Shown here piece by piece: positions 1 to 64,000 of a stretch of DNA of 64,000 bases. Numbering within the stretch: the stretch's first letter is position 1; each line of letters begins with the position of its first letter. The notes below the pieces were generated by a model. That model searched no databases. It had not been told where the DNA came from and saw only the letters and a program-made list of their open reading frames with translations. A program made the position numbers and the translations under genes. The DNA is taken from positions 6,138,001 to 6,202,000 of the forward strand of contig CAKKNE010000001.1 of assembly GCA_918797485.1 (NCBI GenBank). The letters run 5' to 3'. Source of the stretch: Pelagomonas calceolata (lineage: Eukaryota).

Positions 1-522
1 GGCGCGCCTTTGTTGGAGCGCGCGGCGCGCTTCAAGGCCTCCCGAGATTCCGTGCGCGCCATGCAGGACGCGCTGGCCGAAAACTACGTCTTGTCGTCGT
101 GCGTCGAGATCCTGCCGCGCGGCTCGGGCGCGTCGACGTTCCACGATCTGGCCGTGGCACGGGCGGCCTTCGAGCAGGGCTGGGAACAAACTCGCGTCGA
201 CGCCTTCGTGCACAAGTCGGAGCCCTCGGACCACGCCTTGGTGCCGGCGCGCTGCCCGCCGCGGACGGGCGAGACGGCCGACGCCGTCACGCGGTGCCCC
301 TGTTTGTCGAACGAGACGAGCTACCGGGACCGCGTCGCGCCGTGGCCCGGGCCCGATCTGGTCTGGGCCCACCCCTGGCGCGACCCCTACGAGAACAGCA
401 CGCGGTCGGCGCGCATGCGCCTCGTCAAGGAGCGGATCCGGGCGCGCCGCGAGGCGCGGGACGCGGCGCGCATGTCGAGCATCGCGGGGGCGGGCGTCGC
501 GGGGACGCACGGGACGTTTTGA
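1..522 (+). CDS. 3' end of a fucosyltransferase-like (GT-B) protein, 5' truncated by the window edge
   Basis: DALAENYVLSSC...GASTF resembles the C-terminal 'A.aE.ylLS.cd...STF' motif of alpha-1,2/1,6-fucosyltransferases. Stop at 520-522. Confidence 0.45.
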   Translation, partial: GAPLLERAARFKASRDSVRAMQDALAENYVLSSCVEILPRGSGASTFHDLAVARAAFEQGWEQTRVDAFVHKSEPSDHALVPARCPPRTGETADAVTRCPCLSNETSYRDRVAPWPGPDLVWAHPWRDPYENSTRSARMRLVKERIRARREARDAARMSSIAGAGVAGTHGTF

Positions 523-539
523 GTTTTTAAGTTTCTGTA

Positions 540-1583
540 CTACTTCCAGTCCCCGACGCAGTCGAGGTAGTGGAGGAGATCCGCGAGGTTTTTGGTAGCG
601 ATGCCTGCGAAGCTCAACTTCACGGCGTCGCCGCGGATGCCGAAATGCGTCGGGCAAACGCGGCCGTCCCCATCTTGATAAGAACCAGGCAGGGGAATAG
701 GCGCTGACTTTGTTATAATCTCGGCTTCGCAAACTGGCGTCGCCATGGAACGCATGTTCACCAACCGTCGGGCCTCCAGGCACATCGCAAATTCGTGTTC
801 AGGGGTGTCATAATAACCCTCGAGATTTATATGGTCCTTAGACAGTTGCTCCTTGTGAGGGTGTTGAAAATTGAGCCGCAGTCTATCCTCAAACACTAAA
901 AGACTCTTCCCGTCCTCGCGCACGAGAAAGACCCTGGCGCTGCCAACAAGTCTTTCCAACAAGTCTTCCCACTCATCTAAGACCGTCCATACCCCACCAG
1001 CAGCTCGTTCAGCCTCCTCCGTCCACTCTTCGGTGGGCCTGGCGGCAAGGAAATGAGCCTCTTCAGGGCGGAGCGCTTGATTGAACATCCATCCTTCCGA
1101 CAGTTCGTAATAGTTTATCCCCGTCCTGCTTATTACCCTGTCGTGGTTCGCGCCGGTGAGTTCGAGTTTCGCACAAGTATGGGCGTCCTCGACACCATAA
1201 TCCCATGCTTCGACATCAGTAAGCTGCCCGCGCTGCACGAGGCGTCCGCCGCAGTCCAGCTTAATTTCGCAGACGACTTCACATGTGCGCGTCACGACGG
1301 TGTCACGAGGGCGCTGCCTCGACTGCTGTGCGAGGCTCGTCAGGACGCGCAGCGGGTGCGTGGCCGCGAGGCGTCTCTTGACGAACTCGCTGCCCAGCAC
1401 GGGTAGCTGTTCCTCGAGCGCCTTGAGCACCGTGGGATCCGTCACCGTCGCGGTGCGCTTCGACGTCGCGCACAGCGCTATGAAATCGATAGCAGGCGTG
1501 GCCTCGACCAGGGCAGCCCCACAGGCAGCCAAGACATCAGCTATTGATGGATGTGGCCTCTCATCATGACTAATGGACGTCAT
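540..1583 (-). CDS. Hypothetical protein (~347 aa)
   Basis: Long ORF with protein-like composition and first ATG at 1583. The promoter-like motif lies ~50 bp upstream. The 3' half is lower in GC than neighbouring genes. No family recognised. Confidence 0.6.
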   Translation of the reverse strand: MTSISHDERPHPSIADVLAACGAALVEATPAIDFIALCATSKRTATVTDPTVLKALEEQLPVLGSEFVKRRLAATHPLRVLTSLAQQSRQRPRDTVVTRTCEVVCEIKLDCGGRLVQRGQLTDVEAWDYGVEDAHTCAKLELTGANHDRVISRTGINYYELSEGWMFNQALRPEEAHFLAARPTEEWTEEAERAAGGVWTVLDEWEDLLERLVGSARVFLVREDGKSLLVFEDRLRLNFQHPHKEQLSKDHINLEGYYDTPEHEFAMCLEARRLVNMRSMATPVCEAEIITKSAPIPLPGSYQDGDGRVCPTHFGIRGDAVKLSFAGIATKNLADLLHYLDCVGDWK

Positions 1584-1633
1584 ACCCTTTTTTCGCACTC
1601 GTTGTGATTAAAATCTCGAACCGTCGGAAGCTT

Positions 1634-1656
1634 GCTAGTGTCTTACTAATGCTAGC
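1634..1656 (+). promoter_or_regulatory. Recurrent intergenic motif CTAGTGTCTTAC-N-GCTAG, copy 1
   Basis: gCTAGTGTCTTACtaatGCTAGc lies between divergent starts at 1583(-) and 1706(+). Confidence 0.65.
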
Positions 1657-1705
1657 AACCTGGGAAAGCACCGACCGAGGATTTCATTGTACACGGCCGC
1701 AAACG

Positions 1706-3040
1706 ATGCATGCGTTGCTTCTTGGATCGCTTTTGGTCATATCCAGACGATGCACAGCGATCACGACCATCGCTAAGGACGACGCCGTCCGACGAGACAC
1801 AGCACTGACCCGAAGCGCCGGCGGCGCGGCCGCGGACGCCAGCGCCGCGGACGCAGCACTGACCCGCAGCACCGGCGGCGCGGTCGCGGACGCCAGCGCC
1901 GCGGACGCAGCACTGACCCGCAGCACCGGCGGCGCGGTCGCGTGGCGACCCGTTCCGTCGTTTGCGATCAATTTGGACCTCGCGCCCGAGCAACGCTACG
2001 TAGGAGTGGCGACGCGTTTCAATTCATCCATCTGGCGCTTCTACGACAAGCTCTTCGCGCACGACGCCGCGTTGACCAATGCGCTGTACGCCATGGTCGA
2101 TAAGAGAGGCCCGGAGCCCGACAGCGTGATGAGAGGTGAGATCGAAGGCATCGTCGCGACGACGCGCCTGCCCGCGAAGTTCGTCCAGGGCGTGCAAGCC
2201 CTCTACGAACTGCAGACGCTCATGGTGCCCGTGGTAAATGGCTCGTCGCGCCAGGACCCGCTGCCGCGCCGGTACCGCGCGCTGGAGAGCTGGCCGCTGC
2301 GCGGCCCGGGCTGCACGGGTATTGTTGCGACGAACACCGCGGACGGAACGGTGGTCCACGCTAGGAACATGGACCTGGCTCCCGTGAAGTTGTTCGCGCC
2401 GCTCGTCTACGAGGGCGTCTTCACGCGGAACGGATCGGTCGTGTTCCGCGCCGAGATGGTCGCGGGCTACGTGTCGCTCCTCACGGGGTACCGACCCGGC
2501 GCCTCCGGATACGTCGTCGAGCGGAACACGCGCTACCCGGCGCACAAAGGAGGCAACCGCGAGATGCTCGATAATCTGCTCGAAGGCGTGCCGTTGTCGG
2601 GCTGGACGCTGCGGCGCATGATCGAAAGCATCTCGACCTACGACGAGGCGCAAGCCAAGGTCCAGAGCGCGCATTTCGTCGCGACGGAGTATGTTGTCAT
2701 GTCGGGCGTCCGTCGAGGCCACATCATCGCGCGGGACCCTGCTAGCGTCGCGCACCTGTCGACGCTCGGCCCGTCGGCCTACGTGATCGTGACGAACTTT
2801 GACTACTGGTGGCACGACGTGAGGGAGTATTTGGACCCGACGGGCGGCCACCTCGGGCTCCCGCGGCGCGTCGCGGCGCAGCGCATCCTGAACGCGTCCC
2901 TGAACACCGGCCTCGCGCTGACGCCCGGATTGCTGAACGCGACCATCTCGGCGGACGGCGTCCTCGCGGACACGATCTTCCAGGCCGTCGCCGACGTCGA
3001 GGTAGGTCTGTGGTCGATCGCGCAGCCGGTGCTGCCGTGA
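1706..3040 (+). CDS. Acid ceramidase / N-acylethanolamine acid amidase (Ntn-hydrolase), secreted or lysosomal
   Basis: Signal peptide; alpha-subunit motif INLDLAPEQRY; catalytic start CTGIVA...VHARNMD; VTNFDYW. Confidence 0.85.
   Translation: MHALLLGSLLVISRRCTAITTIAKDDAVRRDTALTRSAGGAAADASAADAALTRSTGGAVADASAADAALTRSTGGAVAWRPVPSFAINLDLAPEQRYVGVATRFNSSIWRFYDKLFAHDAALTNALYAMVDKRGPEPDSVMRGEIEGIVATTRLPAKFVQGVQALYELQTLMVPVVNGSSRQDPLPRRYRALESWPLRGPGCTGIVATNTADGTVVHARNMDLAPVKLFAPLVYEGVFTRNGSVVFRAEMVAGYVSLLTGYRPGASGYVVERNTRYPAHKGGNREMLDNLLEGVPLSGWTLRRMIESISTYDEAQAKVQSAHFVATEYVVMSGVRRGHIIARDPASVAHLSTLGPSAYVIVTNFDYWWHDVREYLDPTGGHLGLPRRVAAQRILNASLNTGLALTPGLLNATISADGVLADTIFQAVADVEVGLWSIAQPVLP
1800..1942 (+). 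repeat. 54-bp coding tandem repeat, ~2.6 copies (ALTRS[A/T]GGA[A/V]ADASAADA)
   Basis: Near-identical units start at 1800, 1854 and 1908 with cagcactgaccc. Confidence 0.9.
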
Positions 3041-3084
3041 AGTTGTCTGTGACTTCTAGTTTTAAGAATTTTTTAGCTGTTAAT

Positions 3085-6000
3085 TCACCCGTCCGGCGTC
3101 CCCCCCTCGTGCGGCCGCACCTTCGTCGGCGCGATGCGGTTGCAGTCGTCGTTCGACGGCCAGCGGATTTCGTAGAACTTGAGCTTGCCGGCGCCGTCCT
3201 TCACGAGGTCGTCGACGGTGCCGCGGTACCATCGGGCGCCTGCGCGACGCGACCAACTCAAACGCGCCACGACGGACACAACACACAAACAGAGCGCGCG
3301 CGCAACACACACACGCGGGCGAATCACGCTCAGGTCCATGCCGAACAGCGCATCCACATCAGCCCCCACCGCAAAAAAGTCAGCGGCAAAGGCCGAGAGC
3401 CGGCGCTTCGGCGGCTTCGGCGACGCGGCCGGCTTGGGCCGCTTCTTCTTCTTTGACGGCAACAGGTGGCGGCCGTCCTCGTCGGCCGGCCGCACGGAGC
3501 GCGCCGCGCAGGACTCGACGCGGCCGTCGTCCAGGACCACGTCGTAGCCGACCGCCGACGAAGACTTCACGCGCCCGAGCACCCAGACCTCCTCCTTGCG
3601 GCCCTTGCGCTGGCGCACCTCGACGCGCTCGCCGACCTGGAGCGCCGTCGGGAACAGGCCCCCGAACTCGTCGACCATGTCCTCGTCGTCGTCGCGGTCG
3701 TCGAGGACCTCGTCCTCGCCGCCGCCGTCGCGGCGGCGGCGCTGCCGCTTCTGCGCGCTCCAGCACGTGGGCGCGCCCCTCAGGAGCTGGTCCAGGGTCA
3801 GCGTCGCGCTCTTGCCCGCGGCGGGGCCGGTGTCGAAGACGACGGAGTACATCGTGGGCGCCGGCCCCGTCTCGGCCTTCCCATACAACTCGGTCGTGCG
3901 GCGCCGGCTGCGCTGCGGCACGGGGTTCGAGACCGTTGTGATGACGCCGCTGCCCTGGCCCACGACCTCCACTCTATCACCGGGCAGGAACGCGCCGTCG
4001 GTCTTGTCGTGGCCCGGCCGCCGGCTGCGCGGCGACCCGTCGCGGCTGTGGCTCCCGCCGGCGTCGTAGCCGCCGCCGCGCGCCGCCCGCTTCCTGTGTG
4101 GACATCAAACGTCACGCCCCCGTAACCGCGTCGATTGATTCCCACACGGCCCGCCACAGCTTCTTCTCCCACTTCCGCGACGCCTTCCAGGCGACCTGGA
4201 ACTCCGTCTCCCACAAATCTTCTTGAATATCGATGGCGTCGATGCCCTCCGGGGGCTTGTACGTGACCCTCGTGCAGGCCTGGTACGTGCCGTCCTCGGC
4301 CTGCACGCGTCCCACCCCGATGACCACGCCGTCGCACGGCACGTCGTCTCCATTATGTAAAGTGACGTTCGTCCGCACGAGATCGCCGATGCGCTCGCCC
4401 TCCAGCAAAAACGCGCCCTCGTCCTGCGGCGACGGCGTCCACTTCCCACTATCGTCCCGCGTCCAGTTGCCGCCCTCCACTTCCAAGGAAGACGCGTCCC
4501 TCCTCTTAAACGCCTCCCACCTCACAAACGCGTCCCGCGCCGCGCCGAACTCGTCGTCGCCCGCGTAATGATACAAGTCCTGCTGGAAGCCGTTTTCATA
4601 CACAACTCGCACGCACGCGACCTGGTCCTCGTCGTCCTCGTGTATTAGTAATGAACCGACGCCGATGACCTCGCCCTCGAGCACCGTGCCGTCCACGTTG
4701 CGCCAGACCTTCGTCCCGATCAACGGCCCGTCCGTCCTAAAGTCCTCCCTATCTTCCTTGGGCACGACCCACTTCCCCTCCTTTTTCGTCCAGTCGCCCT
4801 CGAACTCGACCGGCGTGTCGAACTTCTTCACCGCCTCGCGATGTAACAGGTCCGCGTCCTTCTTCGCCTTCTTCTCCGCTTCCACGTCCTTCTTCGACCG
4901 CGGGCCGCGGCCGCCCTCGACCTTCACGGCCTCGAGGCGCTTCGTCACGCTGCGGTCCTCGCGCTTCAGCGTCGAGACGGGCGGCCGCGGCACGGACAGC
5001 GCGGGCGGGCCGCCCTCGACCCAGCACGTGCCCTTGAGCTCGTTCGTCGGCGAGAGCTTGTAGAGCTTGAGCTTCTTCTGGAACTCGGCTTTGTTGGTAG
5101 TACAGTGCGCGCAGCCGACGAGCTTGCAGGTGTGCGGCGGCGTCGTGTCCGACAGGTTCGCGAGGATGGCGTCGCGCTCGGCGCCCGGGTCTCCCACATA
5201 TTCGTGGCGGTACGACGGCCTAAGTTTGTCGCGCGTCGTCGGCGCCCAGGTCCCGGCCTTCTGGGCGAGCGAGCGCCCTCTTACGTCCGTCGTCGCCTCA
5301 TCCTTGTCGGCCTTGTGGTTTCTGGCGGACGGGCGCCACCGCGGGCTCCTATCCCGACACTTGCCGAACGTCGGGTGCATCGTGATGGACGTGACTCGTC
5401 TTCCTGTGGACGTCAATTGCGCCGCGACGGTCTCGGCCAGCATCCAGCCCAGCCCGATGCCCTGGAAGTCCGGCAGGATGACGACGCGGTGCTCCCGACT
5501 ACCGCCGCTCGTCCCTTCCCCGGCGCCGGGCATGCCTAGAGCTGTGTTGACACTATGAAAGCCGATGGGCCGGCCGTGCAACCGGAGCTCCCAGCTCCAG
5601 CAGCTCTTGTTGATGTCCTCGGTCAGGTAGTGGTGGCGCTTGAACGAGTCGAAGTGGTAGTACGGGCACCGCTGCAGCTGCAAGTTGACCGAGGGCGCCG
5701 CGAAGAGCTCGTCGAGCCGCGCCACGTCCGTCGTCGCGGGCTCGTCGGTCGCCGCGAGGCGATCCGCGTGTAGTAGTACTAAACAGCCCGTGCGCGTGTC
5801 GCCCGTGTCCTCAAATACGTTGCCCTTCTTGTTCTTCTGCCACCAGCACGTCGTCACGACCGCCGTCATGAAGAGCCAGCGCGGCTTCAGGAAGGCCACG
5901 ACGTCCTCGTGGACTGTGGCGCAGACGACGTGCTGCAGGTTGTGCTGCGCCACGTAGGCAGCGACGCCCGCCGCGACGCGCCGCGCGAGGGGCCGGGCAG

Positions 6001-7640
6001 CGAGGCTCGTGAACTCGTCCAACACACATTCGGACGCCAGCAGCCAGGCGATCTGGCAGCGCGCGCGGCCGCACTGCGTCAGCTGGTCGATCCGCGACGA
6101 CCGCTCGTCGTCGTCGACGGCGGCGGCGTCCAGTCGCGCGGCCGCGTCGGCCTCGCCGAACTTGTCCCGGAAGAGCTTCGCGACCGTCGCGTTCATATCC
6201 CAGTCCGGCTCGCGCGTCGCGACCTTGCCCTCCTCCACACCTTTGAAGACGCGTCTCAGCACCGTCGTCTTCCCGGAGCCGCTCGGCCCGTGGACCACGC
6301 CGATGGACCACGCGCCCTTGATTTTCGACGCCGGGAAGTCCGGCGGCGCAAACACACAACTCCCGTCAAATTCAAAGTCGAACGCCGCCGACGCTGCCTT
6401 GGCGCAGGCGTCGACCTTGACCTGGCACTTGTAGTCCTCGGGCAGCTTGCCGTCGCCCAAGACAACTTTCTCGATGGCCTCGGGCTCGATACTATACGAA
6501 GCCGTGATCTCCCGCACGAGATCCGTCTCGCGATTCTTGCGGCGGTCGCGCGCGTTCGGCAGGCCGCCGTGCGTCCAGTCGCACGCGAAGGAAACATTCG
6601 GGCGTAGGGGCTTGTCCGTCGGGCGCAAATACAACGTGTCGGCGGCGACGTCGTAGCACCAGTCCGGCTGGAGGTACGCGCAGACGTCGTCGTGCGCCGT
6701 CGCGAGGACCAGGCCCGACATTCTTAGGCGCCGCGCGTATTTGCCGACCGCGCACGCCATGGACCGCGCCGCGTCGCGGTTGACCACGCACGCAAAGTCG
6801 TTCACCACACAAAATTGCTTCTGAGACGCGGCGTGGCGCGCGAGGCACGTCGCCACGTCGACGCGCGCGGCCTCACCGTTACTGAGGGCCTTGTGCGGCC
6901 GGAGCCACGACGGCACCGAGGACAGCCCGCACGCGCCCAGCCTCGCGGCTGCCTTGTCGGCGCGCTCCTTGTCGTCGCCCGTCTCGAGCTTCGCTAGGAC
7001 GGACACGACGGACTCGTCGTCGGGAAACGTCTGCACCGACAGGTTGTGCGTGTGGCCGAAGTGCCGCGCTAAGTATTGGTCGCGCGCGGCGTCCGCGCGG
7101 CCGAGGACGAGGCCGACGCTGAAGCCTTGCGGCGGGTCGGAGTTGTTGGTGCGCGTCATTTTGTGAATGTGTTCTCTCACCGTCCGAGAGCTTGCGTCGG
7201 TTTCACGGCGCTCACGATTTTCCGGGGCACGCGCGTGCAGGAGCAGGGTCCGGGTGTATGGCGCCGCCGGCCGAGCAACTGTGTGGGCGCGCCGCGCTCT
7301 CGGTCGCTCGTTATCAGCCGGAACCTGAAATGCTCTCCCGAGCTATTCGCTGCGGGAGGGTAACGCAGCGGGAAAAGCTGCAAGGGCAGTGATGCCTGGC
7401 TTTGTCGCTACGCTTTCGCAGCTTCTGCTGCGTCCCGGATCCACTAGGAGCTCCGTGCGCAGCGTTTTTTGCCAAAGGCTGAGCAGCAAATGGGTTTGGG
7501 CCAATCCTGCCCGCTAAATCGAGTCCGATCTCTTCGAAAGTCTCTTCAGGCTTCGTCAAGCGCCCAACCCGATGTGAAAAAACGACGCTTCGAGGCAGGA
7601 AAAAAACGTGACGGGTTTCTAAGGCATCGTCGTCGACCAT
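3085..7640 (-). CDS. Tandem ABC-ATPase (one degenerate) + GNAT acetyltransferase + multiple Tudor/Agenet-like domains; multi-exon, 5' exons uncertain
   Basis: Motifs LSNGEAARV, GPSGSGKTT, CVLDEFTS and REHRVVILPDFQGIGLG. Removing intron 4157-4094 joins ORF 4112..7180 in frame to ORF 3085..3972 (KKL|KRAARGGGY...FLPGDRVEVVGQG). Probable intron 7180-7119 (GT..AG, in frame) and possible GC-AG intron 3329-3240. The ATG at 7640 is a guess. Confidence 0.75.
4094..4149. mobile_element. Introner element (56 bp) forming intron 4157-4094 (-)
   Basis: TIRs CTGTGTGGACATCAA / TTGATTCCCACACGG. Flanking 8-mers cccgcttc / cccgccac match 6/8. The GT donor lies in the TSD and the AG acceptor at the TIR end; splicing restores the frame. 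Confidence 0.8.
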
Positions 7641-7963
7641 TTTGCAACCAAAGAGCATCGATAGCTCGCAGCGCTGCTGCGTGATAGATTTTTCGCAGTG
7701 CTGCGTATAGTCGCAGCATTGTTGGGACGCTGCGGACCGCTCAGGCTCTGCAGCACACGATTGCATCAAGCAGCCAAATATAAATTATTGACGCTCGCGA
7801 CGCACGAGTGGCATTGAGAACCCGCGAGGAGCGTAGCAGGACGCCTCTCTTAGAACGTGACAGAGAACAGAAGAACTAGACCAGAGACCCGAGACACGCG
7901 GCACTGCCGACAGCGCTAGCGCTTCAGACAGCAAACAACAGACGGAACGCACAGAAGCGTTGC

Positions 7964-10900
7964 ATGCCCCCCCGCCGCGTCCTCGGCCCCGGCGGCCGCC
8001 GCCGCCTCGGCCCCTCCAAGGAAGCCACCAAGTCCATCGGCGCGGGCGGCGGCGGCTCGTCCAAGGCTGATGGGGGAGCGCGCCTCAAGGGCAAGATCGC
8101 CGTCCTCAAGAGGGCGGAGAAGTTCGGGTTTATATCACCTCTGACGGACGGCGCCTTCGACGACGACGCGCCGCCGCCCAAGAAGCTGTACTTTAGCTTC
8201 GCGGACTGCGACTGCGACCCTTCGCGATTGAGGGAGTGGCAGCGCGTGACCTACGCGCCGCCCGCGCAAGGGACCGACCGGGCCTCGCACATCGAACTGG
8301 ATCTCGTTGGTTCCACGCCACATTTAGATGAAACACGCTTCGGCCACGTCGACTCCATTTTGACCAATGTGCGGAGCCACGACAGTACCAATGTCGAGCG
8401 CCAGTCGCTGGCGGCCTGCGACGTGACGGCGGCCACTACTTTCTGCGTGTCGCTGGACGCGCCTTCCATCCTCCTAAGGCCGAACGAGGTCTGCGAGGTG
8501 CTCTCTAGGGATGACCTGCCCTTCAAGGCCGTCGAGAGTCTGGTGAAGGCCCTAGCTAGTCAAGACGCGGCCGAGGCGGCGAGTGGGGCTGCGAGAGTCG
8601 TGTACCAGACCTGCTCGCGCTCTCCGTTGTTGTTGAGCGGCCGGGGCGCGCGCGCCATGCTGCTCCGAGCCGGGTCTCGTAGACAGCAGCAACAAGGCGA
8701 CGCGGCGATGCTGCTCCAAGTGACGATCGTCGCGGGCGCGTGCCTGGACGCTGATAGATCTTGTTATGAGAATTTACAAGATCTCCTCGAGCAGATCCGG
8801 GATCTCGTGGACGAGCGCAAGCGCGAGTCGTCCCAAGACTGGGTCGCTGCCCGGAAAGAGGCCCTCGCCGTGTTGCAAAGAGCCGACGCGTTACGAGCGG
8901 ACGCCAAGCGGCTGACGTCGTCGTCCGACGCCGACTTTCGACGGGTCGCGCCCTTCCCTTCCAGAAGAGACGTCACGCTCGCGCGGCCGCTCGAGGATGT
9001 TGTTAAAAATCAGATCACGGGCGAGCAGGCCTCGGCCGAGGCCTATGTGGCGACGCACTTCCATTTACTCAGGGCGGACTTCCTCGGTCCCTTGCGAGAT
9101 GGACTAAGAGCCGTGTCGAACGGCGAGTCGTCGAGAGACGTTGACGTGTACCGGACGTGCGCGTTGCGAGGTATCATACAAAGAAGAGGCTTACTACATC
9201 GCTTCGAGTGCGCCGGCGACCGGGAGCCCTGGGCCAAAGCGTCGTGGGCGAAGGCCAGCGAGGGCCAGCGCAAGGGCCGGCTGATGAACGGCGCGCTCGT
9301 CATTGTGGTGGACCCGACGACGCTGGGGGAGCAGACCTGGGTCTGTGCGGTTGTTCGATCTAGAGAGTTACGCAAGGACAAGAGCCTGGTCATTGATTTG
9401 GAGGTCGAAGGGGCGTTGGCTTTTGGGAGAAGCTATTCCCTGGTCGAGTGCACCTCCACATACTTCGAAGCGTATCGATGGGTCCTGAACTGCCTCCAGG
9501 CGGCGGACCTCGAAGCGTTCGCGCAGAATCGAGTATTACAGACATTCCTACGTCTACCGGAAGAACCACCTCCACCGGACTACGTGTTTCCCCAGGACGA
9601 GTACGTGTTTGGGACGGAGAAGCGACGCGTTTTAGATGAGGATGCCTGGCCCGTCGATGGCTGGGGGTCCCTCGACAAGTCGCAGGCCGCGGCGGTGAAA
9701 CGAGCACTCACCAAAAGTGTCGCCGTGATCCAGGGCCCGCCGGGAGCTGGCAAGACGCACGTCGGGCTGGAGGTCATGCGTTTGCTGCTCGCAAATGTCT
9801 GCGGCGCGAAGGCGAAGAATCCTTTTGTCGTCATGTGCGCGACGAATCACGCGTTGGACGCCTTCCTCGAGGGCGTGCTGGAGTTCGAAAGTAGCATCGT
9901 GCGCGTCGGCGGGCGTTCGAGTTGCGAAGCCTTGGCGGATAAGAATTTGAGGGAACTCTCAAAAGCGTGGCGCGAGATGGACGAGCGCGCGGCCGAAGGA
10001 AGTTTGTTGGGGGCCCAGCACGTCCGCGGGCGCCGGGCGCTGTACGGACGCTTGAAGACGCTGGAAGAAACCATTACCAAACTCGCGAAGGAGGCCCACG
10101 CTTTGTCGAAGGGTGCTTCCTTGCAGGACCTCGAGCAGTGGCTCCGCGAGGGGAGTGATGAGGACGACTTCGACCCGCTCGGCGTCACGGAGGAGCACCT
10201 CAGAAGTTTGTGCTCGCGACCGTGCAAGGACGTCCTCGGGACGTGGCTCGAGAGCGACGCGCCCGAGAAGTTACTCGCGAAGCCGCCCGACATCCGATCC
10301 ACCAAAAAAGTCGAGCCCAAAGTGAACACGACAGAAGAGGAGGAGCCCGACCCCGACGCCGTCGATACAAAAGCGGCGATGGCCGACGAGGCCGACGACG
10401 TTCCCAAAAAGCGCGAGGCCGTCTTCTTGGACATCGGCATGGCGCCCTTTGTCAATGCAGGCAACCGCAAGGCTAGGCGCCGGGGCAAGCGCGGGCCGAA
10501 CGCGCCGCCGCCTCCTCCAAATGTAGGTGAGGACGTGTGGAGCTGGCCTTTATTGCAAAGACGCCAGGCCTGGGCGGCCTGGGGCTCTGCCATTCATAGG
10601 AGAAGGATTAATGAATTAAGGTCCTGTGCCGCTCGGGCGGAACGGACGCGGCGCGAGATGGAGCGCTTGGATCGAGACGTCGACGCGGAGGTATTGCGCG
10701 CTGCCAAAGTCGTCGGCTTGACCACGACGTCCGTCGCGAAACGACGCGATTTATTAAGGTTGATCGGCGCGGAGGTCCTCATCTGCGAGGAGGCCGCCGA
10801 GGTGCTCGAGGCGCACGTCCTCGCGGCCGTCTCGGCGACGACGAAGCATGTCGTACTCATTGGCGACCACGAACAATTAAGACCGGGCACGGCCGTCTAC

Positions 10901-11704
10901 AAGCTCGCGACGGACTATAATCTGGACGTGTCGCTGTTCGAGCGCCTCGTGAAGAACGGCGTGCAGTCGACGATGCTCGAAACCCAAAGAAGGATGAAGC
11001 CGAACATTTCCAGATTCGTGAAGGAGATCTATCCCAATCTGCGGGACCACCCGTCGACGCGGGAGCGGCCGTCGATCCGCGGCCTCCAGAAGGACGTCTT
11101 CTTCCTGTCTCATCAAAACGCCGAGGATCAGGGGAGCGCCTCGAAGCAGAACCCGGCCGAGGCGAAGTTGGTTACTGCTTTCTGTCGGTATTTGGTAAGG
11201 GGGCCGCCGCGCTACGGCCAAGATAAAATTACCGTTCTAGCTACATATGTGGCCCAGGTCGGTTCATTAAGACGCAAGCTGCAGAGCGACGGGTTGGGCG
11301 ACGTGCGCGTGGCGTCCGTCGACAACTTCCAGGGCGAGGAGAACGACATCATTCTACTATCGCTCGTGCGGAACGACGGCCGGCCCGACGGCGCGAACCA
11401 CAAAAAGGCGACGATCGGGTTCCTGGCGACGTCCAACCGCGTCTGCGTGGCGCTGACGCGCGCGCGGAACGGGCTGTTTATTTTTGGCAACGCCGGCTTA
11501 CTGAGCGCGCGGTCGAAGCTCTGGAAGAACGCGCTGGACGACCTGCGCGGCCGCGGCGGCCTCGGGGGCGGCCTACCGCTCGTGCCGCGGTTCCGCGACG
11601 GCGACGACGCGGTGCGCTACGTGTCGTCGGCGCGCGACGTCGAGGCCGTGCTCGAGGACGTGGGGGAGGTGGTCCCTCCTCCGGCTCCCGTCGTCGAGGA
11701 GTGA
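7964..11704 (+). CDS. ZNFX1/Hrr1-like superfamily-1 (UPF1-like) RNA helicase with an N-terminal cold-shock-like domain
   Basis: YVATHFHLLRADFLGPLRDGL (ZNFX1-type), QGPPGAGKT, CEEAAEVLEAH, LIGDHEQLRP, SLFERL, VDNFQGEENDIILLSLVR and NRVCVALTRAR. The N-terminal LKGKI...KFGFI...LYFSF segment is CSD-like. Confidence 0.85.
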   Translation: MPPRRVLGPGGRRRLGPSKEATKSIGAGGGGSSKADGGARLKGKIAVLKRAEKFGFISPLTDGAFDDDAPPPKKLYFSFADCDCDPSRLREWQRVTYAPPAQGTDRASHIELDLVGSTPHLDETRFGHVDSILTNVRSHDSTNVERQSLAACDVTAATTFCVSLDAPSILLRPNEVCEVLSRDDLPFKAVESLVKALASQDAAEAASGAARVVYQTCSRSPLLLSGRGARAMLLRAGSRRQQQQGDAAMLLQVTIVAGACLDADRSCYENLQDLLEQIRDLVDERKRESSQDWVAARKEALAVLQRADALRADAKRLTSSSDADFRRVAPFPSRRDVTLARPLEDVVKNQITGEQASAEAYVATHFHLLRADFLGPLRDGLRAVSNGESSRDVDVYRTCALRGIIQRRGLLHRFECAGDREPWAKASWAKASEGQRKGRLMNGALVIVVDPTTLGEQTWVCAVVRSRELRKDKSLVIDLEVEGALAFGRSYSLVECTSTYFEAYRWVLNCLQAADLEAFAQNRVLQTFLRLPEEPPPPDYVFPQDEYVFGTEKRRVLDEDAWPVDGWGSLDKSQAAAVKRALTKSVAVIQGPPGAGKTHVGLEVMRLLLANVCGAKAKNPFVVMCATNHALDAFLEGVLEFESSIVRVGGRSSCEALADKNLRELSKAWREMDERAAEGSLLGAQHVRGRRALYGRLKTLEETITKLAKEAHALSKGASLQDLEQWLREGSDEDDFDPLGVTEEHLRSLCSRPCKDVLGTWLESDAPEKLLAKPPDIRSTKKVEPKVNTTEEEEPDPDAVDTKAAMADEADDVPKKREAVFLDIGMAPFVNAGNRKARRRGKRGPNAPPPPPNVGEDVWSWPLLQRRQAWAAWGSAIHRRRINELRSCAARAERTRREMERLDRDVDAEVLRAAKVVGLTTTSVAKRRDLLRLIGAEVLICEEAAEVLEAHVLAAVSATTKHVVLIGDHEQLRPGTAVYKLATDYNLDVSLFERLVKNGVQSTMLETQRRMKPNISRFVKEIYPNLRDHPSTRERPSIRGLQKDVFFLSHQNAEDQGSASKQNPAEAKLVTAFCRYLVRGPPRYGQDKITVLATYVAQVGSLRRKLQSDGLGDVRVASVDNFQGEENDIILLSLVRNDGRPDGANHKKATIGFLATSNRVCVALTRARNGLFIFGNAGLLSARSKLWKNALDDLRGRGGLGGGLPLVPRFRDGDDAVRYVSSARDVEAVLEDVGEVVPPPAPVVEE

Positions 11705-11734
11705 TGTTTACTTAGGTTATTAAGTTGTCATGGT

Positions 11735-14068
11735 TCAATGGAACTGGCCCCAGAAACTAATGCCCGGGCTCACGGGCTCCGCGTCGACGACGACGTTCCC
11801 GGGACTCGTCACGGCCTCGCCGTCGAGGACGGTGGCGTCGAGGAACGCGTTGGTGACCCGGACAAAGCCGGGCCATGTCTGGAATTCTTCGGGGTCCGGA
11901 TATGCGCCCCATCTTGCGCGCAACGCGGCGTTTTCCGGCTGGTTGTACCAGGCGGCTATCTGGTTGTAAATTTCCTCGAATTTCGGTGCCGAGGGCTCAG
12001 GCTCGGTGCGCTGGGAGGCCTCTTCCTGCTCCCCGAACAGGAACGAGGATAGCTTTCTCGTGAAGCCCGGGCGCTCGACGGTCTCCACAGCCACGGCTTT
12101 GGTGGCGAAGAGCGCCGCGGCGCGCGTCTCCAGGGCGTACTCGTCGGGATCTTCCCGTGGCGACTCTGCCGGCGGCAGCAGACCGCATTCATGTAGCAGT
12201 ATTCTCGTTCTGTAGCAGAGAAGGCGGCGGGCGGCGGCGACGTAAGTTTCGTCCTTCTTCTTCCTACAGCAGACGCATGCGCCGAAGCCAGCAAGAAGGA
12301 CAAGCACGATGATGATGATAAGTGTTGGTGAGTTGATATGGCATTGCTTTTTGTTGCCAATGAGACACGGCCGGGCGCGTGGTGACCATTCGCATAGTCC
12401 CAGCCCGTCCTTATAAGAGACGCCGCACGAGGTTTTTCTGCACTTGGTTTTCTCAAACGCACGAGGTTTTTCTGCATTTGGAGGGAGTCCTTTTACGCTG
12501 CTGTCCAGGCACCAGCCGAGGTCCTGGTTGAAGTCCTTTGCCCTCAAGAAGATATCTTCCATTGTTCTCACGGCACCAACGTCCCAGCCGCTGAGGTCCT
12601 GGTTAAACCTCTTGGCCGTGTCGAACATATCACTCATGTCTTTGACAGCGCCGGTTTGCCATTTGCCGATTGGTCCGTTAAACGACGAGGCGCCCTGGAA
12701 CATGCTCTCCATCGTTGTCACACCAGAGACGTCCCACGCTCCGATGTCCTCGTTAAAGGACGCTACGCCCGGATTGCTGTACGAGCCACAGTGTTCGGTG
12801 CACGTGTAAAACAAATTCCTCATGTTCGTCACCCTCCCAGTCTCCCACGTAGAAATGTGGCCGTACGTCGCCTCGGCGGCCGCCGCGTCCGCGAGCCACG
12901 CGGCGGCGGCCGTTTTGATGTTGCTGTCGTCCATTGCGTAGCCGGTAACTGCGCCAGGGCAGGTGTGCGTGATCCCCTGCGCGTCGGGCTTACTGACAAA
13001 TACACCGCAGTACGTCGACGCGCACTTGGCGTTACGGACGCTCAGACCCACGTCGTCGTCAAGGCACCAGCCGAGGTCCTGGTCGAAGGCCGAGGCGTCC
13101 TGGAACATGTAGCGCATGTCCGTGACGCTGTGGACGGCCCAATTACCGATGTCTCGGTTAAAGGCCAAGGCCATGTAGAACATCGCGTGCATCGTAGTGA
13201 CGCCGGAGGTGTCCCACGCGCCGATGTCCTCGTTAAAGGACGCCGCGGCCGTGTTGCAAGAATCCCACGAACCCCCACAAAACAAATACGACATGTCCGT
13301 CACCCCTGATGTCTCCCACGTCGAGATGTGGCCGTACGTCGCCTCGGCGGCCGCTGGGTTCGAGAGCCAGGCATCGACGGCCGTGCGAATGGTGTTGTCG
13401 TCCGCGACCAGTGGAGTTACTGTCGGCGCGGGCGTCATCGTTGGAGCCAGAGATGTTGTCGGCGCTAAAGTCGGCCGACAGGTGCCTTCCTCCATTGTAT
13501 AGACACCGCACGATGTCGACGCGCACGGGGTGTAGGAGAACGCGCTTCTCAGGTCCACGTCGTCGCCCACGCACCAGCCGAGGTCCTGGTCAAAGGCCGA
13601 GGCGGAGAAGAACATCGCGGACATCGTCGTAACTCCGGAGGTGTCCCACGCGCCGATGTCCTGGTTAAAGGCCGAGGCGTACCAGAACATGTTGCTCATG
13701 TCCGTAACGCTGTCGACGGCCCAACCACCGATGTCTCGGTTAAAGGCCGAAGCGTAGCCAAAAAAGTAGTACATGCTCGTAACGCCAGAGGTGTCCCACG
13801 CGCCGATGTCCTCGTTAAAGGACGATGCGCCCGAGTTGTAGCAACTGCTCCATGAATAGGAGCTATCGCAAAACAACTTCTTCATGTCCGTCACCCCCCC
13901 AGTCTCCCACGTAGAAATATGGCCGTACGTCGCCTCGGCGGCCGCCGGGTTCGAGAGCCAGGCATCGACGGCCGTGCGGATGCTGCTGTCGTCAAACACG
14001 TAGCCCGCGAGCGCACTCCGGGGGCTGCTAAAAGCGAGAGCGATGCCCATCAACGCCAGTCTCATCAT
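11735..14068 (-). CDS. DUF285/BspA-type (bacterial surface 26-residue repeat) membrane protein
   Basis: Signal peptide; three modules of '[14 protein letters not shown]' plus '[24 protein letters not shown]' repeats; TM segment [17 protein letters not shown]. Confidence 0.85.
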
Positions 14069-14121
14069 GCCGCAGCTTCGGGCAGCCCACGCTCTGCGAT
14101 CGTTGCAAAAAAAAGTTGAGC

Positions 14122-14144
14122 CTAGTGTCTTACTGCACGCTAGC
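14122..14144 (+). promoter_or_regulatory. Recurrent intergenic motif, copy 2
   Basis: CTAGTGTCTTACtgcacGCTAGc lies between divergent starts at 14068(-) and 14226(+). Confidence 0.65.
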
Positions 14145-14225
14145 ACCGTTTTTTGGCGCAGCGCACCAGCAGCTCGCTAGCCGCCAGCGACAGATTTCCG
14201 GACAAAACAGCATCAATCAGGAGCC

Positions 14226-16160
14226 ATGTCCCGCCGCCGCTGCCCCATAGCCGCACACAGAGATGAGATCCTCTACGCCCTCGAGGACAAGGATGCCGTC
14301 GTCGTGATCGGCGCGGCCGGCAGCGGCAAGAGCACGCAGCTGCCGCGCTACTTGGTCGAGGGCGGCTGGGCGGCGCCGCCGCGCTGCGTCGTCAGCGCGC
14401 AGCCGCGGCGCGCTATTGCCTCGGACGTCGCGACGCGCATCGCGGACGATCTGGGCTGCGACCGCGTGGGCGACGCGGTCGGATTGGCGGCGGCGGGCGA
14501 CGAGCGCTGGGACGCGTCGAGGACGCGGATCCTCGTCGCGACGGACGGCTGGCTATTGAGGACCGCGCTGCTCGATCCTCTGCTGAAGCACTTTTCTGTC
14601 GTTGTGGTGGACGAGGCGCACGAGCGGACCCTGAACCAGGACCTGCTGATGGGCCTCGTGAAGAAGGTCCAGAAACGAAGGAAGGAATTGGGCGATCCGT
14701 TGCGAGTGGTCATAGCGCTCGCGGACCGAGATAACGACGTGGAAAAGTTCTTTGGGAGACAAAATACCGCCATAGCGCACGTCGACGGCCGGCGGGACGT
14801 CGTCGACGTCTTCCACAGCGACGCGCCGCGCGGGTCCGACTACGTGTCCGCCGCGGCCGACGCCGCGCACCAGGCCCACGAGGAGGACAAGCAGCGGGGC
14901 GGCTGCATTCTGGTCTTCCTCCCGGGGGCGCGCGAGGTCGACGAGTGCTGCCAATTGTTGAAGGCGGTGCTAAGAGATGGCAACAAGCCCGCGGATTTGA
15001 TTGGCGTCTACGCCGGGGCGGACAAGCGCGCGTTGAAGCAGGCGGCCATGCCGTCCTCGCGACGGCGGATCTGCGTCGCGACGAGCATCGCGGAGACCTC
15101 CGTGGCCGTCGCGGATGTGCGAGTCGTGATCGACGCCGGCTTCGAGCGCCTGCCCGTCTTCGACGAAAACGCCAACGCTGAGGTGGTCGCGACGACCTAC
15201 GCGTCGCAGCAGACGGCCGATCGACGGGCCGCGCGCGCCGGCAGTTCCGGTGAGGCGGGCAAGTGCTACCGGCTCTACACGGAGGAGGCCTTCCGGACGA
15301 TCCTCCCCGCGAAGCACGAGCCCGCGTCGCGGCGGTCGGAGCTCGCTGCCGCCATGCTTCAATTGAAGGCGGTCGGCGTGTCGAACGTCCTGGATTTCGA
15401 CTGGCCGTCGCCGCCTACCGAACTATTGATCTGCGCCGCGTTCGAGGAGCTGCTGGCCTTGCGCGCCATCGACGATCAGGGCGAGCTGACCAAGCCCGAC
15501 GGGGCGCGGCTGGCGCTGGCGCCGTGCGGCCCGCGGACGGCGCGGTTTTTGCTCGCGTCATTGGAAGCGGGCTGCTCCGAGGAGGCCTTGGACGTCGCCT
15601 GTGTCCTGGCGACGAAGCGGACTCTAAGACGGACCGATCGGCGCGTCAAGGAGGAGCAGAAACGATTGTTCAGGGATGAAATTGTCGACCTCGATGGGGA
15701 CCACGCGACTTATGTCAAAGCACTGCGGGCGTTCCGCGAGTCGCCGCACCCCGAGCAGTTCTGCTCCGAGCGGGCCATGGACTCGGGGACACTGCGGTCA
15801 GCTGAGCGGTCGAAGCCCAACTTGGAGCGCTGGTTGTCGGAGATGGCCAAGGAGGACGGCGTCGTGCTGGCGTCGTGCGGCGAGGACGGGGACAGCCTGC
15901 GGAAAGCGCTATGTGCGGGGTTCTTCGCTCGCGCGGCCAGGTTCGGCGCCGACGCGACGTTTCGCACTCTAAGGGCCGACCGGGAAATTGGCCTGCACCC
16001 CCTCTCGGTGCACGCGGAGTTCGGGACGCCGCCGGAGTACGTCGTCTTCTGCGACTTTGGACTGGACGCCGACGGCGCGTCCGTCGCGCGGCACGTGTCG
16101 CGGTGTGATCCACGCGTTTTGATCGCTGAGGCCGGGGAATATTACGAGCTTCGTGGGTAG
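14226..16160 (+). CDS. DEAH-box RNA helicase, DHX35-like
   Basis: GAAGSGKSTQLP, QPRR, VVDEAHERT, LVFLPG, ATSIAETS and GKCYRLYTE, followed by an HA2/OB-like C-terminus. Confidence 0.85.
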   Translation: MSRRRCPIAAHRDEILYALEDKDAVVVIGAAGSGKSTQLPRYLVEGGWAAPPRCVVSAQPRRAIASDVATRIADDLGCDRVGDAVGLAAAGDERWDASRTRILVATDGWLLRTALLDPLLKHFSVVVVDEAHERTLNQDLLMGLVKKVQKRRKELGDPLRVVIALADRDNDVEKFFGRQNTAIAHVDGRRDVVDVFHSDAPRGSDYVSAAADAAHQAHEEDKQRGGCILVFLPGAREVDECCQLLKAVLRDGNKPADLIGVYAGADKRALKQAAMPSSRRRICVATSIAETSVAVADVRVVIDAGFERLPVFDENANAEVVATTYASQQTADRRAARAGSSGEAGKCYRLYTEEAFRTILPAKHEPASRRSELAAAMLQLKAVGVSNVLDFDWPSPPTELLICAAFEELLALRAIDDQGELTKPDGARLALAPCGPRTARFLLASLEAGCSEEALDVACVLATKRTLRRTDRRVKEEQKRLFRDEIVDLDGDHATYVKALRAFRESPHPEQFCSERAMDSGTLRSAERSKPNLERWLSEMAKEDGVVLASCGEDGDSLRKALCAGFFARAARFGADATFRTLRADREIGLHPLSVHAEFGTPPEYVVFCDFGLDADGASVARHVSRCDPRVLIAEAGEYYELRG

Positions 16161-16318
16161 GTGTTTGTTTTGTACTTATGCTTTTTTTCGGAGAGACTAA
16201 GGACGTGGGATGCCGCTGGACATGCGCGCATCTCTAGTAGTCATGATATAAATAAATGAGCTTAGTTTAAGTAGTGTGTCGAAGCTCCGACGACGCGACG
16301 TGCGCACCGCGAGACAAA

Positions 16319-19300
16319 TTAGGACTCCAGCTCCTCGGCCATGGGTTCGGTAGCAAGGAAGTCCGCCGCCGTGACGTCCTTGAGCGCGGCAGAGACGGCC
16401 TCGCGATCCTGCTTCCACCCCGGCCGCGGATCCGTTTTGTTGTTTACCGCGAAACCGATTACGTTGGCCAGGGATCGCCAGGCGTTATTCCGACGATTTT
16501 GAGCAGTTGCACTACTATCAGTACGCAGTTTTTCAATGGCCCTGTCTAGGAAATCGTGCGCGAGTTCTTTGGGGAGCGCCTTCGTCGAGTAGCACGCCAC
16601 AGCGCCCGGGTGCGTGTGCGTGCGCGCGACCATTTTCTGCCACTGCGCCGCGAGCTTTTGCACTGCCTCCCGCGAGGCGTCCGCTATCTTCGCGTCGTCG
16701 TCGCCCTCGTCGTCGGGCGGGCCGACCCCGCGCCGCGCCATGACCCGACGCAGCTCCGTCTCTGTCAGGTCAGCGAGGGCGGCGTCTTCCGCCAGTTCGA
16801 TCACGGCGCCTTCGGCCAGTTCCCGCGGCGTCGGGGCTCCCAGGTGGAGCGGGCGCGCCAAACCATGAGGTATATTCCAGTCGCCCCCCCCCCCTTTTTT
16901 TTTTTTACGTTGGGAGTTCATTTTTCTGTATGCTTCTTCGAAGGTGCAGTAATCAAAGGCCTGGTTCATGAACCGCTCCGCCGTGAGATAATTGCCGGCT
17001 TCTGGGAACGCGGGCGGAACAGTAGCGTTGGTCGCGTCGAGCGCGACGCGCAACATGCGCAGGTGCGGCGTGGCGAAGCAAGGGGCTAGCCAATTCAAAG
17101 CAGCCACGCCACGGGATGTTCCCCAGTCGGCAAACGGATACACGACATGCTGGTAGCCAGTAACGGCGCGGTTGTAGCGCCAGTGCGGCGTTCCGTCGGC
17201 CGCCAACCGGACGCGGTTCAAGCACTCTTTGGAGATGAGGTGCAGCTTATACTCAAATGCGTACAGGTCACGGGGCCCACTCAGTGATGCGAACACGACT
17301 TTTTCTCTATTGAAAATGACAACACCGCGCCGGCCGGCCTGGCCGCTGATGATGTGTCGAGCCACGACGAAGAAGGATTCGGACTTCTCGTAAGCTCTGT
17401 CGCCCATGCGCTTGCGGAGTTTCTCGAAGGCATTTCTACACGTATCTCCAGGCCATACAGAGATGGAGCGATCTAGACCGAAGCGCTTGAGGCGCTCGGT
17501 GAAATTATTCTCGGGCGGGCCCAGCGCCGAAGCGAGGCCGACGTTAGGCTCAATGGCCCAGGACGGCACCGGCAGGACGACCATGTATTCCCAGATCGAC
17601 TCACATGCGCTGTGGTGGCGCAGATCTCCAGTGCACTCGTAGCAGCACACGCTGTCGCCGCGCTTCTCGTAAATCTTGACGCCACTCGCGACCTTGCGCG
17701 GCGAATCCGCAACCAGGTGCTGCTCGCATTCTTTGTCAAAGTAGAGATTTTTAATCGACACCACCCGCGACTCGAACGAGTACCACTCCAGCGCCGTGCT
17801 CACAAAGCCCTGCTCGCCGCACGTGACCTCGGTGCTGCCAAACATACGATCGAGCCAGAAGAGCGCGTCACGCAGATCCATAACATCGACGCCATAATGT
17901 TCTATCGCGAGGAATTGCGCAAACTTAAAACCGGTGATGCACGTGCACCAGCCGACGCTCTCGGCGGTCCCGGAACGTAGCGTGAGCGCAATGCGGACGA
18001 GTTCCTTGGCCGGCCCTTCGGGGAGCGCCCTAAAGCACTTGCGAACGCGCTCATCTATAGAAGGATCGTCGAGCAGCCGATCCCAGATCTCACAATGCAT
18101 GGCGAAGCTGTGCGAGATGCGGGGACCATTATGGGCAAGCTGCGTTTCATCGGGCGCCGAGCCAAAGGCCGTGTTCCACTCGGTCAGGGGCAGCACGTCC
18201 CGCCCCAAGAACGGTATCGTGCACATGTCGACATATGTGCGCAGCGGCCATCCCGGCATGCGCACGCCATCGGGCCGCCACGCAAATGGATCGAACTGTG
18301 TGGACATCAACCAGTGACTCAGGTTACGGACAACGTCGCGTCGATGGCGTGGCCCTCTTTTTTGAACAATAAATAAGGCACTGTCGTCGACGGGCTGGAT
18401 CAGGCTTCTACTTTCAGAATCTTCGTGGACTGGCAGCGGCCACTGACTTAGTTTCACGTTCGCCAGTTTCCGGATTGCGTGTATGAGTTTTCCACCTTCT
18501 TCATTTGGTCTGTGGATGACGGACAGGTTCGCATATCTACGGCGAAAGATCTGCCCGTTGGCAACGAGCTGCCTCATGGCATCCTCTTCTCCAAGTTGTT
18601 CTACCAGGCGTTCTTTTTGTCTGCCCGTATAAGCATCAAAAGCCTCCCACAAAAGAGGCTCGTAGAACACATCTTCGAAAGCTTTGCCGCACGCGACGGC
18701 GATGCGTTGATAATCGGAGTTCATGGATACTTCGTGCCACTTCTTCAACTCTTCAGGGTCCCAGGCAGCGGCCTTGACGACTTTGATGTCTGCTTTCTCG
18801 TCAGGCCACCGGAGGCGGTCCAAAGAATCATGAAACACTAAGCGGACTTCGAGCTCGCTGTCTAGGGCCCCTCGTCGAGTACACCGAAGCACAACAGCGT
18901 CGAACCACTCAGACGGTCGCGTCTTGTCGTTCCCCAGATACGTGTTCACTTTTATCTTTGAATTGACGGCCGGCGGCAGATTCGGGTACTCGTTGCCTTT
19001 CTCTCGTAAAGCTTCATGATCCGGATCAATCAAGGACGCGCGCTCGTGGCCCCAGAGGCTCCGGAGCCTCCGGACCTTTCGATACATCGCGACGTACCAG
19101 GGCTCCGCGGTCTTCTTTGCCGGCATGTGCGGGTGCGTCAGGTACTTGAATATGCGTTTCAATATTTTGTCGTCGAATCGTGTTTCTCCCGCTAATAACG
19201 CGCGGAGGCCTTCGCGCCCGCCTTCTCGCTCCGCAAAGGACAGCCGGTGTCTTCTGAGCCGGTGTCTTCTGTTATTCACGGAGAGCGTCGTCCACACTGA

Positions 19301-19432
19301 ATACTCTCTGGAAATGGACTCCACTGAATACTCGTCGGACACCGATTCCTCCGTCCGCCACACTGGGCTCCCAGAGATAATTTCGAGATCTTCTACGTCT
19401 GGCGTTGTAACTCTCGTAATGGCGGCGCCCAT
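16319..19432 (-). CDS. Large hypothetical protein (~1037 aa) with possible Tudor-like and SAP-like segments
   Basis: Uninterrupted ORF with first ATG at 19432. SH3/Tudor-like VNSKIKV...WFDAVVL...VRLVFHD and SAP-like LADLTETELRRVMARRGV. May contain an in-frame introner relic near 18296. Confidence 0.65.
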   Translation of the reverse strand: MGAAITRVTTPDVEDLEIISGSPVWRTEESVSDEYSVESISREYSVWTTLSVNNRRHRLRRHRLSFAEREGGREGLRALLAGETRFDDKILKRIFKYLTHPHMPAKKTAEPWYVAMYRKVRRLRSLWGHERASLIDPDHEALREKGNEYPNLPPAVNSKIKVNTYLGNDKTRPSEWFDAVVLRCTRRGALDSELEVRLVFHDSLDRLRWPDEKADIKVVKAAAWDPEELKKWHEVSMNSDYQRIAVACGKAFEDVFYEPLLWEAFDAYTGRQKERLVEQLGEEDAMRQLVANGQIFRRRYANLSVIHRPNEEGGKLIHAIRKLANVKLSQWPLPVHEDSESRSLIQPVDDSALFIVQKRGPRHRRDVVRNLSHWLMSTQFDPFAWRPDGVRMPGWPLRTYVDMCTIPFLGRDVLPLTEWNTAFGSAPDETQLAHNGPRISHSFAMHCEIWDRLLDDPSIDERVRKCFRALPEGPAKELVRIALTLRSGTAESVGWCTCITGFKFAQFLAIEHYGVDVMDLRDALFWLDRMFGSTEVTCGEQGFVSTALEWYSFESRVVSIKNLYFDKECEQHLVADSPRKVASGVKIYEKRGDSVCCYECTGDLRHHSACESIWEYMVVLPVPSWAIEPNVGLASALGPPENNFTERLKRFGLDRSISVWPGDTCRNAFEKLRKRMGDRAYEKSESFFVVARHIISGQAGRRGVVIFNREKVVFASLSGPRDLYAFEYKLHLISKECLNRVRLAADGTPHWRYNRAVTGYQHVVYPFADWGTSRGVAALNWLAPCFATPHLRMLRVALDATNATVPPAFPEAGNYLTAERFMNQAFDYCTFEEAYRKMNSQRKKKKGGGGDWNIPHGLARPLHLGAPTPRELAEGAVIELAEDAALADLTETELRRVMARRGVGPPDDEGDDDAKIADASREAVQKLAAQWQKMVARTHTHPGAVACYSTKALPKELAHDFLDRAIEKLRTDSSATAQNRRNNAWRSLANVIGFAVNNKTDPRPGWKQDREAVSAALKDVTAADFLATEPMAEELES
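18296..18352. mobile_element. Partial or decayed introner (one TIR plus internal motif)
   Basis: CTGTGTGGACATCAACCAGTG matches the family end and GTCGCGTCGATGGCGTGG matches the internal motif. No second TIR or TSD found. Confidence 0.55.
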
Positions 19433-19692
19433 CTTGCTTGGGCCCGCAGCTCGTCTACACGCGCGCAGCGCGTGTCTTGGCAGAGCACCCCTCGCTCTTG
19501 GAGTAGAGAGCAGTCGAAGGCCTGCGCGGTGACGGTCGCATTTGTGGGCGTTCTCGAACCATCCCACGCGTGAGCTCTCGCAGCGTCAATCAGTAGTACG
19601 TGAAGCACACGCCCTTCTCTCAAACCTCTCACGAGCACTTCGTTGTGGCGCTCGTCTTCGCGTCCACTTGTAGTAGGCGTTCAAGACGATCG

Positions 19693-19880
19693 GCCGGACG
19701 GCGGCCGGGCCAGGTCGTCGACGCGCGGCGCCAGCGCCACGCCCACGACGCGCCGCCTCGCACAGGCCCGCCGGAACGGCGCGTAGGGCCAGCGACGCGA
19801 CGCGCAGCGCCGGTCCGCGGCGGCGCCGGCGCTGCCGGACGGCGGCCGGGCCAGGTCGTCGGCGCGCGGCGCCACGCCCT
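19693..19880. repeat. ~45-bp direct repeat, copies at 19693 and 19834
   Basis: gccggacggcggccgggccaggtcgtcg[a/g]cgcgcggcgcca occurs twice, 141 bp apart. Confidence 0.8.
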
Positions 19881-20690
19881 CGACGCACCGGCTCGCGGCG
19901 CCGAGCGAGTGCCGCGTGTACGCCCAGGATCGACGCGTCGCCGAGCAGCGCCTTTGCCGCGGCCGCACCCGCGCGGCTCTCGATCACCACTAAAGCTAAA
20001 AAGTAGAAGGCACCTCCTCTTTTTTATTTACGCACTGCTCGCGACGACTACGATGCTGTCCTCGAAGGTACGACCCGACCTGCGCGCGGGCGCGGCGTTA
20101 TGTCGAGCCTCCTGGTAACGAGGGGCGTGTCCTCCCAGAAGCTCTCTGGGGGCAGGAGGCCAGCGCCGCGGGCCCCGCGGGGGGTCTCGCCGGTGTGTCG
20201 TCCGCCGGACGTGTCCTTCTTTGACCGGTAAGCGTCTCTGATGGCGCAAATGAGATAAAAAAGGCCCCTGGTGCTGCGCAAGTGCAGCCCATGGTGTGAA
20301 TTTCAAGGCGTCTGATGCTTTGGTGTACCACGCTGTCTTGTGCCAGTCGCTGGCGCGCGGCGGTGCTTGCTAGCAAGAGGGGCCTTTTGACCAAACTCAC
20401 CTTCGTAATTGCCAGTATATGACATACTAGCATCCATGTTGTTTTGGGCATGATTGGCTGCCCCACGAGGCGCGGCGGCCTCGGGTGCTGCTTGAAGGCT
20501 TGTCAGCCTGCCGAACGACTCACTGAATGAGCCATTTAGTTGTTGGGGCTGCCTCTGCTTGCGCACGAGCACAGCCCTTAGCACTGTTTGCTCCGACGGC
20601 AAAGCAGTTTCATTTTTGATGTGCGACGACTACCATTCCCGGGGGGCGGCAGGAGCGCCTCCTTTACGCGCTGGGAGGGCTTGCTTGTTT

Positions 20691-20713
20691 GCTAGTGTCT
20701 TACAGCCGCTAGC
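20691..20713 (+). promoter_or_regulatory. Recurrent intergenic motif, copy 3
   Basis: gCTAGTGTCTTACagccGCTAGc lies ~165 bp upstream of ATG 20877. Confidence 0.65.
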
Positions 20714-20876
20714 TCGGCGGCGCGCGCGCGGGTGTTTTGTGTTTAAAACAGACACGCATATCAACTATTGACAGTGGCTGTGTGTAGCTCTTCATCGCTG
20801 CCGGCGGATCTGCGACCTTAAGGCACGCGCGGTACGCAGCCAGCGCTTGAGCGGCAGAAGCTGCTCGCAGATCGCG

Positions 20877-23800
20877 ATGGCCTTGGCCTCGCCCAAACAA
20901 GCCGGCGAGTTCTGCCTAGCATGCGTAGGCCACGTCGGCGGCACCATCGACAAAAACTACAGAGTAAGAAAGGAAGCGGGCCTCGACGCCTCCACCGCGG
21001 CGGCCGTCGAGGCCGCGGTCGCGCCGGGCGCCGCCTACCGCGCCGCGCGGGACGCCGTCTCCGCGGCGTTGTGCGACGTCGAGTACTACAAAACGGCGGC
21101 GAACGCCGTCAAACGGGCCATCGCGGACGAGGCCAACAACGTCCTCGACGACTACGCGCAGCGCGTCGCGGACGCGGACCGCGCCGTCGACGGGCTCGAC
21201 TTCTCCTTCGAGGGCGCGACGAGATTAAGGCACCTCCTGAGCGACGCGACGCCGACGCTCGAAGCGGTCCGCGACTGCGTCGTCGCTATTACGGCGGCCG
21301 ACGCGCCGCGCGGCGGCCGCCTCGTCGACTTCTGCCGCGACCGGGCGCAGCGGTCCGGCGCGCCGCAAGTCGCGCACGCGCTGCGGCGTCTCACCGCGGC
21401 GGCCGAGAAGGCTGTGTTAAGAGCCTGCTGCGCGTGGTGCGTCCGTGGCGACCTCTGCCGCGACTTCTTCGTGCGCGCGGCGCGCCGGGCCGTGTCCGAG
21501 CCCTGGCCGCCGCTGCGCGCGGAGCACGCGCCGGTCCTGGGGGCGCAGCCGTCGCTCGGGCGCTTCGAGCTCGACGCGAACGCCGTGCCGCGCAGCCTCG
21601 CGTCGAAGCACCTCGCGGAGCGCATCCTGTTCCTGGGCGGCGCGACGCGCGTCCTGCGCGCGGCGGCGACGCGCCGCCGGGACGCCGCGGCGCGCGAGGT
21701 GCGGCGGCGGCGCTTCCTGCAGCGCGCCGTCGCGGAGATCGAGGCCGAGCCGCGCTTCGGCGGACTCGTACAATGCGGCGTCTTTGGAAAAGGTGCCTTC
21801 GTCGCGGCGATGGCGTGAGTAGGGGCGCCCGCCAACTCCTCGCTCGTTTTTGAGGCGTCGACGGCGATGCTCGCAAGACAGATAACCGCACACAGGTCAA
21901 GGCCGCCGACGAGCCCCTCCCGGCGGAAGAGCCGGACGAGGACGCGACGCCGGCCACGCGCGCCTGGCGCGACGTCGTCGCGCTGGCGGCGCCGCCCGTC
22001 GAAAGCGACGGGGCCTGCGGCGCCGAGGCGCGCGACGCGCGGCTCCGCGAGGCGCTGGAAGCTCTCGTCAACGCGCACGCGCGCGTCGCCGCGGAGAAGC
22101 TGAAGCACGTGCTCGTGCGCGACGGGTCGCTGGCCGCGGCCATCGGAACGTTAGGAGGCGTTTGTTTGCTACGGTGCGGGCCCCTCTGGAGCCGGGCGCT
22201 CGACCTCGCGCGGCCGACTTTAGCCCAGGCGCCAGACTCAAAAAGAGGCGCGCTCTGCATCCAGCGGTGTCTAGAATCGGCGGCGCGCGATCTGCTCCCC
22301 GAGGAGGAGGACGAGGAGGAGCGGCTGCGCGCGTGGCGCGCGTTCGAGCGCGCGGGCGGCGCCAAGGGCGCGGGCAAGTCCGACGCCGCGGCCTTCTTCG
22401 AAGCCTTGGGGAAGCGACGTACGGCGCCCACGACTTTAGATGTGGGCGACCGCGTGGGCCACCGCGCGGCGCTCGACGCCGTCGTCGCGGCCCGGGGCGG
22501 CGCCGACCGCACGACAGCTTTAGTGGTGGCCGACCCGGAGCCCTTCCTCTGGTCGCCGGCGGAGGCCGACCTCCGGGCGCGTTTTGGTTTGAGGGGCGCC
22601 GCCGCGCGGTCCGATAATGTGGTCGTGCTCGGAGGCGACGGGGCCGCAGACCAACAAGAGTCGGACGACGAGGCGACGCCGCGGTTCCCGCTAGCTGAAG
22701 CGGCCGCCGTCCCGGCGCTCGAGGCGCTCGAGCCGCGGCGGCTGGCCCAGCGGGCGTGGCGGTTGGAGGCGGTCGCGGCGGGGCGCGGCGGCGACGCGCG
22801 CGTGCGGCTGGCTTTGAGAAGGCCGGGCATGGCCGCGCGGCGGCGGCGGCCCGCCGTCGCCGCGGCGCTCACCGACGGGGGCCTGCTGGAGGTCTCGTTG
22901 GACGGTTCAGTTGTTGCCACGCGGCCCGCTTCGTTGGAAAAAGCGAGATTGGCGCTGCGCAGCGCCCGGGGCGTCGACGGACGCTGGGAGCTTGATGTTT
23001 TTGCCGCCGACGCGGTCACGGACGCCGTCCGGGCGACGGTGAAAGTGGTGGTGGACGTCGGCGGCGTGCTCGGCGGACACCGCGCGGCGATCGCGCTCGA
23101 GCTCGTGGGCGACGCACCAGTTGATGTGGCGCGCTTCTCGCTGGCCTTCGACGACATCGAGGAGGAGGAGACGAGTGCGGCGGCTGTGGTGTTGGGCTCG
23201 TCGTCGCTCTCGAGGCGAGCGGCCCGGGCCGACGCCGAGGCGTCGCGGGCGGCGGACGCCTGGTCGCGGGCGTTGCGGTGCGACGTGGCGCCGCGGTGGC
23301 CCGTTGGGGATCTACTTCCGGGCTCCTCCGCGGGCGAGGACTACCAGGCGGCCTTTGCGCGCATCTTCGCGGCGCGCAAGGCGCTCGCGGACCTCGACGC
23401 GTGCTGGCCGGCGCTTTCATCGGCGGGCCGCGAGTTCTGCGCGTCGCACCGGCGCCGCGACGAGCGCGACGGTTTTGCCGCTTTGATGCGGCTGCAACAT
23501 TTACATTTCCGCTGCTCCGCCCTGTGCCGATGCATCGTGGCCGTCCTACAGCGCGACGGCGTCGAGCCGCTCTGGCGGCGCCTCTGCGAGCGCATCGAGG
23601 AGCCGGGCGACTACGACGCGTTGCGCGACGCCCACCGCGCCTTCCTCTTGGATCTGCGGGACGCCCTGCGTTTGGACGAGGAGGACGTCGGCGCGGCGCT
23701 CGAGGCCGTCTTTCGAGACGCGGCTCGTCTCGCACGGCTCGTGGACGCGTACGCGGCGGCCGCGGACGACCTGCCCGCGTCGACGCTGGACGCGCTGCGG

Positions 23801-23881
23801 CGGGACTTCGACGCCCACGCGGCTGAGCTCGTGGGGCTGCCGGCGCTGGCGGAGACGGCGTTGGTGGGGTGTCTAACTTAG
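20877..23881 (+). CDS. Gamma-tubulin complex component (Spc97/Spc98 family, GCP4-like); intron 21768-21895
   Basis: DDYAQRVADAD, AWCVRGDL, HLAERILFLGG, APRWPVGDLL...YQAAFARIF, LQRDGVEPLW and DYDALRDAHRAFL. A GT...ACACAG intron joins ORFs 20847 and 22109 in frame. Confidence 0.75.
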
Positions 23882-23892
23882 GTTTTACTAGC

Positions 23893-24555
23893 TCAGTCGC
23901 CCTTCCAGGGCTCGGGGACGTATACCTTCTCGCGGTTCGGCCAGACCTCGGTGAAGTAGCGGTACGTGAACCACACAGCCGATAAGTGTACCGCGACGGT
24001 GGCGTACAGTTGTGCGGCGTCGAGCTGCGCACCGTAATCGCTCGCCAGTAAAAGTAGGGCCGCCTTGAGCAGGACGGAGCCGATGTCATCCACCATCAGG
24101 AGCATGAATCCCGCGTTTGAAACGCACCAATTTTCATCTTCATGAATCGCGATGAAGTGCGTCTCGGCGCATCCGAGATAAATCGTGCCCTGAGTGAGGA
24201 CCGCCGCCACGACGGCGTCCCAGCGGATCTCCTGACCGCTCAACATACCGATGATTAGGCCGTGGGCCATGACTACGGCGATGCCAGCGTTCATCCACGC
24301 GATCTCGTTCTGGAAACGGTGCCCGGTCGGCCATCCGATGGACCGCGCGACATGGTCCGAGACGAACTTGTGGCCCACCCACGCCCAAATACCCGTGAGT
24401 GCGCCCTCGAGGAGCTCGGCCGCGAGTAGCGCCGTCCAGGGGTCCGGTTGTTTCCCCGAGGCAGAGACTGCCGCAGAGTAGTAATACAACGCCGCGACGG
24501 CGAGCTTGAGGAGCCAGACGATGATGTTCTTGACGTCCATGGGTTCGAGGGCCAT
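23893..24555 (-). CDS. Bacterial-type multi-pass membrane protein (DUF6790-like)
   Basis: Several TM helices and the motif HVARSIGWPTGHRFQNEIAWMN, recalled from bacterial DUF6790 proteins. Confidence 0.65.
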   Translation of the reverse strand: MALEPMDVKNIIVWLLKLAVAALYYYSAAVSASGKQPDPWTALLAAELLEGALTGIWAWVGHKFVSDHVARSIGWPTGHRFQNEIAWMNAGIAVVMAHGLIIGMLSGQEIRWDAVVAAVLTQGTIYLGCAETHFIAIHEDENWCVSNAGFMLLMVDDIGSVLLKAALLLLASDYGAQLDAAQLYATVAVHLSAVWFTYRYFTEVWPNREKVYVPEPWKGD

Positions 24556-24633
24556 GATGATCTATAGAGTATTGATTGATGATGATGATGGAGGACGTTT
24601 GCCCGCTCCGAGAGGATCGACTTTTTTGCCGGC

Positions 24634-24655
24634 CTAGCGGCATGTAAGACACTAG
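24634..24655 (-). promoter_or_regulatory. Recurrent intergenic motif, copy 4 (reverse)
   Basis: CTAGCggcatGTAAGACACTAG lies between divergent starts at 24555(-) and 24762(+). Confidence 0.65.
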
Positions 24656-24761
24656 TGCAGCTCGGCGTCTCACCTCAATTTAGTCTGCGAGTAGAGCGCG
24701 CTTCTTGCCCTGTAGACTCTCGTTTGACGCTCAATCGCTGCATACACTCGCTGAACCAGCA

Positions 24762-26321
24762 ATGATGCTCGCGCGTGCATCACTGCGACCGCTGCGCTGC
24801 GCAGCCAAGCGCTCCCTGGCCGTCGACGCCGCGCAGCTAGAGGACACCGCAGCCCAGCTCCTCAAGCGCCACGGCGTGGCAGGCGTGCAGGCCGCAGTGA
24901 TCGATGCCGGAGAAGTCATCCCTGTGAACGGAGGCCTGGCCGACGTCGCAAGCGGGACGCCGGTCGCCTCTACCACGCTCTTCCAGCTCGCGAGCTTATC
25001 AAAGCCGGTCGCGGCGCGCCGCGCGCTCACTCGCTTCGACGCCGACGCGGCCGTAAACCCATTGCTGGCCGCGCACGGCTCGCCCTGGCGCATCGAGGGC
25101 CAGGACGGCTGGGGCGACGCCGTCACCGTCTCCCACTTGATCGACCACTCGGCGCTCGGCCTGCACTACGTGCCGGGCGTCCCGGAAAGCGAACCAAAAC
25201 CTTCGTCGCTCGAGCTGGTCTCGGGCCGGGCGGAAGAGTGGGGCTACGCGGCCGTCGAGTGCGTCAAGAAGCCGGGCTCGGCCTTTGCGTACTCGGGCGG
25301 CGGCTTCCTCGTGCTCCAGCACCTCCTCGAGTGCGCGCTCGGTCCCGAGAAAGCTTTGGCGCCGTGCGGCGGCCGCTTCGGCTACGAGCTGGACGGCGCG
25401 CCGACCGGCGAGAGCCTCGTCGACTTCGGCTTCGACGTGCCGGAAGGACAGACGCACGCGGTCGGTTATCGCGACGGCGGCGAGGTTCTGGGTAGGCTCT
25501 GGTTCCCGCCGTTCGCCGCCGGCGCCATGGGCACGGCGAGCGGGCTGGGCGAGTGGCTCTGCGGGCTATCAAAGGCGCACCGGGACCGCGGCGACGGCAT
25601 GCACGCCGTCGCCAGGTTGATGCTCGAGCGGCGCAGGGATTTGGGGGCCGGCGCCTTCATGGGCGCGCGCATGGGCCGCGGGATTTTTATCAGGGATGTC
25701 GCGTCCGGTGCTGTTCCGCGCGAATATTGAGCTCGACGTTGACGCCATCGACGGCATCGTTCCATGCAGGCGATCCGCGGAGCCCGGACCGGTGGATGCT
25801 CCACCAAGCGGCCAACGACGGGTTTACGGCTGTGTGGAAATCAAAATTTTACGGCGCGTTCGTGCTGAATCATCGCGTCGTCCTCCACGCCATCGACGCG
25901 ACGCCTGCTCGATGGCGTGGCGATGCTGGTTCCTCGCCGCTCGACCGAGCCAGGACGGCCGCGCCATCGCCGAGAAATGACAAGTGAAGAATTTTCGGGT
26001 GCACCCGACACACTTTGATTTTTACACAGGTTTAGGGGATTGTTTCTGGTCTGCTTCGATGGTCCTTCCGCCGCGAACGGTCCCCGCGGCCTCGTCGTCC
26101 TGTCAAATGGCGATAACGACGCCATGCTCTTCAACATGGCCATGGCGCGGGCCATGCTCGAAGCGCTCGAGCCGGCCGGCTTTGACCTGGGCCGCGTCCC
26201 GGACGTCGCCGCGGGCTTCGACACCGCGGGCATGCGCCAGGAGGAGATCGTGAACCTCGGCTTCAAGGGACTCGTCCTGGACGCGTTCGCGGAGGCGCCC
26301 GGGTTCGAGCTCGGGAAGTGA
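24762..26321 (+). CDS. Beta-lactamase-family serine hydrolase, probably mitochondrial; introns 25708-25769 and 25822-26029
   Basis: SxxK motif (ASLSK) and FAYSGGG. Splicing gives ...VASG|DPRSPDRWMLHQAANDG|FRGLFLVCFDG...LVVLSNGDN. Arg/Ala-rich N-terminus. Confidence 0.8.
25830..26029. mobile_element. Introner element (200 bp) forming intron 25822-26029 (+)
   Basis: TIRs CTGTGTGGAAATCAAA / TTTGATTTTTACACAG match 14/16. The 8-bp TSD gtttacgg / gtttaggg matches 7/8. GT comes from the TSD and AG from the TIR; splicing restores the frame. Confidence 0.9.
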
Positions 26322-26407
26322 GACGCGCGTGGCGCCCGAATTCTACCCCCCTAGGCGTACATAGTATTATTGTGCTTATTTTCCGTGCGGTGGGGGTCTG
26401 AATCTAC

Positions 26408-27976
26408 CTAGTACCCGCCTCCCTTCACGGCCTGGCAGTAGCACGGGTAGGTGAAATCACAAGGCACGTCGTTCCATACCGTACCATCGTTCCACTTGAT
26501 CGTACAGTCCTCGCCGCCAAAGTTGGGGTCGTTGTTGGGTTCTTGGGGCGGACCCGCGTCCCAATTCGTGTACGACGACGTACAGCCGTCCTCCCAGACA
26601 AACTCGCCTTCCGTATCCTTGTCATTGTAGGCGATCCAGCCGGAATAGTCCCGTTCTAGCTTTATGGCGCTCTCGAGCGCCTCGTCGACAGCCCTCGAGG
26701 TGATGCACGGCATCCGGAGGCCCTTCTTCTCGCACGCCTTTTTGCACTGTTTGTACGTCATGTCGCTGTCGTGGAGCGAGAAGGAACACGTGCCGCACGT
26801 GAGCTTACACGCCTCGTACGCGGGGACGCCGTCTTCCGACACGCGCTGCGAGCATCGCTTTTCGACCTTGTCCGGCTCGCTAGCGACGTGGTCACACCCC
26901 TTTTCACCCTTTTCACCCGCGTCGTATTTCCAAGATTCGTCATCTTCGCATCCTCCCGAGCCAGAGGGTTTGCGCGTCGGCTTGTACGTGGGGGCGTATC
27001 CTCCTGGCGAGGTAGGTTTCTTCGTCGGCTGGTACGTCGGCGAGCAATCGGGGTCGGGCCCGGGCCAGCGCGGGCATTCGCACGGCTCCGCCCGCTCTAT
27101 CTCGTAGCCGACGGTGAGGCAGCAGATGTTGTAGGGATAGCCGTCGTAGAAAGGATTCTTCTCGACTTCGCTGCGGCAAATCGTGTCGGCGTCCGTACAA
27201 TACACGCAGTCGTCGCAGTCGCCCTCGCATGCGGAGGGGCAGTACGCGTCTCCCGAGTAGCACCGCCGCGGGTCCTCGTCGTCGAAGCGAAGCTGCCGAC
27301 GCGCGACGTCGGTCTGGTGCTCGCCGATGCGGTGGATCGTCAGGTGGGCAGAGACGCCGCCCTCGGTCGCGCGGGCGGCGTGGCGCGTGTCGGCCGGGAT
27401 CACGAGGCCGTCGCCCGGCTCGAGCGTCACGACGTAATCATCGCCGTCGAACGTCCACGTCTTGGCCCCCGAGAGCTGGACGACGAGGATATCACCTAGA
27501 TCTTCGTGCGATGGGAGCGCAGCGGCGCCAGCCGTCGAGAGGTAGGCGTGGAGCAGCAAGCCTCCCTCAACTTCTGCCCGCCCATTCGTCTCGCCGAACG
27601 CCTCCGCTAGTTTCTTGACGCCAACAGGCCACGCGGTCTCGAGGTACTCGAACTGGAGCGTGATCGAAAGCGGCACGGGAGATTTAGTGAGGACGGCGAC
27701 CGCCTCCGCCGGGTCCGCGGGCAAGCCGGACTCTCGCAACGAAGCGACGACGGCATCGGCGACGCCGCCCGCGGCCTTCGCGTCGTTGTCGGCGTGGACG
27801 CGGAAGGCGAGGCCCGGCTTTTTGCCGGCGAACGGTTTCAGTAAGTCTTCGATCGAGACCGTGCTCGGTGCGGCTATATCACGATGGAGCGTCGGCGTGT
27901 CTGTCCCGTCGAGAAGGTGGAGACCTATCTCCGCGCGCGCCAGCAAAATTGTGATGCTGAGGGCAAATAATCTCAT
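26408..27976 (-). CDS. Secreted protein with a JmjC/cupin domain, Cys-rich/ShK-like segment and C-type lectin domain
   Basis: Signal peptide; LPSHEDLGDILVVQLSGAKTW...LEPGDGLVIPADTRHAA; ACKLTCGTC; WIAYND...EGEFVW...YTNWD...EPNN...EDC...WNDVPC. Confidence 0.8.
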   Translation of the reverse strand: MRLFALSITILLARAEIGLHLLDGTDTPTLHRDIAAPSTVSIEDLLKPFAGKKPGLAFRVHADNDAKAAGGVADAVVASLRESGLPADPAEAVAVLTKSPVPLSITLQFEYLETAWPVGVKKLAEAFGETNGRAEVEGGLLLHAYLSTAGAAALPSHEDLGDILVVQLSGAKTWTFDGDDYVVTLEPGDGLVIPADTRHAARATEGGVSAHLTIHRIGEHQTDVARRQLRFDDEDPRRCYSGDAYCPSACEGDCDDCVYCTDADTICRSEVEKNPFYDGYPYNICCLTVGYEIERAEPCECPRWPGPDPDCSPTYQPTKKPTSPGGYAPTYKPTRKPSGSGGCEDDESWKYDAGEKGEKGCDHVASEPDKVEKRCSQRVSEDGVPAYEACKLTCGTCSFSLHDSDMTYKQCKKACEKKGLRMPCITSRAVDEALESAIKLERDYSGWIAYNDKDTEGEFVWEDGCTSSYTNWDAGPPQEPNNDPNFGGEDCTIKWNDGTVWNDVPCDFTYPCYCQAVKGGGY

Positions 27977-28113
27977 GGTTTTCAGAGTCTGCCGAGCGAT
28001 CAGTCACGATGGCTACGTCACGGCGGCGACTACGCAAGATTAGCAGATCCTTTAGGTATAGAGTTCAGACTACTTAAGTCTGCACGGCAAATGCTAGGCA
28101 AAAATCTGGCTAT

Positions 28114-28134
28114 CTAGCGTCGTAAGGCACTAGC
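28114..28134 (-). promoter_or_regulatory. Recurrent intergenic motif, copy 5 (reverse, 1 mismatch)
   Basis: CTAGCgtcGTAAGGCACTAGc lies between divergent starts at 27976(-) and 28288(+). Confidence 0.55.
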
Positions 28135-28287
28135 AAGAAGCAACACGAGAGCAGCCCCGACTCAGCCGGACTCAAGCCGGTCGTTCTGGCTCACTAGGCG
28201 CTGGCGGAGTGGTCGCTCTGGCTGGCTCACTCCCGAGGCAGCCCCAGCAGCCCCAACTCAGTCTGGCGCAGTGATTGTAATACAGCC

Positions 28288-29343
28288 ATGGAGGCCGCCG
28301 CGTCGGTGCTGCCCGAACCCGTGCCGCCGCCGACCTTCAAGAAGCCCGTGCCCATGACGCCGCCGCTCACGGCCTTCGACCCCGGCTTCCTCGCGCGCAA
28401 GGCGGCGCTGCCGGGCAAAATCTTCCGACTGAAGAACGGCAACGCTCTCGAGTATTTCGAGGAGGGCAGCGCGGGAGACCCGGCCGTCGCCTGCTTCGCC
28501 GCGGGGGGATTCAACGTTTCTTCCCTGTGGACCAAGGAGCCCGTGCCGGGCGTCCGGATGCTCTGGGTCAACCAGTTCGGCCACGGGCGGTCCTCCGCGC
28601 TCGCGGCGCCGGTAGTCTTCGCGGAGCGCATTCCGGAGATTGCGGAATTGCTCGACGCGCTCGGCGTGGACAAGTTCTACAGCCTCGGGCACTCGTGCGG
28701 CGGCGTGTACGCGATGCAGCTGGCCGCCGCCTTGCCGGAGCGCGTGCTCGGCGCCGCGATCCTGTCGTCGCCGGGCTGCATCTTCCACCCCTCGGTCTCG
28801 AAGGCGGAGCGGAAGAAGGTCGACACGGGCGGCGGCGGCTCGATCGACGCCAGGGGCTGCTGGGGCGGCTTCGTGCGGTCCATGATGGCCGGCCTCTACT
28901 ACAACCCGGACAAGTCCAAGGACTACGGCTTCGCGGGCCACGCGTGCGGCGGCTACGCGTGCTACAAGTCGAAGGCTGCCGGCGGCGCGCCCGCGGCGAT
29001 GGCCTCGGACCACTGGTTCGTGACCAAGTTGCTGGACGCGGAGCTCTACGGCTCGAACTCCAAAAGGGGCCTCCTCTACGAGATGCAGGGCGTCTGGAGC
29101 CACGCGGGCTGGTCCTACGACATCGCGGCCATCAAGTGCCCGTGCTTCCTCTACGTCGAGAGGGACGGCGAGGTGAAGGAGTCCTACGTGGAACTAAACC
29201 AGAGGCTCATCCCAGGCGCCGAGCTGGTCGTGTACGAGGCGCACGGGCACACGTCCATCGCGATGGAGGTCGCGGGCATCGCCGCCGCGCTCGTCGCGGG
29301 GAGGTCGTTCGCGGGCGACCACAGCACCGGGCCCCAAGCTTAA
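28288..29343 (+). CDS. Alpha/beta hydrolase
   Basis: QFGHGRSS, nucleophile elbow GHSCGG and C-terminal His (HGH). Confidence 0.85.
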   Translation: MEAAASVLPEPVPPPTFKKPVPMTPPLTAFDPGFLARKAALPGKIFRLKNGNALEYFEEGSAGDPAVACFAAGGFNVSSLWTKEPVPGVRMLWVNQFGHGRSSALAAPVVFAERIPEIAELLDALGVDKFYSLGHSCGGVYAMQLAAALPERVLGAAILSSPGCIFHPSVSKAERKKVDTGGGGSIDARGCWGGFVRSMMAGLYYNPDKSKDYGFAGHACGGYACYKSKAAGGAPAAMASDHWFVTKLLDAELYGSNSKRGLLYEMQGVWSHAGWSYDIAAIKCPCFLYVERDGEVKESYVELNQRLIPGAELVVYEAHGHTSIAMEVAGIAAALVAGRSFAGDHSTGPQA

Positions 29344-29496
29344 GTGTTGTTGTGCAATCATCGCAACACGCCCCAGAACCTCGCATCGCATCGCGCGAGA
29401 ACTCGAGGCAACCCGCACTTTGCAAACATCGGTTGGCAGCCACACGAACGAGAACAGCGTAGTACCGGACGAGGACCGCTGCCCCAACCCAATAAA

Positions 29497-30279
29497 ATGC
29501 CGCTCCGCAATGTGTGGGCCTCGCCCGCCGCCCGCGACGCCACGAAGGAGGAGCGCGCCGCCCATGCGCAGTGCACCACCCGGGAGGAGGCGGTACGGCT
29601 GCTCCAGGTCATGGCTCGGAGCTGGGGCGTCGAGCCCGAGGCCGCGTCCGACGAGGGCGAGGGCCTCTGCGCGGCGCTTTGTACCGTGCTGAAGCGCCTC
29701 GGCCGCGACGTGCGCACGGCGTACCTGCTCGAGGCGAATTTGGACGCCTGGATCAAGGAGAACGAGGCACGCACGCGGAATGGCGCGCGGCAGGACCAGC
29801 GGCTGCTCGCCGCGTCGGCGCTGTACGACGTCCGCGTCGTCGTGCTCTCGACGGCGTCGCCGGAGGCCCTGGCCTACGACGCCGACCCCGAAAAACCCAC
29901 CGACGAAATTACGCTCGGCCACTGCCACGCGGACCACTACGTGCCGCTGGCCGACGCGCGGCCCGGCGACGCCACGACGCGGAGCGACGTTTATGCCCAT
30001 ATGGCCAACGTCAGGACGCGGCGCCGTCCCGCAAAGGAGCCGCGCGTCGAGAAGGTCGCGCTGGCGCCCGAGGACGTGCGCGCCTGTACTGGGAACGTGA
30101 CGCCGCCGGACTTTTACGTCACGGAGGCCGGCGCGGCCGAGCTGAGCGGCGTGCACGCGGCCGACCTCGGCGTCAACGTCGGCCGCGTCGAGGACCGCGT
30201 GCCGCCCGTCCAGTACCTCTCGACGCCGGCGGCCTGCTACCGCTACGGCTGCTACGTGCTCCCGACGGGCGCCGACTAA
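29497..30279 (+). CDS. OTU-like domain protein, possibly catalytically inactive
   Basis: DEGEGLCAAL (compare GDGNCLFRAL), LLAASALYDVRVVVLS and ITLGH...DHYVPL. Confidence 0.55.
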   Translation: MPLRNVWASPAARDATKEERAAHAQCTTREEAVRLLQVMARSWGVEPEAASDEGEGLCAALCTVLKRLGRDVRTAYLLEANLDAWIKENEARTRNGARQDQRLLAASALYDVRVVVLSTASPEALAYDADPEKPTDEITLGHCHADHYVPLADARPGDATTRSDVYAHMANVRTRRRPAKEPRVEKVALAPEDVRACTGNVTPPDFYVTEAGAAELSGVHAADLGVNVGRVEDRVPPVQYLSTPAACYRYGCYVLPTGAD

Positions 30280-30290
30280 TACTTGCACAC

Positions 30291-31040
30291 TTATTTGACA
30301 CAACGTGCCACGAGCATATCGACGCGCGCGTCGTTCGCCGCGAGCACCGCATGTAAAGCAGACGCGTCTGCGACGTCGGCCTCGCGCACCCACGTCAATT
30401 GAGTCGTCCCGCCGTTCGCGGCGAGGACGTAGCCCTGCAACGGCAGGACCCGCGTCGCCGGCGCGAGGTCGCACTCGACAGAGCAGCACGCGATGACGAC
30501 GACGTCGGCCCGCGTGATGCGTGCGTGGACCACGGCGTCTCCATTATCGCGCCGCTGGACGTAGATGAGCTCGTCGTCCGACAGGCGGCGCAGGCACGTC
30601 GCGCCTTCGCGCGCGAGCAACTCGCCCCAGATGACGGCCTCGACGGCGGCGAGGGGCGCATCCACCATACGCGCCGCGACCTGCACGAGCGTCCCGCCCA
30701 CGAAGAGGTGCCGGTGCCCTTCCGTAACTTCGAAGGCGCCCTCGCCGCGCGCGACCGCCGGCAGCGCGTCCTCGAACATGGCCGACGTCTGGTCCGAGTC
30801 GAAGGGCGGCTCGTAGTCCGCGAAGCAGGCGATGGCGCGGCGAAGGGCGACGCTGCGCTTGCTGCGGTCGCAGACCGAGAAGCTCGCCGCGCCGTCGAGC
30901 GCGACGGAGTAGCGCCTTTGTGTTGGTTTGTCGCTGCCCTCCTCGTCGCTCGTGTCGCGGCTCTCCATCCGGTCCATCATCTGCTCGAAGGTCTCGTCCT
31001 CGGCGTACACGCCGTAGCTGCTCGAGTCCGAGTCCGACAT
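30291..31040 (-). CDS. START/SRPBCC-like domain protein
   Basis: LRRLSDDELIYVQ...VVVIACCSVE...RVLPLQGYVL...TQLTWV resembles a START C-terminal half. Confidence 0.55.
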   Translation of the reverse strand: MSDSDSSSYGVYAEDETFEQMMDRMESRDTSDEEGSDKPTQRRYSVALDGAASFSVCDRSKRSVALRRAIACFADYEPPFDSDQTSAMFEDALPAVARGEGAFEVTEGHRHLFVGGTLVQVAARMVDAPLAAVEAVIWGELLAREGATCLRRLSDDELIYVQRRDNGDAVVHARITRADVVVIACCSVECDLAPATRVLPLQGYVLAANGGTTQLTWVREADVADASALHAVLAANDARVDMLVARCVK

Positions 31041-31170
31041 CTTGTGAGACTGTCGGGCGTGCTGCGGGTAGTGGAGGCTGCCCGGAGCGTGCGAGGCGCA
31101 AACAAATGGCAGTGACCGCGAGTCCGAAGACGCGGACGCGTGCGTTCGCGCGACGCCGCGCGCAAATCTA

Positions 31171-31195
31171 GCTAGCGTGCGAGTAACATACTAGC
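31171..31195 (-). promoter_or_regulatory. Recurrent intergenic motif, copy 6 (reverse, 2 mismatches)
   Basis: gCTAGCgtgcgaGTAACATACTAGc lies between divergent starts at 31040(-) and 31349(+). Confidence 0.45.
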
Positions 31196-31348
31196 TTCGC
31201 GTCGAAGCCTGCGCGCGTTGTGCGTCGTTTCCGCGGCGCACGCAACGTACAGGTTGCGCATCACTTCGTACGAGCGCCGTACAACTGGCCCAGAGCGGTC
31301 GGGCAGCTTTCGGAGGCCCAACAGTTGACTGCAGACAAGCATATCAAA

Positions 31349-33484
31349 ATGGGCGTCGGCACGCGCAAGCCCTGGGAGAAGTTCGACATTAACTACGAAC
31401 GCTTCGAGGCCGTCGACGAAGATGAAGCGGAGCCGTCGGGCGGCGAGGCGGCTTTAAGCTGGCACCAGACGGCGGCCGCGGCCTACGTCAGCGTAAAGCT
31501 GCCGGCGCCGGCGAAGATGAATGACATAGAGGTGGGCTTCGAGGCGACGAAACTTACTGTAAGAGCGAACGGCGCGACCGTGGCGCTCCAGCACCCTTCT
31601 ACGAAAAGTGAGGGCGGCGCCTGGACGCTCGAGGGCGCCGACCGCATCAATATTAAGCTGGATAAGCGTGATGAAGGGCCCTGGGACGACGACACCTTCG
31701 GCGCCGTGGCGAAGCTCCCTGCCCCGTCGAAGCAGGCGCAAAAGCTCGAGCAGGTGGCGACATCGCTCGCGCAGATCGCGTGCACGGGATGTGGCGTACT
31801 CACAAAGCCGCGATGTCGGGTGGTCTGCGTGTGCAGCGAGGTGGTGTTCTGCTCGGAAAAGTGCTCCCGGGAGTGCAAGCTCCACGTAGATTGCTATGGC
31901 CCTACTTTCAAGAAGGACGACAAGGACGAAAAGGAGGCCGGCCGCGCGGCGATGGAGCTCGCGGCGCACCCGCGGGCGCCGCGCATGCCGTCGTGTACTG
32001 ACTACGCGCGGGCCGAGCCGAATTTGTTAAGGCGGCACGTCTTCGACAAGCTCAAGGCGGGCGCGCCGGGCGGGCCGCGCTGGCGCCTCGCGAATGATTT
32101 GGAGGAGCTCGAGGCCTGCGCCAAGGCGGGGAACACCGCCGCGGCCTTCCGCGCGGCGACGGTTTTGCTCCAGACGCAGTCGCAGTCTACAAACGAGACG
32201 CGGGCGCTCGAGTACCTCCGCCAGGCCGCGGACGGCGGCTGCGCGCCGGCCATGGCTCCCTTGGGTTTGAGACTGTGCGCCAAGGCCGAGACGTTGAGGG
32301 AGGGCGAGGCCTGGCTCTGGCGCGGCGCGCGCCTGGGCTGCGGCGTCGCGCGGCGCGCGCTCCACGACCGCTGCGCGCTGACGAAGGACTGCCGGCGCCT
32401 GCACGACGTGGCCTGCGAGACGTTGCGACGGTGCCCGGAGCCGGACCCGACGGCGGAGGGCATGCGCACGGCCGTCGTCGACGCGCCGGACCTGGGCTCC
32501 CTGATCCTCGCGCTGCGAGGCTGCCTGCCACAAACGTTGGAACTCACGGCGCTCGTCGGCAAGAAGAAGTGCCGCGCCGCCTGCGCCGGCGCCGTCGAGG
32601 CGTTATCGGCGCTCCACGACCGCGCCGCGGCGGACGCGAAAGTCCGATTGGTCGTCGCCTACGGCCGCGCGCGCACGGAGGCGGAAGAGTTGAAGGCCGA
32701 CAAAAACACGCAGAAGCGTTCGACGAGGAACCGCGCCTTCCTGCGGCCCGTGGTCCGCCCCGGCTTCGCCGACGCCTTCGCTTTTCCAAAAGAGGCCAGG
32801 CAGGCCGCGAGGGACAACGCCTACAAGAAGCAGCCGACGTTCCGCGTCTGCTGCCGCCACGAGCGCAAGACCCCCCAAAGCTTTTGTGAGGCTTGCTTCG
32901 ACGATGCGTGCCGCCGGTTGGACGTCGTCGCCCGCCGGGCTTATGTGTTGAGCGAGAGTGGGGGAGTGGGTGGTAGACACGCGGCCGTCTACGACAACGG
33001 CGGCACTTTGATGGAGGAGCCCTTCGGGGCCTACGGTCTGGGCGACGTCGACACGGCGTTGGCGACGCTCGCGGCCGCCGACGGCGGCACGGAAGGGACG
33101 CGGTTCCCCGGCCGGGACGACGCCCAGTTCGAGGGCGCGACGTTCGTCTCGAACCGGGCCTTCCTCTCACCTTTTTTCATCGCGTCGGACCCGAACCTGC
33201 TCTGGCCAACTTTATATTATTACGGGTCGCTCGCGAACGCGCTGTCGCGCGTCGGCGTGGACCCCGCGAAGACGCCGCCGCCGCCGCCCACATTACTCGC
33301 GCCGTCGGTCAAGGACGGCGACGCGTCCATCCTCGCCTGCGGCCACGACGCCTGCCGCAAGGTCGCGGCTCGCACCGCGATGATGCGCTGCTCGCGGTGC
33401 AAGGGCCGGGCCTACTGCTCCGCTTCTTGCCAGAAAGCCGACTGGAAGATCCATAGGAACGAGTGCGTCGAGTGTAAGAAATAG
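31349..33484 (+). CDS. Protein with a CS (p23-like) domain, MYND fingers and Sel1-like repeats
   Basis: LSWHQT...YVSVKLP...IEVGFEATKLTV; CTGC...CSEVVFCSEKC; ALEYLRQAADGG; C-terminal CSRCKGRAYCSASCQKADWKIHRNEC. Confidence 0.8.
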   Translation: MGVGTRKPWEKFDINYERFEAVDEDEAEPSGGEAALSWHQTAAAAYVSVKLPAPAKMNDIEVGFEATKLTVRANGATVALQHPSTKSEGGAWTLEGADRINIKLDKRDEGPWDDDTFGAVAKLPAPSKQAQKLEQVATSLAQIACTGCGVLTKPRCRVVCVCSEVVFCSEKCSRECKLHVDCYGPTFKKDDKDEKEAGRAAMELAAHPRAPRMPSCTDYARAEPNLLRRHVFDKLKAGAPGGPRWRLANDLEELEACAKAGNTAAAFRAATVLLQTQSQSTNETRALEYLRQAADGGCAPAMAPLGLRLCAKAETLREGEAWLWRGARLGCGVARRALHDRCALTKDCRRLHDVACETLRRCPEPDPTAEGMRTAVVDAPDLGSLILALRGCLPQTLELTALVGKKKCRAACAGAVEALSALHDRAAADAKVRLVVAYGRARTEAEELKADKNTQKRSTRNRAFLRPVVRPGFADAFAFPKEARQAARDNAYKKQPTFRVCCRHERKTPQSFCEACFDDACRRLDVVARRAYVLSESGGVGGRHAAVYDNGGTLMEEPFGAYGLGDVDTALATLAAADGGTEGTRFPGRDDAQFEGATFVSNRAFLSPFFIASDPNLLWPTLYYYGSLANALSRVGVDPAKTPPPPPTLLAPSVKDGDASILACGHDACRKVAARTAMMRCSRCKGRAYCSASCQKADWKIHRNECVECKK

Positions 33485-33493
33485 GTACTTACT

Positions 33494-35338
33494 CTACTCG
33501 AGGAGGTAGGCCAGCGACGTCTGCACGACGAGGCCCTCCCCCTGGTTCGTCCGGTCCGGCAGCGGCGGCCGGTCCGGCAGGTGCCGCCGGCGCGGCTTCT
33601 GCGAGCCCATATGTCGGGCTGCGTTCTCGAAGTCGGCCGCGGCGTCGCCGCCGCCCACGGGCGTCTCGTCCCATTCGCGCTGCGTCGGCGCGCGTCGCCG
33701 CTCGCGGTCGTCGCGGCGGCGGCGGCGCGGCGGCGGCGACGCGTCCGAGACCGGCGAGCAGCGGCGCCAGCCGTCGGGCGACCGCGCGTCGCCGCGGCGC
33801 CGCCGCGGCGACGGCCGGCGCGCGGGCGACTCGTGCACGGGCGACAGCGAGCCTAACGGAGACGGCGGCCGCCACGCGGGCTTCGTCGGCTTTTGCCGCC
33901 GCTTCAGTCGCTCCTGGATGAGGCCGTCGAGCCTCCGCAGACTCTTGGCGACGTCGCGCTCCTCGACGGAGATCAGGGCCGTGTCCACCGGCGCTTTCCG
34001 ACGGGGTTTCGGCCGCGACACGGGCAGGTCCGGCGACCGCTCGCAGGGCATCGGCGCCGGCGCCTTCTGCAGCTCGAGCGGTTTTTGATAGACGGACGTC
34101 GCCGCCGTCGACGCCGAGGCGCGCTGGCTCTTCTGGGCCTTCCGCCGGGCCTTTTGCTGGTTCTTGAGCCGCTGCCGCGCGGCGAAGTCCGCCTTGCGCT
34201 TGCGCAGCAACTCCTTCTCGCGCTCGGCGGCGGTCTGGCGGCCGCCGGCGCCCCACCGTTCCTTGGGCGAGGCGGGCTTGGGCTTCTTCTGGCGCGTGCG
34301 CCGCGACGAGGCCGTCGTCGGCGCGCCGGACGAGGGCGTCCGCTGCGGCGGCGTCCGTCCCTTCAGGGCCGCGCGCCGCGCGTAGCCCGTCGTCGGCGTG
34401 TCGAGGCCCTCGCCTCGTTTGGCGTAGACCTTCTTGGGCGGCGTGGACGCCTTGGCCGCGTGGATCGCGCCGTAGCCCCCGACCTTGGGCTGCGGCGGCA
34501 GGGACGCCTTCTGGCGCTCGTTCAGCGACAGGTCCAGCGACGAGAAGAGCGTGGAGGGGGCGTGGTCCAGGCGCTTCGACCACACTTCATTATTCGTCGC
34601 CGGCGCCGGCGCCGCCGCGGCCGCCTGGCCCCGCTCGACGGCCGCGGCGGCCTCCTCCCGCCAGGCCTGGAACAGCATCGTCGACGCGGGCGAGTCGCAG
34701 ATCGAGGCCACGTGCTGCTCGTGGCGCCGCGACAGCGCCTCTTGGGCCTGCCTGCCTCTATCTATCCTTCTTTGGAGGCGCGCGGCGGCCGCGTCGGCGA
34801 CGGCCGACCAGGGCTGCGTGCCGTCGAGGCCCGGCGCCGCGAGGTCGCCGCAGGACGAACGGGTGGTGGGGCACGCGCCCATCGGCGGCGCCGTCCGCGC
34901 AACTGAATCGGCGTCCTGGGCCCGCCGCGCGTTCTTCCGCGCGAGCGCGCGCGCGGCGGCCGTCGCCGCCGCCAACGCGTCCGTGCGCCGCGCGGCCTCG
35001 CGCTCGCGCGCCTGCACGGCGCGCCGCTTCGACGCCTCCTTGCGCCGCTCCTCGACCTCGTACTGCGTCGGCTCGCGCGGCGTCCGCTTCGGCTTTTGTC
35101 GCTTCCGGAGCTGGCTCCGCAAATATTTCACGTACTCGAGCTTCTTGTGCTTGCGCTCGGCGTATTCATTTTGGGCGCGTTCGGTCTCGGCCGCCTGGCG
35201 CTTCTCGTTGCTCTGCGCGCGCAGCTTGCGCCGCCGCGCGGCGTCCTTGCGGATCTGCTTCTCGCGCTGCCACTGGAGAGCTCGGTCCTGCTCGTAGTGC
35301 GCCGCGTCCGCCGTCGGGGCGCTCCGGGCGTACGGCAT
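33494..35338 (-). CDS. Basic, coiled-coil/low-complexity hypothetical protein
   Basis: Long ORF from ATG 35338 (MPYARS) with charged helical segments. Confidence 0.6.
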   Translation of the reverse strand: MPYARSAPTADAAHYEQDRALQWQREKQIRKDAARRRKLRAQSNEKRQAAETERAQNEYAERKHKKLEYVKYLRSQLRKRQKPKRTPREPTQYEVEERRKEASKRRAVQAREREAARRTDALAAATAAARALARKNARRAQDADSVARTAPPMGACPTTRSSCGDLAAPGLDGTQPWSAVADAAAARLQRRIDRGRQAQEALSRRHEQHVASICDSPASTMLFQAWREEAAAAVERGQAAAAAPAPATNNEVWSKRLDHAPSTLFSSLDLSLNERQKASLPPQPKVGGYGAIHAAKASTPPKKVYAKRGEGLDTPTTGYARRAALKGRTPPQRTPSSGAPTTASSRRTRQKKPKPASPKERWGAGGRQTAAEREKELLRKRKADFAARQRLKNQQKARRKAQKSQRASASTAATSVYQKPLELQKAPAPMPCERSPDLPVSRPKPRRKAPVDTALISVEERDVAKSLRRLDGLIQERLKRRQKPTKPAWRPPSPLGSLSPVHESPARRPSPRRRRGDARSPDGWRRCSPVSDASPPPRRRRRDDRERRRAPTQREWDETPVGGGDAAADFENAARHMGSQKPRRRHLPDRPPLPDRTNQGEGLVVQTSLAYLLE

Positions 35339-35838
35339 TGCTGTGTCGGTTGCTGGGTGCGTGCGGCGCGCGACCGGCGCTGTCGTTGCTGGTGGCGTGC
35401 GGCGCCCCACCGCCGGGTCGCTTCCCGGCTCGGTTTCGCGCTTGGTCGGCCGGTGGCCGGCGTGTGGGCAGCCCCGTTTGTTTGCCAGCAAAAGTTGCCA
35501 AAACGGATGAAGCCTGGGGCCCGAGCCAACTTCCGCTTTTAGACAGCAAGGGAGGCGTCTGAGGACCTTCTCGGAGAGTTATGTAGAGTGGATGGGGCGC
35601 GTCTGTGGACGGCAATCAATTCGGGTTTCAAACCCAAGCAATCGCGGCGCGCGCGCGTGCTCGAACTGCGCGCAGACTTTGACGCTAGCAGCAACACGGC
35701 AGTAATCATTGGTCGCAGCGCTGCTCGCTCGGATCGCTTTTCCGTTTCAGCACGGTCCCGAAACCCCCAGCCACCAGGCGACGCGGACTCTGCCGCGTCG
35801 CGCGCGGACCTTAGAACTGACAGAGAACTGACAGATCA

Positions 35839-37602
35839 ATGGCCGCCAAGCGCCGCCTCCGCTTCAGCAGCGTCGCGGGCCCGTCGCCGAAGCGCGGCCG
35901 TGCCGCGCGCGGCGACGACGACGAGGAGGAGGAGCAGCCGCCGCAGGAGCCCGACGAGAGCGAGGAGGAGGCGCCGCCGGCGCCACCGCCGCGCCCGCGC
36001 CGGTCGACGCGCGGCCGGTCGCCGCCGCCGGGCCCGACGGGCACTCAGCCGCGCCGCCGGTCGGCGCCGTCGGCCGCCGCGCGCGCCGCCGCGGCCGCGG
36101 AGCACGAGGCGGTGATCGCTGCCGCCAACGCGCCCACGGTCGAGCGCCCGCGCCGCGCCGCGCCCGCCCCCGCGCCCGCGCCGGCACCGGCGCGCCGCCG
36201 ATCCGCGCGGGCTCCCGCTCCGGCGCCGGCGCCTGCCGCCGCGCCCGCCGCGCCGCCGGGCCACCAGGTGCGCCGCGCCGTCGACGCCGCGAAAGCAGCC
36301 TTCGCGGCCGCCAAGGCCTACGTCCTGAGCGCCGGCGGCGCGCCGAACCGCGGCCGGCGCGTGACGACAACGATCCCCTTCGCCTACGTCCTCGCCGGCG
36401 TCGCGGTCCTCGCCTTCGGCGGCGCCTTCACGCTGCAGGCGCGGCGCCACGCGCCACCGCGGGCGCTCGACGCGTCCGTGCTGCGGCACGCGCGCGCGAG
36501 CCGCGCCGCGACGCTGCTCGGCAGCGCGCGGCGCCGCGCCGAGGCCCTCGCTTCGAAACGGAGCGCGCTCGCGGCGGCGAAGCGCGACCTCCAGCAGGCG
36601 ACCTTCGCGGCCTCGGAAACGCGGACCAAGGCCGACGCCCACGCCCAGGGCTGGGCGCGCTTCGTCGCCGTGAAGGAGCGCGCGGCCGCGGCCAAAGCGG
36701 CGGCCGAGGCCGCGGCGGCCGGCGCGGCCGCGGCGGCAACCGCGGCCACGGGCGCGCGCGAGGCCGTGGCCGCGGCCTTCCAGCGCGCCCAGGACGCCGT
36801 CAAGCCGCGGCGCGGCGGCGAAGTTATTACCGCCGAGGCCGCCGCGGCGCGGGCCGCCGCGGCGAACGACAAGATCGAGGCGGCCATGGACTCGGGCGTC
36901 TTCTCGTCGAGCGAGCGGGCGGCGAAGAAGGCTCTGGCGGCGGCGGCGGCGCTGACGGAGGCCGTCGACGCGCGCCGGGCCTACGAGCCGCAGGTGTCGG
37001 ATGACGTGCGAAACGCGCTGCACGCGGCGGCGGAACGGGCGGCTTCAGATGACTTAAGAGCCGTCGACGTCGCGCGGAAGCACGTCGAGGCCGCGGCGCG
37101 GGCGCGGGCGGGCGCGTACGACTACGCGTCGAGCCGCGCGGGCGGCGTGGTCGTGAACGCGACGGCGCCGCCGACGCTCAAGAGCAAAGTGCGGGGGTTC
37201 CTGAAGCTCGAGCCCGGGCCCTCGATGGTCATCTCGTCGCGAGCTGTTAACGCGGCGCGGTGCTGGGGCTTTGCCGGGGATCAAGGGAGGGTGCTCATCC
37301 GGCTCAGCCGGCCGGCCCAGCCGGAATACTTCGTGCTGGAGCACGCGCCGAAAGCCCACGGTCCGAGGCGCCTCGAGGCGGCGGCGCCGCGCGAGTTCTC
37401 GGTGACCGGCTTCGCGGTGGACGGGTCCGCGACGTACGACCTGGGCGCCTTCGCCTACGACGCCGACGGGCCGGCGGCCCAGCGCTTCCCGGCCAAATTT
37501 CTCCCGCGGCGGCCCCGGCCCGTGGTCGCCGCGGTCGAGGTGTCCGTCGCGAGCAACCAGGGCGCGGCGGCGACGAAGCTTTGTCGCTTCCGGGTGCACT
37601 GA
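35839..37602 (+). CDS. SUN-domain (Sad1/UNC-84) nuclear envelope protein
   Basis: Basic N-terminus, one TM and a coiled coil, then YDYASSRAGGVVV, CWGFAGDQG, LEH, APREFSV, LGAFAYD and SNQG...TKLCRFRVH. Confidence 0.85.
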   Translation: MAAKRRLRFSSVAGPSPKRGRAARGDDDEEEEQPPQEPDESEEEAPPAPPPRPRRSTRGRSPPPGPTGTQPRRRSAPSAAARAAAAAEHEAVIAAANAPTVERPRRAAPAPAPAPAPARRRSARAPAPAPAPAAAPAAPPGHQVRRAVDAAKAAFAAAKAYVLSAGGAPNRGRRVTTTIPFAYVLAGVAVLAFGGAFTLQARRHAPPRALDASVLRHARASRAATLLGSARRRAEALASKRSALAAAKRDLQQATFAASETRTKADAHAQGWARFVAVKERAAAAKAAAEAAAAGAAAAATAATGAREAVAAAFQRAQDAVKPRRGGEVITAEAAAARAAAANDKIEAAMDSGVFSSSERAAKKALAAAAALTEAVDARRAYEPQVSDDVRNALHAAAERAASDDLRAVDVARKHVEAAARARAGAYDYASSRAGGVVVNATAPPTLKSKVRGFLKLEPGPSMVISSRAVNAARCWGFAGDQGRVLIRLSRPAQPEYFVLEHAPKAHGPRRLEAAAPREFSVTGFAVDGSATYDLGAFAYDADGPAAQRFPAKFLPRRPRPVVAAVEVSVASNQGAAATKLCRFRVH

Positions 37603-37644
37603 GTATAACTTGATTAGAACTTAGCTAGAGCCGTCTCGAGCTAG

Positions 37645-38583
37645 CTACCCCCGGGAAAAGGTCCTCGGCTGCAAAATTTCCTGGGCGCGGAGCACGTCTC
37701 GCGCGTTTCGCAGGGCTTTCTCTATCCCCGCTGCCGTCGGGTGCGCGCCCCCGAGTACACGCTGCGCGGTCCGTGCTGTCTCCTCGAGCGTCGTCACGGC
37801 CTCGCGGCGCTCGTCGAGCGTGGCGCCTCGCTTCTTGTAGAGCGCACACGCATAAATCCACTTCATCCTGAGCGTGAGTTCATGATTTTTCCCCAAAACG
37901 CGTCGTGTCACGGGTATCGCTTTGCGCGACAGTGATCTTGCTTCTTCGAAGCGCCCTAGTTCACTAAAGCTATTCGCGTAGTTGTAGGCCGAGGCTAGGC
38001 TCGACTCACCATCCTCGCCCGAGAGCCTGCAATGTCTGGAGTATACGTCTCCCAGTATGCGGTTGGTCTCTTCAAGCCGTCCAAGTTGGTGATACGAGTT
38101 CGCAAGACTGCCCAGCGCGACGAGCATGCTTTCTTCTGGCGCGCCAATGCGCCGCCGCGTAGCCAAACTGGCCTCTCTCACGGACAACGCGTCCTCGTAT
38201 TGCTTTGCCGCGGATAAAGCGCTCCCAAGCACGCCCATCGCAAAGAGCAGAATCTCGTCCGTCTCCGGCCGGCCCAGGTACGTCTTCCAGCACGCCCACC
38301 CGAGCGCGCATTTCACGCCGCCGTGGTACGTCTGCTCACACAGGCTACATTCTTGCCACCGACGAAACCTCTCATTCTTCGCCTTGATGTCCAAGTTGTT
38401 CTCCTCGGCCTCGTCGCACAAAATCTTTGCCTGCTCCGCCAGACACGAAACGTGCACAAAGCCCGCCGTCCCACGGCACGCACACCCGCGCACGAGGCCC
38501 TCCTTTGTTTTCCAATGGAGAGCTTGCGTGCAGATGTAGCACGTCTGGCCCTTCGTGTCCTCGGCGCACGCCTCGACCGTCAT
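37645..38583 (-). CDS. RINGv + kinesin-light-chain-type TPR protein, probably 5'-truncated
   Basis: CYIC...CACRGTAGFVHVSCL...WQECSLC followed by TPR repeats (RRVLGKNHELTL, RVLGGAHP). There is no upstream intergenic space. Confidence 0.7.
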   Translation of the reverse strand: MTVEACAEDTKGQTCYICTQALHWKTKEGLVRGCACRGTAGFVHVSCLAEQAKILCDEAEENNLDIKAKNERFRRWQECSLCEQTYHGGVKCALGWACWKTYLGRPETDEILLFAMGVLGSALSAAKQYEDALSVREASLATRRRIGAPEESMLVALGSLANSYHQLGRLEETNRILGDVYSRHCRLSGEDGESSLASAYNYANSFSELGRFEEARSLSRKAIPVTRRVLGKNHELTLRMKWIYACALYKKRGATLDERREAVTTLEETARTAQRVLGGAHPTAAGIEKALRNARDVLRAQEILQPRTFSRG

Positions 38584-38947
38584 AGCAGCCAACAACTACG
38601 CTGCATTGCTAGCGAAACTAGATCGCTTCAAAGAAACCAAGAAACTGCTGCGCAAAAATATTCCCGTGGCGCGACGCGTTCTCGGAGAGACTTGTCAACT
38701 TACGCTTTCGATGAGGTGGCTTTACTCGATGGCTCTCCACGAGGACCCCACGGCCACGCTCGACGATCTCCGCGAGGCCGTGACGACGCTCGAGTCCGTC
38801 GCAAAGTCGTATAAGCGCGTCCTTGGCGAATCGCATCCCGAGACGCCGAAGGTCCACAGCGTGCTGGAAATTGCACGTAACAAGCTCGCCCGCGCCTCCG
38901 AGTCGCCGGAGTCTTCGGCAGAACCGTCGCGCCACCGGGGCTCGTAA
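38576..38947 (+). pseudogene. 3' fragment of a paralogous TPR gene fused head-to-head with the previous gene
   Basis: AANNYA...IPVARRVLGE...ATLDDLREAVTTLE...RVLGESHP parallels the C-terminus of 37645-38583. It has no start codon or promoter. Confidence 0.7.
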
Positions 38948-39014
38948 AAGTCACATAGCTAGCACCTTAAACGGGTGCCCTCACCATGCGAAGCGAATAA
39001 CACACACAAACTTA

Positions 39015-42000
39015 CTAAGCCGAAGCATCGGGCGACGACTGGTACGCGCTCCGCCAGTCGGACACGCCGTACATGAGCGACAGGTTGATGCGGTAGGCGT
39101 CATACGATCGCTCAAAATAAAAGGGCAGCGTCTCGTGCACGAGCGCCGACCGGAAGACGACGCACCGATTCTGGCGGTGGTCCACGTCCACGCGGTCCGC
39201 ATGCTCGACGTGCTTGCGCACGGCCCTGAAATCCCGATTCGCTTGCAGAAACGGCATCGTGTCGGGCACCGACGCGTTGTAGATCCTCAATCCACCGCTC
39301 CCCTGCCTAAGATTGTAGCGGTCCGGCGTGAGCCAGCAGTTGACCGTGACGGCGCCCTCGTCGGCGTGGGGCCGTATGCCCATGTCCGCCTCCTGGCCAT
39401 GATACTTGTAGCCCCAGGCCTGCACGAGGCGTTTCGGCCCCACGATGTCCGGTAATTTTGCTCCGAACTCCTCGACGACCTGCAGGAGTAGACCCGAGGC
39501 GATGCCGTCTTCTAGGTACGCTCCGAGGTGGCCCCTTTTGGCGTCGTACCAGACCGTCGACTCCACGAGCTGTTTCCGCAAATGCGTTAACGCGTGGTCC
39601 GACAACGCACCATCAATCACACAAAGGTTAATGCGCTCAAAGTCCGCCGTCGCTTTCGCAGCGGTCTGCTCATCAATAAGCACGGCCTCGCTGTCCATCG
39701 ATCGCGGCATGTACAGGTGCACGCCCCGATCCAAAGTGGCTAACACGGGCAGCACGGCGTCGGACGCGACCTCCCTTAACGACCGCGCGTCCGTCTCGTC
39801 GTCTTGCGAGATAGCGGAGAGGCGCTCTGCTGCGTCGGCGTAAGATGATGCGAGCTCGTCCAGGCTCGTGACGGAACACGGCGCGAGCGCGTCCACGACA
39901 CTCGGCGCGAGCTCGACGCCCGTCGACGCGAGGTGCGCGAACTGCGCGGCCGCGTGCCTCAATTTCCCCGGCGTCGCCTCGAAGTCCGACGGTCGGTCGG
40001 GAATTAAATTGGACAGCTTGAGGCCCGTCGCGCCCATCTGCAGGACGCCGCCCGACCCGTCCTCCATGAACACGAGCGCCGCCGTGTCCGGGACGGCGTA
40101 AGACCACAGAGATCCAGAACAGTTCAGCACGGGCCTCCTCAATTTGAACAGAGCCTCCCAGTGCGTCGCCGCTTGGTCGACGGCGCCCTGAGCCTTCGTG
40201 AGGTACTGCGCGGCGAGCGCCGTGAGCGCGCCGCGCCGATCTAACGTCGTATTCGGCAGCCCGCTCTCGGCGACCGCCGCCGCGACCAACAGAGCCTCGC
40301 GCTCCCGCGTATTCAGTAAAGGCGTGACGTTCTCGCGGTCGATCCTCGTCGCCTCCCCCAATAACAGTGCGAGTAATTGGCGCATCTGGGGGTTGTCGTT
40401 CGACGGGAGCAGCCGCGCCACGCCGCAGGCCGCCGCCCAGTACTCGTCCCTTCTTAACAAAGCCCCGGGGTTCTCATCGTCGGCTTTCTCGCCGTCGACG
40501 CCGACGCAGGCCACGTCTTGAGCTCTCTGGTTAAGATCCCGCGCGGGGCAGACCAGACCAGAGTACAGGTTCGCGTACTGCACTGCCATGCGGTCGAAGG
40601 ACAGGTCCTGGCCTCCGTGCAGCCCGCGGACGCGCGGCGCCGCCTCGGCACCGAGACGTCTTCTCCACTCCGAGTCCTCGGCCACGCGCAGCAGCGCCTC
40701 CGTCAGCCCGGCCACCGACGGCGTATCCACCACGATGCCGTGCGCGTCGCCCCGTCGTAAGTACTCGGAGACGCCGCCCACGCCGAACGTGACCACGGCC
40801 TTCCCTTCGGCCATCGCTTCCACGTTGCACATGCAGAAGGTTTCTTCCAATACGTTCGAGTGCACCACCACGTCCAACGACTCGCGCACGGCCGCTCTCA
40901 CGTCGGACGGCTCGAGCCAGCCCGCGAAATGCATTTCCGTCCCGGGCCCTCTCTCTTCTGAAACGTAGCGCCCGCCCGTCACGCGCAGACCCAATCTATG
41001 AGCTAATCGTTCCAGCGGTTCGCGCAGCGGGCCGTCTCCCAACACAGCGAAGGACACGTCGAGCGGCGTGTGCCGGTAGGCCGCTCCCACCGCCGCCGCG
41101 GCCCTTATAAATAGCCCAGGAGACTTCTGGGGCGCGAGCCGCCCCACGAAGCCGAAGCGCACCCGACTCACATTCGTCTCCTGTCGGAGAATGGGCCCGG
41201 CCTCGAAGCCCGGGGGCACGACCGCCGCTTGTGTCAAGGCGCCGCGCTCCCGCCAGAAGCGGCCCGCGAAGTGCGACGGCACGACCAGCGCCGACGCCGT
41301 GCCGTCGGCGCCCGTCGGCAGCGAGCCCCACCACAGGTTCGACGGCTCGCACAATATATGAGGCACGCCCGCGAGGCGCGCCGCCTCGACCATCGTCCTA
41401 TCATCATGGCGGTGGTTCTCGTGGTTCGTAAAGCTAAATATGTCCGCGCCCTTGACCACGTCGACGAAGGGCTGGATGATGCCTCGGACGTCCTCCGCCA
41501 AATCGTCGAGATGACGCGCGGCCGCCAGGATGCTCGACAGTCGGTTCGTCGTGTTCCCGCGACCCCACTCCCTCACCAAGTGTCCGGGGATCTGCGTGTA
41601 GAACTTGTGCACCGGAACGTCCAACGCTTTTAGTAGTGGTTCGAGCGGCCCGGTCGTCCGGTTCGGCTGCGGGGGTATGGCGAAGGCGAAGTCCAGGGAG
41701 AACGCCCGTCGACCGGACCAGGTTTTAATAAGGGGGAGCCGCCGCGCCTGCTCCAGCGCGAGCATGGACTGGCCGCCCAGCTGCAGCTGGCCCGCGAGTA
41801 CGACGCGGATCGGCCTCTCCCGTCGGTCGAGGCACGCCGCGTGGCTCAGCTCGTCGCCGCGCGGTCGTATGACGCCTTCTACGTCCTTCACCTCGCCCGC
41901 CTCCCGCAAAATAGCGTCGCCCGGCGCCGGCACTAAGTCGTACGTGACGGTCGCGGCGTCCCCAAAGTCGCCGTCGGGCTCGTCCCTATCCCTTAATACA

Positions 42001-42293
42001 ATTTCGAGGAAGTGCGTGCCCAGCCGCGAGGACAGCGTGAGCGTGCTGTCCGGCAGCGGCGGGCCCAGCGTGTTCGTGTAGCCGCGGTCGACGCGCGTCA
42101 CGACGCGCAGCCGGTCGTAGCCGTCGTCCGGCAAATCGTAGTAGTGCAGCACGAGGCGCACGCCCCGGATGTTCTGGCCCGTCCCGTCGTCCTCCCCGTA
42201 GACGACGGCGTCCTGGAGGGGCTCTGCTATTTTTATGTATGGTCTGGCCGCCGCGCCGAGCAGCAGGAGGGCTGCACGGAATTGCTTAGGCAT
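39015..42293 (-). CDS. Signal peptide + GT4 (group 1) glycosyltransferase + 2OG-Fe(II) oxygenase fusion
   Basis: MPKQFRAALLLLGAAA; FGFVGRLAPQK, VLGDGPLR, ETFCMCNVEAMAEGKAVV; IRPHADEGAVTVNCWL, NRCVVFRSALVHET, RINLSLMYG. Confidence 0.8.
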   Translation of the reverse strand: MPKQFRAALLLLGAAARPYIKIAEPLQDAVVYGEDDGTGQNIRGVRLVLHYYDLPDDGYDRLRVVTRVDRGYTNTLGPPLPDSTLTLSSRLGTHFLEIVLRDRDEPDGDFGDAATVTYDLVPAPGDAILREAGEVKDVEGVIRPRGDELSHAACLDRRERPIRVVLAGQLQLGGQSMLALEQARRLPLIKTWSGRRAFSLDFAFAIPPQPNRTTGPLEPLLKALDVPVHKFYTQIPGHLVREWGRGNTTNRLSSILAAARHLDDLAEDVRGIIQPFVDVVKGADIFSFTNHENHRHDDRTMVEAARLAGVPHILCEPSNLWWGSLPTGADGTASALVVPSHFAGRFWRERGALTQAAVVPPGFEAGPILRQETNVSRVRFGFVGRLAPQKSPGLFIRAAAAVGAAYRHTPLDVSFAVLGDGPLREPLERLAHRLGLRVTGGRYVSEERGPGTEMHFAGWLEPSDVRAAVRESLDVVVHSNVLEETFCMCNVEAMAEGKAVVTFGVGGVSEYLRRGDAHGIVVDTPSVAGLTEALLRVAEDSEWRRRLGAEAAPRVRGLHGGQDLSFDRMAVQYANLYSGLVCPARDLNQRAQDVACVGVDGEKADDENPGALLRRDEYWAAACGVARLLPSNDNPQMRQLLALLLGEATRIDRENVTPLLNTREREALLVAAAVAESGLPNTTLDRRGALTALAAQYLTKAQGAVDQAATHWEALFKLRRPVLNCSGSLWSYAVPDTAALVFMEDGSGGVLQMGATGLKLSNLIPDRPSDFEATPGKLRHAAAQFAHLASTGVELAPSVVDALAPCSVTSLDELASSYADAAERLSAISQDDETDARSLREVASDAVLPVLATLDRGVHLYMPRSMDSEAVLIDEQTAAKATADFERINLCVIDGALSDHALTHLRKQLVESTVWYDAKRGHLGAYLEDGIASGLLLQVVEEFGAKLPDIVGPKRLVQAWGYKYHGQEADMGIRPHADEGAVTVNCWLTPDRYNLRQGSGGLRIYNASVPDTMPFLQANRDFRAVRKHVEHADRVDVDHRQNRCVVFRSALVHETLPFYFERSYDAYRINLSLMYGVSDWRSAYQSSPDASA

Positions 42294-42475
42294 CGTCGTA
42301 TGTGGGATTATGCATCTGTAAGGCACTGTTGCGGCTTTCCGGGCGGCGCAATAAATGCCTGGTTTGTCACCCCGCACGTCTTTGTGAGAGCTGAGCTGCC
42401 TTTTTGGGCTGCCCAGCGCGCCATCGACGCGTAAGGCTGCCCGAAAACTGAACACGCGAGCCGGGGGCTGCCACC

Positions 42476-43486
42476 ATGCGTACTCTTGTTGTGCTGGGCT
42501 CCTTGGCCGCCGCACGGGCCTATAATGGCTATGCGGTCGGACCGGACACCTTGTCCTACCAAGCTGCCGTGTCGTACTGCGTCAGCGTCGGTGGGGAGAT
42601 TGCATCGATCCACAGCGACGCCGACAACGAGGCCGCGCGCGACGCGTGTGGCGACAACGTGTGCTGGATTGGGCTCCGGGAGAGCGGGGGCGAAGCGGGC
42701 ACGCATGCGTTCGAGCAGATATGGCGCTGGCCGGACAACTCGACGGCCGGCGCGGACTCGTACCACAACTGGGCGCCGGGCGAGCCCGACTACAGTGAAT
42801 ACTACGACGAACGGCACGCCGTGATGAATGAAGGGCACAACCCGCAATACAATCGATGGAACTGGAGAGTGTCGACGTCGGGCCTCTGGTTTGCCATCCA
42901 CTCCGACACGTGGTCTACTTATGTGCCCCTCTGCGGCGTGAACGCTCCCACGACGGCTCCGACGCTGTCGCCGGCGCCGACTTCGTCGCCAAAACCAACG
43001 TCTAGCTTTTCCTGCGACAACGACAAGTGCGGCGTGTCCGGGAACGACGAGTGCTGTCATAGTTCATGGGACGAGCCGGTCTGCTCGGGAGGCTACGTGC
43101 CGGTCGAGTTTGGGGATCACGATTGCCTGTTTACGTGTTGCACGGTTGCCGTCACGCACGAGGAGGTCACGGCGTCGGGTCACCAGTGGGAGGACCACGC
43201 GGTTCATAGCGATGACTGGGACGACGACTGGGGCGGCGGCAGCGGTGGTGGTTGGGCCTTATTCATTTTCCTCTATCTCTTGGTTTTCTCTGGCGTTCCG
43301 GCCATCATCACCGCGATCATCGCCTGCATCTGCGTGCGGTGCGGGTGCTGCAAGAGTTGCTTGCCTCCGAAGCTCAAGCAAAAAGACCTGGCCGCCACGC
43401 CGCCAACGGTGCCAAGCGGGGTCGAGCTGACCGCGCCTCCCGCGCAAGTCTACAAGGCATCGATCGTCGCGAGCGAGGGCGTCTAG
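42476..43486 (+). CDS. C-type lectin domain type I membrane protein
   Basis: Signal peptide; SYQAAVSYC...GEIASIHS...CWIGL...YHNWAPGEP; PT-rich stalk; TM helix. Confidence 0.85.
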   Translation: MRTLVVLGSLAAARAYNGYAVGPDTLSYQAAVSYCVSVGGEIASIHSDADNEAARDACGDNVCWIGLRESGGEAGTHAFEQIWRWPDNSTAGADSYHNWAPGEPDYSEYYDERHAVMNEGHNPQYNRWNWRVSTSGLWFAIHSDTWSTYVPLCGVNAPTTAPTLSPAPTSSPKPTSSFSCDNDKCGVSGNDECCHSSWDEPVCSGGYVPVEFGDHDCLFTCCTVAVTHEEVTASGHQWEDHAVHSDDWDDDWGGGSGGGWALFIFLYLLVFSGVPAIITAIIACICVRCGCCKSCLPPKLKQKDLAATPPTVPSGVELTAPPAQVYKASIVASEGV

Positions 43487-43656
43487 TCGCCCCCGCCAGA
43501 ATTCGTCCCCCGTTTCTCCTTTTGCAATTTCATGACCGCCTTGATTGGTGCCGTTGAGGCGCGTCCCAGACTAATGATTTATTTTTACCACAATGCCCAT
43601 ACTTACTTCTCGCAAATATGACGCGCCACAGCCTGGCAGCGCGCACAACGGCGCGC

Positions 43657-44046
43657 CTAGAAATCGCTGTTGCTGATATAGAACCCGATCGCGATCGTGA
43701 TCAGGAAGCCGACGCCGCTCGCGAGCAGGATCGGCCCATCCCCACCATCGAGCGTCACGCCGACCGTGTCGCCGACCATCTTCGCGTAGCGCCGCCGCGG
43801 GCCGCTGCACTGCGGGCACTTAAAGCCGAACGTCTGCTCCTCAAAGTAGCGGCCGCCGAAGATCTTGCGGTCGTAGACGTAGCCGCAGTCGGCGCAGACC
43901 CAGTCGCCCTGCCAGTACTGCTCGGCCTTCTCCTTCGCCGACAGCGCCGCGTTCAGCGGCTGGAGGCCCGGGAGGTGCTCGCGCACGGGGGGCACGAAGG
44001 CCGTCGCGCAGCTTGCGAGGACTGCGAAGGCCGTCGGTCGCAGCAT
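43657..44046 (-). CDS. Plastid-targeted rubredoxin-like membrane protein
   Basis: Bipartite leader (ATA-FVP); WVCADCGYVYD and FKCPQC; C-terminal TM. Confidence 0.85.
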   Translation of the reverse strand: MLRPTAFAVLASCATAFVPPVREHLPGLQPLNAALSAKEKAEQYWQGDWVCADCGYVYDRKIFGGRYFEEQTFGFKCPQCSGPRRRYAKMVGDTVGVTLDGGDGPILLASGVGFLITIAIGFYISNSDF

Positions 44047-44641
44047 TGTCAGTTGTGTCGTGGATATTAGTCGATGTTAGTGGATATTAGCTCGTCGCGG
44101 GCGCGAAAGCAAGCCGCCACCCTAAGCTCAACAATGGCTGCTGAAAGCGTCGGGCTGACGAACGGATGGAACCGAAGGCCCAAACGTAGGAAAGGTATCG
44201 TGTCCGGGATCGTCGCAGCCTCTGAACGTGCGTTCGAGCTGACCGCGCGTAGACCAGCGTGTTTTTGTGCGGAGCTGGACAGCCATCTGACGGGGACTCC
44301 TCTGCCCGTACTTAAATCGACGTGTCCCTGCTGCCAGACGGCGTGAATGGAAGGAGCAGTCTTTGCTCAACGGCTTCAGAGGCAAAAGCCGGGTCTCTAG
44401 TATGACAAAAACACCCGGATCTGTGAGAGGCGGCCAAAGCTCCTCTCCCAAGCGCATCGCGCGCGAATCGCAGCCCCACGCATCGACACGAGTCCACCCT
44501 GAACGAATTGCGACGGGCGATCCGTGCCAAAGGCTCGCATCGCTGCCCAACCGCGAGGCAGCAGCCGCTCGCATCGTTGTCGCACTCCGGACGCCATCGA
44601 CGCAGCTCCGGACGCCGTTCCACGCGCCAGCCCTGGCCACC

Positions 44642-45217
44642 ATGGACATGCCAACACGACTGCAGACTTCCATGCTCATCAGCGCCGCGCGCGTCACGCC
44701 CACGAAGCGGCGCCTCGCGTGGTCCCCAGACGCGGGGCAGCGCACGGTGTCGCCTTGGTCGAGTCCGGAAGCGGAGCGACTTGCACAGCGCCGCGCGGGC
44801 TGGCGCTACTACGCGAGCCCGGCGCCCCTGGACGCGAAGCCGGCCGCGCGGCCAGCCGCACCAGTGACGCCGAAACCCGCCGCGCCCGTCGTCACGCCGC
44901 GCCGGCGGCGAAAGACGCCGCGCCGGACTAAACCCGACGCCGCGCAAATGAGGCAACTCGAGAAGGGCTGGCTCCACCACGGCTCGCGCCACGCGCCGAT
45001 CGTCGACCGGCCCCCGCCGCGGTCGCCGCGGCGGTGGCGCAAATCGCCGTCGGTGCCCGACGAGGACGTGGCCTACGACGTCGAAGAAGAAGAATACGTC
45101 AAAATCCCGGTCGCGCTGTTCAAGAACCTGTCCAAGTACTTTGCGTGCGCCAAGCCGGATTTCGTGGAGCAGGCGCGGCCCCCGGACGACGAGGAAGAGC
45201 GAGTTATCGTGGGGTAA
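44642..45217 (+). CDS. Hypothetical Pro/Arg-rich protein (start uncertain)
   Basis: The ORF ends in a plausible acidic/hydrophobic tail. ATG options are 44402 and 44642. Confidence 0.45.
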   Translation: MDMPTRLQTSMLISAARVTPTKRRLAWSPDAGQRTVSPWSSPEAERLAQRRAGWRYYASPAPLDAKPAARPAAPVTPKPAAPVVTPRRRRKTPRRTKPDAAQMRQLEKGWLHHGSRHAPIVDRPPPRSPRRWRKSPSVPDEDVAYDVEEEEYVKIPVALFKNLSKYFACAKPDFVEQARPPDDEEERVIVG

Positions 45218-45250
45218 GGAATATTGTGTGTATGTAGGCTCTGTTTTAAT

Positions 45251-45456
45251 TGTTACGGTGCTAGGACTAGTGGGCGGAGGCTCTGCCCAGGGCTGGGGGG
45301 GAGACACCGGGTGTAGGCTCTGTCGCGAGGTCCGTCTCAGTCGGTACGCGGACAGAAGCGGCCAAGCCCGTGCGCTGGGACCAAAACCAGGCTCCCGCAA
45401 ATAGGAAACCCCGTGTTCGCCATATATTTCTGTAAGGTCGATGTTACGGTGCTAGG
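45251..45456. repeat. 15-bp direct repeat (TGTTACGGTGCTAGG) flanking a 176-bp self-complementary segment
   Basis: Exact copies at 45251-45265 and 45442-45456. Confidence 0.7.
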
Positions 45457-45459
45457 CCC

Positions 45460-45482
45460 CTAGCGTCCTGTAAGACACTAGC
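45460..45482 (-). promoter_or_regulatory. Recurrent intergenic motif, copy 7 (reverse)
   Basis: CTAGCgtcctGTAAGACACTAGc lies upstream of ATG 45790. Confidence 0.65.
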
Positions 45483-45789
45483 AAAGCAGCCATGACATTG
45501 TGGCTGTCACCGCTTTTGTGCTTCATCCAGCCGCGTTGTGGCACATAGAGCGCGAGTAGGACTCTGTTCGACTCCTGGCGTCACGCGAAACGAGTGCTGC
45601 GCTTCCGGCTGGGCCTGTGGCGGCTACAGCATTTCTAAAGGAAAAAAACAGCAAAACCGCAGCGCACAAACGCCGGGCGCAGCGCAACAAAAACGCCGGG
45701 CACGACGAGCCTTGCCTCCGCAACGCTTCGTAGCCTGTACCAGAGATCTCTTGGAGGTGTTGAGGGAGTGCCGCACCACACATTAAATT

Positions 45790-46392
45790 ATGGACGGCAT
45801 AACAGCATTGCAAAAACACCTCGTCCGCGTAAAACTCGAGCACGCCGAGCGCGAGGCGGCCTTGGAGCGGACCGTCGCCGAGTTGAGAGGCGAAAACGAC
45901 GAGCTCAAGGCCGCGCTAGACGACGCGGCCGACGAGTTGGACCTGTGTTGGGCCCACGTGCACCAGCTGCGCCTCGAGACCACCACAAAATTCCAGGTCG
46001 AGGAGCGCGACGACTGGCGCGCGTTAGTGCGAAGCGTCCAGGAGGACCGCCAGCGGCTCCAGCAGGAGAACGCGCGGCTCCAGGCGCTCGTCGCGCCGGG
46101 GCCGGCCGCGCGAACTACCTCGGCTCCGCTTCCCGACGCGCTGACGTCGCCGCGGCCGCCGCGCCCGACGCGGCCGCCGCCGCCGCCGCCCGTCGAGACG
46201 CCGCGCCTCGCAAAGAAGCCGCGCGAGCGCGCGCCGTCGCCCCGCGCGACGGCCTACGCGCTCACCGGCACGCCGCGGAAGCGCAAAATCGTGCTGCCGC
46301 GGCCGAGCCCGTCAGCGCGCGAGCCGTGGTTCCTGTGGGTGCTGCTCTTCGGGCGGCCGCTCGACATCGACGGGCCGGTACTGTGTGTATGA
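45790..46392 (+). CDS. Coiled-coil hypothetical protein
   Basis: Heptad-like N-terminal 100 aa and a Pro-rich tail. Confidence 0.65.
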   Translation: MDGITALQKHLVRVKLEHAEREAALERTVAELRGENDELKAALDDAADELDLCWAHVHQLRLETTTKFQVEERDDWRALVRSVQEDRQRLQQENARLQALVAPGPAARTTSAPLPDALTSPRPPRPTRPPPPPPVETPRLAKKPRERAPSPRATAYALTGTPRKRKIVLPRPSPSAREPWFLWVLLFGRPLDIDGPVLCV

Positions 46393-46440
46393 GGTTTAGA
46401 GACCTAAAACTTATAAATATGAACACGATCGATGCTGGGG

Positions 46441-47969
46441 TCAGTAGAGCTGCTCGACGCCCGACCCCTTCGCCTTCGCGTCGGCGCGCCGCTCAGCCCG
46501 CCGGAGCAGCAGGGGGATCGGCACCGCTAGTAGAGCGCACGCCGCGTTCGTCAGGAAGGGCAGCCCGCCCGGGAAGCGGCGGAAGCCGCAGGACGCCGCG
46601 AAGAGCGAGCCCGAGACGACTGGAGTGAAGATGCGCGCCGCGGCGCGCGTCGACCTGTGCGGAAATTTTACGGTGCGTCCTGAATCGCCGCGTCGACCTC
46701 CACGCCATCGACGCGACGCACACTGGTTGATTTCCACACCGGCGTCGACTGGATCAGCGCTAGGTTCTTCGCGCGCGCGTCGGCCGTCGGCGACGTCCTT
46801 GCTACCAATGTGGCTGTGGACGTGTCCGAGATGCCGGCGCCCGCGCGGTTTATCAGGTAAAAGAGCGAGTGGAGCGGCTGCGCTCGCACGATGCTTTGCG
46901 AAGCCATGCCCAGCGACAGCGTGAGCAAGCCGAAGCACGACGTCAGGTGCGGGCCGATGCGCCTGACTAAGGTCGGAAAGAGCACCTGGGCCGCGATCGT
47001 CGTCAGCGCGCCGGCCGAGAACGTCGCTGATAATTGAGGTTGATCATACCCCATAAACTTGGGCGCGAACAACCCGTAGCAGTAGACCGACAGCGTCAGC
47101 GACCAGCCGACGACGAGCGCGATGGACCGGAGCGCGAACTGCGCCGACACGCCGGGCAGGATCCCGGGCGCCGGCTTCGTAGGCGCGACTTGCTTCTGCT
47201 CAACCTTGAGCGCCGGCTCGTCCTGGGACGCGATTGCTTGTGCTTTTGCGGCTGTTGCTTGGAAGGACCTGGCCAGCACGCCCAGCACGCCGGCCGCGAA
47301 GACCGAGGCCGTCAAGAAGACCGCGCGTAATCGAAAAGCCTGGGGCACGCCCGCCGCCGCGAAGGCCGACATGAGCAGGGCGGCGCAGGACGGCCCGACG
47401 ACCACGGCCATCTGCGACGACGCCGCGACGCGCGCGAGGGCCGCGGGCGCTTGCGCCGGCGCCACGAGCTCCGTCGCCGCGGCCTGGGCCACGGGCACGC
47501 TGGCGGCGAAGGCGCCGCACAGGAAGCGGCAGACGACGATCGCCGCGACCGACGGCGACATGGCGATGCCGACGTTGCCCAGCGTCGCGCCGGCCAAACA
47601 GAGGCAGAGCGTCTGGCCGCGGCCGCCCGCGCCGCCCGACCGTCGCACCAGCAACGGGCAGCAGACCATCTGGGCCACGCTAAAGAACGACGTCGCGAGG
47701 GCCACCTCGACGGGCTTCGCGCCGAGGCGCGTCAGGTGCAGCGGCAGCGTCGCAATCGCAATACCCTCGCCGATCATCTGCGCAAACACGCTCAGCGTGA
47801 CCGGCAGCAGCGCACGCGGCAGCGGCGCGTCGGCGTCGGCCTCGATCGCGACGGCCGCGGCCCGCGGCGGCGCGAGCAACTTCGGCGGTTTTGCCAGCGG
47901 GGCGAGGGCTGGGCCTCGGAAGGCGTATGTGCATTTTAATGCTGTTGCGAGGAGTAATAGTAGGCGCAT
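46441..47969 (-). CDS. MFS transporter (TetA/DHA1-like), probably plastid-targeted; intron 46749-46655
   Basis: Signal+F leader; about 12 TM; CRFLCGAFAASVPVAQA and VVGP motifs. Splicing gives LIQ|STRAAARIFTPVVSGSLF. Confidence 0.85.
46655..46741. mobile_element. Introner element (87 bp) forming intron 46749-46655 (-)
   Basis: Perfect 8-bp TSD GCGTCGAC at 46647-46654 and 46742-46749. Ends CTGTGCGGAAAT / ATTTCCACACCG. The interior aligns with the 25830 element. Confidence 0.9.
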
Positions 47970-48356
47970 CCTGCCACTGCTGTGTTGTTGTCGCGTTTCG
48001 ATTGATTCGTGCACCAATGCTACTAACGTATAATTGCAGCGCTTTGAGGCGACGCGTTTGGCTGTGTGCACGCTGCAATGCCAGTCGCGTGTGTGCCAAA
48101 AAGGAGCCTCGAGATGCGATGCCAGTCACAGTCCCTACTAGTCCTCTGGGCCTCCTTTGAATCGTCGAACGAGTCCTCCCACAATGGCGCGGTGTCTTGC
48201 TGGGCCCGCACTCAAGCCTCTCAGCGCCTGGCGCTCTCCCTGCCAATTACGCTGCCCCGTAGCCTCAATACGGGTGCGCACTCTCTCAGCGCCGGTGCTC
48301 TCCCTGCCATCCCAGGGTACGGCTGCGACGCTGCCCAGAGGACGCCAGCCGTCGCC

Positions 48357-48842
48357 ATGGCCGAGGACCTCAGCAACACGAAGAGCTCCTGGGAGTCGAG
48401 CATGTCCCAGATCAAGGCCCAGGAGCAGCACACGATCAACCATGAATTGGACGCGGTCCACTCCTGGAGCCCCATGTCGAACGCGGGTTGGTTGGCCACG
48501 AAAGGAAATCACGCGTTCAAGGCCCACGAGCTGCCCGGCGTCAAAAAAGCGCAGTACGAGGACCAGAAGCGGTTGCTCACGGTCTACGACAAGGAGTACC
48601 CTTCCTTGGATAAGCGGCGGAACCCCCAGGCCGCCGTCGTGGCCAAGCCGCGGCAGCTCATCGCGTCGAAGTGGCAGACGCCGCGGACGCGCGACGCTTC
48701 CGGTAACATCCAGCTGCAGACGGAGGACGTCAAGGAGCCCACCGAGACGGAGCGCCAGCTGTATTCTGGAAGGGTGCCGCAGAGCCGCCTGCGCCAGTTC
48801 GGGGACACGACCTTCGGGGGGCCGACTAACCACTTTTGCTAA
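48357..48842 (+). CDS. Hypothetical protein (~161 aa)
   Basis: ATG in gccATGg context and strong GC3 codon bias. Confidence 0.6.
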   Translation: MAEDLSNTKSSWESSMSQIKAQEQHTINHELDAVHSWSPMSNAGWLATKGNHAFKAHELPGVKKAQYEDQKRLLTVYDKEYPSLDKRRNPQAAVVAKPRQLIASKWQTPRTRDASGNIQLQTEDVKEPTETERQLYSGRVPQSRLRQFGDTTFGGPTNHFC

Positions 48843-48914
48843 CCTAAACCCGGTTTTTATTAGCCCGATGGCGTCGAACTAGTCCCGACGACGCTGAAGC
48901 CGCCTGGATGCGTT

Positions 48915-48938
48915 GCTAGTGTCTTACAGGCCGCTAGC
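48915..48938 (+). promoter_or_regulatory. Recurrent intergenic motif, copy 8
   Basis: gCTAGTGTCTTACaggccGCTAGc lies ~145 bp upstream of ATG 49082. Confidence 0.65.
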
Positions 48939-49081
48939 TAAACCGCGCGTCGAGCCCAGCCCCCCGCGCTCGCAGCTGCCATTCTCTCCGGCCACATTAT
49001 ACACCCTGTGACACTCCATCGTGCAGTCTCGCAACGTGTGCCCAATTATTCGCCCTCAAACGCCCTGCAAGCCAAGTAATC

Positions 49082-50188
49082 ATGTCTGCCAAATTAGCAT
49101 TCTTCCTGGCCGTGGGCGCCGCAGCCGTCAACGTGAAGACGGAGGAGCGCACGCTCATTCATCCGGAGCGCCGCGAACAACTGAACAAGATCAAGGCCAT
49201 GGCCACGACCTGGGAGGCGCGCGCTGGTCGCTGGGCGCGCGAGGCGCCGGGCGCCAGCGCTCCCGTGCTCGGCCATTTGGGAGACAACAAATTAAACGTG
49301 GCTGCCGCTAAGGAACGCGGCGAGGTCGTCGAATTCGTGCCGAAGCTGGTCAACCCGATCCCGGACTCCTTCGATTCGGCCAAGGAGTGGCCCAAGTGCG
49401 CCAAGCTCATCAACGACATCCGCGACCAGAGCAATTGTGGCTGCTGCTGGGCCTTCGCCGGCGCCGAGGCGGCGTCGGACCGCATGTGCATCAGTACTGA
49501 CGGCGAGAAGAATCTCCCTATCTCTGCGCAGGACGTCTGCTTCAATTCGAACGTGAACGGCTGCAACGGCGGCCAGATCACGACGCCCTGGACCTACATC
49601 CGCTGGCGCGGCGCGGTGAGCGGCGGCCAGTACAACAACACGGGCCCCTTCGGTAACATGGGACTCTGCTCGAACTGGGGCTTCGGTCATTGCCACCACC
49701 ACGGTCCCCAGAGAGATGATCCCTACCCCGACGAGGGCGCCGAGGGTTGCAAGTCGGAAAAGTCTCCCCCGGGCCCCACGAAGTGCGACAACTCGGCCAA
49801 GGGGTCCCACGCCGACTTCAAGGGGGACAAGTACAAATTCCACGGCACGACGGAGACGGCGTCGGGCGAGGAGAAAATTCAACGCATGATCATGGAGGGC
49901 GGCCCCGTCGAGACGGCCTTCACCGTGTTTTCGGATTTTGAGGACTATGCGGGCGGAATTTACCAGCGCACGACGGGCAAGCCGGCAGGCGGCCACGCCG
50001 TCAAGATTGTTGGGTGGGGCGTCGAGAACGGCACGAAATACTGGAAAGTAGCGAACAGCTGGAACCCCTACTGGGGCGAGAAGGGCTTCTTCCGCATCGT
50101 CCGCGGCAAGAACGAGTGCGGCATTGAGGACCAGGTCACGGGCTCGCCGTCCGGCGCGAAATGGACGAAGGCGTCCGAGGAGCTCTAG
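49082..50188 (+). CDS. Cathepsin B-like cysteine protease (C1A)
   Basis: IPDSFDS...WPKC, IRDQSNCGCCWAF, occluding-loop CHHH, GGHAVKIVGWG and YWKVANSWNPYWGEKGFFRI. Confidence 0.92.
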   Translation: MSAKLAFFLAVGAAAVNVKTEERTLIHPERREQLNKIKAMATTWEARAGRWAREAPGASAPVLGHLGDNKLNVAAAKERGEVVEFVPKLVNPIPDSFDSAKEWPKCAKLINDIRDQSNCGCCWAFAGAEAASDRMCISTDGEKNLPISAQDVCFNSNVNGCNGGQITTPWTYIRWRGAVSGGQYNNTGPFGNMGLCSNWGFGHCHHHGPQRDDPYPDEGAEGCKSEKSPPGPTKCDNSAKGSHADFKGDKYKFHGTTETASGEEKIQRMIMEGGPVETAFTVFSDFEDYAGGIYQRTTGKPAGGHAVKIVGWGVENGTKYWKVANSWNPYWGEKGFFRIVRGKNECGIEDQVTGSPSGAKWTKASEEL

Positions 50189-50227
50189 GCCGTACTGTAT
50201 ACATTGCTTGTTAAAAAACACACAGAA

Positions 50228-51919
50228 CTAGGCCAACGTCCCCGCCCGGCGCATCTCGTCCAGCAGGCGAAGATGCTTGTCGACGGGCGCGATAGCGTGG
50301 GCCACGGCCATCCCCGACCCGCACACCGCTGGGACACCTATACCGGGAAACGTCGAGTCGCCGCAGCAGTAGAGCCCGTCGACCGGCGACGCGTGGCCGG
50401 GGAAGGTTTGCTTTCCAGCAGGCCAAGCGCTCCCATAAGTTCCTTCCGGCCGCCGCAGGAACCGTTCATGCGTGAGCGGCGTCCCGATGGACGAATAAAC
50501 AGCGCGTTCGCGGATGTCCGGGATAAACTCTTCCACGGCCTTCCACAGCACCTCTCCCCTCTCCTCTTTCTTCTCCCGATACGCCTCTCGGTCCAAACCG
50601 ACCCAGTCCGCGTAGGGCTCCGTCGCCGGCAAGTAGGCGTGCAGGACGTGGTGGCCCGCCGGCGCCGCGTCTTTGTCTAGCACCGACGGAATCGAGATAA
50701 ACACGAGGTTATCATTCGCAGTCACATCTGACCAATCCCGGACAATGATGTGGTGCACCGCCAGCGGATCCAGGCCCGTCGCGTCGAAGCCGCAGTGCAG
50801 ATGTAGAAATGAGGGCGTCTTCGGCGCCGTCGCGTCGAGGCACGACCCCACGGTGCCGTGCACCGACGCCGGAAGGAGCCTCGCCGTCGCCCAGACCGGC
50901 GCGTTCGACACGACGTGGGTCGCGCGGCGCTCGGAGCCGTCCTTGAGTCGCGCGCCGACGGCGGCGCCGTCTTCCACAATGATCTCGTCGACGTGCGCCT
51001 TTGTCAAGATTTCTCCGCCGTGCTTCGTGATGGCCCGCTCGAGGGCCGCGGCGATCGCGGGGGAACCGCCCATGGGGACGTCCATGACCGCGCCGTCGGC
51101 GAAGAACTCCTTGATCATGAACGACACCGCCGCCGCGGACGTCTCCGTGACCGGAAGACCCGAGAGCGCGAAAGCTAGAAAGTCGAACCAGCGGTAGACC
51201 AGCGACGTGGGCTTGATGCCGGCCGCGTCGAGCACGCGCGAGAAAGGCCCCGACGGGTCGACTCCTTTGAGCAGGAAATCCGCGCCGAAGCGCGCCAGGA
51301 GCGTCGGATCTAGCTTCGGCACGTAGCTCGACACAGCAGTTTGTAAGGCGCCCACATCGGCCCGGAGGGCGATCGGCGGGACGCCAGCGACGAGCGCGGC
51401 GAGCGCCTCGTTCGCGGCGAGGAGTTGTCGCCAGTCGGCAGCCGCCGACGCGCCGCCGAGGCGTCGCAGCTCCGCCTCGAAGGCCCGCTTGTCGCCGGAC
51501 TTGACGCGAAAGACGCCCTCGGGCACGTACATGGTCCACTCGTTGTATGACTTCCATTCCGGCGTCTCGCCGACCGCGTCCAGTACTTGGCGCAGCGGGT
51601 TCGACGACGGCGCCGAGCAACCGCTAAACAGCGACGGCCCGCTGTCGAAGTGAAACGTCCCAGCAGCCGTGCGGCGCTCGAAGCCGTGCGCGCAGCCACC
51701 GATTCGGTCGTGCGACTCGCAGACGGTGACCGAGTAGCCGTACTGTGCTAGCAGTGCGGCTGCGCTGAGACCACCTAAGCCGGAGCCGATGACGACGCAA
51801 TCGCTGGTGCCGTCGCGTTTTGCTGCGGAGAGTTGTGGTGCACGCGTCGAATGCGTCGTCGGTGTGATGAATGCATCGCTTGTGCATGCCACGAGCAGCA
51901 GTACGACGGATGACAGCAT
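50228..51919 (-). CDS. Carotenoid isomerase (CRTISO)-like FAD oxidoreductase, plastid-targeted
   Basis: Bipartite leader (SDA-F); VVIGSGLGGL, FDSGPSLF, TPLTHERFL...GTYG and GDSTFPGIGVPAV. Confidence 0.88.
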   Translation of the reverse strand: MLSSVVLLLVACTSDAFITPTTHSTRAPQLSAAKRDGTSDCVVIGSGLGGLSAAALLAQYGYSVTVCESHDRIGGCAHGFERRTAAGTFHFDSGPSLFSGCSAPSSNPLRQVLDAVGETPEWKSYNEWTMYVPEGVFRVKSGDKRAFEAELRRLGGASAAADWRQLLAANEALAALVAGVPPIALRADVGALQTAVSSYVPKLDPTLLARFGADFLLKGVDPSGPFSRVLDAAGIKPTSLVYRWFDFLAFALSGLPVTETSAAAVSFMIKEFFADGAVMDVPMGGSPAIAAALERAITKHGGEILTKAHVDEIIVEDGAAVGARLKDGSERRATHVVSNAPVWATARLLPASVHGTVGSCLDATAPKTPSFLHLHCGFDATGLDPLAVHHIIVRDWSDVTANDNLVFISIPSVLDKDAAPAGHHVLHAYLPATEPYADWVGLDREAYREKKEERGEVLWKAVEEFIPDIRERAVYSSIGTPLTHERFLRRPEGTYGSAWPAGKQTFPGHASPVDGLYCCGDSTFPGIGVPAVCGSGMAVAHAIAPVDKHLRLLDEMRRAGTLA

Positions 51920-52375
51920 CGTCAGCGTGTGAGACCACCCCAAATACGAATCACAGGCGTCGTAGCGCTGCTCGAAGCGCGTTGCTTCGCTGCTCTGGTG
52001 TCGTAAGATGTCTGAAAAGCAGCTGGCAAGGCGTGATTGGCAACAGCAGCCGTGTCAGTGGCGGACACAAATCGACGCGAAACCCGTTTTGCCGCATTTG
52101 GTTTGATTTTCGACGCGACGTGCAGCTGTTTGAGTATCCTTCAGTTCGCTAATGGTCCAAAGAGACAAATAGGACGACTCCTGGGGGGTGAAAAAATTAA
52201 TTTCTGGATGTCGCGATACTGACGACGGCACCATGGCGGGCGCGTCGATGGAAACCTGTCAATTCGTGGTCCTGAGGTCTCCCTGGGGTCGCCTAGGGTC
52301 GGTACTAGACGTGCGCAATCGCCTACACCGCATGCGCGGGCGCTTCCATCGGTGGATACATATCAGTACAGGTCC

Positions 52376-53656
52376 TCAGCCACAACATTGGCTGGAGCAC
52401 AAGTCCGCCAACTTTTCGATCCGAGCTCTCTGGGGAGCTCCAAGTACGGGCGCATGCGGCGCGGGCGACAACCCACCACCAGACCTATCCCAGAGGGCGT
52501 CCGCGAGCCGATCTACATCCGAAAAAAGTAGACAATTTGGACCCGATGGCGCCCCGTTCCCGTCAAAAACGTCAATTACCCGAGGGCCCCCAGTAGTCGC
52601 CGTAGCGGTCTCGTTGGACCCCATACTACCCCAACGATAGTCAATTACAAGTATATGACATCTACACCGCGAGAAGGGTACTTTTGGCTGCCCACGCTCG
52701 GGACGTGAACATCTTGATCTGGACCTCGCGTAAGTCGGTCGGTCATGAAACAAATGATCGCGTTATGGTCCATGGTGATGGTACACGGGCTGATGGTCGC
52801 AGGTCCAAGTATGCTGCTCGTCTTTGATAGATCGTGGGCCCGGGAGACCGACGACCCGCGCCGAGCATCTTTGGGTCTCGGAGCAATGTAGTACATGTTC
52901 AGCCCGGTCGGATGGCCCATCCCATCAAAAAAGCGCCTGAAACGCAAATTTATTTTATAACTCACCGGTCTGGGGCCAATTCAGTGCCCCGCGTACGCAC
53001 CGTCGTCCGCGGAGAACGGGCAAGTCGGTCGATTGTGAATAGAACAACGGCGTTATGGTCCATCTGGGTGGTGGCGTCGCTGATACTCGCGGGTCTAGGT
53101 TATTTGCCCGGTATCATCTAAACGCGCGGTACCAAAGTCGCCGATTCGCGCGGCTCTAACGGAGCACCTAAAATAGATGAGTATTTGTTCAATCGGCCTA
53201 GATGGACTCTACCACCAACAAACGGAAGGAAACGAACATAAACTTGGGAGTTGTCTAGTAGAATTCTTTTCCCGCCCTCCGAGCGCGGGCCGTCGGCTCC
53301 GGTTCCGTCGATTGTGTATGAAAACTGGGCTGGAGTTGATATGATGTATCATTTGGACGGTAGAAGGCGCCGTCAATCGCTGGTGTATTTTGGCGAGCCG
53401 CGAGACCTAGTGATCTAGCGTATCGACATACTAGGAATCCGTATATATGTATGTGTGTGTGTGTGTGTGTATACATACATAGTATACATGTATAGAGGCA
53501 TAGGCGGATGGCTTTTGAAAACAGACCTCTCCGACTGACCCCCGAATAGTGAAGTTCAAAGCTTAATTCCCGCTCTGGGCTCGGCGGCACTTCTAAGGAG
53601 GAGTTGGACGACGCCGCAGCGCAGATAGACTCATAGACTAATCCATCACGCATCAT
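52376..53656 (-). pseudogene. Decayed low-GC coding relic with tandem serine-recombinase(resolvase)-like repeats
   Basis: Fragments YARS, RPASIS...NAVVLFTIDRLARSP, NAIICFMTDRLTRGP...RGVDVIYL and LLFSDVDRLAD, separated by stops and frameshifts. Confidence 0.45.
53452..53470. repeat. (TG)n microsatellite
   Basis: tgtgtgtgtgtgtgtgtgt within TA/TG-rich sequence. Confidence 0.9.
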
Positions 53657-53749
53657 CTTACGCGAATGACGTGGGGTAGGGAGTAGGGAAGGGGAGTGGG
53701 TTCGCCCGAGAGCCCACGAGAAAACCGCGACTCGGTTGTCAACTGCGAC

Positions 53750-54403
53750 TCAGTTGTCGTTTTCTTCGCCCGCGGCGGCCAAAAGACCAGGAAAGATCAC
53801 GACGCCGAAGAACAGGCCGCACGCGATGATGATCGAATACAGCTGGAAGTAATACAGCTGTATGTACTCGTAGCGCGCGAAGGCCATGTCCTTCGACTCG
53901 TAGGTCACGCCGCCATGCGTCACCGAGACGTCGTTCACGTTCTTCTTGCGGTAGAACGCGATAGCCTGCTTCATGTTCTTGCGCGTGAGCATGTTCTTGC
54001 CGCCGCGCGTGGCGCGCGCGTTCGTGGCCTCGCTGCCGGACTCGTAGCCCTCCACTAATTTTCTATGGGTGTTCTTGCTCTCGCGGTCGACGCGCGAGCC
54101 CGGCCTCAAGACCAGGCTGCCGAAGAGGTCCGTGTCCGTCTTGCTCGCCACGAATAACCCCGTCGTGAGCGCCGCGAAAAGCGCCGCGACGACCAGGAGC
54201 ACGAGCCACGGCCGTTTGCCGACGACGTTCTTGCCAAACCAATAAAAGGCGCGCTCGCCGGGGCCGCGGTCCGCGTCCGCCGCGAAACTTGGCTTGGTGT
54301 GCGAGAGCTCGCGCGACGCCGTCGTGGGGTAGCTCGCGTCCTCGACGGACTTCACGGCCTCGACGTCGGCCTTGGTTTCCTCGGCGACGTCGGCGGCGGA
54401 CAT
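53750..54403 (-). CDS. Internally deleted NPC1/Patched-family protein (first TM and luminal start fused to the last TM)
   Basis: N-part VGKRPWLVLLV...PGSRVDRE. C-part MAFARYEYIQLYYFQLYSIIIACGLFFGVVIFPGLL resembles the NPC1 terminal helices. Only 217 aa. Confidence 0.6.
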   Translation of the reverse strand: MSAADVAEETKADVEAVKSVEDASYPTTASRELSHTKPSFAADADRGPGERAFYWFGKNVVGKRPWLVLLVVAALFAALTTGLFVASKTDTDLFGSLVLRPGSRVDRESKNTHRKLVEGYESGSEATNARATRGGKNMLTRKNMKQAIAFYRKKNVNDVSVTHGGVTYESKDMAFARYEYIQLYYFQLYSIIIACGLFFGVVIFPGLLAAAGEENDN

Positions 54404-54735
54404 TTTTCTGGTGTTACCAGCGTCGTCTGCCGTCGCTGACTAGCGTGCGCGTCCGCAAGCTCAGCTTCTGGTATGCTCTGAGAGTTTCTATCGCTCCCAA
54501 CGTTGGCCGTGAGTTTTCTTTGGTTATCGCGATTTGCGTCGTATCTCAGAGAACTCGAAAGCGCTCTCACAATCCAACCTAAGCTCCTCGCTGGGTAGCA
54601 CGAGGATACCAAAAGTCGTGGGCAAAGGTCCCCCAGCCAGGCCAGCCATTCGCCAGACGCATCCGACCGCTTCCCGTCGCAACACGCGCTGCAGATACCT
54701 CTCTCGCGGAAAACAGAGGTAAACGCGGGGGCTAG

Positions 54736-54758
54736 GCTAGCGACTGTAAGACACTAGC
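54736..54758 (-). promoter_or_regulatory. Recurrent intergenic motif, copy 9 (reverse)
   Basis: gCTAGCgactGTAAGACACTAGc lies between divergent starts at 54403(-) and 54922(+). Confidence 0.65.
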
Positions 54759-54921
54759 AAGCAAGTAAGCTTGGCTGAACTCGCATAAAACGAGCATATT
54801 ATTAGCCTAGACCTGGTTCTGGAGACAGCATTCATCAACCCTTCGACCGTTGCGACCAACCCTTCATCGCTGCGACCGGTGAGGGAGCAGCCAGGCACAC
54901 AGCACATTGAGCACAACACCA

Positions 54922-57842
54922 ATGGGCAAAGGCGGCGCCCTACGAGCAGGCCTCAACGGCCGCTTTAATGTGGGAGGCCGCGTCTCCGTCTTCCAAATAC
55001 TGTCGAGAGGCAGCGCTGCTCGGCGCGTTGTAGCCGTCGGCGTCTTGTTGCTCACGCTGGACGTTATCCTGAGTGCAGCGGCGCAGTGGCTGGCGGCCGG
55101 CCGACGCATTCATTTCTCGTACAGCCTGCGCCACGACGCCAGCGATATAGTCGGCCTGGCGCTCTTACGCGTGCTGGTGCTGCCCACGTTGGCCACTGTC
55201 GCGCACCGATCGTGGCACGCGGTCTCGCGCTACTCGGCGCGCGAGGATGGCTACGAACGTCTAAATGATGACAATGAGCTCGGCTTACGCAAGGCGAAGG
55301 CGGACTTAAGGCGAGATCTGTGGCTGGGGTTCTTGTTCGTGGTGGCGTCGGTGTGCCAGGGCTACGTCGGCGTCAAGCTGTGCGTCTACGATCTGGAGGA
55401 CGTCCCACAGGAGCGACGAGCGGCATGTGTCAGCGTGTATTCGTGCCTTCGACTGCTCGACGGCGTGACTCTCCCCCACGCCATCGCCGCGACTCACAAA
55501 ATGCAAAACACAGGCCTTCGCCGTCTGCGTCGGCCTCACGACTCTACTCATAAATGCGGAGGCGTGGCTCCTCAGCAACCTCGTCCAGTCGCAGACGCGG
55601 GTGCTGGCGGCGCTGCGACCCTCGCTGCACGCGCACGCGCTCGAGCTCAGTCAGACGACGTCGAACTGGTGTGACATCTGTGGGATTCGTATCACGACGC
55701 CGACGCTGTGGCGCTGCCATCCATGCAACTTCGACGTCTGCCCGAAGTGCTGGGAGGCGCGCGACGAGACCACGGCGTCGCCGCTCCACCAAGACGGCGC
55801 GCAGAACGGGCGCGGCCGGGGCCGCGGACGCGGAGGCGGCGGCCGGGGCCGTGGCCGTGGCCGGGGCCGGGGCCGCGGCGGCGGGCGTCCGAGCCCGGCG
55901 CAGCAGGCCGAGGTCGAGATTACGAACTGGGACATCGTGCGCGAGGCGGCGAAGCTCATGCGTCCCTCCTGGTGGCTCGTGGCAACGGCGCTGGCCTGCG
56001 TTGTCGCGTCGGGCGTCGCGAGCCTGGCGCTGCCGTCGTACCAGGGCAAGATCATCGACGCCGTCTACGCTCGAGATCGGAGCCGCTTCCGCAAGATGCT
56101 CGAGCTCTACCTCGTCTTCTCGGTGGGCACGGCGGCGACGCAGGCCCTGCGGGCGCTCTGCTTCCAGGTCGTCGGCCGGCGCCTCGCGTGCGCGCTGCGG
56201 AACGAGCTGTATGCCGCCATCTTGAGGGCGGAGATCAGCTACTTCGACTCGACGGCGAGCGGCACGCTCACGAGCCGCCTGACGCAGGACGTCCGCCGCG
56301 GCGTCGAATTTCTGCTCGACGGCGTGGGCGTCGACCCGGTCGATGGCCACACAGGTCAATCAGATGACATTTCCTTTGACGACATTGCTCGGGTCGCTCG
56401 TCGCTGCGGTTATCTCGCTCATCGGCGGCGTCGCGATGGCGTTCTACACGTCGTGGCGCCTCTCCATGCTCGCCTTCACGACGGTGGGACCGATCGTGCA
56501 CGTGACCCAGGCTTATGCCCAGTGGTCCAGAGATCAGAATCGACGGATCCTAGCCCATCTCGGTGAGGCAAATGCCGCGGCCACTGAGGCGTTAGCGAAC
56601 GTGCGTACCGTGAAAGCGATGGCTACTGAAGATCGCGAGGCGAAGCGCTATGCCGACCACACGATGGCCGCGCGAGACCGCGGTATTATCGACGCCTGCC
56701 TGAACGCGCTGACGTCTATCCTCACGAATATTCTCGATTACGGCTCGGGCTGGCTGATTCTCTTCTACGGGGGCGCGGAGGCCATGAGAAAAGGCTCTGG
56801 CCTCTCGGCGGGCGAGCTCGTCACCTACCAGCTCTACTTTAACAAGATCCAGTCGTCCTACAACCAGCTCGTGAATTTGCTCTCGTCATTTACACGTGCG
56901 GGCGGTGCCGCGCAGCGTGTCTTGGGCCTTTTGAAGGCCATGCCGTCGACGGACGCGGGCGGTGACGCTCCACAGGGCGGCGGTCGCGGCGCGGCTTTAG
57001 CCTACGACGACGTGCACTTCACCTACGCGTCGCGGCCCGACGCCCCCGTGCTCAAGGGTCTGAGCCTCGACATTCCGGCGGGGTCGACGCTCGCCTTAGT
57101 TGGCCGCTCCGGCGCGGGCAAGACGACGGCGCTCAACCTCCTGCTGCGGTTCTACGACCCGAGCCGCGGCCAGATCACGATCGACGGCGTGCCTTTACCG
57201 CAGCTCGACGTGCGCTTGCTGCGACGACAATTTGGTGTTGTCGCGCAGGACACGGAATTATTTGATACGACGATTTCCGATAATATAGCGTACGGCGCAG
57301 CGGCGGGCGTGGGCGACGGGGAGGTGCGCGAGGCCGCCGAGGCGGCTTTGGCTCACGAGTTCGTTCAGGCCTTTCCTAGAGGTTACGACACGCGGGTCGG
57401 AGAACGCGGCGTCCGGATTTCCGGCGGACAGAAGCAAAGGATATCGATAGCTCGCGCGTTCCTGAGAGATCCGCGAGTGCTCTTATTAGATGAGGCTACG
57501 AGCGCATTAGATGCGGAGAGCGAGAGCAAGGTCCAGGCCTCGCTCGACGCGCTCGTGGCGCGCGCGTCGGCGACGGTCGTGCTCGTGGCCCATCGGCTCT
57601 CCACCGTCCGCAATGCGGACTGCATTGCAGTCCTCGGCGAGGCCGGCGTCGTGACCGAGCGCGGGACGCACGATGAACTCGTGGCGAGGGACGGCGTTTA
57701 TGCAGCGCTCGTGCGAAGGCAGCTCCAGACGTCCGCGAATCAAATCACCGAGGCCCAGGTCGACGCCGCGGCGCAGGAGGTCGAAGTCGAGGCCGCCATT
57801 GATGAGCTCACGCCGGTCAGGGCCTCGACGCCCCCGAAGTAG
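54922..57842 (+). CDS. ABCB half-transporter (TAP/ABCB9-like) with extra N-terminal TMD, zinc finger and RG repeat; introns 55423-55513 (GC-AG) and 56291-56354
   Basis: Both introns restore the frame (ERRA|AFAVCV; RLTQD|VNQM). Motifs YFD...SGTLTSRL, GRSGAGKTT, ISGGQKQR, LLLDEATSALD and AHRLST. Confidence 0.88.
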
Positions 57843-57869
57843 AATGTGTAATTGTATTACGTTGTAAAA

Positions 57870-58716
57870 CTAGCCGTGACCGCGAGATCCGTGGCCCGCA
57901 CCCGTCCCGCGCTTTTTCGAGAACGTCGAGCACCCCGTCACGTTCAGTGCCGTCGGGAGCCACTCGGCGTAGCGCTGCCGCGAGAGCATGTAGGAGATTT
58001 TTTTGTCTTTCTTGCCGGGGTACGAGAGCCGCGCCCCGGGTCGCGGGCGCCGCGCCATGCACCAGTCTGTCTGCGCAATGACGTGGGCCTTGGCCTTGTG
58101 GAGCAGGGCTAATCCCGCCAAATACGTCGCGAGCGTGTCGTTGAATGCGTGGAGCGCCGGCACGTCGTACTCGGGAATCAGCTCCATCGAGTGGTTTCGC
58201 TTCAGTATGCGTTTGAGACCTCTCCACCAAGCCGTACGGGGCGGCTCGTCGCTCATCACGAAGACGCGTCTGATATTAAACGGCGTCGCCGCGGCGACAA
58301 TTTTGGCAGCGGCGTGGGGCGGCGAAGTGCACTCCTCGAAGCCCCAGGGCAGCCGGTCGCCCCGCCGGATGCGGGCCGCGTAGAACTTTTCACCTTGGAG
58401 CGTCTCGGCGAACGCGCGGTCGGCGGCCTTCATGACGCACGAGCTCCCGTCCGCTCACGAAGCCGTGGACCTCGGCCCGGATGTCGACGCCCCAGCGGCG
58501 GGCGTCGCGTTGCGCGCGCGTGATCATGGTGGTGATCGAGGACGGCACGGTCGTGTTGCGCGGGTCGTCGCGGTCCACGTAGAAGTAAAACGTGTTGAGC
58601 GTCGGCGGCTTCGTGCCGTTGAGCCAGGCCTTTCTGGCGCGCCGACTGGCGCGCGACGTCGGCTTTTCGCGCGCCGCGGCAAGTGCTATGACGGCGAGGA
58701 GGCTTCCGCGACGCAT
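57870..58716 (-). pseudogene. O-fucosyltransferase-like gene with a frame break near 58450
   Basis: The signal-anchor ORF from ATG 58716 is out of frame with the ORF carrying YAARIRRGD and VFVMSDE. No convincing intron links them. Confidence 0.45.
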
Positions 58717-59009
58717 GCTTTGAGCAACAATGCTGTGATTTTGACAGCTTTTGTGCACAATTGAGTTATCGGTCAAGGGCCATAGAAGCGGTCCATTTTC
58801 TCACTCGGAGGGCACACTATGATAACGACCGACTTCTCCTTACGCCGATGAAGCAATTATGCCGCGAGACGCTGCCGCGGAGCGCATTTGACTGAGAAAC
58901 CCGTTTTGTTTCACGGCGGCGCCGCGCGCGCTGGACGTACACGCAGGGATAATAATGAGGACCCATAAAATACAACAAAATAAACAACAAACATTACGAA
59001 AAGGAACAG

Positions 59010-59594
59010 CTAGTCGCCCGCCGCCATGTCGAGCCGTAGGATATCTTTGTTCCACGCCCACGTCCCGTACTTGAAGAACGCCAACGGGCTCCGGAGCGAC
59101 TCGCCCCGAAAGCCGAGCTTCTCGTAGAGGCGCCGCGCGCCGGCGTTGTCCGTCTCGACCTCGAGCGTCACGCACTCGAGGCCGCGGGCCCGCGCGAGGG
59201 CGAGCGCGTCCGCCACTAACGCCGTCGCGACGCCGGCGCGGCGGCACGACTCCTCGACGTACAAGTCGCTGATGTGGGCGCGGCGGGGGAGCGCGCTGCC
59301 GCTCGCCTCGCGTGCGGCGACCGCGCACGTCGCGATGACGTCCGTCGAGTCGCCGCGGCAGGCCACGAGCTGCGTCGCCGAGGGACTGCAGAGCATGTCG
59401 CGCAGCGTCTTCATCGTCTCGGCGCGGGCCTCGTCCGAGGCGCCCTCGGCCGCGTCGAGGAGCACCTTCGTCAGCGGCCGCGCGGAGGCCTTCAACGTCG
59501 TCGCGGCGTCGAGGAGCAATGGCGTTTTGGCCTGCTGCGTCGTGAACTGCAGGGCTTGCGCGATTGCTGCGCAGAGGAGCAGCAGCGCTCGCAT
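59010..59594 (-). CDS. GNAT (RimI-like) acetyltransferase with signal/plastid leader
   Basis: HISDLYVEESCRRAGVATAL and LEVETDNAGARRLYEKLGF. Confidence 0.85.
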   Translation of the reverse strand: MRALLLLCAAIAQALQFTTQQAKTPLLLDAATTLKASARPLTKVLLDAAEGASDEARAETMKTLRDMLCSPSATQLVACRGDSTDVIATCAVAAREASGSALPRRAHISDLYVEESCRRAGVATALVADALALARARGLECVTLEVETDNAGARRLYEKLGFRGESLRSPLAFFKYGTWAWNKDILRLDMAAGD

Positions 59595-59759
59595 GGTGTT
59601 GGGCCGCGGAGCCGATGCAGCGGTGTTAAGCGTTGTTTTCGAGTCGTGCTGCTGCCGCACACGCGTGGTTTACCGCGTTTTGATCCGTGCGCCACGGCTG
59701 TGTCCAGACTTCAGGACTGCTGAAGAGAGTTGCTGAAGGCTGGAGAGCAGCTGTGCTGC

Positions 59760-59968
59760 ACGCGACGCGGCAAGGACTATACGTATCGGTGAGCCCCGCT
59801 CGTGCCCGCAAAAAGCGAGCACTTGAGACCTGCACGCGTGCCGCGCGTAACCGCTGTGCTCCACGAGTGAGCTGAGGAGAGTGCAGGCTGCACTTGTCGC
59901 ACACGCGCAACGCGACGCGGCAAGGACTAATACGAATCGCTGAATCTATCGTGCCGCGTAACCGCTTT
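59760..59968. repeat. Local duplication in the divergent GNAT/LipB spacer
   Basis: ACGCGACGCGGCAAGGACTA occurs at 59760 and 59910; gtgccgcg(cg)taaccgct occurs at ~59838 and 59951. Confidence 0.75.
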
Positions 59969-59985
59969 CCAGTGCCAGAGCATCG

Positions 59986-60810
59986 ATGCTCAGGATGGTG
60001 CTCTGCGCAACGCTGCTCGTGCGGCGCGGCGCAGGCGTGGCGATGCGAACGGTCGCGTCCCAAGCCAAGCGCAAGAACGCGCCGGCCCAGGCGCAGGGCG
60101 TCTTCGAGACACTGAACCGCGAGGCGCGGCCGACGGTGCGGCTGCTCGACCTGACGGAGGGCGAGCCCGTGCCGTACGCCCGGTGCACGGACCTCCAGAC
60201 GCGGCTGGTCGACGAGTGCATCGACGGCGCGCGGGACGCGCTGGTCCTCGTGGAGCACCCCCACGTCTACACGCTGGGGCGCGGGGCGACGCACGAGCAC
60301 GTGTTGTTCGACGCCGAGGCCCCGGGCGCGCCCGAGCTGCACCGGGCCGAGCGCGGCGGCGACGTGACGTACCATGGGCCCGGACAACTGGTCGCCTACC
60401 CGATCCTCAACCTGCACAACTACAAGCGCGACTCGCACTGGTACCTGCGGGCGCTCGAGGAAGTTGTGGTCAGGGCGTGCGACAAGATCGGCGCGTCGGG
60501 CGCGGGCCGCGCGCCGAAGCACACGGGCGTCTGGCTGGCGGGCCACAAGGTCGCCGCCGCGGGGGTCGCGATGCGCAAGTGGGTGACGTACCACGGCATC
60601 TCGCTGAACTACGCCGTCGAGATGGAGCGCTACGGGGCCATCGTGCCCTGCGGCCTCGATCCCGTGATCGAGCCCGTGGGCAGCCTCGACCGGCACCTCG
60701 GCCGCGCCGTGGACCTGCGCGGCGAGCTCGTGCCCGCGGTGGTGGAGGCCTTCGCGGACGTGTTCGAGTGCGAGCTGCAGCGGCGGGAGCCTCCGGAAGG
60801 AGTGTTGTAA
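59986..60810 (+). CDS. lipB: Octanoyltransferase (lipoate biosynthesis), organellar
   Basis: EHPHVYTLGR, RGGDVTYHGPGQLVAYPIL, TGVW...KVAAAGV, TYHGISLN and IVPCGL. Confidence 0.92.
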   Translation: MLRMVLCATLLVRRGAGVAMRTVASQAKRKNAPAQAQGVFETLNREARPTVRLLDLTEGEPVPYARCTDLQTRLVDECIDGARDALVLVEHPHVYTLGRGATHEHVLFDAEAPGAPELHRAERGGDVTYHGPGQLVAYPILNLHNYKRDSHWYLRALEEVVVRACDKIGASGAGRAPKHTGVWLAGHKVAAAGVAMRKWVTYHGISLNYAVEMERYGAIVPCGLDPVIEPVGSLDRHLGRAVDLRGELVPAVVEAFADVFECELQRREPPEGVL

Positions 60811-60945
60811 GTCTAGACCACCATGACGTGTTTTTATGCGATGGGGGAGCGATGGGGTTCGACGTGCAAGTGACGCGCCGTGGAGGCGCGCCCGCAAGCA
60901 ATGAAGGGGCAGTTGTTGGGGGAACGGCATGGTTGGGGGTCAGCT

Positions 60946-61189
60946 TCACGACGACGTCACGGTGGACGTGTCAGAGCTCTTTGGGGGCTTCTTCTTCTGC
61001 GACTTAGCTTTTTCGCGTTCTTCCTTCGCGGCGGCCACTTCGTCCTCCATCTGTTTCGAGCGCTCCTTCTCATATTTGATAGCGAGTTGGGCGATGGACG
61101 CAATCTCGTACTCGAGCTGTTTTTCGGTGCGCGTCACGAGTTCTTCCTTCCAGTTGGGCTGGCGATGCTGGATGATGAGACGGCCGTTT
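60946..61189 (-). pseudogene. Orphan 3' fragment of a gene with a charged coiled-coil tail
   Basis: NGRLIIQHRQPNWKEELVTRTEKQLEYEI...KKKPPK...* has an in-frame stop immediately upstream and no ATG. Confidence 0.45.
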
Positions 61190-61675
61190 CAAAAAATCTA
61201 CGACGACGGCAACGCGTACAAGTGCTTCCCGAACGCGACGCGCGCCGCCTGCGACACGCTCAACGGCACGGACATCGCGGGCCGCTGGTGCGTCCTCAAC
61301 GGCACCTACACGCTGATCGGTCCCCTCTGCGATCCCGACGTGACGGAGTGCGACGAGATACGCCAGCGCCTCAAGCAGACCTGCGAAAAACCCTACCAGT
61401 TCGACGTCGCCGAAGGGGTATACACAGGCCTCGACGGGACGGACGTCGCCAACGGCACCTTTTGCATCGTCGAAGGGACGCGGGCCGTCGTCGAACTTTA
61501 TGCTTACGGCGCCCCCTGTCCAGGTGTCACAATCCGCACCGATGGATCCAATGCTGTCTGCATCGTGAACCTGTCCCCGGACGATCCGGTGGAGTCGAAC
61601 GCGGCGACGGGATCCGTCCCGCGCGCACTCCTCGTCCTTCTCCTCCCCGGGCTGTTGGCCCTCGGCTTGTTGTAG
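61184..61675 (+). pseudogene. Orphan 3' fragment of a Cys-rich, probably GPI-anchored surface protein
   Basis: Cys-rich with several N-x-T sites and a hydrophobic C-terminus (ALLVLLLPGLLALGLL*), but no signal peptide. The upstream sequence is the antisense of another gene fragment. Confidence 0.5.
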
Positions 61676-61754
61676 CTTCGCCCTTCTTGGTCCCCTGCCC
61701 CCCCGCTCCCGTCCTAAAACGAGTATACGGAGGCTTTCAAAAACCGAGGAGTTA

Positions 61755-61777
61755 CTAGTGTCTTACAAGCCGCTAGC
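61755..61777 (+). promoter_or_regulatory. Recurrent intergenic motif, copy 10
   Basis: CTAGTGTCTTACaagccGCTAGc lies upstream of ATG 62018. Confidence 0.65.
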
Positions 61778-62017
61778 TCACGCCTGGCGCAAAGTGTGGC
61801 GCACGCACGCCAACGCTAGTTTTTAAGTTGTTTCTGCAGTGATTTGATCAGTGCTCTCGGTCACTGATCAGATTCCAGCGCGCGATCCAGCACTGCGCGT
61901 CCGCACGCGACACTGCACACTGCTGCACAGCTGCACGCTTGCCTGAAATCGCTGCATTCAACGCCCATTAGTGGCCCGCTACGCCACCAGGGAAGTACCT
62001 ACACTGCTACTGCACGC

Positions 62018-62755
62018 ATGGACCTCTTCGGCTCAGACGACGACTCCGACGGCGAAGAAGTGCAGCGCCCCGGAGCGTGCGGTGTGCTGCAGTTTCACTC
62101 CGGTACAGAGGATGAAATGCTGCGCGTCGTCGCGGCGGAAGCACAACGCGGCGACGCGAGCGACACGCTCGCAGTCATCGATCGCTTCTGCCGCATACGC
62201 CACTGGATGATGCACGTCGGCGACGTGAAGGGGGCGATCCTTCGTGGCGCAGCAGCACGAGCGGCGCCGGGGCTCTGGGTCGAGCTCGGCGCCTACTGTG
62301 GGTATTCGGCCGTACTGCTTGCGTCGCAGATGCAGAGCGGAACGCTAGTCTCGCTGGACACGGAAGCTCATTGCGTCAAATGGAGCCGACAACTCGTCGA
62401 GCACGCGGGGCTCTCGGAAAGAGTCAAAGTGATGCAGTCGTCGCCGGACGAGACCGCGGCCGAAGCTCTCGCGCGAGAAATCCCGAGCCCGCGCATCCAG
62501 CTCCTCTTCATCGACCACGCCAAGGACCGGTATCTCGCCGACCTCGTGGCGCTCGAGCCCTACTGCGCTGAAGGATGCGTCGTCGTCGCGGACAACGTGC
62601 TCTGCTTCGACGGCGGCGCGAGCCTGAAACCTTATCTGGAGCACGTGAGAGACACGTCCCGCTACGCGTCGTCGACGCTGCACGAGGCGCCCGTGGAGTA
62701 CTCGGACGGCGAGCCCGACGGCGTCGAGGTGTCGGTCTTTCGGGGCGTAACCTGA
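62018..62755 (+). CDS. Catechol O-methyltransferase-like SAM-dependent methyltransferase
   Basis: MMHVGDVKG, VELGAYCGYSAV, LFIDHAKDRY, VVVADNV and DGVEVS. Confidence 0.9.
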   Translation: MDLFGSDDDSDGEEVQRPGACGVLQFHSGTEDEMLRVVAAEAQRGDASDTLAVIDRFCRIRHWMMHVGDVKGAILRGAAARAAPGLWVELGAYCGYSAVLLASQMQSGTLVSLDTEAHCVKWSRQLVEHAGLSERVKVMQSSPDETAAEALAREIPSPRIQLLFIDHAKDRYLADLVALEPYCAEGCVVVADNVLCFDGGASLKPYLEHVRDTSRYASSTLHEAPVEYSDGEPDGVEVSVFRGVT

Positions 62756-62855
62756 GAGCTTGTGTGTTCTAGCGTCGCCCACAGGAGGAGTGTTGGCCTT
62801 CCACGGCGCAACATGAGCAATGAAATCGCCACCTAGTACCCTTACGCGAGAGAAG

Positions 62856-64000
62856 CTAGGCCGCGCGCTCCGGCGGCGACACCGCGGTCCGCGCCGCGGC
62901 GAGCGGCGCCGCGCAGAAGACGCGCAGCGCGCCCGGGAAAATCTCGGCCTGGATCGCGCCCGACGGCACGGCTTCGCCGTCGAGGCCAGTCCGCGAGTCG
63001 TCGTCCGCCGCGGGCACGAGCCGCAGCGCGCGGCAGCGGTGGCTCTGGAAGCTCCGCTTGTGGATGTGCTTGCCGCCGTCCAATTTCAGGAAGCCGTCGA
63101 TCAGGTCGACGCGCGCCAGGAAGCCCGGCCGCAGCCGCGTGAAGACGAGGTGTATCGCACCATCGTCCAAACCCGCGGCCGGCGCCATGGGCGTCGTCTC
63201 GTCGACGTGGCTCACGTTGCACGCCATCATCAGCTGGTAGGTCGCGTCGCGGCGCTCCGTGCGCCAGGGCGGCGGCAGCGGCGCGCCGAGGGGCGGCAGG
63301 CGCGACGGCGCGAAGAGGCCGCCCTTGCGGGCCGGCTGCGTGCAGGGCAGCCACGATAACGTGGCGCGGTGGCGCTTCAGGCGCAAAATGTACCAGATGG
63401 CCGCGAGCGTCGTCCTCAAAGCCCCGAGCCAGCGGAAGCCCTCGCTCCCGAGGTCGACGTCGGCGACGAGGCCCCACTCCATCGCGAGAAAGGAAATGAA
63501 CGGTGGCCGCCTCTCGCCGAACTCGTACCTTACCAAGCCCATGGAACAGGAAAAGCCGCGCGCCACGTTGTAGGCGACGTCTACCGCACTTCCAATCACG
63601 TCGCCGCCGGCGCTCGCGACGGACGCGTGGCAGGCGTTGCCCGTGCCGCCGGGGCAGTGCGCCACTCTTATACTTCGAAGGCGCTGCTCCGGGTCCGCGA
63701 GCGTCGACGCGCCGTCGGCGAGGCCGCGGACGACCTCGGAAAGCGTGCCGTCGCCGCCCACCACGACCACCCCATCGTAGGTCACCTGCGGCGCCGCCGC
63801 GACCACACGGCACCGCTCCATGGCGTCGCCCTGAGCTTTCGTGACCACCACGTCGGCCTCGATGTTGGCCGCGTAGAAGACGGGCGCGACGTCCCGCTCG
63901 AAAACTTTTTGGGCCCGGCCCGTGCCGCCCGCCGGATTGACCACAACAAGCACCTTGTGGGGCGCGTCGGGGCTCAGCCGTTTTGAAAGTTGCGTCAGGT
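62856..64000 (-). CDS. Sphingosine kinase / DAGK-family lipid kinase, 5' end beyond the window
   Basis: VVVNPAGGTG, VGGDGTLSEV, PGGTGNA, WGLVADVDLGSEGFRWLGALR and LDGE. The frame stays open to the window end. Confidence 0.88.
   Translation of the reverse strand, partial: LTQLSKRLSPDAPHKVLVVVNPAGGTGRAQKVFERDVAPVFYAANIEADVVVTKAQGDAMERCRVVAAAPQVTYDGVVVVGGDGTLSEVVRGLADGASTLADPEQRLRSIRVAHCPGGTGNACHASVASAGGDVIGSAVDVAYNVARGFSCSMGLVRYEFGERRPPFISFLAMEWGLVADVDLGSEGFRWLGALRTTLAAIWYILRLKRHRATLSWLPCTQPARKGGLFAPSRLPPLGAPLPPPWRTERRDATYQLMMACNVSHVDETTPMAPAAGLDDGAIHLVFTRLRPGFLARVDLIDGFLKLDGGKHIHKRSFQSHRCRALRLVPAADDDSRTGLDGEAVPSGAIQAEIFPGALRVFCAAPLAAARTAVSPPERAA

Follow-up and report, generated by a model that had tools for sequence, protein, structure and literature searches.

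A word of 27-29 nt recurs at gene starts in a 64-kb stretch of the Pelagomonas calceolata genome (the whole of this stretch is called the window below), and we propose, with a probability of roughly 60%, that it is the binding site of a putative sequence-specific factor that centres small bidirectional Pol II promoters. The original prediction associated the word with promoters, an association now borne out in three ways: the only window junctions that hold it are those with a gene start, none of the at least 127 metagenome copies listed lies in coding sequence, and RNA 5' ends flank it on both sides. Roughly one window gene in four has the element at its start.

Promoter architecture is essentially unmapped in pelagophytes, as it is in most other marine picoeukaryotes. 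The motif was not recognised as a described element when it was first noticed, and our literature searches by topic likewise turned up no motif of this kind. A string search with the word and its reverse complement returned, in the parts of the texts retrieved, only synthetic padlock-probe, rolling-circle and other unrelated material, and the portion of the Pelagomonas calceolata genome preprint that was available uses "motif" 0 times and "promoter" 0 times.

Sequence and form of the element

The exact 12-mer core occurs eight times in the window, at 1635, 14122, 20692, 48916 and 61755 on the plus strand and at 24644, 45470 and 54746 on the minus strand, all as predicted, and not once in any of 100 dinucleotide-preserving shuffles. 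With up to two mismatches allowed the count rises to ten, where shuffles average 1.35 and reach at most 5, the additions being the two predicted variants at 28122 (minus strand, one mismatch) and 31183 (minus strand, two mismatches). The copies are thus nearly letter-perfect, stand at a density of one per 6-8 kb, and make the core the most frequent non-simple 12-mer of the window. They are as follows.

1635..1655, plus strand: exact 12-mer, spacer 4; in a 122-nt divergent gap between ATG 1583 (minus) and likely ATG 1706 (plus)
14122..14143, plus strand: exact, spacer 5; divergent junction 14069-14225
20692..20712, plus strand: exact, spacer 4; divergent junction
24634..24655, minus strand: exact, spacer 5; divergent junction 24556-24761
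28114..28133, minus strand: variant with 1 mismatch, spacer 3; divergent junction 27977-28287
31172..31194, minus strand: variant with 2 mismatches, spacer 6; divergent junction 31041-31348
45460..45481, minus strand: exact, spacer 5; tandem junction, directed away from the downstream plus-strand gene at 45790
48916..48937, plus strand: exact, spacer 5; tandem junction, 5' of the cysteine protease gene at 49082
54737..54757, minus strand: exact, spacer 4; divergent junction 54404-54921
61755..61776, plus strand: exact, spacer 5; tandem junction, 5' of the methyltransferase gene at 62018

All ten share the form CTAGTGTCTTAC-N3-6-GCTAG, and the consensus element is GCTTG-CTAGTGTCTTAC-(A)GGCC-GCTAG-CT with a spacer of 3-6. 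The second CTAG had been placed 3-6 nt away; it is in fact 4-7 nt away, because 3-6 bases precede GCTAG in every copy. The element contains two self-complementary CTAGs, which are all that its description as semi-palindromic amounts to, and an asymmetric TGTCTTAC core. As single-stranded DNA, five of the six copies folded do no better than shuffles (z = -0.07, 0.27, -0.23, 0.83, -2.18 and 0.94). On these z-scores we rejected a hairpin or cruciform. A structured RNA gene was also rejected, as Rfam covariance models run over the whole window gave no family at the gathering score and five of the six copies fold no better than shuffles. The window's introner-like repeats bear no sequence likeness to the element, and the viral contigs scanned for it gave 0 matches.

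Placement relative to genes

Every copy in the window is intergenic, with base 1 lying 52-309 nt from the nearest ATG (about 50-330 bp had been predicted), and all ten fall inside promoter-bearing intergenic DNA, which makes up 13.6% of the window (P ~2e-9). Counted by junction, the element occupies 7 of 13 divergent, 3 of 9 tandem and 0 of 14 convergent junctions (Fisher's test, p = 0.003), and 0 copies lie in coding sequence, in keeping with the predicted avoidance of coding sequence and convergent junctions. The prediction was also right about divergent placement, its count of six such pairs giving way to seven with three tandem. Within divergent gaps the placement is central, for example in 24556-24761, 27977-28287 and 31041-31348. 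The flanking genes, predicted to be functionally unrelated, carry differing annotations (helicase, DUF285, gamma-tubulin complex, beta-lactamase-like, lectin/JmjC, hydrolase, MYND, cysteine protease, ABC transporter and methyltransferase) with no common function.

A directional reading, in which the element is aimed at the gene that it serves, was first entertained because the two clear tandem cases of the window faced their gene; in total the window's tandem copies are oriented two toward and one away. Among the metagenome copies with both neighbours callable (n = 37), 17 lie at divergent junctions and 1 at a convergent one, and at tandem junctions the gene lies ahead of the motif 7 times and behind it 12 times. 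The 7 versus 12 tandem copies, together with copy 45470, led us to reject the directional reading, and they agree with the orientation independence originally claimed: the orientation of the element is independent of the neighbouring gene, as a matter of position and with no implication for activity. Nor is the directionality of a TATA-like element seen, since both orientations occur at tandem junctions and copy 45470 faces away from its sole downstream gene.

Transcript ends on either side of the element

Transcript ends were collected from three RNA runs (X6, X10 and X11), each from a different study, whose RNA nature is shown by spliced introns. The 5' ends lie about 36-47 nt ahead of base 1 at four copies and about 11-43 nt behind the element at five, distances that derive from contig ends, which are outer bounds only and were taken from the 16-24 listed among several hundred contig pieces, and from a few read 5'-end pile-ups of 5-6 molecules each, from ~6% of each raw-read run (X21-X24).

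At two copies contig ends are found on both sides. Around copy 24644 a minus-gene contig ends at 24615 (+40), and the plus-gene contig begins 14 nt behind the element, at 24669. Around copy 31183 minus-gene contigs end at 31158 and 31151 (+36 and +43), and those of the plus gene begin 18 and 25 nt behind, at 31212 and 31219. Ahead of the element, X10 contigs begin at 14169 for the plus gene of copy 14122 (+47 from base 1) and at 48960 for copy 48916 (+44), the latter copy also being crossed by an X6 contig at 48263-50278. Behind it, plus-gene contigs from three runs start at 54775, 54780 and 54787 for copy 54746 (18, 23 and 30 nt), plus-strand pile-ups stand at 28144, 28165 and 28176 for copy 28122 (11-43 nt), and a plus-strand pile-up stands at 45519 for copy 45470 (38 nt), where a few minus-strand reads and contigs span 45469. 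At copy 61755 an X6 contig of the upstream genes stops at 61756. Copy 20692, whose minus-strand neighbour has spliced 5' exons extending to ~20343, is at odds with a simple picture of an untranscribed gap, because the element is contained in an X6 contig (20687-21597). No common letters of an initiator consensus were found among the 20 transcript ends collected.

The element is not sufficient for transcription, because two flanking minus-strand genes, 26411-27976 (copy 28122) and 53753-54403 (copy 54746), are nearly silent in the runs used. Nor is it necessary, because it is absent from 12 of the 22 promoter-bearing junctions in the window, one of which is active as a bidirectional promoter (5' ends at 59706 and 59744). 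Its presence at just 10 of those 22 junctions, and the range of flanking-gene expression from nearly silent to well expressed, which would fit a conditional activator or repressor, are what one might expect if the word were the site of a condition-specific transcription factor (serving, for example, a diel, cell-cycle or nutrient programme) and marked a large regulon, not a general element. We consider this unlikely: the flanking genes share no function, a regulon of about one gene in four would be unusually large, and the central position between close divergent 5' ends suggests a structural role.

Roles outside transcription, in which the word would merely share the promoter gaps as a replication-origin (ORC), insulator or cohesin/condensin loading site, might be served by the same kind of long, near-invariant, orientation-independent intergenic word, and such sites can look alike. 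This seems to us quite improbable given the avoidance of convergent junctions (0 of 14 in the window and 1 of the 37 callable metagenome copies) and the short distance, some tens of bases, between the element and transcript 5' ends. Origins usually need a far lower density than one per 6-8 kb, which further argues against an origin site.

Copies in marine metagenomes

A scan of marine metagenomes yielded at least 126 loci with at least 127 further distinct copies, whose flanks are unrelated. These matches are not due to chance, because the positions left free in the search are strongly biased: across 127 copies, G stands at -1 in 76%, T at -2 in 70% and C at +1 in 83%, and C immediately precedes GCTAG in 95%. 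A single species may be the source of all of them. None of the at least 126 loci listed is collinear with a window copy. The GC content falls to 0.54-0.58 within ~80 nt of the element, compared with 0.63-0.67 farther out, and T-runs are commoner just downstream of it (18% versus ~4%). In one pair of homologous loci (L016/L119) the element sits at the same place amid diverged intergenic surroundings with a spacer differing by 1 nt, a comparison that is biased because both loci were picked by presence of the motif.

The original prediction offered a transposon footprint as its alternative and proposed checking whether the flanks extend into a shared repeat. They do not: conservation reaches only 5 bases upstream and 2 bases downstream of the block, information content being ~0 past -5 and +2 in 127 copies, and a megablast between loci found just 7 similar pairs, 2 of them overlaps of the same contig. 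In 120 copies there was no excess of TSDs (best 6 versus 2.4 in controls) and none of TIR-like flank identity (3.1-3.4 of 12 versus 2.9-3.4 in controls). Because the flanks are unrelated, the edges sharp and TSDs and TIRs absent, a MITE or transposon footprint is ruled out. The wider idea of a selfish or neutral short repeat, be it a transposon relic, a footprint or a copy-spread word, that favours open promoter DNA and has no function, would account for the near letter-perfect copies and for the variable-length point between two constant halves, each with a terminal CTAG, which is footprint-like. It is highly improbable in our judgement, as the same sharp edges, lack of TSDs and TIR-like flanks, and scarcity of inter-locus similarity speak against it, the inner ends can be read directly from the sequence as not being inverted repeats of each other, and a consistent spacing to transcript ends would not be expected of relics.

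A proposed role at bidirectional promoters

For the promoter-centring site that we favour, we envisage that the putative factor, one protein or a protein pair, would read the two CTAG-containing half-sites together with the asymmetric core, would occupy the centre of an inferred nucleosome-free gap, and would place or permit pre-initiation complexes ~30 nt from its centre on either side. In a 65% GC genome that is poor in TATA and poly(dA:dT), the element would in this way do what general regulatory factors or core promoter elements do in other organisms. If the putative factor is abundant and excludes nucleosomes, the local GC dip, the T-runs and the transcript ends to either side may be indirect signs of it. 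Its near-invariance is unusual for a transcription-factor site, and recent copying could be an alternative cause.

A more far-reaching version, which we put forward tentatively and with real doubt, is that this near-invariant bipartite word of ~28 bp, present in thousands of copies, would be the chief determinant of bidirectional Pol II promoter architecture in a pelagophyte-like lineage, read by a lineage-specific multi-domain factor that takes the place of TATA and poly(dA:dT) in an extremely compact, GC-rich genome, with starts ~30 bp to either side.

If the proposed role is true, the element would stand out as an unusually clean example of a long, near-invariant promoter element outside animals and fungi. 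It would give a handle for finding its reader protein (by pull-down or DAP-seq), a reference point for placing transcription starts and bidirectional promoters when genomes and metagenomes are annotated, a compact synthetic-promoter part for algae without genetic tools, and a sequence tag for nuclear contigs of the lineage in ocean metagenomes.

Comparison with known systems

The element resembles MITEs and excision footprints in being a dispersed, near-identical short block with CTAG at both bounds and a variable middle junction, and it differs from them in lacking TIRs, TSDs outside the block and extended flank homology, and in its restriction to promoter gaps. In animals, CTCF, the ZNF143 SBS, BEAF-32/DREF and the M1BP "Motif 1" are cases of long conserved words at housekeeping-type and bidirectional promoters with multi-domain readers; our element is likewise long, well conserved and placed at bidirectional promoters, although it belongs to an unrelated lineage and does not resemble them in sequence.

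Core promoter elements such as the TATA box and the oomycete INR/FPR element stand at a fixed distance from the start site. The centre of our element lies ~25-35 nt from the transcript ends seen ahead of it, and, as with core promoter elements, a large share of unrelated genes have it. Unlike those elements, it is not AT-rich, it sits in either orientation, the starts behind it vary more in distance (-11 to -43), and more than half of the promoters are without it.

To our knowledge, the Reb1 and Abf1 consensus sequences have no evident resemblance to the element, which is also much longer (27-29 nt) than yeast general regulatory factor (GRF) sites, far less degenerate and variable in its spacer. 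In the parts of the cited papers that we draw on, yeast GRF sites (Reb1, Abf1, Rap1, Cbf1) are tied to the nucleosome-free regions of promoters (PMC2897762, PMC5052057, PMC6310685), and the words are described as lineage-specific and as standing in for poly(dA:dT) in some species (PMC2897762). The likeness to our element lies in a short word found in the gap between genes at the promoters of many functionally unrelated genes, common at divergent promoters and, judged by position, independent of orientation. On the best reading, the proposed role would be akin to that of a yeast GRF site or of a core promoter element.

The element in the window

The 12-mer CTAGTGTCTTAC is a genuine recurrent element of the window, where it occurs exactly at 1635, 14122, 20692, 48916 and 61755 on the plus strand and at 24644, 45470 and 54746 on the minus strand, eight occurrences against none in each of 100 dinucleotide-preserving shuffles, and it ranks first among window 12-mers once (GCC)n-type simple sequence is set aside. 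Allowing up to two mismatches adds 28122 and 31183, both minus, for ten copies where the shuffles average 1.35 and never exceed 5, so that every position in the original prediction, including the two variants, was recovered. The predicted second half also holds, since GCTAG follows after 3–6 bases in 10/10 copies when all are printed in one orientation, and CTAG itself is found 104 times in the window where 207 are expected, i.e. half. Most window copies carry TTG directly 5' and C directly 3', with no alignment of the outer sequence. The mismatch spectrum of this unselected sample (eight exact, one with one mismatch, one with two) shows degenerate copies to be rare; a handful of decayed ones lie in the flanks of metagenome loci.

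Copies in metagenomes, consensus and edges

Scanning metagenome contigs with the pattern CTAGTGTCTTAC-N3-6-GCTAG gave at least 126 loci carrying at least 129 matches, at least 127 of them distinct, and the same scan of viral contigs gave none. Although a 17-base pattern could match huge collections randomly, these matches are not chance, since the 127 listed copies show letter bias at positions that were not searched: G in 76% at -1, T in 70% at -2, T in 68% at -3, C in 83% at +1 and C in 95% directly 5' of GCTAG. The spacer, bounded at 3–6 nt by the search pattern, is 5 nt in 78 of them, 4 in 35, 6 in 8 and 3 in 6. Because information content falls to about zero outside -5 and +2, the element is a sharp-edged block of 27–29 nt with the consensus GCTTG-CTAGTGTCTTAC-(A)GGCC-GCTAG-CT.

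None of the listed loci is collinear with any window copy, and megablast found only seven similar pairs among them, two of which are one contig overlapping itself. From the lack of independent recaptures in ~127 copies and the density of one copy per 6–8 kb in the window, we infer by extrapolation that the genome holds thousands of copies. That the element marks a very large conditional regulon is unlikely.

In one homologous pair of loci (L016/L119) the element has held its position while the intergenic DNA around it has diverged, its spacer differing by 1 nt, weak evidence of retention since both loci were picked up through the motif itself. Further short blocks are kept ~60–110 nt downstream in this pair, including CCCACGTGG and AGACAATTGTCAAGCGCAAACG, which are candidates for other cis-elements. 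Four loci (L017, L055, L080, L112) have a second common block of ~35 nt directly downstream of the element, GC-rich, with a core TAAACGCG followed by GAGCCCTGGAAGCC-like letters, which may be a composite or gene-family promoter. In L031 an inverted near-copy with one mismatch abuts an exact copy ~10 nt upstream of the latter, and L074 holds two exact copies (1201-1222 and 1662-1683) 460 nt apart in opposite orientation.

Composition, structure and the question of mobility

Among the 127 listed copies GC is 0.54–0.58 within ~80 nt of the element versus 0.63–0.67 farther away. TTTT reaches 18% in the first 20 nt downstream versus ~4% elsewhere, and the listed copies are enriched in TTTTGC, TTTTGG and TTTTTG downstream and in GCTTG-type words upstream. 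The two GCTAG ends can pair as single-stranded DNA; fold stability above that of shuffles was absent in 5 of 6 copies (z -0.23 to +0.94), the remaining copy giving z = -2.18, and the whole window matched no Rfam family.

The original prediction had offered a transposon footprint as an alternative, and this mobile-element reading was rejected. No target-site duplication was detected in 120 listed copies over 315 combinations of boundary and length (best 6 versus 2.4 in controls), flank identity (3.1–3.4 of 12 versus 2.9–3.4 in controls) gives no sign of terminal inverted repeats, and the flanks do not align into a longer shared repeat, with information near zero beyond -5/+2 and few similar loci. 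As can be read directly from the sequence, the two halves are not inverted repeats of one another at their inner ends, and nothing in the element resembles the introner-type repeats of the window. A functionless relic or selfish repeat is accordingly very unlikely.

Gene map and placement of the element

Window GC is 60–75%, reading frames are long, mostly intron-free and tightly packed with high third-position GC, and 25 of 38 translated frames carry Pfam families typical of a eukaryote (gamma-tubulin complex, Sad1/UNC, MYND finger, DEAH helicase, papain-type protease and ABC transporters, for example). RNA contigs show a few GT..AG introns, one of them 208 nt and repeat-bearing. Gene density, GC and ~210-nt introns with introner-like repeats resemble the values in the available text of the Pelagomonas calceolata genome preprint (63% GC, 11% intergenic DNA, ~210-nt introner elements). 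Further features of the window are:

25820-26029 (plus, 208 nt) and 46646-46742 (minus, 95 nt): spliced introns with one repeat in common, also present in three metagenome loci (L049, L021, L010); RNA reads are extremely deep over them and leave hundreds of loose ends, which places the repeat in many transcripts, and it fits the introner elements as that text describes them
37648-38794: TPR-repeat gene, a member of a multi-copy family, with relatives in four loci (L005, L036, L061, L081) at 71–78% DNA identity
51920-53752: 1.8 kb lacking a convincing reading frame, lowest GC of the window (0.54), reads on both strands and variant letters at many positions in 52634-53414, which suggests a transcribed element, either multi-copy or non-coding

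Junctions were counted on a map of 37 genes built from reading frames, Pfam and RNA contigs.

Junctions of the window that hold the element
Divergent: 7 of 13
Tandem: 3 of 9
Convergent: 0 of 14 (gaps of only 854 nt in total, so that absence here is, alone, weakly informative)

The element is restricted to gaps holding a gene start. Such DNA accounts for 13.6% of the window and holds 10/10 copies (P ~2e-9; per-junction Fisher's test of promoter-bearing versus convergent, p = 0.003), and none of the ten lies inside coding sequence, which bears out the predicted intergenic placement. An open frame overlaps copy 1635 and has its first ATG inside the element, but this copy too is intergenic, since a second ATG (1706) begins what looks like a signal peptide and the sequence upstream of that ATG scores negative for coding potential. 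The divergent setting was correctly predicted, though for six pairs where we count seven, and in divergent gaps of the window the element sits near the midpoint.

Neighbours of the listed metagenome copies were called with a codon log-odds score trained on Pfam-supported window genes; many loci have flanks too short for gene calls.

Neighbouring gene ends, left/right of the oriented element, 127 listed copies
None/none: 42
None/start: 22
Start/start (divergent): 17
Start/end (tandem, gene behind): 12
Start/none: 12
End/start (tandem, gene ahead): 7
End/none: 7
None/end: 7
End/end (convergent): 1
Inside a coding frame: 0

A stricter earlier calling agrees (10 divergent, 6 versus 7 tandem, 1 convergent, 0 inside), and of the tandem window copies 48916 and 61755 point toward the downstream gene and 45470 away. 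These counts mean that the element marks gene-start gaps without pointing at the gene; the orientation independence that had been proposed thus stands in the positional sense (7 tandem genes ahead versus 12 behind).

Transcript ends around the element

RNA was compared at 9/10 window copies, using reads from two stranded poly(A) runs (X21, X22; ~6% of each) and contigs from three studies (X6, X10, X11), which are transcripts rather than DNA because they are spliced at introns and broken between genes. A contig end is taken as the RNA 5' end, as checked on gene 49082-50185 and on minus gene 50231-51919 (contig ends 52056 and 52058). On either side of the element, transcript 5' ends lie at most a few tens of bases away.

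Transcript ends, with distances counted from base 1 of the oriented element (contig ends set outer limits, from 16 and 24 pieces listed of several hundred; read 5'-end pile-ups hold 5–6 molecules each)
Ahead, 14122: contig 14169 (+47)
Ahead, 24644: contig 24615 (+40)
Ahead, 31183: contigs 31158, 31151 (+36, +43)
Ahead, 48916: contig 48960 (+44)
Behind, 24644: contig 24669 (-14)
Behind, 31183: contigs 31212, 31219 (-18, -25)
Behind, 54746: contigs 54775, 54780, 54787 (-18, -23, -30)
Behind, 28122: pile-ups 28144, 28165, 28176 (-11, -32, -43)
Behind, 45470: pile-up 45519 (-38)

At two divergent pairs (24615/24669 and 31158/31212) opposing contig ends lie 54 nt apart with the element between them. 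The picture is not entirely clean, however: the element lies within X6 contig 20687-21597, X6 contig 48263-50278 spans copy 48916, 45469 is covered by contigs and seven minus-strand reads, one X6 contig ends at 61756, and the gene ahead of copy 28122 and that ahead of copy 54746 show hardly any transcription. Opposing pile-ups 38 nt apart, at 59706 (minus) and 59744 (plus), mark an active bidirectional promoter that lacks the element, and no initiator-like letters are common to the 20 collected ends. A non-transcriptional chromosomal site that happens to occupy promoter gaps is an improbable explanation of the element.

Hundreds of reads match ~20 nt each at 45050-45073 and 49235-49254 and then run into other sequence; scored as a joint skipping 4161 nt, they probably stem from some abundant transcript encoded elsewhere that has short stretches in common with these sites.

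A probable lineage-specific promoter element

We favour, at a probability of about 0.6, the family of readings in which the element serves in cis at compact and frequently bidirectional Pol II promoters, in a role like that of general regulatory factor sites or in the core promoter, the latter being the closest alternative inside this family. One sequence-specific protein or protein pair would bind it, occupying the presumably nucleosome-free centre of the promoter gap, and would place or permit initiation ~30 nt from the element centre on each side. The build is bipartite: each end contains a CTAG, the TGTCTTAC core is asymmetric and the spacer varies by up to 3 nt, and one might guess at two flexibly joined DNA-reading modules.

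Full-text literature searches with the word and its reverse complement yielded nothing beyond synthetic probe sequences and papers on other subjects, topic searches of the freely readable main texts turned up no account of a motif of this kind in pelagophytes or their relatives, and the available main text of the Pelagomonas preprint contains neither 'motif' nor 'promoter'. We file the element as a putative lineage-specific promoter element previously undescribed in the literature found, of a kind itself known. The best functional analogy is found in budding yeasts, whose general regulatory factor sites are described as lineage-specific, situated in promoter nucleosome-free regions and able to replace poly(dA:dT) (PMC2897762); among such promoter elements, this one is unusual in its length, near-invariance and share of genes.

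What the first reader, a model, noticed from the sequence alone, without database searches (positions are those of the whole stretch)
3085..7640. Phage-type ABC-ATPase-GNAT enzyme fused to about five Tudor-like chromatin readers: candidate eukaryotic DNA/chromatin modification system
Seen: removing the introner intron (4157-4094) turns two ORFs into one protein. Its order is ABC-ATPase, ABC-ATPase, GNAT (HHYL...REHRVVILPDFQGIGLG...HPTFG), then five SH3/Tudor-like barrels (LIGTKVWR..VRVVYENGFQQDL; IGDLVRT..TRVTY; PGDRVEVV..YSVVFD; LQVGERVEV..W..GRV..YDVVLDDG; FAVGADVDALF..WYRGTV..YEIRW). Knowledge: soluble ABC-ATPase+acetyltransferase fusions (COG2401-like) occur in prokaryotes and phages. From memory (to verify), they have been linked to the phage Mu Mom-type GNAT base-modifying enzymes. 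Tudor/Agenet domains read methylated histones. Inference: this is a horizontally acquired enzyme retargeted to chromatin, perhaps installing an unusual DNA base or acyl mark.
Basis: partly seen in the sequence, partly recalled or inferred. Interest (0 to 1): 0.85.

Follow-up and report, generated by a model that had tools for sequence, protein, structure and literature searches.

The report
Phage-type ATPase-acetyltransferase fused to Tudor domains
A marine alga expresses a 1,302-residue protein that joins a phage-type ATPase-acetyltransferase to Tudor-fold domains; it is predicted to put acyl marks on chromatin, most likely on DNA bases, which has not been tested.

Summary
The gene is real and expressed. 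RNA-seq confirms the 64-nt GT-AG intron (4157..4094). The mRNA 5' end lies near 7471 and the start codon at 7159, not 7640. The spliced product has 1,302 aa.

Residues 1-656 are a tandem ABC ATPase plus GNAT. They match phage family phrog_11143 (E 5e-86), a roughly 380-aa single-ABC+GNAT protein. In 3 of the 5 phages I inspected, this gene sits beside ParB-like or methylase genes near the terminase.

Published computational work predicts that this family acylates a DNA base (passages of PMC7824862). It is not a Mom-family member.

Two of the five C-terminal barrels model confidently as Tudor folds (PHF1 Tudor, Z 9.8, rmsd 1.2 A). Two are a repeat pair with only weak Tudor/chromo-barrel likeness. 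One is unresolved.

Relatives in haptophytes and dinoflagellates carry chromodomains, an AT-hook, another Tudor domain or a Strawberry-notch helicase. This supports a role on chromatin.

The scan had already noted the phage module on other DNA (11 findings hold the words, 8 shown). It had no note on this protein or genome. The substrate is untested.

The parts
3078..7471 (-). Transcribed region (mRNA) of the gene
   Evidence: Transcript contigs span 3139..7471 with both introns removed. Many read starts at 3078 mark the 3' end. Stranded polyA reads cover the region.
4158..7159 (-). Coding exon 1 (aa 1-1000 plus 2 nt), starting at ATG 7159
   Evidence: 7159 is the first ATG of the transcript; the 5' UTR 7471..7160 holds no ATG. 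Homologs P0004 and P0006 align from this point.
4094..4157 (-). Intron 1: 64 nt, GT-AG, phase 2, a member of the introner-like element family
   Evidence: RNA joint 4092->4157 in raw reads and two contigs. Inverted ends are shared with spliced copies at 18296-18391 and 25821-26028.
3342..4093 (-). Coding exon 2
3240..3341 (-). Intron 2: 102 nt, GC-AG, in frame, lying inside barrel 5
   Evidence: RNA joint 3237->3340 with 3-letter ambiguity, 25+27 reads and 2 contigs. Splicing gives DALFG|ARWYRGTV, as in P0004, P0005 and P0024.
3085..3239 (-). Coding exon 3 with stop codon TGA at 3087..3085
   Evidence: The spliced CDS is 3,909 nt and encodes 1,302 aa.
6644..7123 (-). ABC ATPase domain 1 (aa 13-172). 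Walker A (GRADAARD) and Walker B (VVNDF) are degenerate; the signature LSNGE is intact.
   Evidence: Profile of the phage ABC part, E 6e-26. Best phrog_11143 stretch is aa 10-190.
5864..6340 (-). ABC ATPase domain 2 (aa 274-432). Walker A (GPSGSGKT) and Walker B (VLDEF) are intact; the signature is degenerate (LTQCG).
   Evidence: Pfam ABC_tran E 5.4e-6. Phage ABC profile E 9.5e-14. ABC1 against ABC2 by BLASTP: E 1e-7, 27% identity.
5192..5752 (-). GNAT acyltransferase domain plus family-specific C-terminal extension (aa 470-656). Motifs: FKRHHYL, REHRVVILPDFQGIGLG, HPTFG..RDRSPRWRP, RPSYRHEYVG.
   Evidence: Pfam Acetyltransf_1 E 2.7e-4, 21.7 bits against a cut-off of 20.7. The motifs align with phage proteins P0022 and P0023.
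5021..5134 (-). Conserved H-x-C-x4-C-x-H-C ... C-W motif (aa 676-713), possibly a zinc knuckle
   Evidence: Conserved in P0003, P0004, P0005, P0007 and P0024 and absent from the phage proteins, read from the sequences. No family match. This is an inference.
4565..4798 (-). Barrel unit 1 (aa 788-865)
   Evidence: Sequence repeat of unit 2: BLASTP E 2e-8, 36% identity over 74 aa. Model pLDDT is under 50, so the fold is not verified.
4160..4471 (-). Barrel unit 2 with C-terminal helix (aa 897-1000)
   Evidence: pLDDT 65-83. Best Foldseek hit is the MSL3 chromo-barrel, E 0.05, probability 0.95. Best VIA hit is the SMN Tudor, Z 4.7. The likeness is weak.
3778..3987 (-). Barrel 3 candidate (aa 1037-1106)
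   Evidence: pLDDT under 50. The only support is a language-model lead to Tudor/Agenet clusters, scores 0.78-0.82. Unresolved.
3478..3648 (-). Barrel 4: Tudor fold (aa 1150-1206)
   Evidence: pLDDT about 80. PHF1 Tudor 8h43_C: Z 9.8, rmsd 1.2 A, 53 of 55 residues. PHF19, PHF20, SGF29 and TDRD3 also match.
3100..3375 (-). Barrel 5: Tudor/Agenet fold (aa 1241-1298), interrupted by intron 2
   Evidence: ADCP1 Agenet 6ie5: Z 8.9, rmsd 2.1 A, 58 aa. UHRF1 TTD, ERCC6L2 Tudor and 53BP1 also match. In a profile search of PDB sequences, 5 of 5 hits are Agenet, Tudor or chromo domains, best E 0.014.

Best explanation
This expressed algal gene encodes a tandem ABC ATPase plus GNAT acyltransferase of a phage family, fused to Tudor-fold domains. 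It is predicted to be brought to chromatin by those domains and would use ATP and an acyl-CoA to acylate a DNA base.

Shown:
- The spliced 1,302-aa reading frame and its expression.
- Full-length homology of the core to phage ABC+GNAT proteins.
- One intact and one degenerate composite ATP site.
- Tudor folds for barrels 4 and 5.

Inferred:
- The two ABC halves close head-to-tail around one ATP, as ABC dimers do, so that ATP binding clamps or presents the substrate to the GNAT.
- The Tudor domains replace the ParB-like DNA-targeting partner of the phage module.
- The substrate is DNA rather than protein or RNA.
For: Gene and expression:
- Two splice joints and end-to-end transcript contigs.
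- A 1,302-aa ORF.
- Conserved in P0003 (94%), P0006 (78%), P0024 (58%), P0005 (54%) and P0004 (48%). The P0004 cluster includes Aureococcus KAH8069376.1.

Core:
- phrog_11143 at E 5e-86.
- 61 phage records by tblastn with the window core and 87 with the Vibrio phage protein.
- Shared motifs extend beyond the GNAT fold.

ATP sites:
- ABC2 keeps Walker A and B, and ABC1 keeps the signature motif.
- The other composite site has lost all three.

Links to DNA:
- In 3 of the 5 phage loci inspected, the gene overlaps or follows a ParB-like nuclease or DNA methylase gene shortly before the terminase gene.
- In 1 of 5 it lies between primase and helicase genes.
- In 1 of 5 it lies among hypothetical genes.
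[quoted passage not shown] It names Tenacibaculum phage pT24, which is among my hits.

Chromatin targeting:
- Barrels 4 and 5 are Tudor folds.
- Relatives carry 2-3 chromodomains (P0012, P0013), an AT-hook (P0017, E 4.8e-4), a PTM/DIR17 Tudor domain (P0038), or a Strawberry-notch helicase (P0077; Pelagodinium beii).
Against: - No experiment exists for any member of the family. The DNA-base prediction is computational, and I could not read its source (Iyer et al. 2013).
- Reader domains are fused to histone acetyltransferases as often as to DNA-modifying enzymes (recalled), so the fusions do not separate a DNA substrate from a protein substrate.
- Pfam finds no Tudor family in the window protein.
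- Barrels 1 and 3 were not modelled with confidence. Barrel 2 matches only weakly.
- Barrel 4 appears to lack most aromatic-cage positions. This comes from my reading of the sequence against a recalled Tudor pattern.
- No ParB-like partner lies beside the gene. Its neighbours are an Upf1-like helicase and an NAAA-like hydrolase.
- The Pfam GNAT score is marginal (21.7 bits against a cut-off of 20.7).
Confidence: 0.45

Rival explanations
1. It is a chromatin-protein (histone) lysine acetyltransferase. The Tudor domains would dock it on methylated histone tails, the GNAT would acetylate nearby lysines, and the ABC module would act as an ATP-gated clamp or regulator.
For: The GNAT domain matches the general protein/small-molecule acetyltransferase family PF00583 best. 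Tudor, chromo-barrel and chromo readers are typical partners of histone acetyltransferase complexes such as SGF29/SAGA, Tip60 and MOF (recalled). SGF29 and Tip60 appear among the structural matches.
Against: The catalytic core and its family-specific extension are conserved with phage proteins. The bacterial hosts of those phages have no histones. In 4 of the 5 phage loci inspected, the gene sits among DNA-metabolism or packaging genes. AT-hook and Strawberry-notch helicase fusions point to DNA.
Confidence: 0.28
2. It is an RNA acetyltransferase. It would work like TmcA/NAT10 (ATPase plus GNAT making N4-acetylcytidine), acting on tRNA, rRNA or nascent RNA.
For: An ATPase coupled to a GNAT is the logic of TmcA/NAT10 (recalled). 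Soluble tandem ABC proteins such as ABCE and ABCF act on ribosomes (recalled). An earlier scan note named TmcA/NAT10 as the closest analogue of the phage cassette.
Against: The Pfam list for the window protein at E<=1 holds no TmcA/NAT10-type GNAT or helicase family. The ATPase is of ABC type, not helicase type. Fused chromodomains, Tudor domains and an AT-hook, and the phage ParB/methylase/terminase context, argue for chromatin or DNA.
Confidence: 0.08
3. It is a domesticated mobile-element or virus-derived gene whose enzyme is inactive. The protein would serve only as a chromatin-binding scaffold.
For: One of the two ATP sites is dead. The gene has acquired introner insertions. Paralogous transcripts exist.
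Against: The second ATP site (GPSGSGKT, VLDEF, LSNGE) and the GNAT acyl-CoA motif (QGIGLG) are intact. R683, Q694, G695 and G697 of that motif are nearly invariant (90% or more) across 50 long relatives. One consensus site plus one degenerate site is a known working arrangement in ABC proteins (recalled).
Confidence: 0.07

Closest known systems
Phage/prokaryotic single-ABC ATPase + GNAT proteins (phrog_11143). Examples: Nonlabens phage P12024S_24 (AFM54685.1), Vibrio phage vB_VmeM-32 ALY07058.1, Tenacibaculum phage pT24. Predicted DNA-base acyltransferases (Iyer et al. 2013, as cited in PMC7824862).
   Same: They are homologous over the whole core: ABC motifs, the SVPxWLRP-LSNGE block, the GNAT motif RxVVLPDFQGxGLG, and the extension HPxxG..R..S..W.P / RPSYxHxYVG.
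   Different: The window protein has two ABC domains in tandem, with one composite site degenerate, against one domain in the roughly 380-aa phage protein. It carries about 650 aa of C-terminal barrels. It is a spliced eukaryotic gene with no ParB-like or terminase neighbour.
Eukaryotic tandem ABC-ABC-GNAT relatives: Aureococcus anophagefferens KAH8069376.1 (in the P0004 cluster), Emiliania huxleyi EMIHUDRAFT_106499 (P0011), chromodomain forms P0012 and P0013, and dinoflagellate forms P0077, P0146 and P0056.
   Same: They share the tandem architecture. On a GNAT-domain tree the tandem label is strongly clustered: 3 changes, 0 of 500 shuffles as low, and a single origin is not excluded. All are hypothetical proteins with no tested function.
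   Different: The accessory domains differ by clade. This clade has C-terminal Tudor-type barrels. The P0012/P0013 forms have N-terminal chromodomains. P0017 has an AT-hook, P0146 a UBA-like domain and P0077 a Strawberry-notch helicase. The E. huxleyi protein keeps a Walker A lysine in ABC1, which this clade has lost.
Phage Mu Mom (Pfam PF25680), a GNAT-superfamily enzyme that acylates N6 of adenine in DNA
   Same: Both belong to the GNAT superfamily, occur in phages, and are discussed together as DNA-base acylating enzymes (PMC7824862 passages).
   Different: There is no sequence-level family relationship. PF25680 is absent from the hit lists, BLASTP gives E 1.2 and hhalign gives probability 0.3%. 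Mom has no ABC ATPase.
TmcA / NAT10 (ATPase-coupled GNAT making ac4C in RNA); recalled, not fetched
   Same: An NTPase module is fused to a GNAT that acts on a nucleobase. This is the best-studied working analogy.
   Different: Their ATPase is helicase-like, not ABC, and their substrate is RNA. No Pfam match to their families appears.
Reader-coupled chromatin writers (plant CMT3 chromomethylase; SGF29-SAGA; Tip60/MOF); recalled
   Same: A Royal-family reader (chromo, Tudor or chromo-barrel) is tied to a catalytic writer.
   Different: Their catalytic modules are unrelated to this one: a C5 DNA methyltransferase, and MYST or Gcn5 acetyltransferases without an ABC ATPase.

Membership tests
ABC ATPase + GNAT family (phrog_11143; phage 'ABC ATPase-coupled GNAT') | Significant match to the family profile over the ATPase and the GNAT | tested here: met
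   phrog_11143: E 5e-86, 289.9 bits, 3 stretches. tblastn to phage genes covers at least 80% of the query in 12 of 61 records.
ABC ATPase + GNAT family (phrog_11143; phage 'ABC ATPase-coupled GNAT') | ABC ATPase motifs: Walker A, signature LSGGQ-like, Walker B, H-loop | tested here: met
   ABC2 has GPSGSGKT, VLDEF and ATVH. ABC1 has LSNGE and ATAH but degenerate Walker A and B. Pfam ABC_tran scores 27.5 bits against a cut-off of 25.
ABC ATPase + GNAT family (phrog_11143; phage 'ABC ATPase-coupled GNAT') | C-terminal GNAT with an acyl-CoA motif and the family-specific extension | tested here: met
   Acetyltransf_1 scores 21.7 bits against a cut-off of 20.7. RVVILPDFQGIGLG, HPTFG..RDRSPRWRP and RPSYRHEYVG align with phage P0022 and P0023.
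ABC ATPase + GNAT family (phage module context) | Adjacent ParB-like nuclease or methylase gene, next to the terminase | tested here: not met
   The neighbours are an Upf1-like helicase and an NAAA-like gene. This is a feature of the phage operon, not of the protein family. Only this 64-kb window could be examined, because no genome is held.
ABC ATPase + GNAT family | Acylation of a DNA base (predicted activity) | not testable with these tools
   This is only a published computational prediction (PMC7824862 passages).
Mom family (Pfam PF25680) | Match to the Mom profile | tested here: not met
   Mu Mom scores E 2.4e-75. PF25680 is not listed for the window protein at E<=1, for the 12 homologs at E<=0.05, or for the 2 phage proteins at E<=0.1. 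hhalign probability is 0.3% and BLASTP E is 1.2.
Tudor/Agenet (Royal family) domains | Five-stranded SH3-like beta-barrel superposable on solved Tudor domains | tested here: met
   Barrel 4: PHF1 Tudor, Z 9.8, rmsd 1.2 A, 53 aa. Barrel 5: ADCP1 Agenet, Z 8.9, rmsd 2.1 A, 58 aa. Foldseek gives 27 hits at E<=1e-3, and the top rows are all tandem Tudor or Agenet readers.
Tudor/Agenet (Royal family) domains | The same fold for barrels 1, 2 and 3 | tested here: inconclusive
   Barrel 2: best Z 4.7 (SMN Tudor), and Foldseek E 0.05 (MSL3 chromo-barrel). Barrels 1 and 3 have pLDDT under 50. Barrel 1 is a repeat of barrel 2. Barrel 3 has only a language-model lead of 0.82.
Tudor/Agenet (Royal family) domains | Match to a Pfam Tudor, Agenet or chromo profile | tested here: not met
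   No such family is listed at E<=1 for P0001 or P0002. A profile of barrel 5 finds Agenet and PHF20 Tudor chains in the PDB only at E 0.014-0.025.
Tudor/Agenet (Royal family) domains | Aromatic cage that binds methyl-lysine or methyl-arginine | not tested
   Barrel 5 conserves Y, W, N and D at four positions across the 4 aligned sequences. Assigning them to cage positions rests on a recalled Tudor pattern. No peptide binding was assayed.
Introner-type intron-generating elements | A multi-copy element with shared ends whose copies are spliced as introns | tested here: met
   Shared ends. The 2 other copies laid are both spliced, and the element draws 500-600x depth on both strands. Intron 1 is spliced. 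Genome-wide copy number could not be counted, because no genome is held.
TmcA/NAT10 RNA cytidine acetyltransferases | Helicase-type ATPase plus TmcA-type GNAT domain | tested here: not met
   The Pfam list at E<=1 for the window protein holds ABC/AAA families and PF00583, PF13508 and PF08445 only.

The most novel reading that the evidence does not exclude
Pelagophyte, haptophyte and dinoflagellate algae have domesticated a phage DNA-acylating enzyme into a chromatin-guided writer of an acyl mark on DNA, for example N4-acetyl-dC or an N6-acyl-dA. It is aimed by Tudor domains or chromodomains that read histone methylation. This would be a new histone-to-DNA epigenetic pathway and the first known class of eukaryotic DNA acyltransferase.
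Probability: 0.3. Interest if true: 0.9.

Novelty: new variant of a known kind. Interest (0 to 1): 0.62.

Why it matters
Acyl marks on eukaryotic DNA have been reported (N4-acetyl-deoxycytosine). [quoted passage not shown]

This gene is a concrete, expressed candidate for such a writer. Its catalytic core comes from a very large phage family, with 4,632 clusters at E<=1e-10. That family is predicted, but never shown, to acylate DNA bases.

In several protist lineages the core has been joined independently to different chromatin readers. This makes the idea directly testable in cultured algae and in simple phage systems.

If the substrate turns out to be histones instead, it would still be a new class of ATP-gated histone acetyltransferase of viral origin.

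Caveat: the source paper of the prediction (Iyer et al. 2013) could not be read here. It may already mention eukaryotic members.

Tried and rejected
There is no coverage on this strand above about 7590, and the opposite-strand 5' UTR lies there.
- An N-terminal Tudor exon like that of P0006: tblastn of P0006 residues 1-120 found nothing in the window at E<=1e-3, and transcripts show no further intron.
- NCBIfam: only sub-threshold ABC transporter matches.
- PDB sequence search with P0001: nothing (best E 0.97).
- PADLOC: only weak generic ATPase hits (mad3 E 8.9e-6), so no defence-system assignment.
- Close relatives in IMG/VR viral contigs: none, so a recent giant-virus source was not found. 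The search reaches only close relatives.
- Whole genome: not held. Paralog count, introner copy number and a ParB-like partner elsewhere could not be checked.
- Literature:
  - 'COG2401': 0 papers.
  - ABC ATPase + GNAT + chromodomain + fused: 0.
  - ParB-like nuclease + GNAT + ABC + terminase + phage: 0.
  - GNAT / ABC ATPase / DNA modification / Emiliania / Aureococcus / chromodomain, at least 4 of 6 terms: 0.
  - Ten papers held at least 4 of 6 broader terms. The one I opened, PMC10853773, did not concern this family.
  - PMC4738411 has no mention of GNAT or ABC ATPase.
  - Iyer et al. 2013 (PMC3763556) and Krishnan et al. 2020 (PMC7544218) are not held.
- The representative search met a full queue once and ran later.
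- The careful tree search did not finish. The quick tree (SH-aLRT) was used.

Full report
**Gene structure**

The minus strand holds two ORFs, 4112..7180 and 3085..3972. A GT...AG stretch of 64 nt, 4157..4094, separates frames that continue into each other.

I laid stranded polyA RNA-seq reads of the same organism, and transcript contigs from two other studies, on 3000-7900.
- The 64-nt joint is present in 1+3 raw reads and in both long contigs (4,067 and 4,167 nt).
- A second joint skips 102 nt (25+27 reads, both contigs). With its 3-letter ambiguity, it resolves on the minus strand to a GC-AG intron, 3341..3240.
- The contigs run from 3139 to 7470/7471 with no other intron.
- Read starts pile up at 3078, which marks the 3' end.
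- Above about 7590 only the opposite strand is transcribed.

The 5' UTR 7471..7160 has no ATG, so translation starts at 7159. The spliced CDS is 3,909 nt and encodes 1,302 aa.

A 94%-identical database protein (P0003) reads straight across junction 1. P0004, P0005 and P0024 read 'FG(A)RW(Y/F)' across junction 2.

**The introner label**

Intron 1 is bounded by short inverted ends, GTGTGGGAATCAA ... TTGATGTCCACACAG. Its last 15 nt recur exactly at 18310..18296. Related copies lie at about 25830-25925 and 46650-46740.

Reads laid on 18000-26100 show three things.
- The 18.3-kb copy is a spliced 96-nt intron (7+18 reads).
- The 25.8-kb copy lies in a spliced 208-nt intron (36+19 reads).
- The element attracts 500-600x depth on both strands with many variants, as expected of a high-copy family.

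Both of the other copies that I tested are spliced, so the label holds.

**Enzyme core**

Pfam gives ABC_tran (aa 288-351, E 5.4e-6) and Acetyltransf_1 (aa 496-586, E 2.7e-4), both just above their cut-offs. PHROGs gives phrog_11143 (function unknown) at E 5e-86 in three stretches.

tblastn of aa 1-640 finds 61 of 50,697 phage records. The Vibrio phage homologue finds 87. These phage proteins are about 380 aa long, with one ABC domain plus a GNAT.

The window protein has two ABC domains. They match each other at E 1e-7 (27% identity), and each matches a profile of the phage ABC part (E 6e-26 and 9.5e-14).

| Motif | ABC1 | ABC2 |
|---|---|---|
| Walker A | lysine lost (GRADAARD) | intact (GPSGSGKT) |
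| Walker B | degenerate (VVNDF) | intact (VLDEF) |
| Signature | intact (LSNGE) | lost (LTQCG) |

An ABC ATP site is built from Walker A and B of one domain and the signature of the other (established knowledge). This pattern therefore gives one intact and one dead composite site. The same pattern is found in P0004, P0005 and P0006. More distant relatives (P0008, P0016) keep both sites.

The GNAT region aligns with the phage proteins through FK.HHYL, R.VVLPDFQG.GLG, HP..G..R..S..W.P and RPSY.H.YVG.

**Size and shape of the family**

A full HMMER pass over 1.84 billion representatives finds 1,833 proteins at E<=1e-3, 843 at <=1e-10 and 147 at <=1e-30. The phage protein P0023 finds 4,632 clusters at E<=1e-10 among proteins of 208-664 aa. 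The only names given there are automatic 'ABC-type ... ATPase subunit/GNAT' labels.

The session held 168 stored proteins. Of these, 132 carry a near-complete GNAT of this family:
- 66 are short with one ABC domain;
- 53 are long with two;
- 7 are long with one detected;
- 6 have none detected and are truncated models.

I built a quick maximum-likelihood tree of the GNAT domain for 119 rows, dropping the 13 rows of the last two classes.
- The tandem label needs 3 changes, and 0 of 500 shuffles are as low.
- A single origin is not excluded.
- The window protein groups with P0004 and P0005 (support 99).
- The clade that contains the chromodomain forms is separate (support 99).

Two cautions apply. 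The rows were chosen by likeness to a tandem query, and the tree is unrooted.

Named tandem members are all protists:
- Aureococcus anophagefferens (KAH8069376.1 in the P0004 cluster, and JL722_3930);
- Emiliania huxleyi;
- Pelagodinium beii;
- Amoebophrya sp.;
- Gymnodinium smaydae;
- EukProt and MMETSP entries.

P0042 (808 aa) comes from an unnamed metagenome contig, so prokaryotic tandem forms are not excluded.

**Phage context**

I inspected five loci.
- Streptococcus phage Javan420: the gene overlaps the end of a 'DNA modification methylase' gene. The terminase gene lies about 1.3 kb downstream.
- Oenococcus phage Vinitor-27: the gene overlaps an adenine methyltransferase gene at the genome end.
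- Gordonia phage Yago84: the gene follows a ParB-like nuclease gene, and the terminase gene is two genes downstream.
- Nonlabens phage P12024S: the gene lies between primase and helicase genes.
- Vibrio phage vB_VmeM-32: the gene lies among hypothetical genes.

Earlier notes of this scan describe the same ParB/ABC-GNAT module beside terminase genes on other DNA. Eleven findings hold the words and eight were shown. There was no note on this protein or genome.

**Literature**

I read passages of PMC7824862 (Iyer et al. 2021). [quoted passage not shown] It names Tenacibaculum phage pT24, which is among my hits.

Reference 136 is Iyer et al. 2013. That paper is not held, and neither is Krishnan et al. 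2020. I therefore cannot say whether eukaryotic reader-fused members are already in print. My searches for such a statement found none.

**Mom**

Mu Mom (P0025) hits Pfam PF25680 at E 2.4e-75. PF25680 is absent from the hit lists of the window protein (E<=1), of 12 homologs (E<=0.05) and of 2 phage proteins (E<=0.1).

BLASTP of the GNAT region against Mom gives E 1.2. hhalign of a 7-sequence GNAT alignment against Mom gives probability 0.3%, though a single-sequence template makes this a weak test.

The enzyme is therefore a separate GNAT family. It is analogous to Mom only in its predicted chemistry.

**C-terminal barrels**

Pfam sees none of them. I folded two window pieces with shallow alignments of 5 and 4 sequences.

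| Barrel | Residues | Model confidence | Best structural match | Verdict |
|---|---|---|---|---|
| 1 | aa 788-865 | pLDDT <50 | none | Not modelled; repeat of barrel 2 (E 2e-8, 36% identity over 74 aa) |
| 2 | aa 897-1000 | pLDDT 65-83 | MSL3 chromo-barrel, Foldseek E 0.05, probability 0.95; SMN Tudor, Z 4.7 | Weak likeness |
| 3 | aa 1037-1106 | pLDDT <50 | none | Unresolved; language-model lead 0.78-0.82 |
| 4 | aa 1150-1206 | pLDDT 70-83 | PHF1 Tudor, Z 9.8, rmsd 1.2 A, 53 of 55 residues | Tudor fold |
| 5 | aa 1241-1298 | pLDDT 70-83 | ADCP1 Agenet, Z 8.9, rmsd 2.1 A, 58 aa | Tudor/Agenet fold |

Further points on barrels 4 and 5:
- Foldseek against the PDB returns 27 matches at E<=1e-3. 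The top rows are all tandem Agenet or Tudor histone readers: ADCP1 (6e-5), AGDP3, SETDB1, UHRF1, SGF29 and 53BP1.
- Barrel 5 also superposes on UHRF1 TTD, ERCC6L2 Tudor and 53BP1.
- A 4-sequence profile of barrel 5 finds only Agenet, Tudor or chromo chains in the PDB (5 of 5 hits, best E 0.014).
- The language-model atlas lists 9 Tudor/Agenet-type clusters among 10 for barrel 5, at scores 0.82-0.87. That is a lead only.

For barrel 2, Foldseek finds 0 hits at E<=1e-3. The full VIA search peaks at Z 4.7, followed by SH3, CarD, SAWADEE and Tip60. That is within the range of chance.

In short, two barrels are Tudor folds, two form a repeat pair of uncertain but compatible fold, and one is open.

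Whether barrel 5 has a methyl-lysine cage is inferred only. It conserves Y, W, N and D, and I compared these with a recalled Tudor pattern.

**Other architectures in the family**

- Two to three chromodomains in P0012 and P0013 (E 4.9e-16 and 2.3e-28), and an AT-hook in P0017.
- A PTM/DIR17 Tudor domain between the two ABC domains in P0038. This was 1 of 50 long members scanned at E<=1e-5.
- A Strawberry-notch helicase in P0077 and a UBA-like domain in P0146.

Different clades have thus joined the same core to different chromatin or DNA modules.

**Mechanism**

Shown: an expressed tandem ABC-GNAT with one intact ATP site, an intact acyl-CoA motif and Tudor folds.

Inferred:
- ATP-driven closure of the two ABC halves presents the substrate to the GNAT.
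- The Tudor array takes over the targeting role that ParB-like partners have in phages.
- The substrate is a DNA base.

I put DNA at 0.45, chromatin protein at 0.28, RNA at 0.08 and an inactive scaffold at 0.07.

The reasons for preferring DNA are these:
- The core is conserved with phage proteins, whose bacterial hosts lack histones.
- The phage genes sit among methylase, ParB, terminase and replication genes.
- Some relatives are fused to an AT-hook or a helicase.
- A published prediction points the same way.

None of this is experimental.

**Surroundings**

The gene is flanked by a divergent Upf1-like SF1 helicase gene (AAA_11/AAA_12), whose transcript starts at about 7637-7652. On the other side is an NAAA/acid-ceramidase-like gene. 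There is no sign of an operon-like functional link.

**Verdict**

The protein is a new eukaryotic variant of a known but uncharacterised phage enzyme family. A 2024 review notes that no DNA N4-acetyl-cytosine writer is known (PMC11065753 passages), which is what makes this candidate worth testing.

Noticed in passing
window 18296-18391 (-), 25821-26028 (+), about 46650-46740: These are other copies of the short element with CTGTGTGGAAATCAA / TTGATTTCCACACAG-type inverted ends. The first two are precisely spliced introns of other genes. Reads pile up to 500-600x on both strands over 25859-26100, as for a high-copy introner family.
   Followed up: partly
window 3240-3341 (-): Intron 2 is a GC-AG intron whose length is a multiple of three with no stop codon. 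Gene models such as P0003 read through it and insert 33 spurious residues into the last Tudor domain.
   Followed up: yes
P0003 (94% identical relative): Its model is contiguous across the intron-1 junction but keeps intron 2, and it starts at an internal Met. If its contig is genomic DNA, the introner in intron 1 is absent from that relative, which would point to a recent insertion.
   Followed up: no
window 7472-7652 and 7964-11704 (+): A divergent Upf1-like SF1 helicase gene (AAA_11/AAA_12, 1,246 aa) starts transcription at about 7637-7652. That is only about 170 nt from the 5' end of the ABC-GNAT mRNA, so the two genes probably share a bidirectional promoter.
   Followed up: partly
window 5444-5491 and 3139-3174 (reads with loose ends; G>T at 5480): A second transcript in the same organism (an 1,800-nt contig in run X10) shares only the GNAT motif block and the end of the last Tudor domain. 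This indicates at least one expressed paralogue.
   Followed up: no
window 5021-5134 (-), aa 676-713: The conserved H-x-C-x4-C-x-H-C ... C-W motif between the GNAT and the barrels is present in the close eukaryotic homologues and absent from the phage proteins. It may be a zinc knuckle.
   Followed up: no
P0077 (Pelagodinium beii, 2,734 aa): A dinoflagellate relative fuses the ABC-ABC-GNAT core to a complete Strawberry-notch helicase (AAA_34, Helicase_C_4, SBNO).
   Followed up: partly
window 12495-14005: An array of 75-nt-period and about 136-nt repeats: the repeat finder families D1 and D3, and TRF 13577-13829 with 3.4 copies. It probably encodes a repeat protein.
   Followed up: no
window 1796-1957 (+): Three tandem 54-nt (18-aa) repeats lie near the N-terminus of the NAAA/acid-ceramidase-like ORF 1604..3040.
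   Followed up: no

What the first reader, a model, noticed from the sequence alone, without database searches (positions are those of the whole stretch)
25822..26037. Complete 200-bp introner with TIR and 8-bp TSD creating a scarless intron
Seen: TSD gtttacgg - TIR CTGTGTGGAAATCAAA ... TTTGATTTTTACACAG - TSD gtttaggg. Splicing from the GT of the first TSD to the AG of the TIR removes the element plus one TSD copy and restores ANDG|FRG. Knowledge: introner elements of the pelagophyte Aureococcus are non-autonomous DNA transposons that co-opt a splice site from the TSD. Inference: this is recent intron gain by transposition.
Basis: partly seen in the sequence, partly recalled or inferred. Interest (0 to 1): 0.7.

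Follow-up and report, generated by a model that had tools for sequence, protein, structure and literature searches.

The report
Transposon-made intron in an ocean alga
A 200-base repeated DNA element sits inside an algal gene and is cut out of the RNA exactly as an intron, while close wild relatives lack it; it likely arrived as a jumping element, a clean example of an already described way of gaining introns.

Summary
Confirmed, and a known kind. The element (25830-26029, 200 bp) has 16-bp terminal inverted repeats (14/16) and an 8-bp target duplication (7/8). RNA reads splice 25822-26029 (GT..AG; 36 reads, 26 starts), removing the element plus one duplicate and restoring a motif conserved in homologues. 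DNA runs show a high-copy family. None of 23 readable metagenome loci holds the element; two close genomic relatives carry the single empty target already starting with GT, so the donor is co-opted. A second copy, opposite in orientation to its gene, is also spliced. A wild relative appears to carry the family at another site of this gene. Corrections: the host is not Aureococcus anophagefferens (likely Pelagomonas), this copy has already decayed somewhat, and no transposase was found. The geometry matches a published P. calceolata family (202 bp, hAT, 'co-opt 5′ carry 3′'); sequence identity to it is untested. The scan noted the same mechanism in other genomes.

The parts
25822..25829 (+). 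First copy of the 8-bp target duplication; now intronic; supplies the GT donor; one change against the exonic copy
   Evidence: the empty alleles L056 and L057 carry the second-copy version once
25830..25845 (+). Left terminal inverted repeat (16 bp); its reverse complement also ends in CAG
25830..26029 (+). 200-bp non-coding TIR element (introner/MITE), 57.5% GC, member of a high-copy family
26014..26029 (+). Right terminal inverted repeat; supplies the CAG acceptor; two mismatches to the left TIR that the consensus of other copies lacks
   Evidence: loose-end consensus at 26014
26030..26037 (+). Second copy of the target duplication, kept in the mRNA; same as the ancestral empty site
25822..26029 (+). 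The spliced intron, 208 nt, phase 2, GT..AG
   Evidence: 36 junction reads, 26 starts
24762..26321 (+). Host gene: three exons (24762-25707, 25770-25821, 26030-26321), 429 aa, Pfam PF00144 serine beta-lactamase-like family; start codon inferred
25708..25769 (+). Upstream 62-nt GT..AG intron of the same gene; not a TIR/TSD element
   Evidence: 27 reads
25331..25338 (+). Empty GT-starting 8-mer in the window; a wild relative (P0005, P0102) reads into a family copy right after it
   Evidence: protein-level only
46647..46749 (-). Second family member: 87-bp internally deleted copy (46655-46741), perfect 8-bp duplication, spliced from a minus-strand MFS transporter gene as a 95-nt intron using the left TIR as acceptor
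   Evidence: (14+13+7 reads)
4086..4157 (-). Third, more decayed member: 56 bp (4094-4149), TIR 12/16, duplication 6/8; removing 4094-4157 opens a minus-strand frame; splicing not tested

Best explanation
This is a spliced intron made of a 200-bp repeated element plus one copy of an 8-bp duplication, likely created when a non-autonomous DNA transposon (an introner) was pasted into the exon by a transposase encoded elsewhere. SHOWN: both ends of the element read CTGTG inward, so either end offers CAG as acceptor; the donor GT is the first two bases of the duplicated target and existed before the insertion; splicing from that GT to the distal CAG removes the element and exactly one duplicate, so the message is unchanged. 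Keeping the intron shifts the frame and stops the protein after residue 387 instead of 429. SHOWN on a second copy: the opposite orientation works too. INFERRED: cut-and-paste insertion with an 8-nt staggered cut, most likely by a hAT-type enzyme; survival in exons is favoured where the target starts with GT (or ends in AC on the other strand); the insertion post-dates the split from alleles or sister lineages 92-95% identical in exon 1, yet is old enough to carry several changes.
For: Junction reads, only one GT..AG register. Spliced motif HQAANDG|FRG: all 19 homologues of the 87 aligned that carry the HQ[AG]AN motif have Arg at the TSD-encoded position, none Thr. Summed contig depth inside the element is about 4,000 times the flanks in all 3 DNA runs, and 45-47 contigs per run start exactly at 25830 with unrelated flanks whose consensus last 8 bases read GT-nnnn-AC (the tool warns that depth is no copy number). 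448 and 1,223 predicted proteins contain the element's read-through peptide; 86 different upstream 8-mers among 104 scorable of 223 fetched. 0 of 23 readable loci filled; 6 of 6 close relatives empty; L057 (retains intron 1) and L056 (runs into a downstream gene) have the single target GTTTAGGG. Second copy spliced on the minus strand. A published family has the same geometry.
Against: No transposase domain in 45 long ORFs scanned of 123 listed in the window, nor among the Pfam labels shown for the 120 best of 1,223 longer read-through proteins; the genome was not available. The TSD is imperfect and the copy differs from the family majority, so it is not a fresh insertion. Metagenome assemblies break in this repeat (as X1-X3 do), which biases against recovering filled alleles. 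All 3 DNA runs of the organism are filled, so no empty allele is shown in the same culture or strain set. Intron retention was not measured because reads from other copies pile up on the element.
Confidence: 0.93

Rival explanations
1. The element spreads through RNA (reverse splicing of an excised intron, then reverse transcription), as proposed for fungal and some Micromonas introners; the duplication would be incidental.
For: It is a spliced intron inside genes and no transposase was found. The RNA route is described in PMC9860276 (passages) and PMC3879977 (passages).
Against: The mobile unit is bounded by TIRs and excludes the donor: other copies begin at 25830, eight bases inside the intron. 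The duplication is locus-specific (two different 8-mers at two spliced copies). The two spliced copies lie in opposite orientation to their genes, which reverse splicing would not give.
Confidence: 0.02
2. The intron is old and was lost precisely in the relatives; or an older intron sat here and the element landed in it.
For: Intron loss seems to occur in this gene: L056 lacks the upstream intron that five other relatives keep. The copy has decayed.
Against: The intron is fully accounted for by TSD1 plus element, with no extra base. All 17 more distant loci where the site was readable are empty too. Four of 6 close relatives have CTTCCGCG there, with no GT. L057 keeps intron 1 but lacks this one 52 nt downstream.
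Confidence: 0.04
3. The empty loci are transcripts or paralogues rather than genomic orthologues, so absence is not shown.
For: The collection mixes record types; exon identities are only 82-96%.
Against: L054, L057, L058, L068 and L073 retain intron 1; L055, L056, L057, L068 and L073 continue into DNA that matches the window's neighbouring genes or spacers.
Confidence: 0.03

Closest known systems
Pelagomonas calceolata introner family 2 (Gozashti et al. 2025, PMC12130899, supplementary file sd07, rows seen)
   Same: Listed with 340 copies, 202 bp, 13-bp TIR, class TIR DNA/hAT (RepBase hit hATv-2N1_EHux), GT 281 / GC 42 donors, 'co-opt 5′ carry 3′'. This element is 200 bp (other copies appear 2-3 bp longer) with the same geometry.
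   Different: The rows seen give no sequence and no TSD length for family 2, so identity is untested. Families 3 and 39 (203 bp, 4 copies each) and family 1 (83 copies) are also candidates. I saw 10 of 11 Pelagomonas rows.
P. calceolata putative introner elements (Guerin et al. 2022, PMC9481584; passages and Supplementary Note 3)
   Same: 956 putative elements, intron length peak near 210 bp, GT/GC donors, AG acceptor, conserved TIR.
   Different: The passages seen give no TSD analysis (0 hits for 'tsd' in 5 files searched; one file and the figures unreadable) and no empty alleles.
Aureococcus anophagefferens introner elements (Huff, Zilberman and Roy 2016)
   Same: Non-autonomous DNA transposons that co-opt a splice site and insert in both orientations, as summarised in PMC10228655 (passage) and PMC9860276 (passages). 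The 8-bp TSD and carried 3′ site are recalled; the paper is not held.
   Different: Different host species; sequence relation not tested. An Aureococcus MAG family in PMC9860276 Fig. 2F also has an 8-bp TSD but adds 12 nt to the mRNA, whereas this one adds none.
Micromonas introner presence/absence polymorphisms (PMC3879977 passages; PMC4540971 abstract)
   Same: Metagenomes show filled and empty alleles, and new insertion sites, of introner families.
   Different: Green alga; those families were described as sense-only in transcribed regions.

Membership tests
TIR-type introner | Intron sequence repeated at many unrelated loci | tested here: met
   further copies in the window
TIR-type introner | Terminal inverted repeats | tested here: met
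   14/16 here; other copies' right end matches the left TIR fully over 15 bp
TIR-type introner | Locus-specific target site duplication | tested here: met
   7/8 here, 8/8 at 46655, 6/8 at 4094; single copy in empty alleles
TIR-type introner | Precise spliceosome-type removal from the mRNA | tested here: met
TIR-type introner | One splice site carried, the other co-opted from host sequence | tested here: met
   AG in the TIR; GT present in empty alleles L056, L057
TIR-type introner | Works in both orientations | tested here: met
   one copy each way; n = 2
TIR-type introner | Non-autonomous (no transposase inside) | tested here: met
   200 bp; six-frame translation gives at most 66 codons
TIR-type introner | Insertion into nucleosome linkers | not testable with these tools
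   needs nucleosome maps
hAT superfamily MITE | 8-bp TSD and short TIRs (hallmark recalled, not from a call) | tested here: met
   P and Mutator-like elements can give similar lengths (recalled)
hAT superfamily MITE | Cognate hAT transposase element with the same ends | tested here: inconclusive
   none in 45 of 123 window ORFs or in labels; genome not held
P. calceolata introner family 2 | About 202 bp, TIR, co-opts 5′ and carries 3′ site | tested here: met
   description
P. calceolata introner family 2 | Sequence identity to the family consensus | not testable with these tools
   no consensus in the rows seen
P. calceolata introner family 2 | Host is P. calceolata | tested here: inconclusive
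   organism name is coded; inferred from GC content, intron length, open-ocean relatives
A. anophagefferens introner families | Host is A. anophagefferens | tested here: not met
   named A. anophagefferens homologues of the host protein are 47-53% identical

The most novel reading that the evidence does not exclude
The family is still segregating in wild populations of one recombining, very abundant ocean alga: the same gene exists with the introner at this site, with it at another site about 490 bp upstream, and with neither, and synonymous changes that create a GT decide which alleles can accept a scarless insertion. Ocean metagenomes would then give allele frequencies of intron gain as it happens.
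Probability: 0.45. Interest if true: 0.55.

Novelty: already known. Interest (0 to 1): 0.3.

Why it matters
The mechanism (intron gain by TIR transposons that co-opt a donor from the target duplication) is published, and a family of this size and geometry is catalogued for the likely host. The value here is a fully documented single case: junction reads, the ancestral empty allele with the pre-existing GT, a second copy spliced in the opposite orientation, and a probable reciprocal insertion in the same gene. If the wild alleles are conspecific, the fate of new introns (drift, selection, splicing cost) could be measured from existing ocean data.

Tried and rejected
Genome-wide BLAST was not possible: no genome is held; copy number rests on read and contig depth, which the tool says is no copy number. 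Viral carriage: 53 loci matched a 15-nt TIR motif and 7 matched a 19-nt internal motif in viral contigs, but none extended beyond 23 nt; treated as chance. Prokaryote genomes: 0 matches to the 25-nt left end. Transposase: none found; only 45 of 123 long ORFs were scanned. A wild filled allele at this same site: none among 25 loci (23 readable; L055 ends before the site, L069 lacked the left anchor) or among the fetched proteins. Upstream intron 25708-25769 as an introner copy: rejected, no TIR/TSD, though it shares a short GC-rich motif. Huff et al. 2016 could not be read. Earlier scan notes by sequence and by place: nothing. Literature searches for a report of Pelagomonas intron polymorphism (and 6, 11, 18, 27) listed none, but only listings were seen for most papers, and files 13-14 of the PMC12130899 supplement, the cut part of the PMC9860276 table and bioRxiv supplements were not searched.

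Full report
Observation. The sequence is as described: an 8-mer at 25822-25829, a 200-bp element at 25830-26029 with 16-bp inverted ends matching at 14 positions, and a second 8-mer at 26030-26037 that matches the first at 7 of 8. Only 2 sites in the window reach this level, the other a low-complexity GC run, and 60 block shuffles gave none. At a looser threshold chance hits are common, so the pattern alone would not settle it.

Splicing. Raw poly(A) reads of run X21 (about 6% of the run read) show a 208-nt skip in 36 reads from 26 starts, all on one library strand, and a second 62-nt intron at 25708-25769 in 27 reads. Microhomology allows 7 registers; only 25822-26029 is GT..AG. The message keeps the second duplicate. 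The spliced gene gives 429 aa without stops; with the element kept, the frame shifts and stops after residue 387. The protein belongs to Pfam PF00144. The junction falls in HQAANDG|FRG; all 19 of the 87 homologues that carry the HQ[AG]AN motif have Arg at the position coded by the duplicate, so the exonic copy is ancestral and the intronic copy has changed. 17 lesser joints were not shown by the tool, and retention was not measured.

Family. In all 3 DNA runs the summed depth inside the element is about 4,000 times that of the flanks, and 45-47 contigs per run begin exactly at 25830 with unrelated sequence before it; the consensus of the last 8 bases reads GT-nnnn-AC. The tool warns that this depth is no copy number. 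The element's chance read-through peptide is in 448 short and 1,223 longer predicted proteins, behind 86 different 8-residue contexts among 104 scorable of the 223 fetched. The window holds at least two more members with both ends, at 46655 and 4094, and a one-ended relic at 18296. The copy at 46655-46741 has a perfect 8-bp duplication, lies opposite to its gene (an MFS transporter) and is spliced on the minus strand as a 95-nt intron in 14, 13 and 7 reads of three runs of one sample. So either TIR can act as acceptor.

Empty alleles. A scan of metagenome contigs gave 25 loci. The site was readable in 23, and none holds the element; L055 ends before it and L069 lacked the anchor. Six are close relatives (exon 1 identity 92-95%). 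L056 and L057 have the single target GTTTAGGG; L054, L058, L068 and L073 have the synonymous CTTCCGCG, which has no GT. Five retain the upstream intron and L056 runs into a downstream gene, so they are genomic. The donor therefore existed in the exon before the insertion. Caveat: assemblies break in this repeat, which hides filled alleles, and all 3 DNA runs of the organism itself are filled. A reciprocal case: proteins P0005 and P0102 (93% identical to the host over the part matched) read from residue 192 straight into a family copy, right after an 8-mer that starts with GT and is empty in the window at 25331-25338; this is protein-level evidence only. Identities to the window are patchy along the gene (L056 95% in exon 1, 90% in exon 3; L073 92% and 96%), which may mean recombining alleles; I did not test this.

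Age. The copy differs from the majority of other copies at 5 or more listed positions (25872, 25927, 25964, 25982, 25994; 42 rows not shown), has two changes in the right TIR, and one in the duplication. It is young relative to the gene, not brand new; a distinct subfamily could explain part of this.

Mechanism. Shown: carried AG, co-opted GT, exact removal, both orientations. Inferred: cut-and-paste by a transposase acting from elsewhere with an 8-nt staggered cut; enrichment of GT-starting or AC-ending targets by selection or by target preference, which I cannot separate. No transposase was found in 45 of 123 long window ORFs or in the labels; no extended copy in viral contigs or prokaryote genomes.

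Comparison. The host is not A. anophagefferens (homologues 47-53%); P. calceolata is inferred, not shown. For that species PMC9481584 reports 956 putative introner elements and an intron peak near 210 bp (passages and Supplementary Note 3), and PMC12130899 lists family 2 with 340 copies, 202 bp, TIR, hAT, 'co-opt 5′ carry 3′' (supplementary rows). PMC9860276 describes this recruitment mode (passages; table rows). Presence/absence polymorphism is known in Micromonas. Huff et al. 2016 was not held and is cited from a secondary passage and recall. My searches listed no report of such polymorphism in Pelagomonas, with the limits given under Tried and rejected. Earlier scan notes describe the same mechanism in dinoflagellates and Euglena (not checked).

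Verdict. Real, spliced, and explained by a published mechanism, very likely a copy of a catalogued family. Interest 0.3; the wild filled/empty pattern is the part worth following.

Noticed in passing
window 25708-25769; L054, L056, L057, L058, L068, L073: The upstream intron varies in length among relatives (62, 64, 80, 80, 80, 126 nt, the last by an internal duplication) and is absent, together with one codon, in L056. Full-length 428-429 aa relatives on 3.2-4.0 kb contigs (P0004, P0088, P0094, P0096) may also lack it.
   Followed up: partly
window 25740-25756, 21800-21817, 55472-55493, 18334-18352: Short intron-like stretches share the element's internal motif (CACGCCATCG-CG type); they may be old relics of the family or a recurrent intron motif.
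   Followed up: no
window 18296-18352: One-ended relic: TIR-like end that would give a minus-strand CAG acceptor plus the internal motif; no partner TIR found.
   Followed up: partly
window 4094-4157: Decayed 56-bp member whose removal from GT to AG opens a minus-strand reading frame; not tested with reads.
   Followed up: partly
element 25840-26010: Poly(A) RNA covers the element about 100 times deeper than the host exons, on both strands; it comes from other copies (UTRs, retained introns or antisense).
   Followed up: no
P0233, P0283: Read-through peptides show two family copies close together, one pair in opposite orientation.
   Followed up: no
L056 800-1270; L057 800-1500: Downstream of the gene, wild relatives differ structurally: L056 joins 26383 to about 27655 of the window, lacking most of the C-type lectin part; L057 diverges after 26611.
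   Followed up: no
window 24762-26321: The host gene is a CubicO/class C beta-lactamase-like peptidase with eukaryotic homologues at 40-50% and bacterial ones at 27-39%; origin not examined.
   Followed up: no
protein collections: More than a thousand predicted 'hypothetical proteins' contain the element's chance translation; it is an annotation artefact, not a domain.
   Followed up: yes
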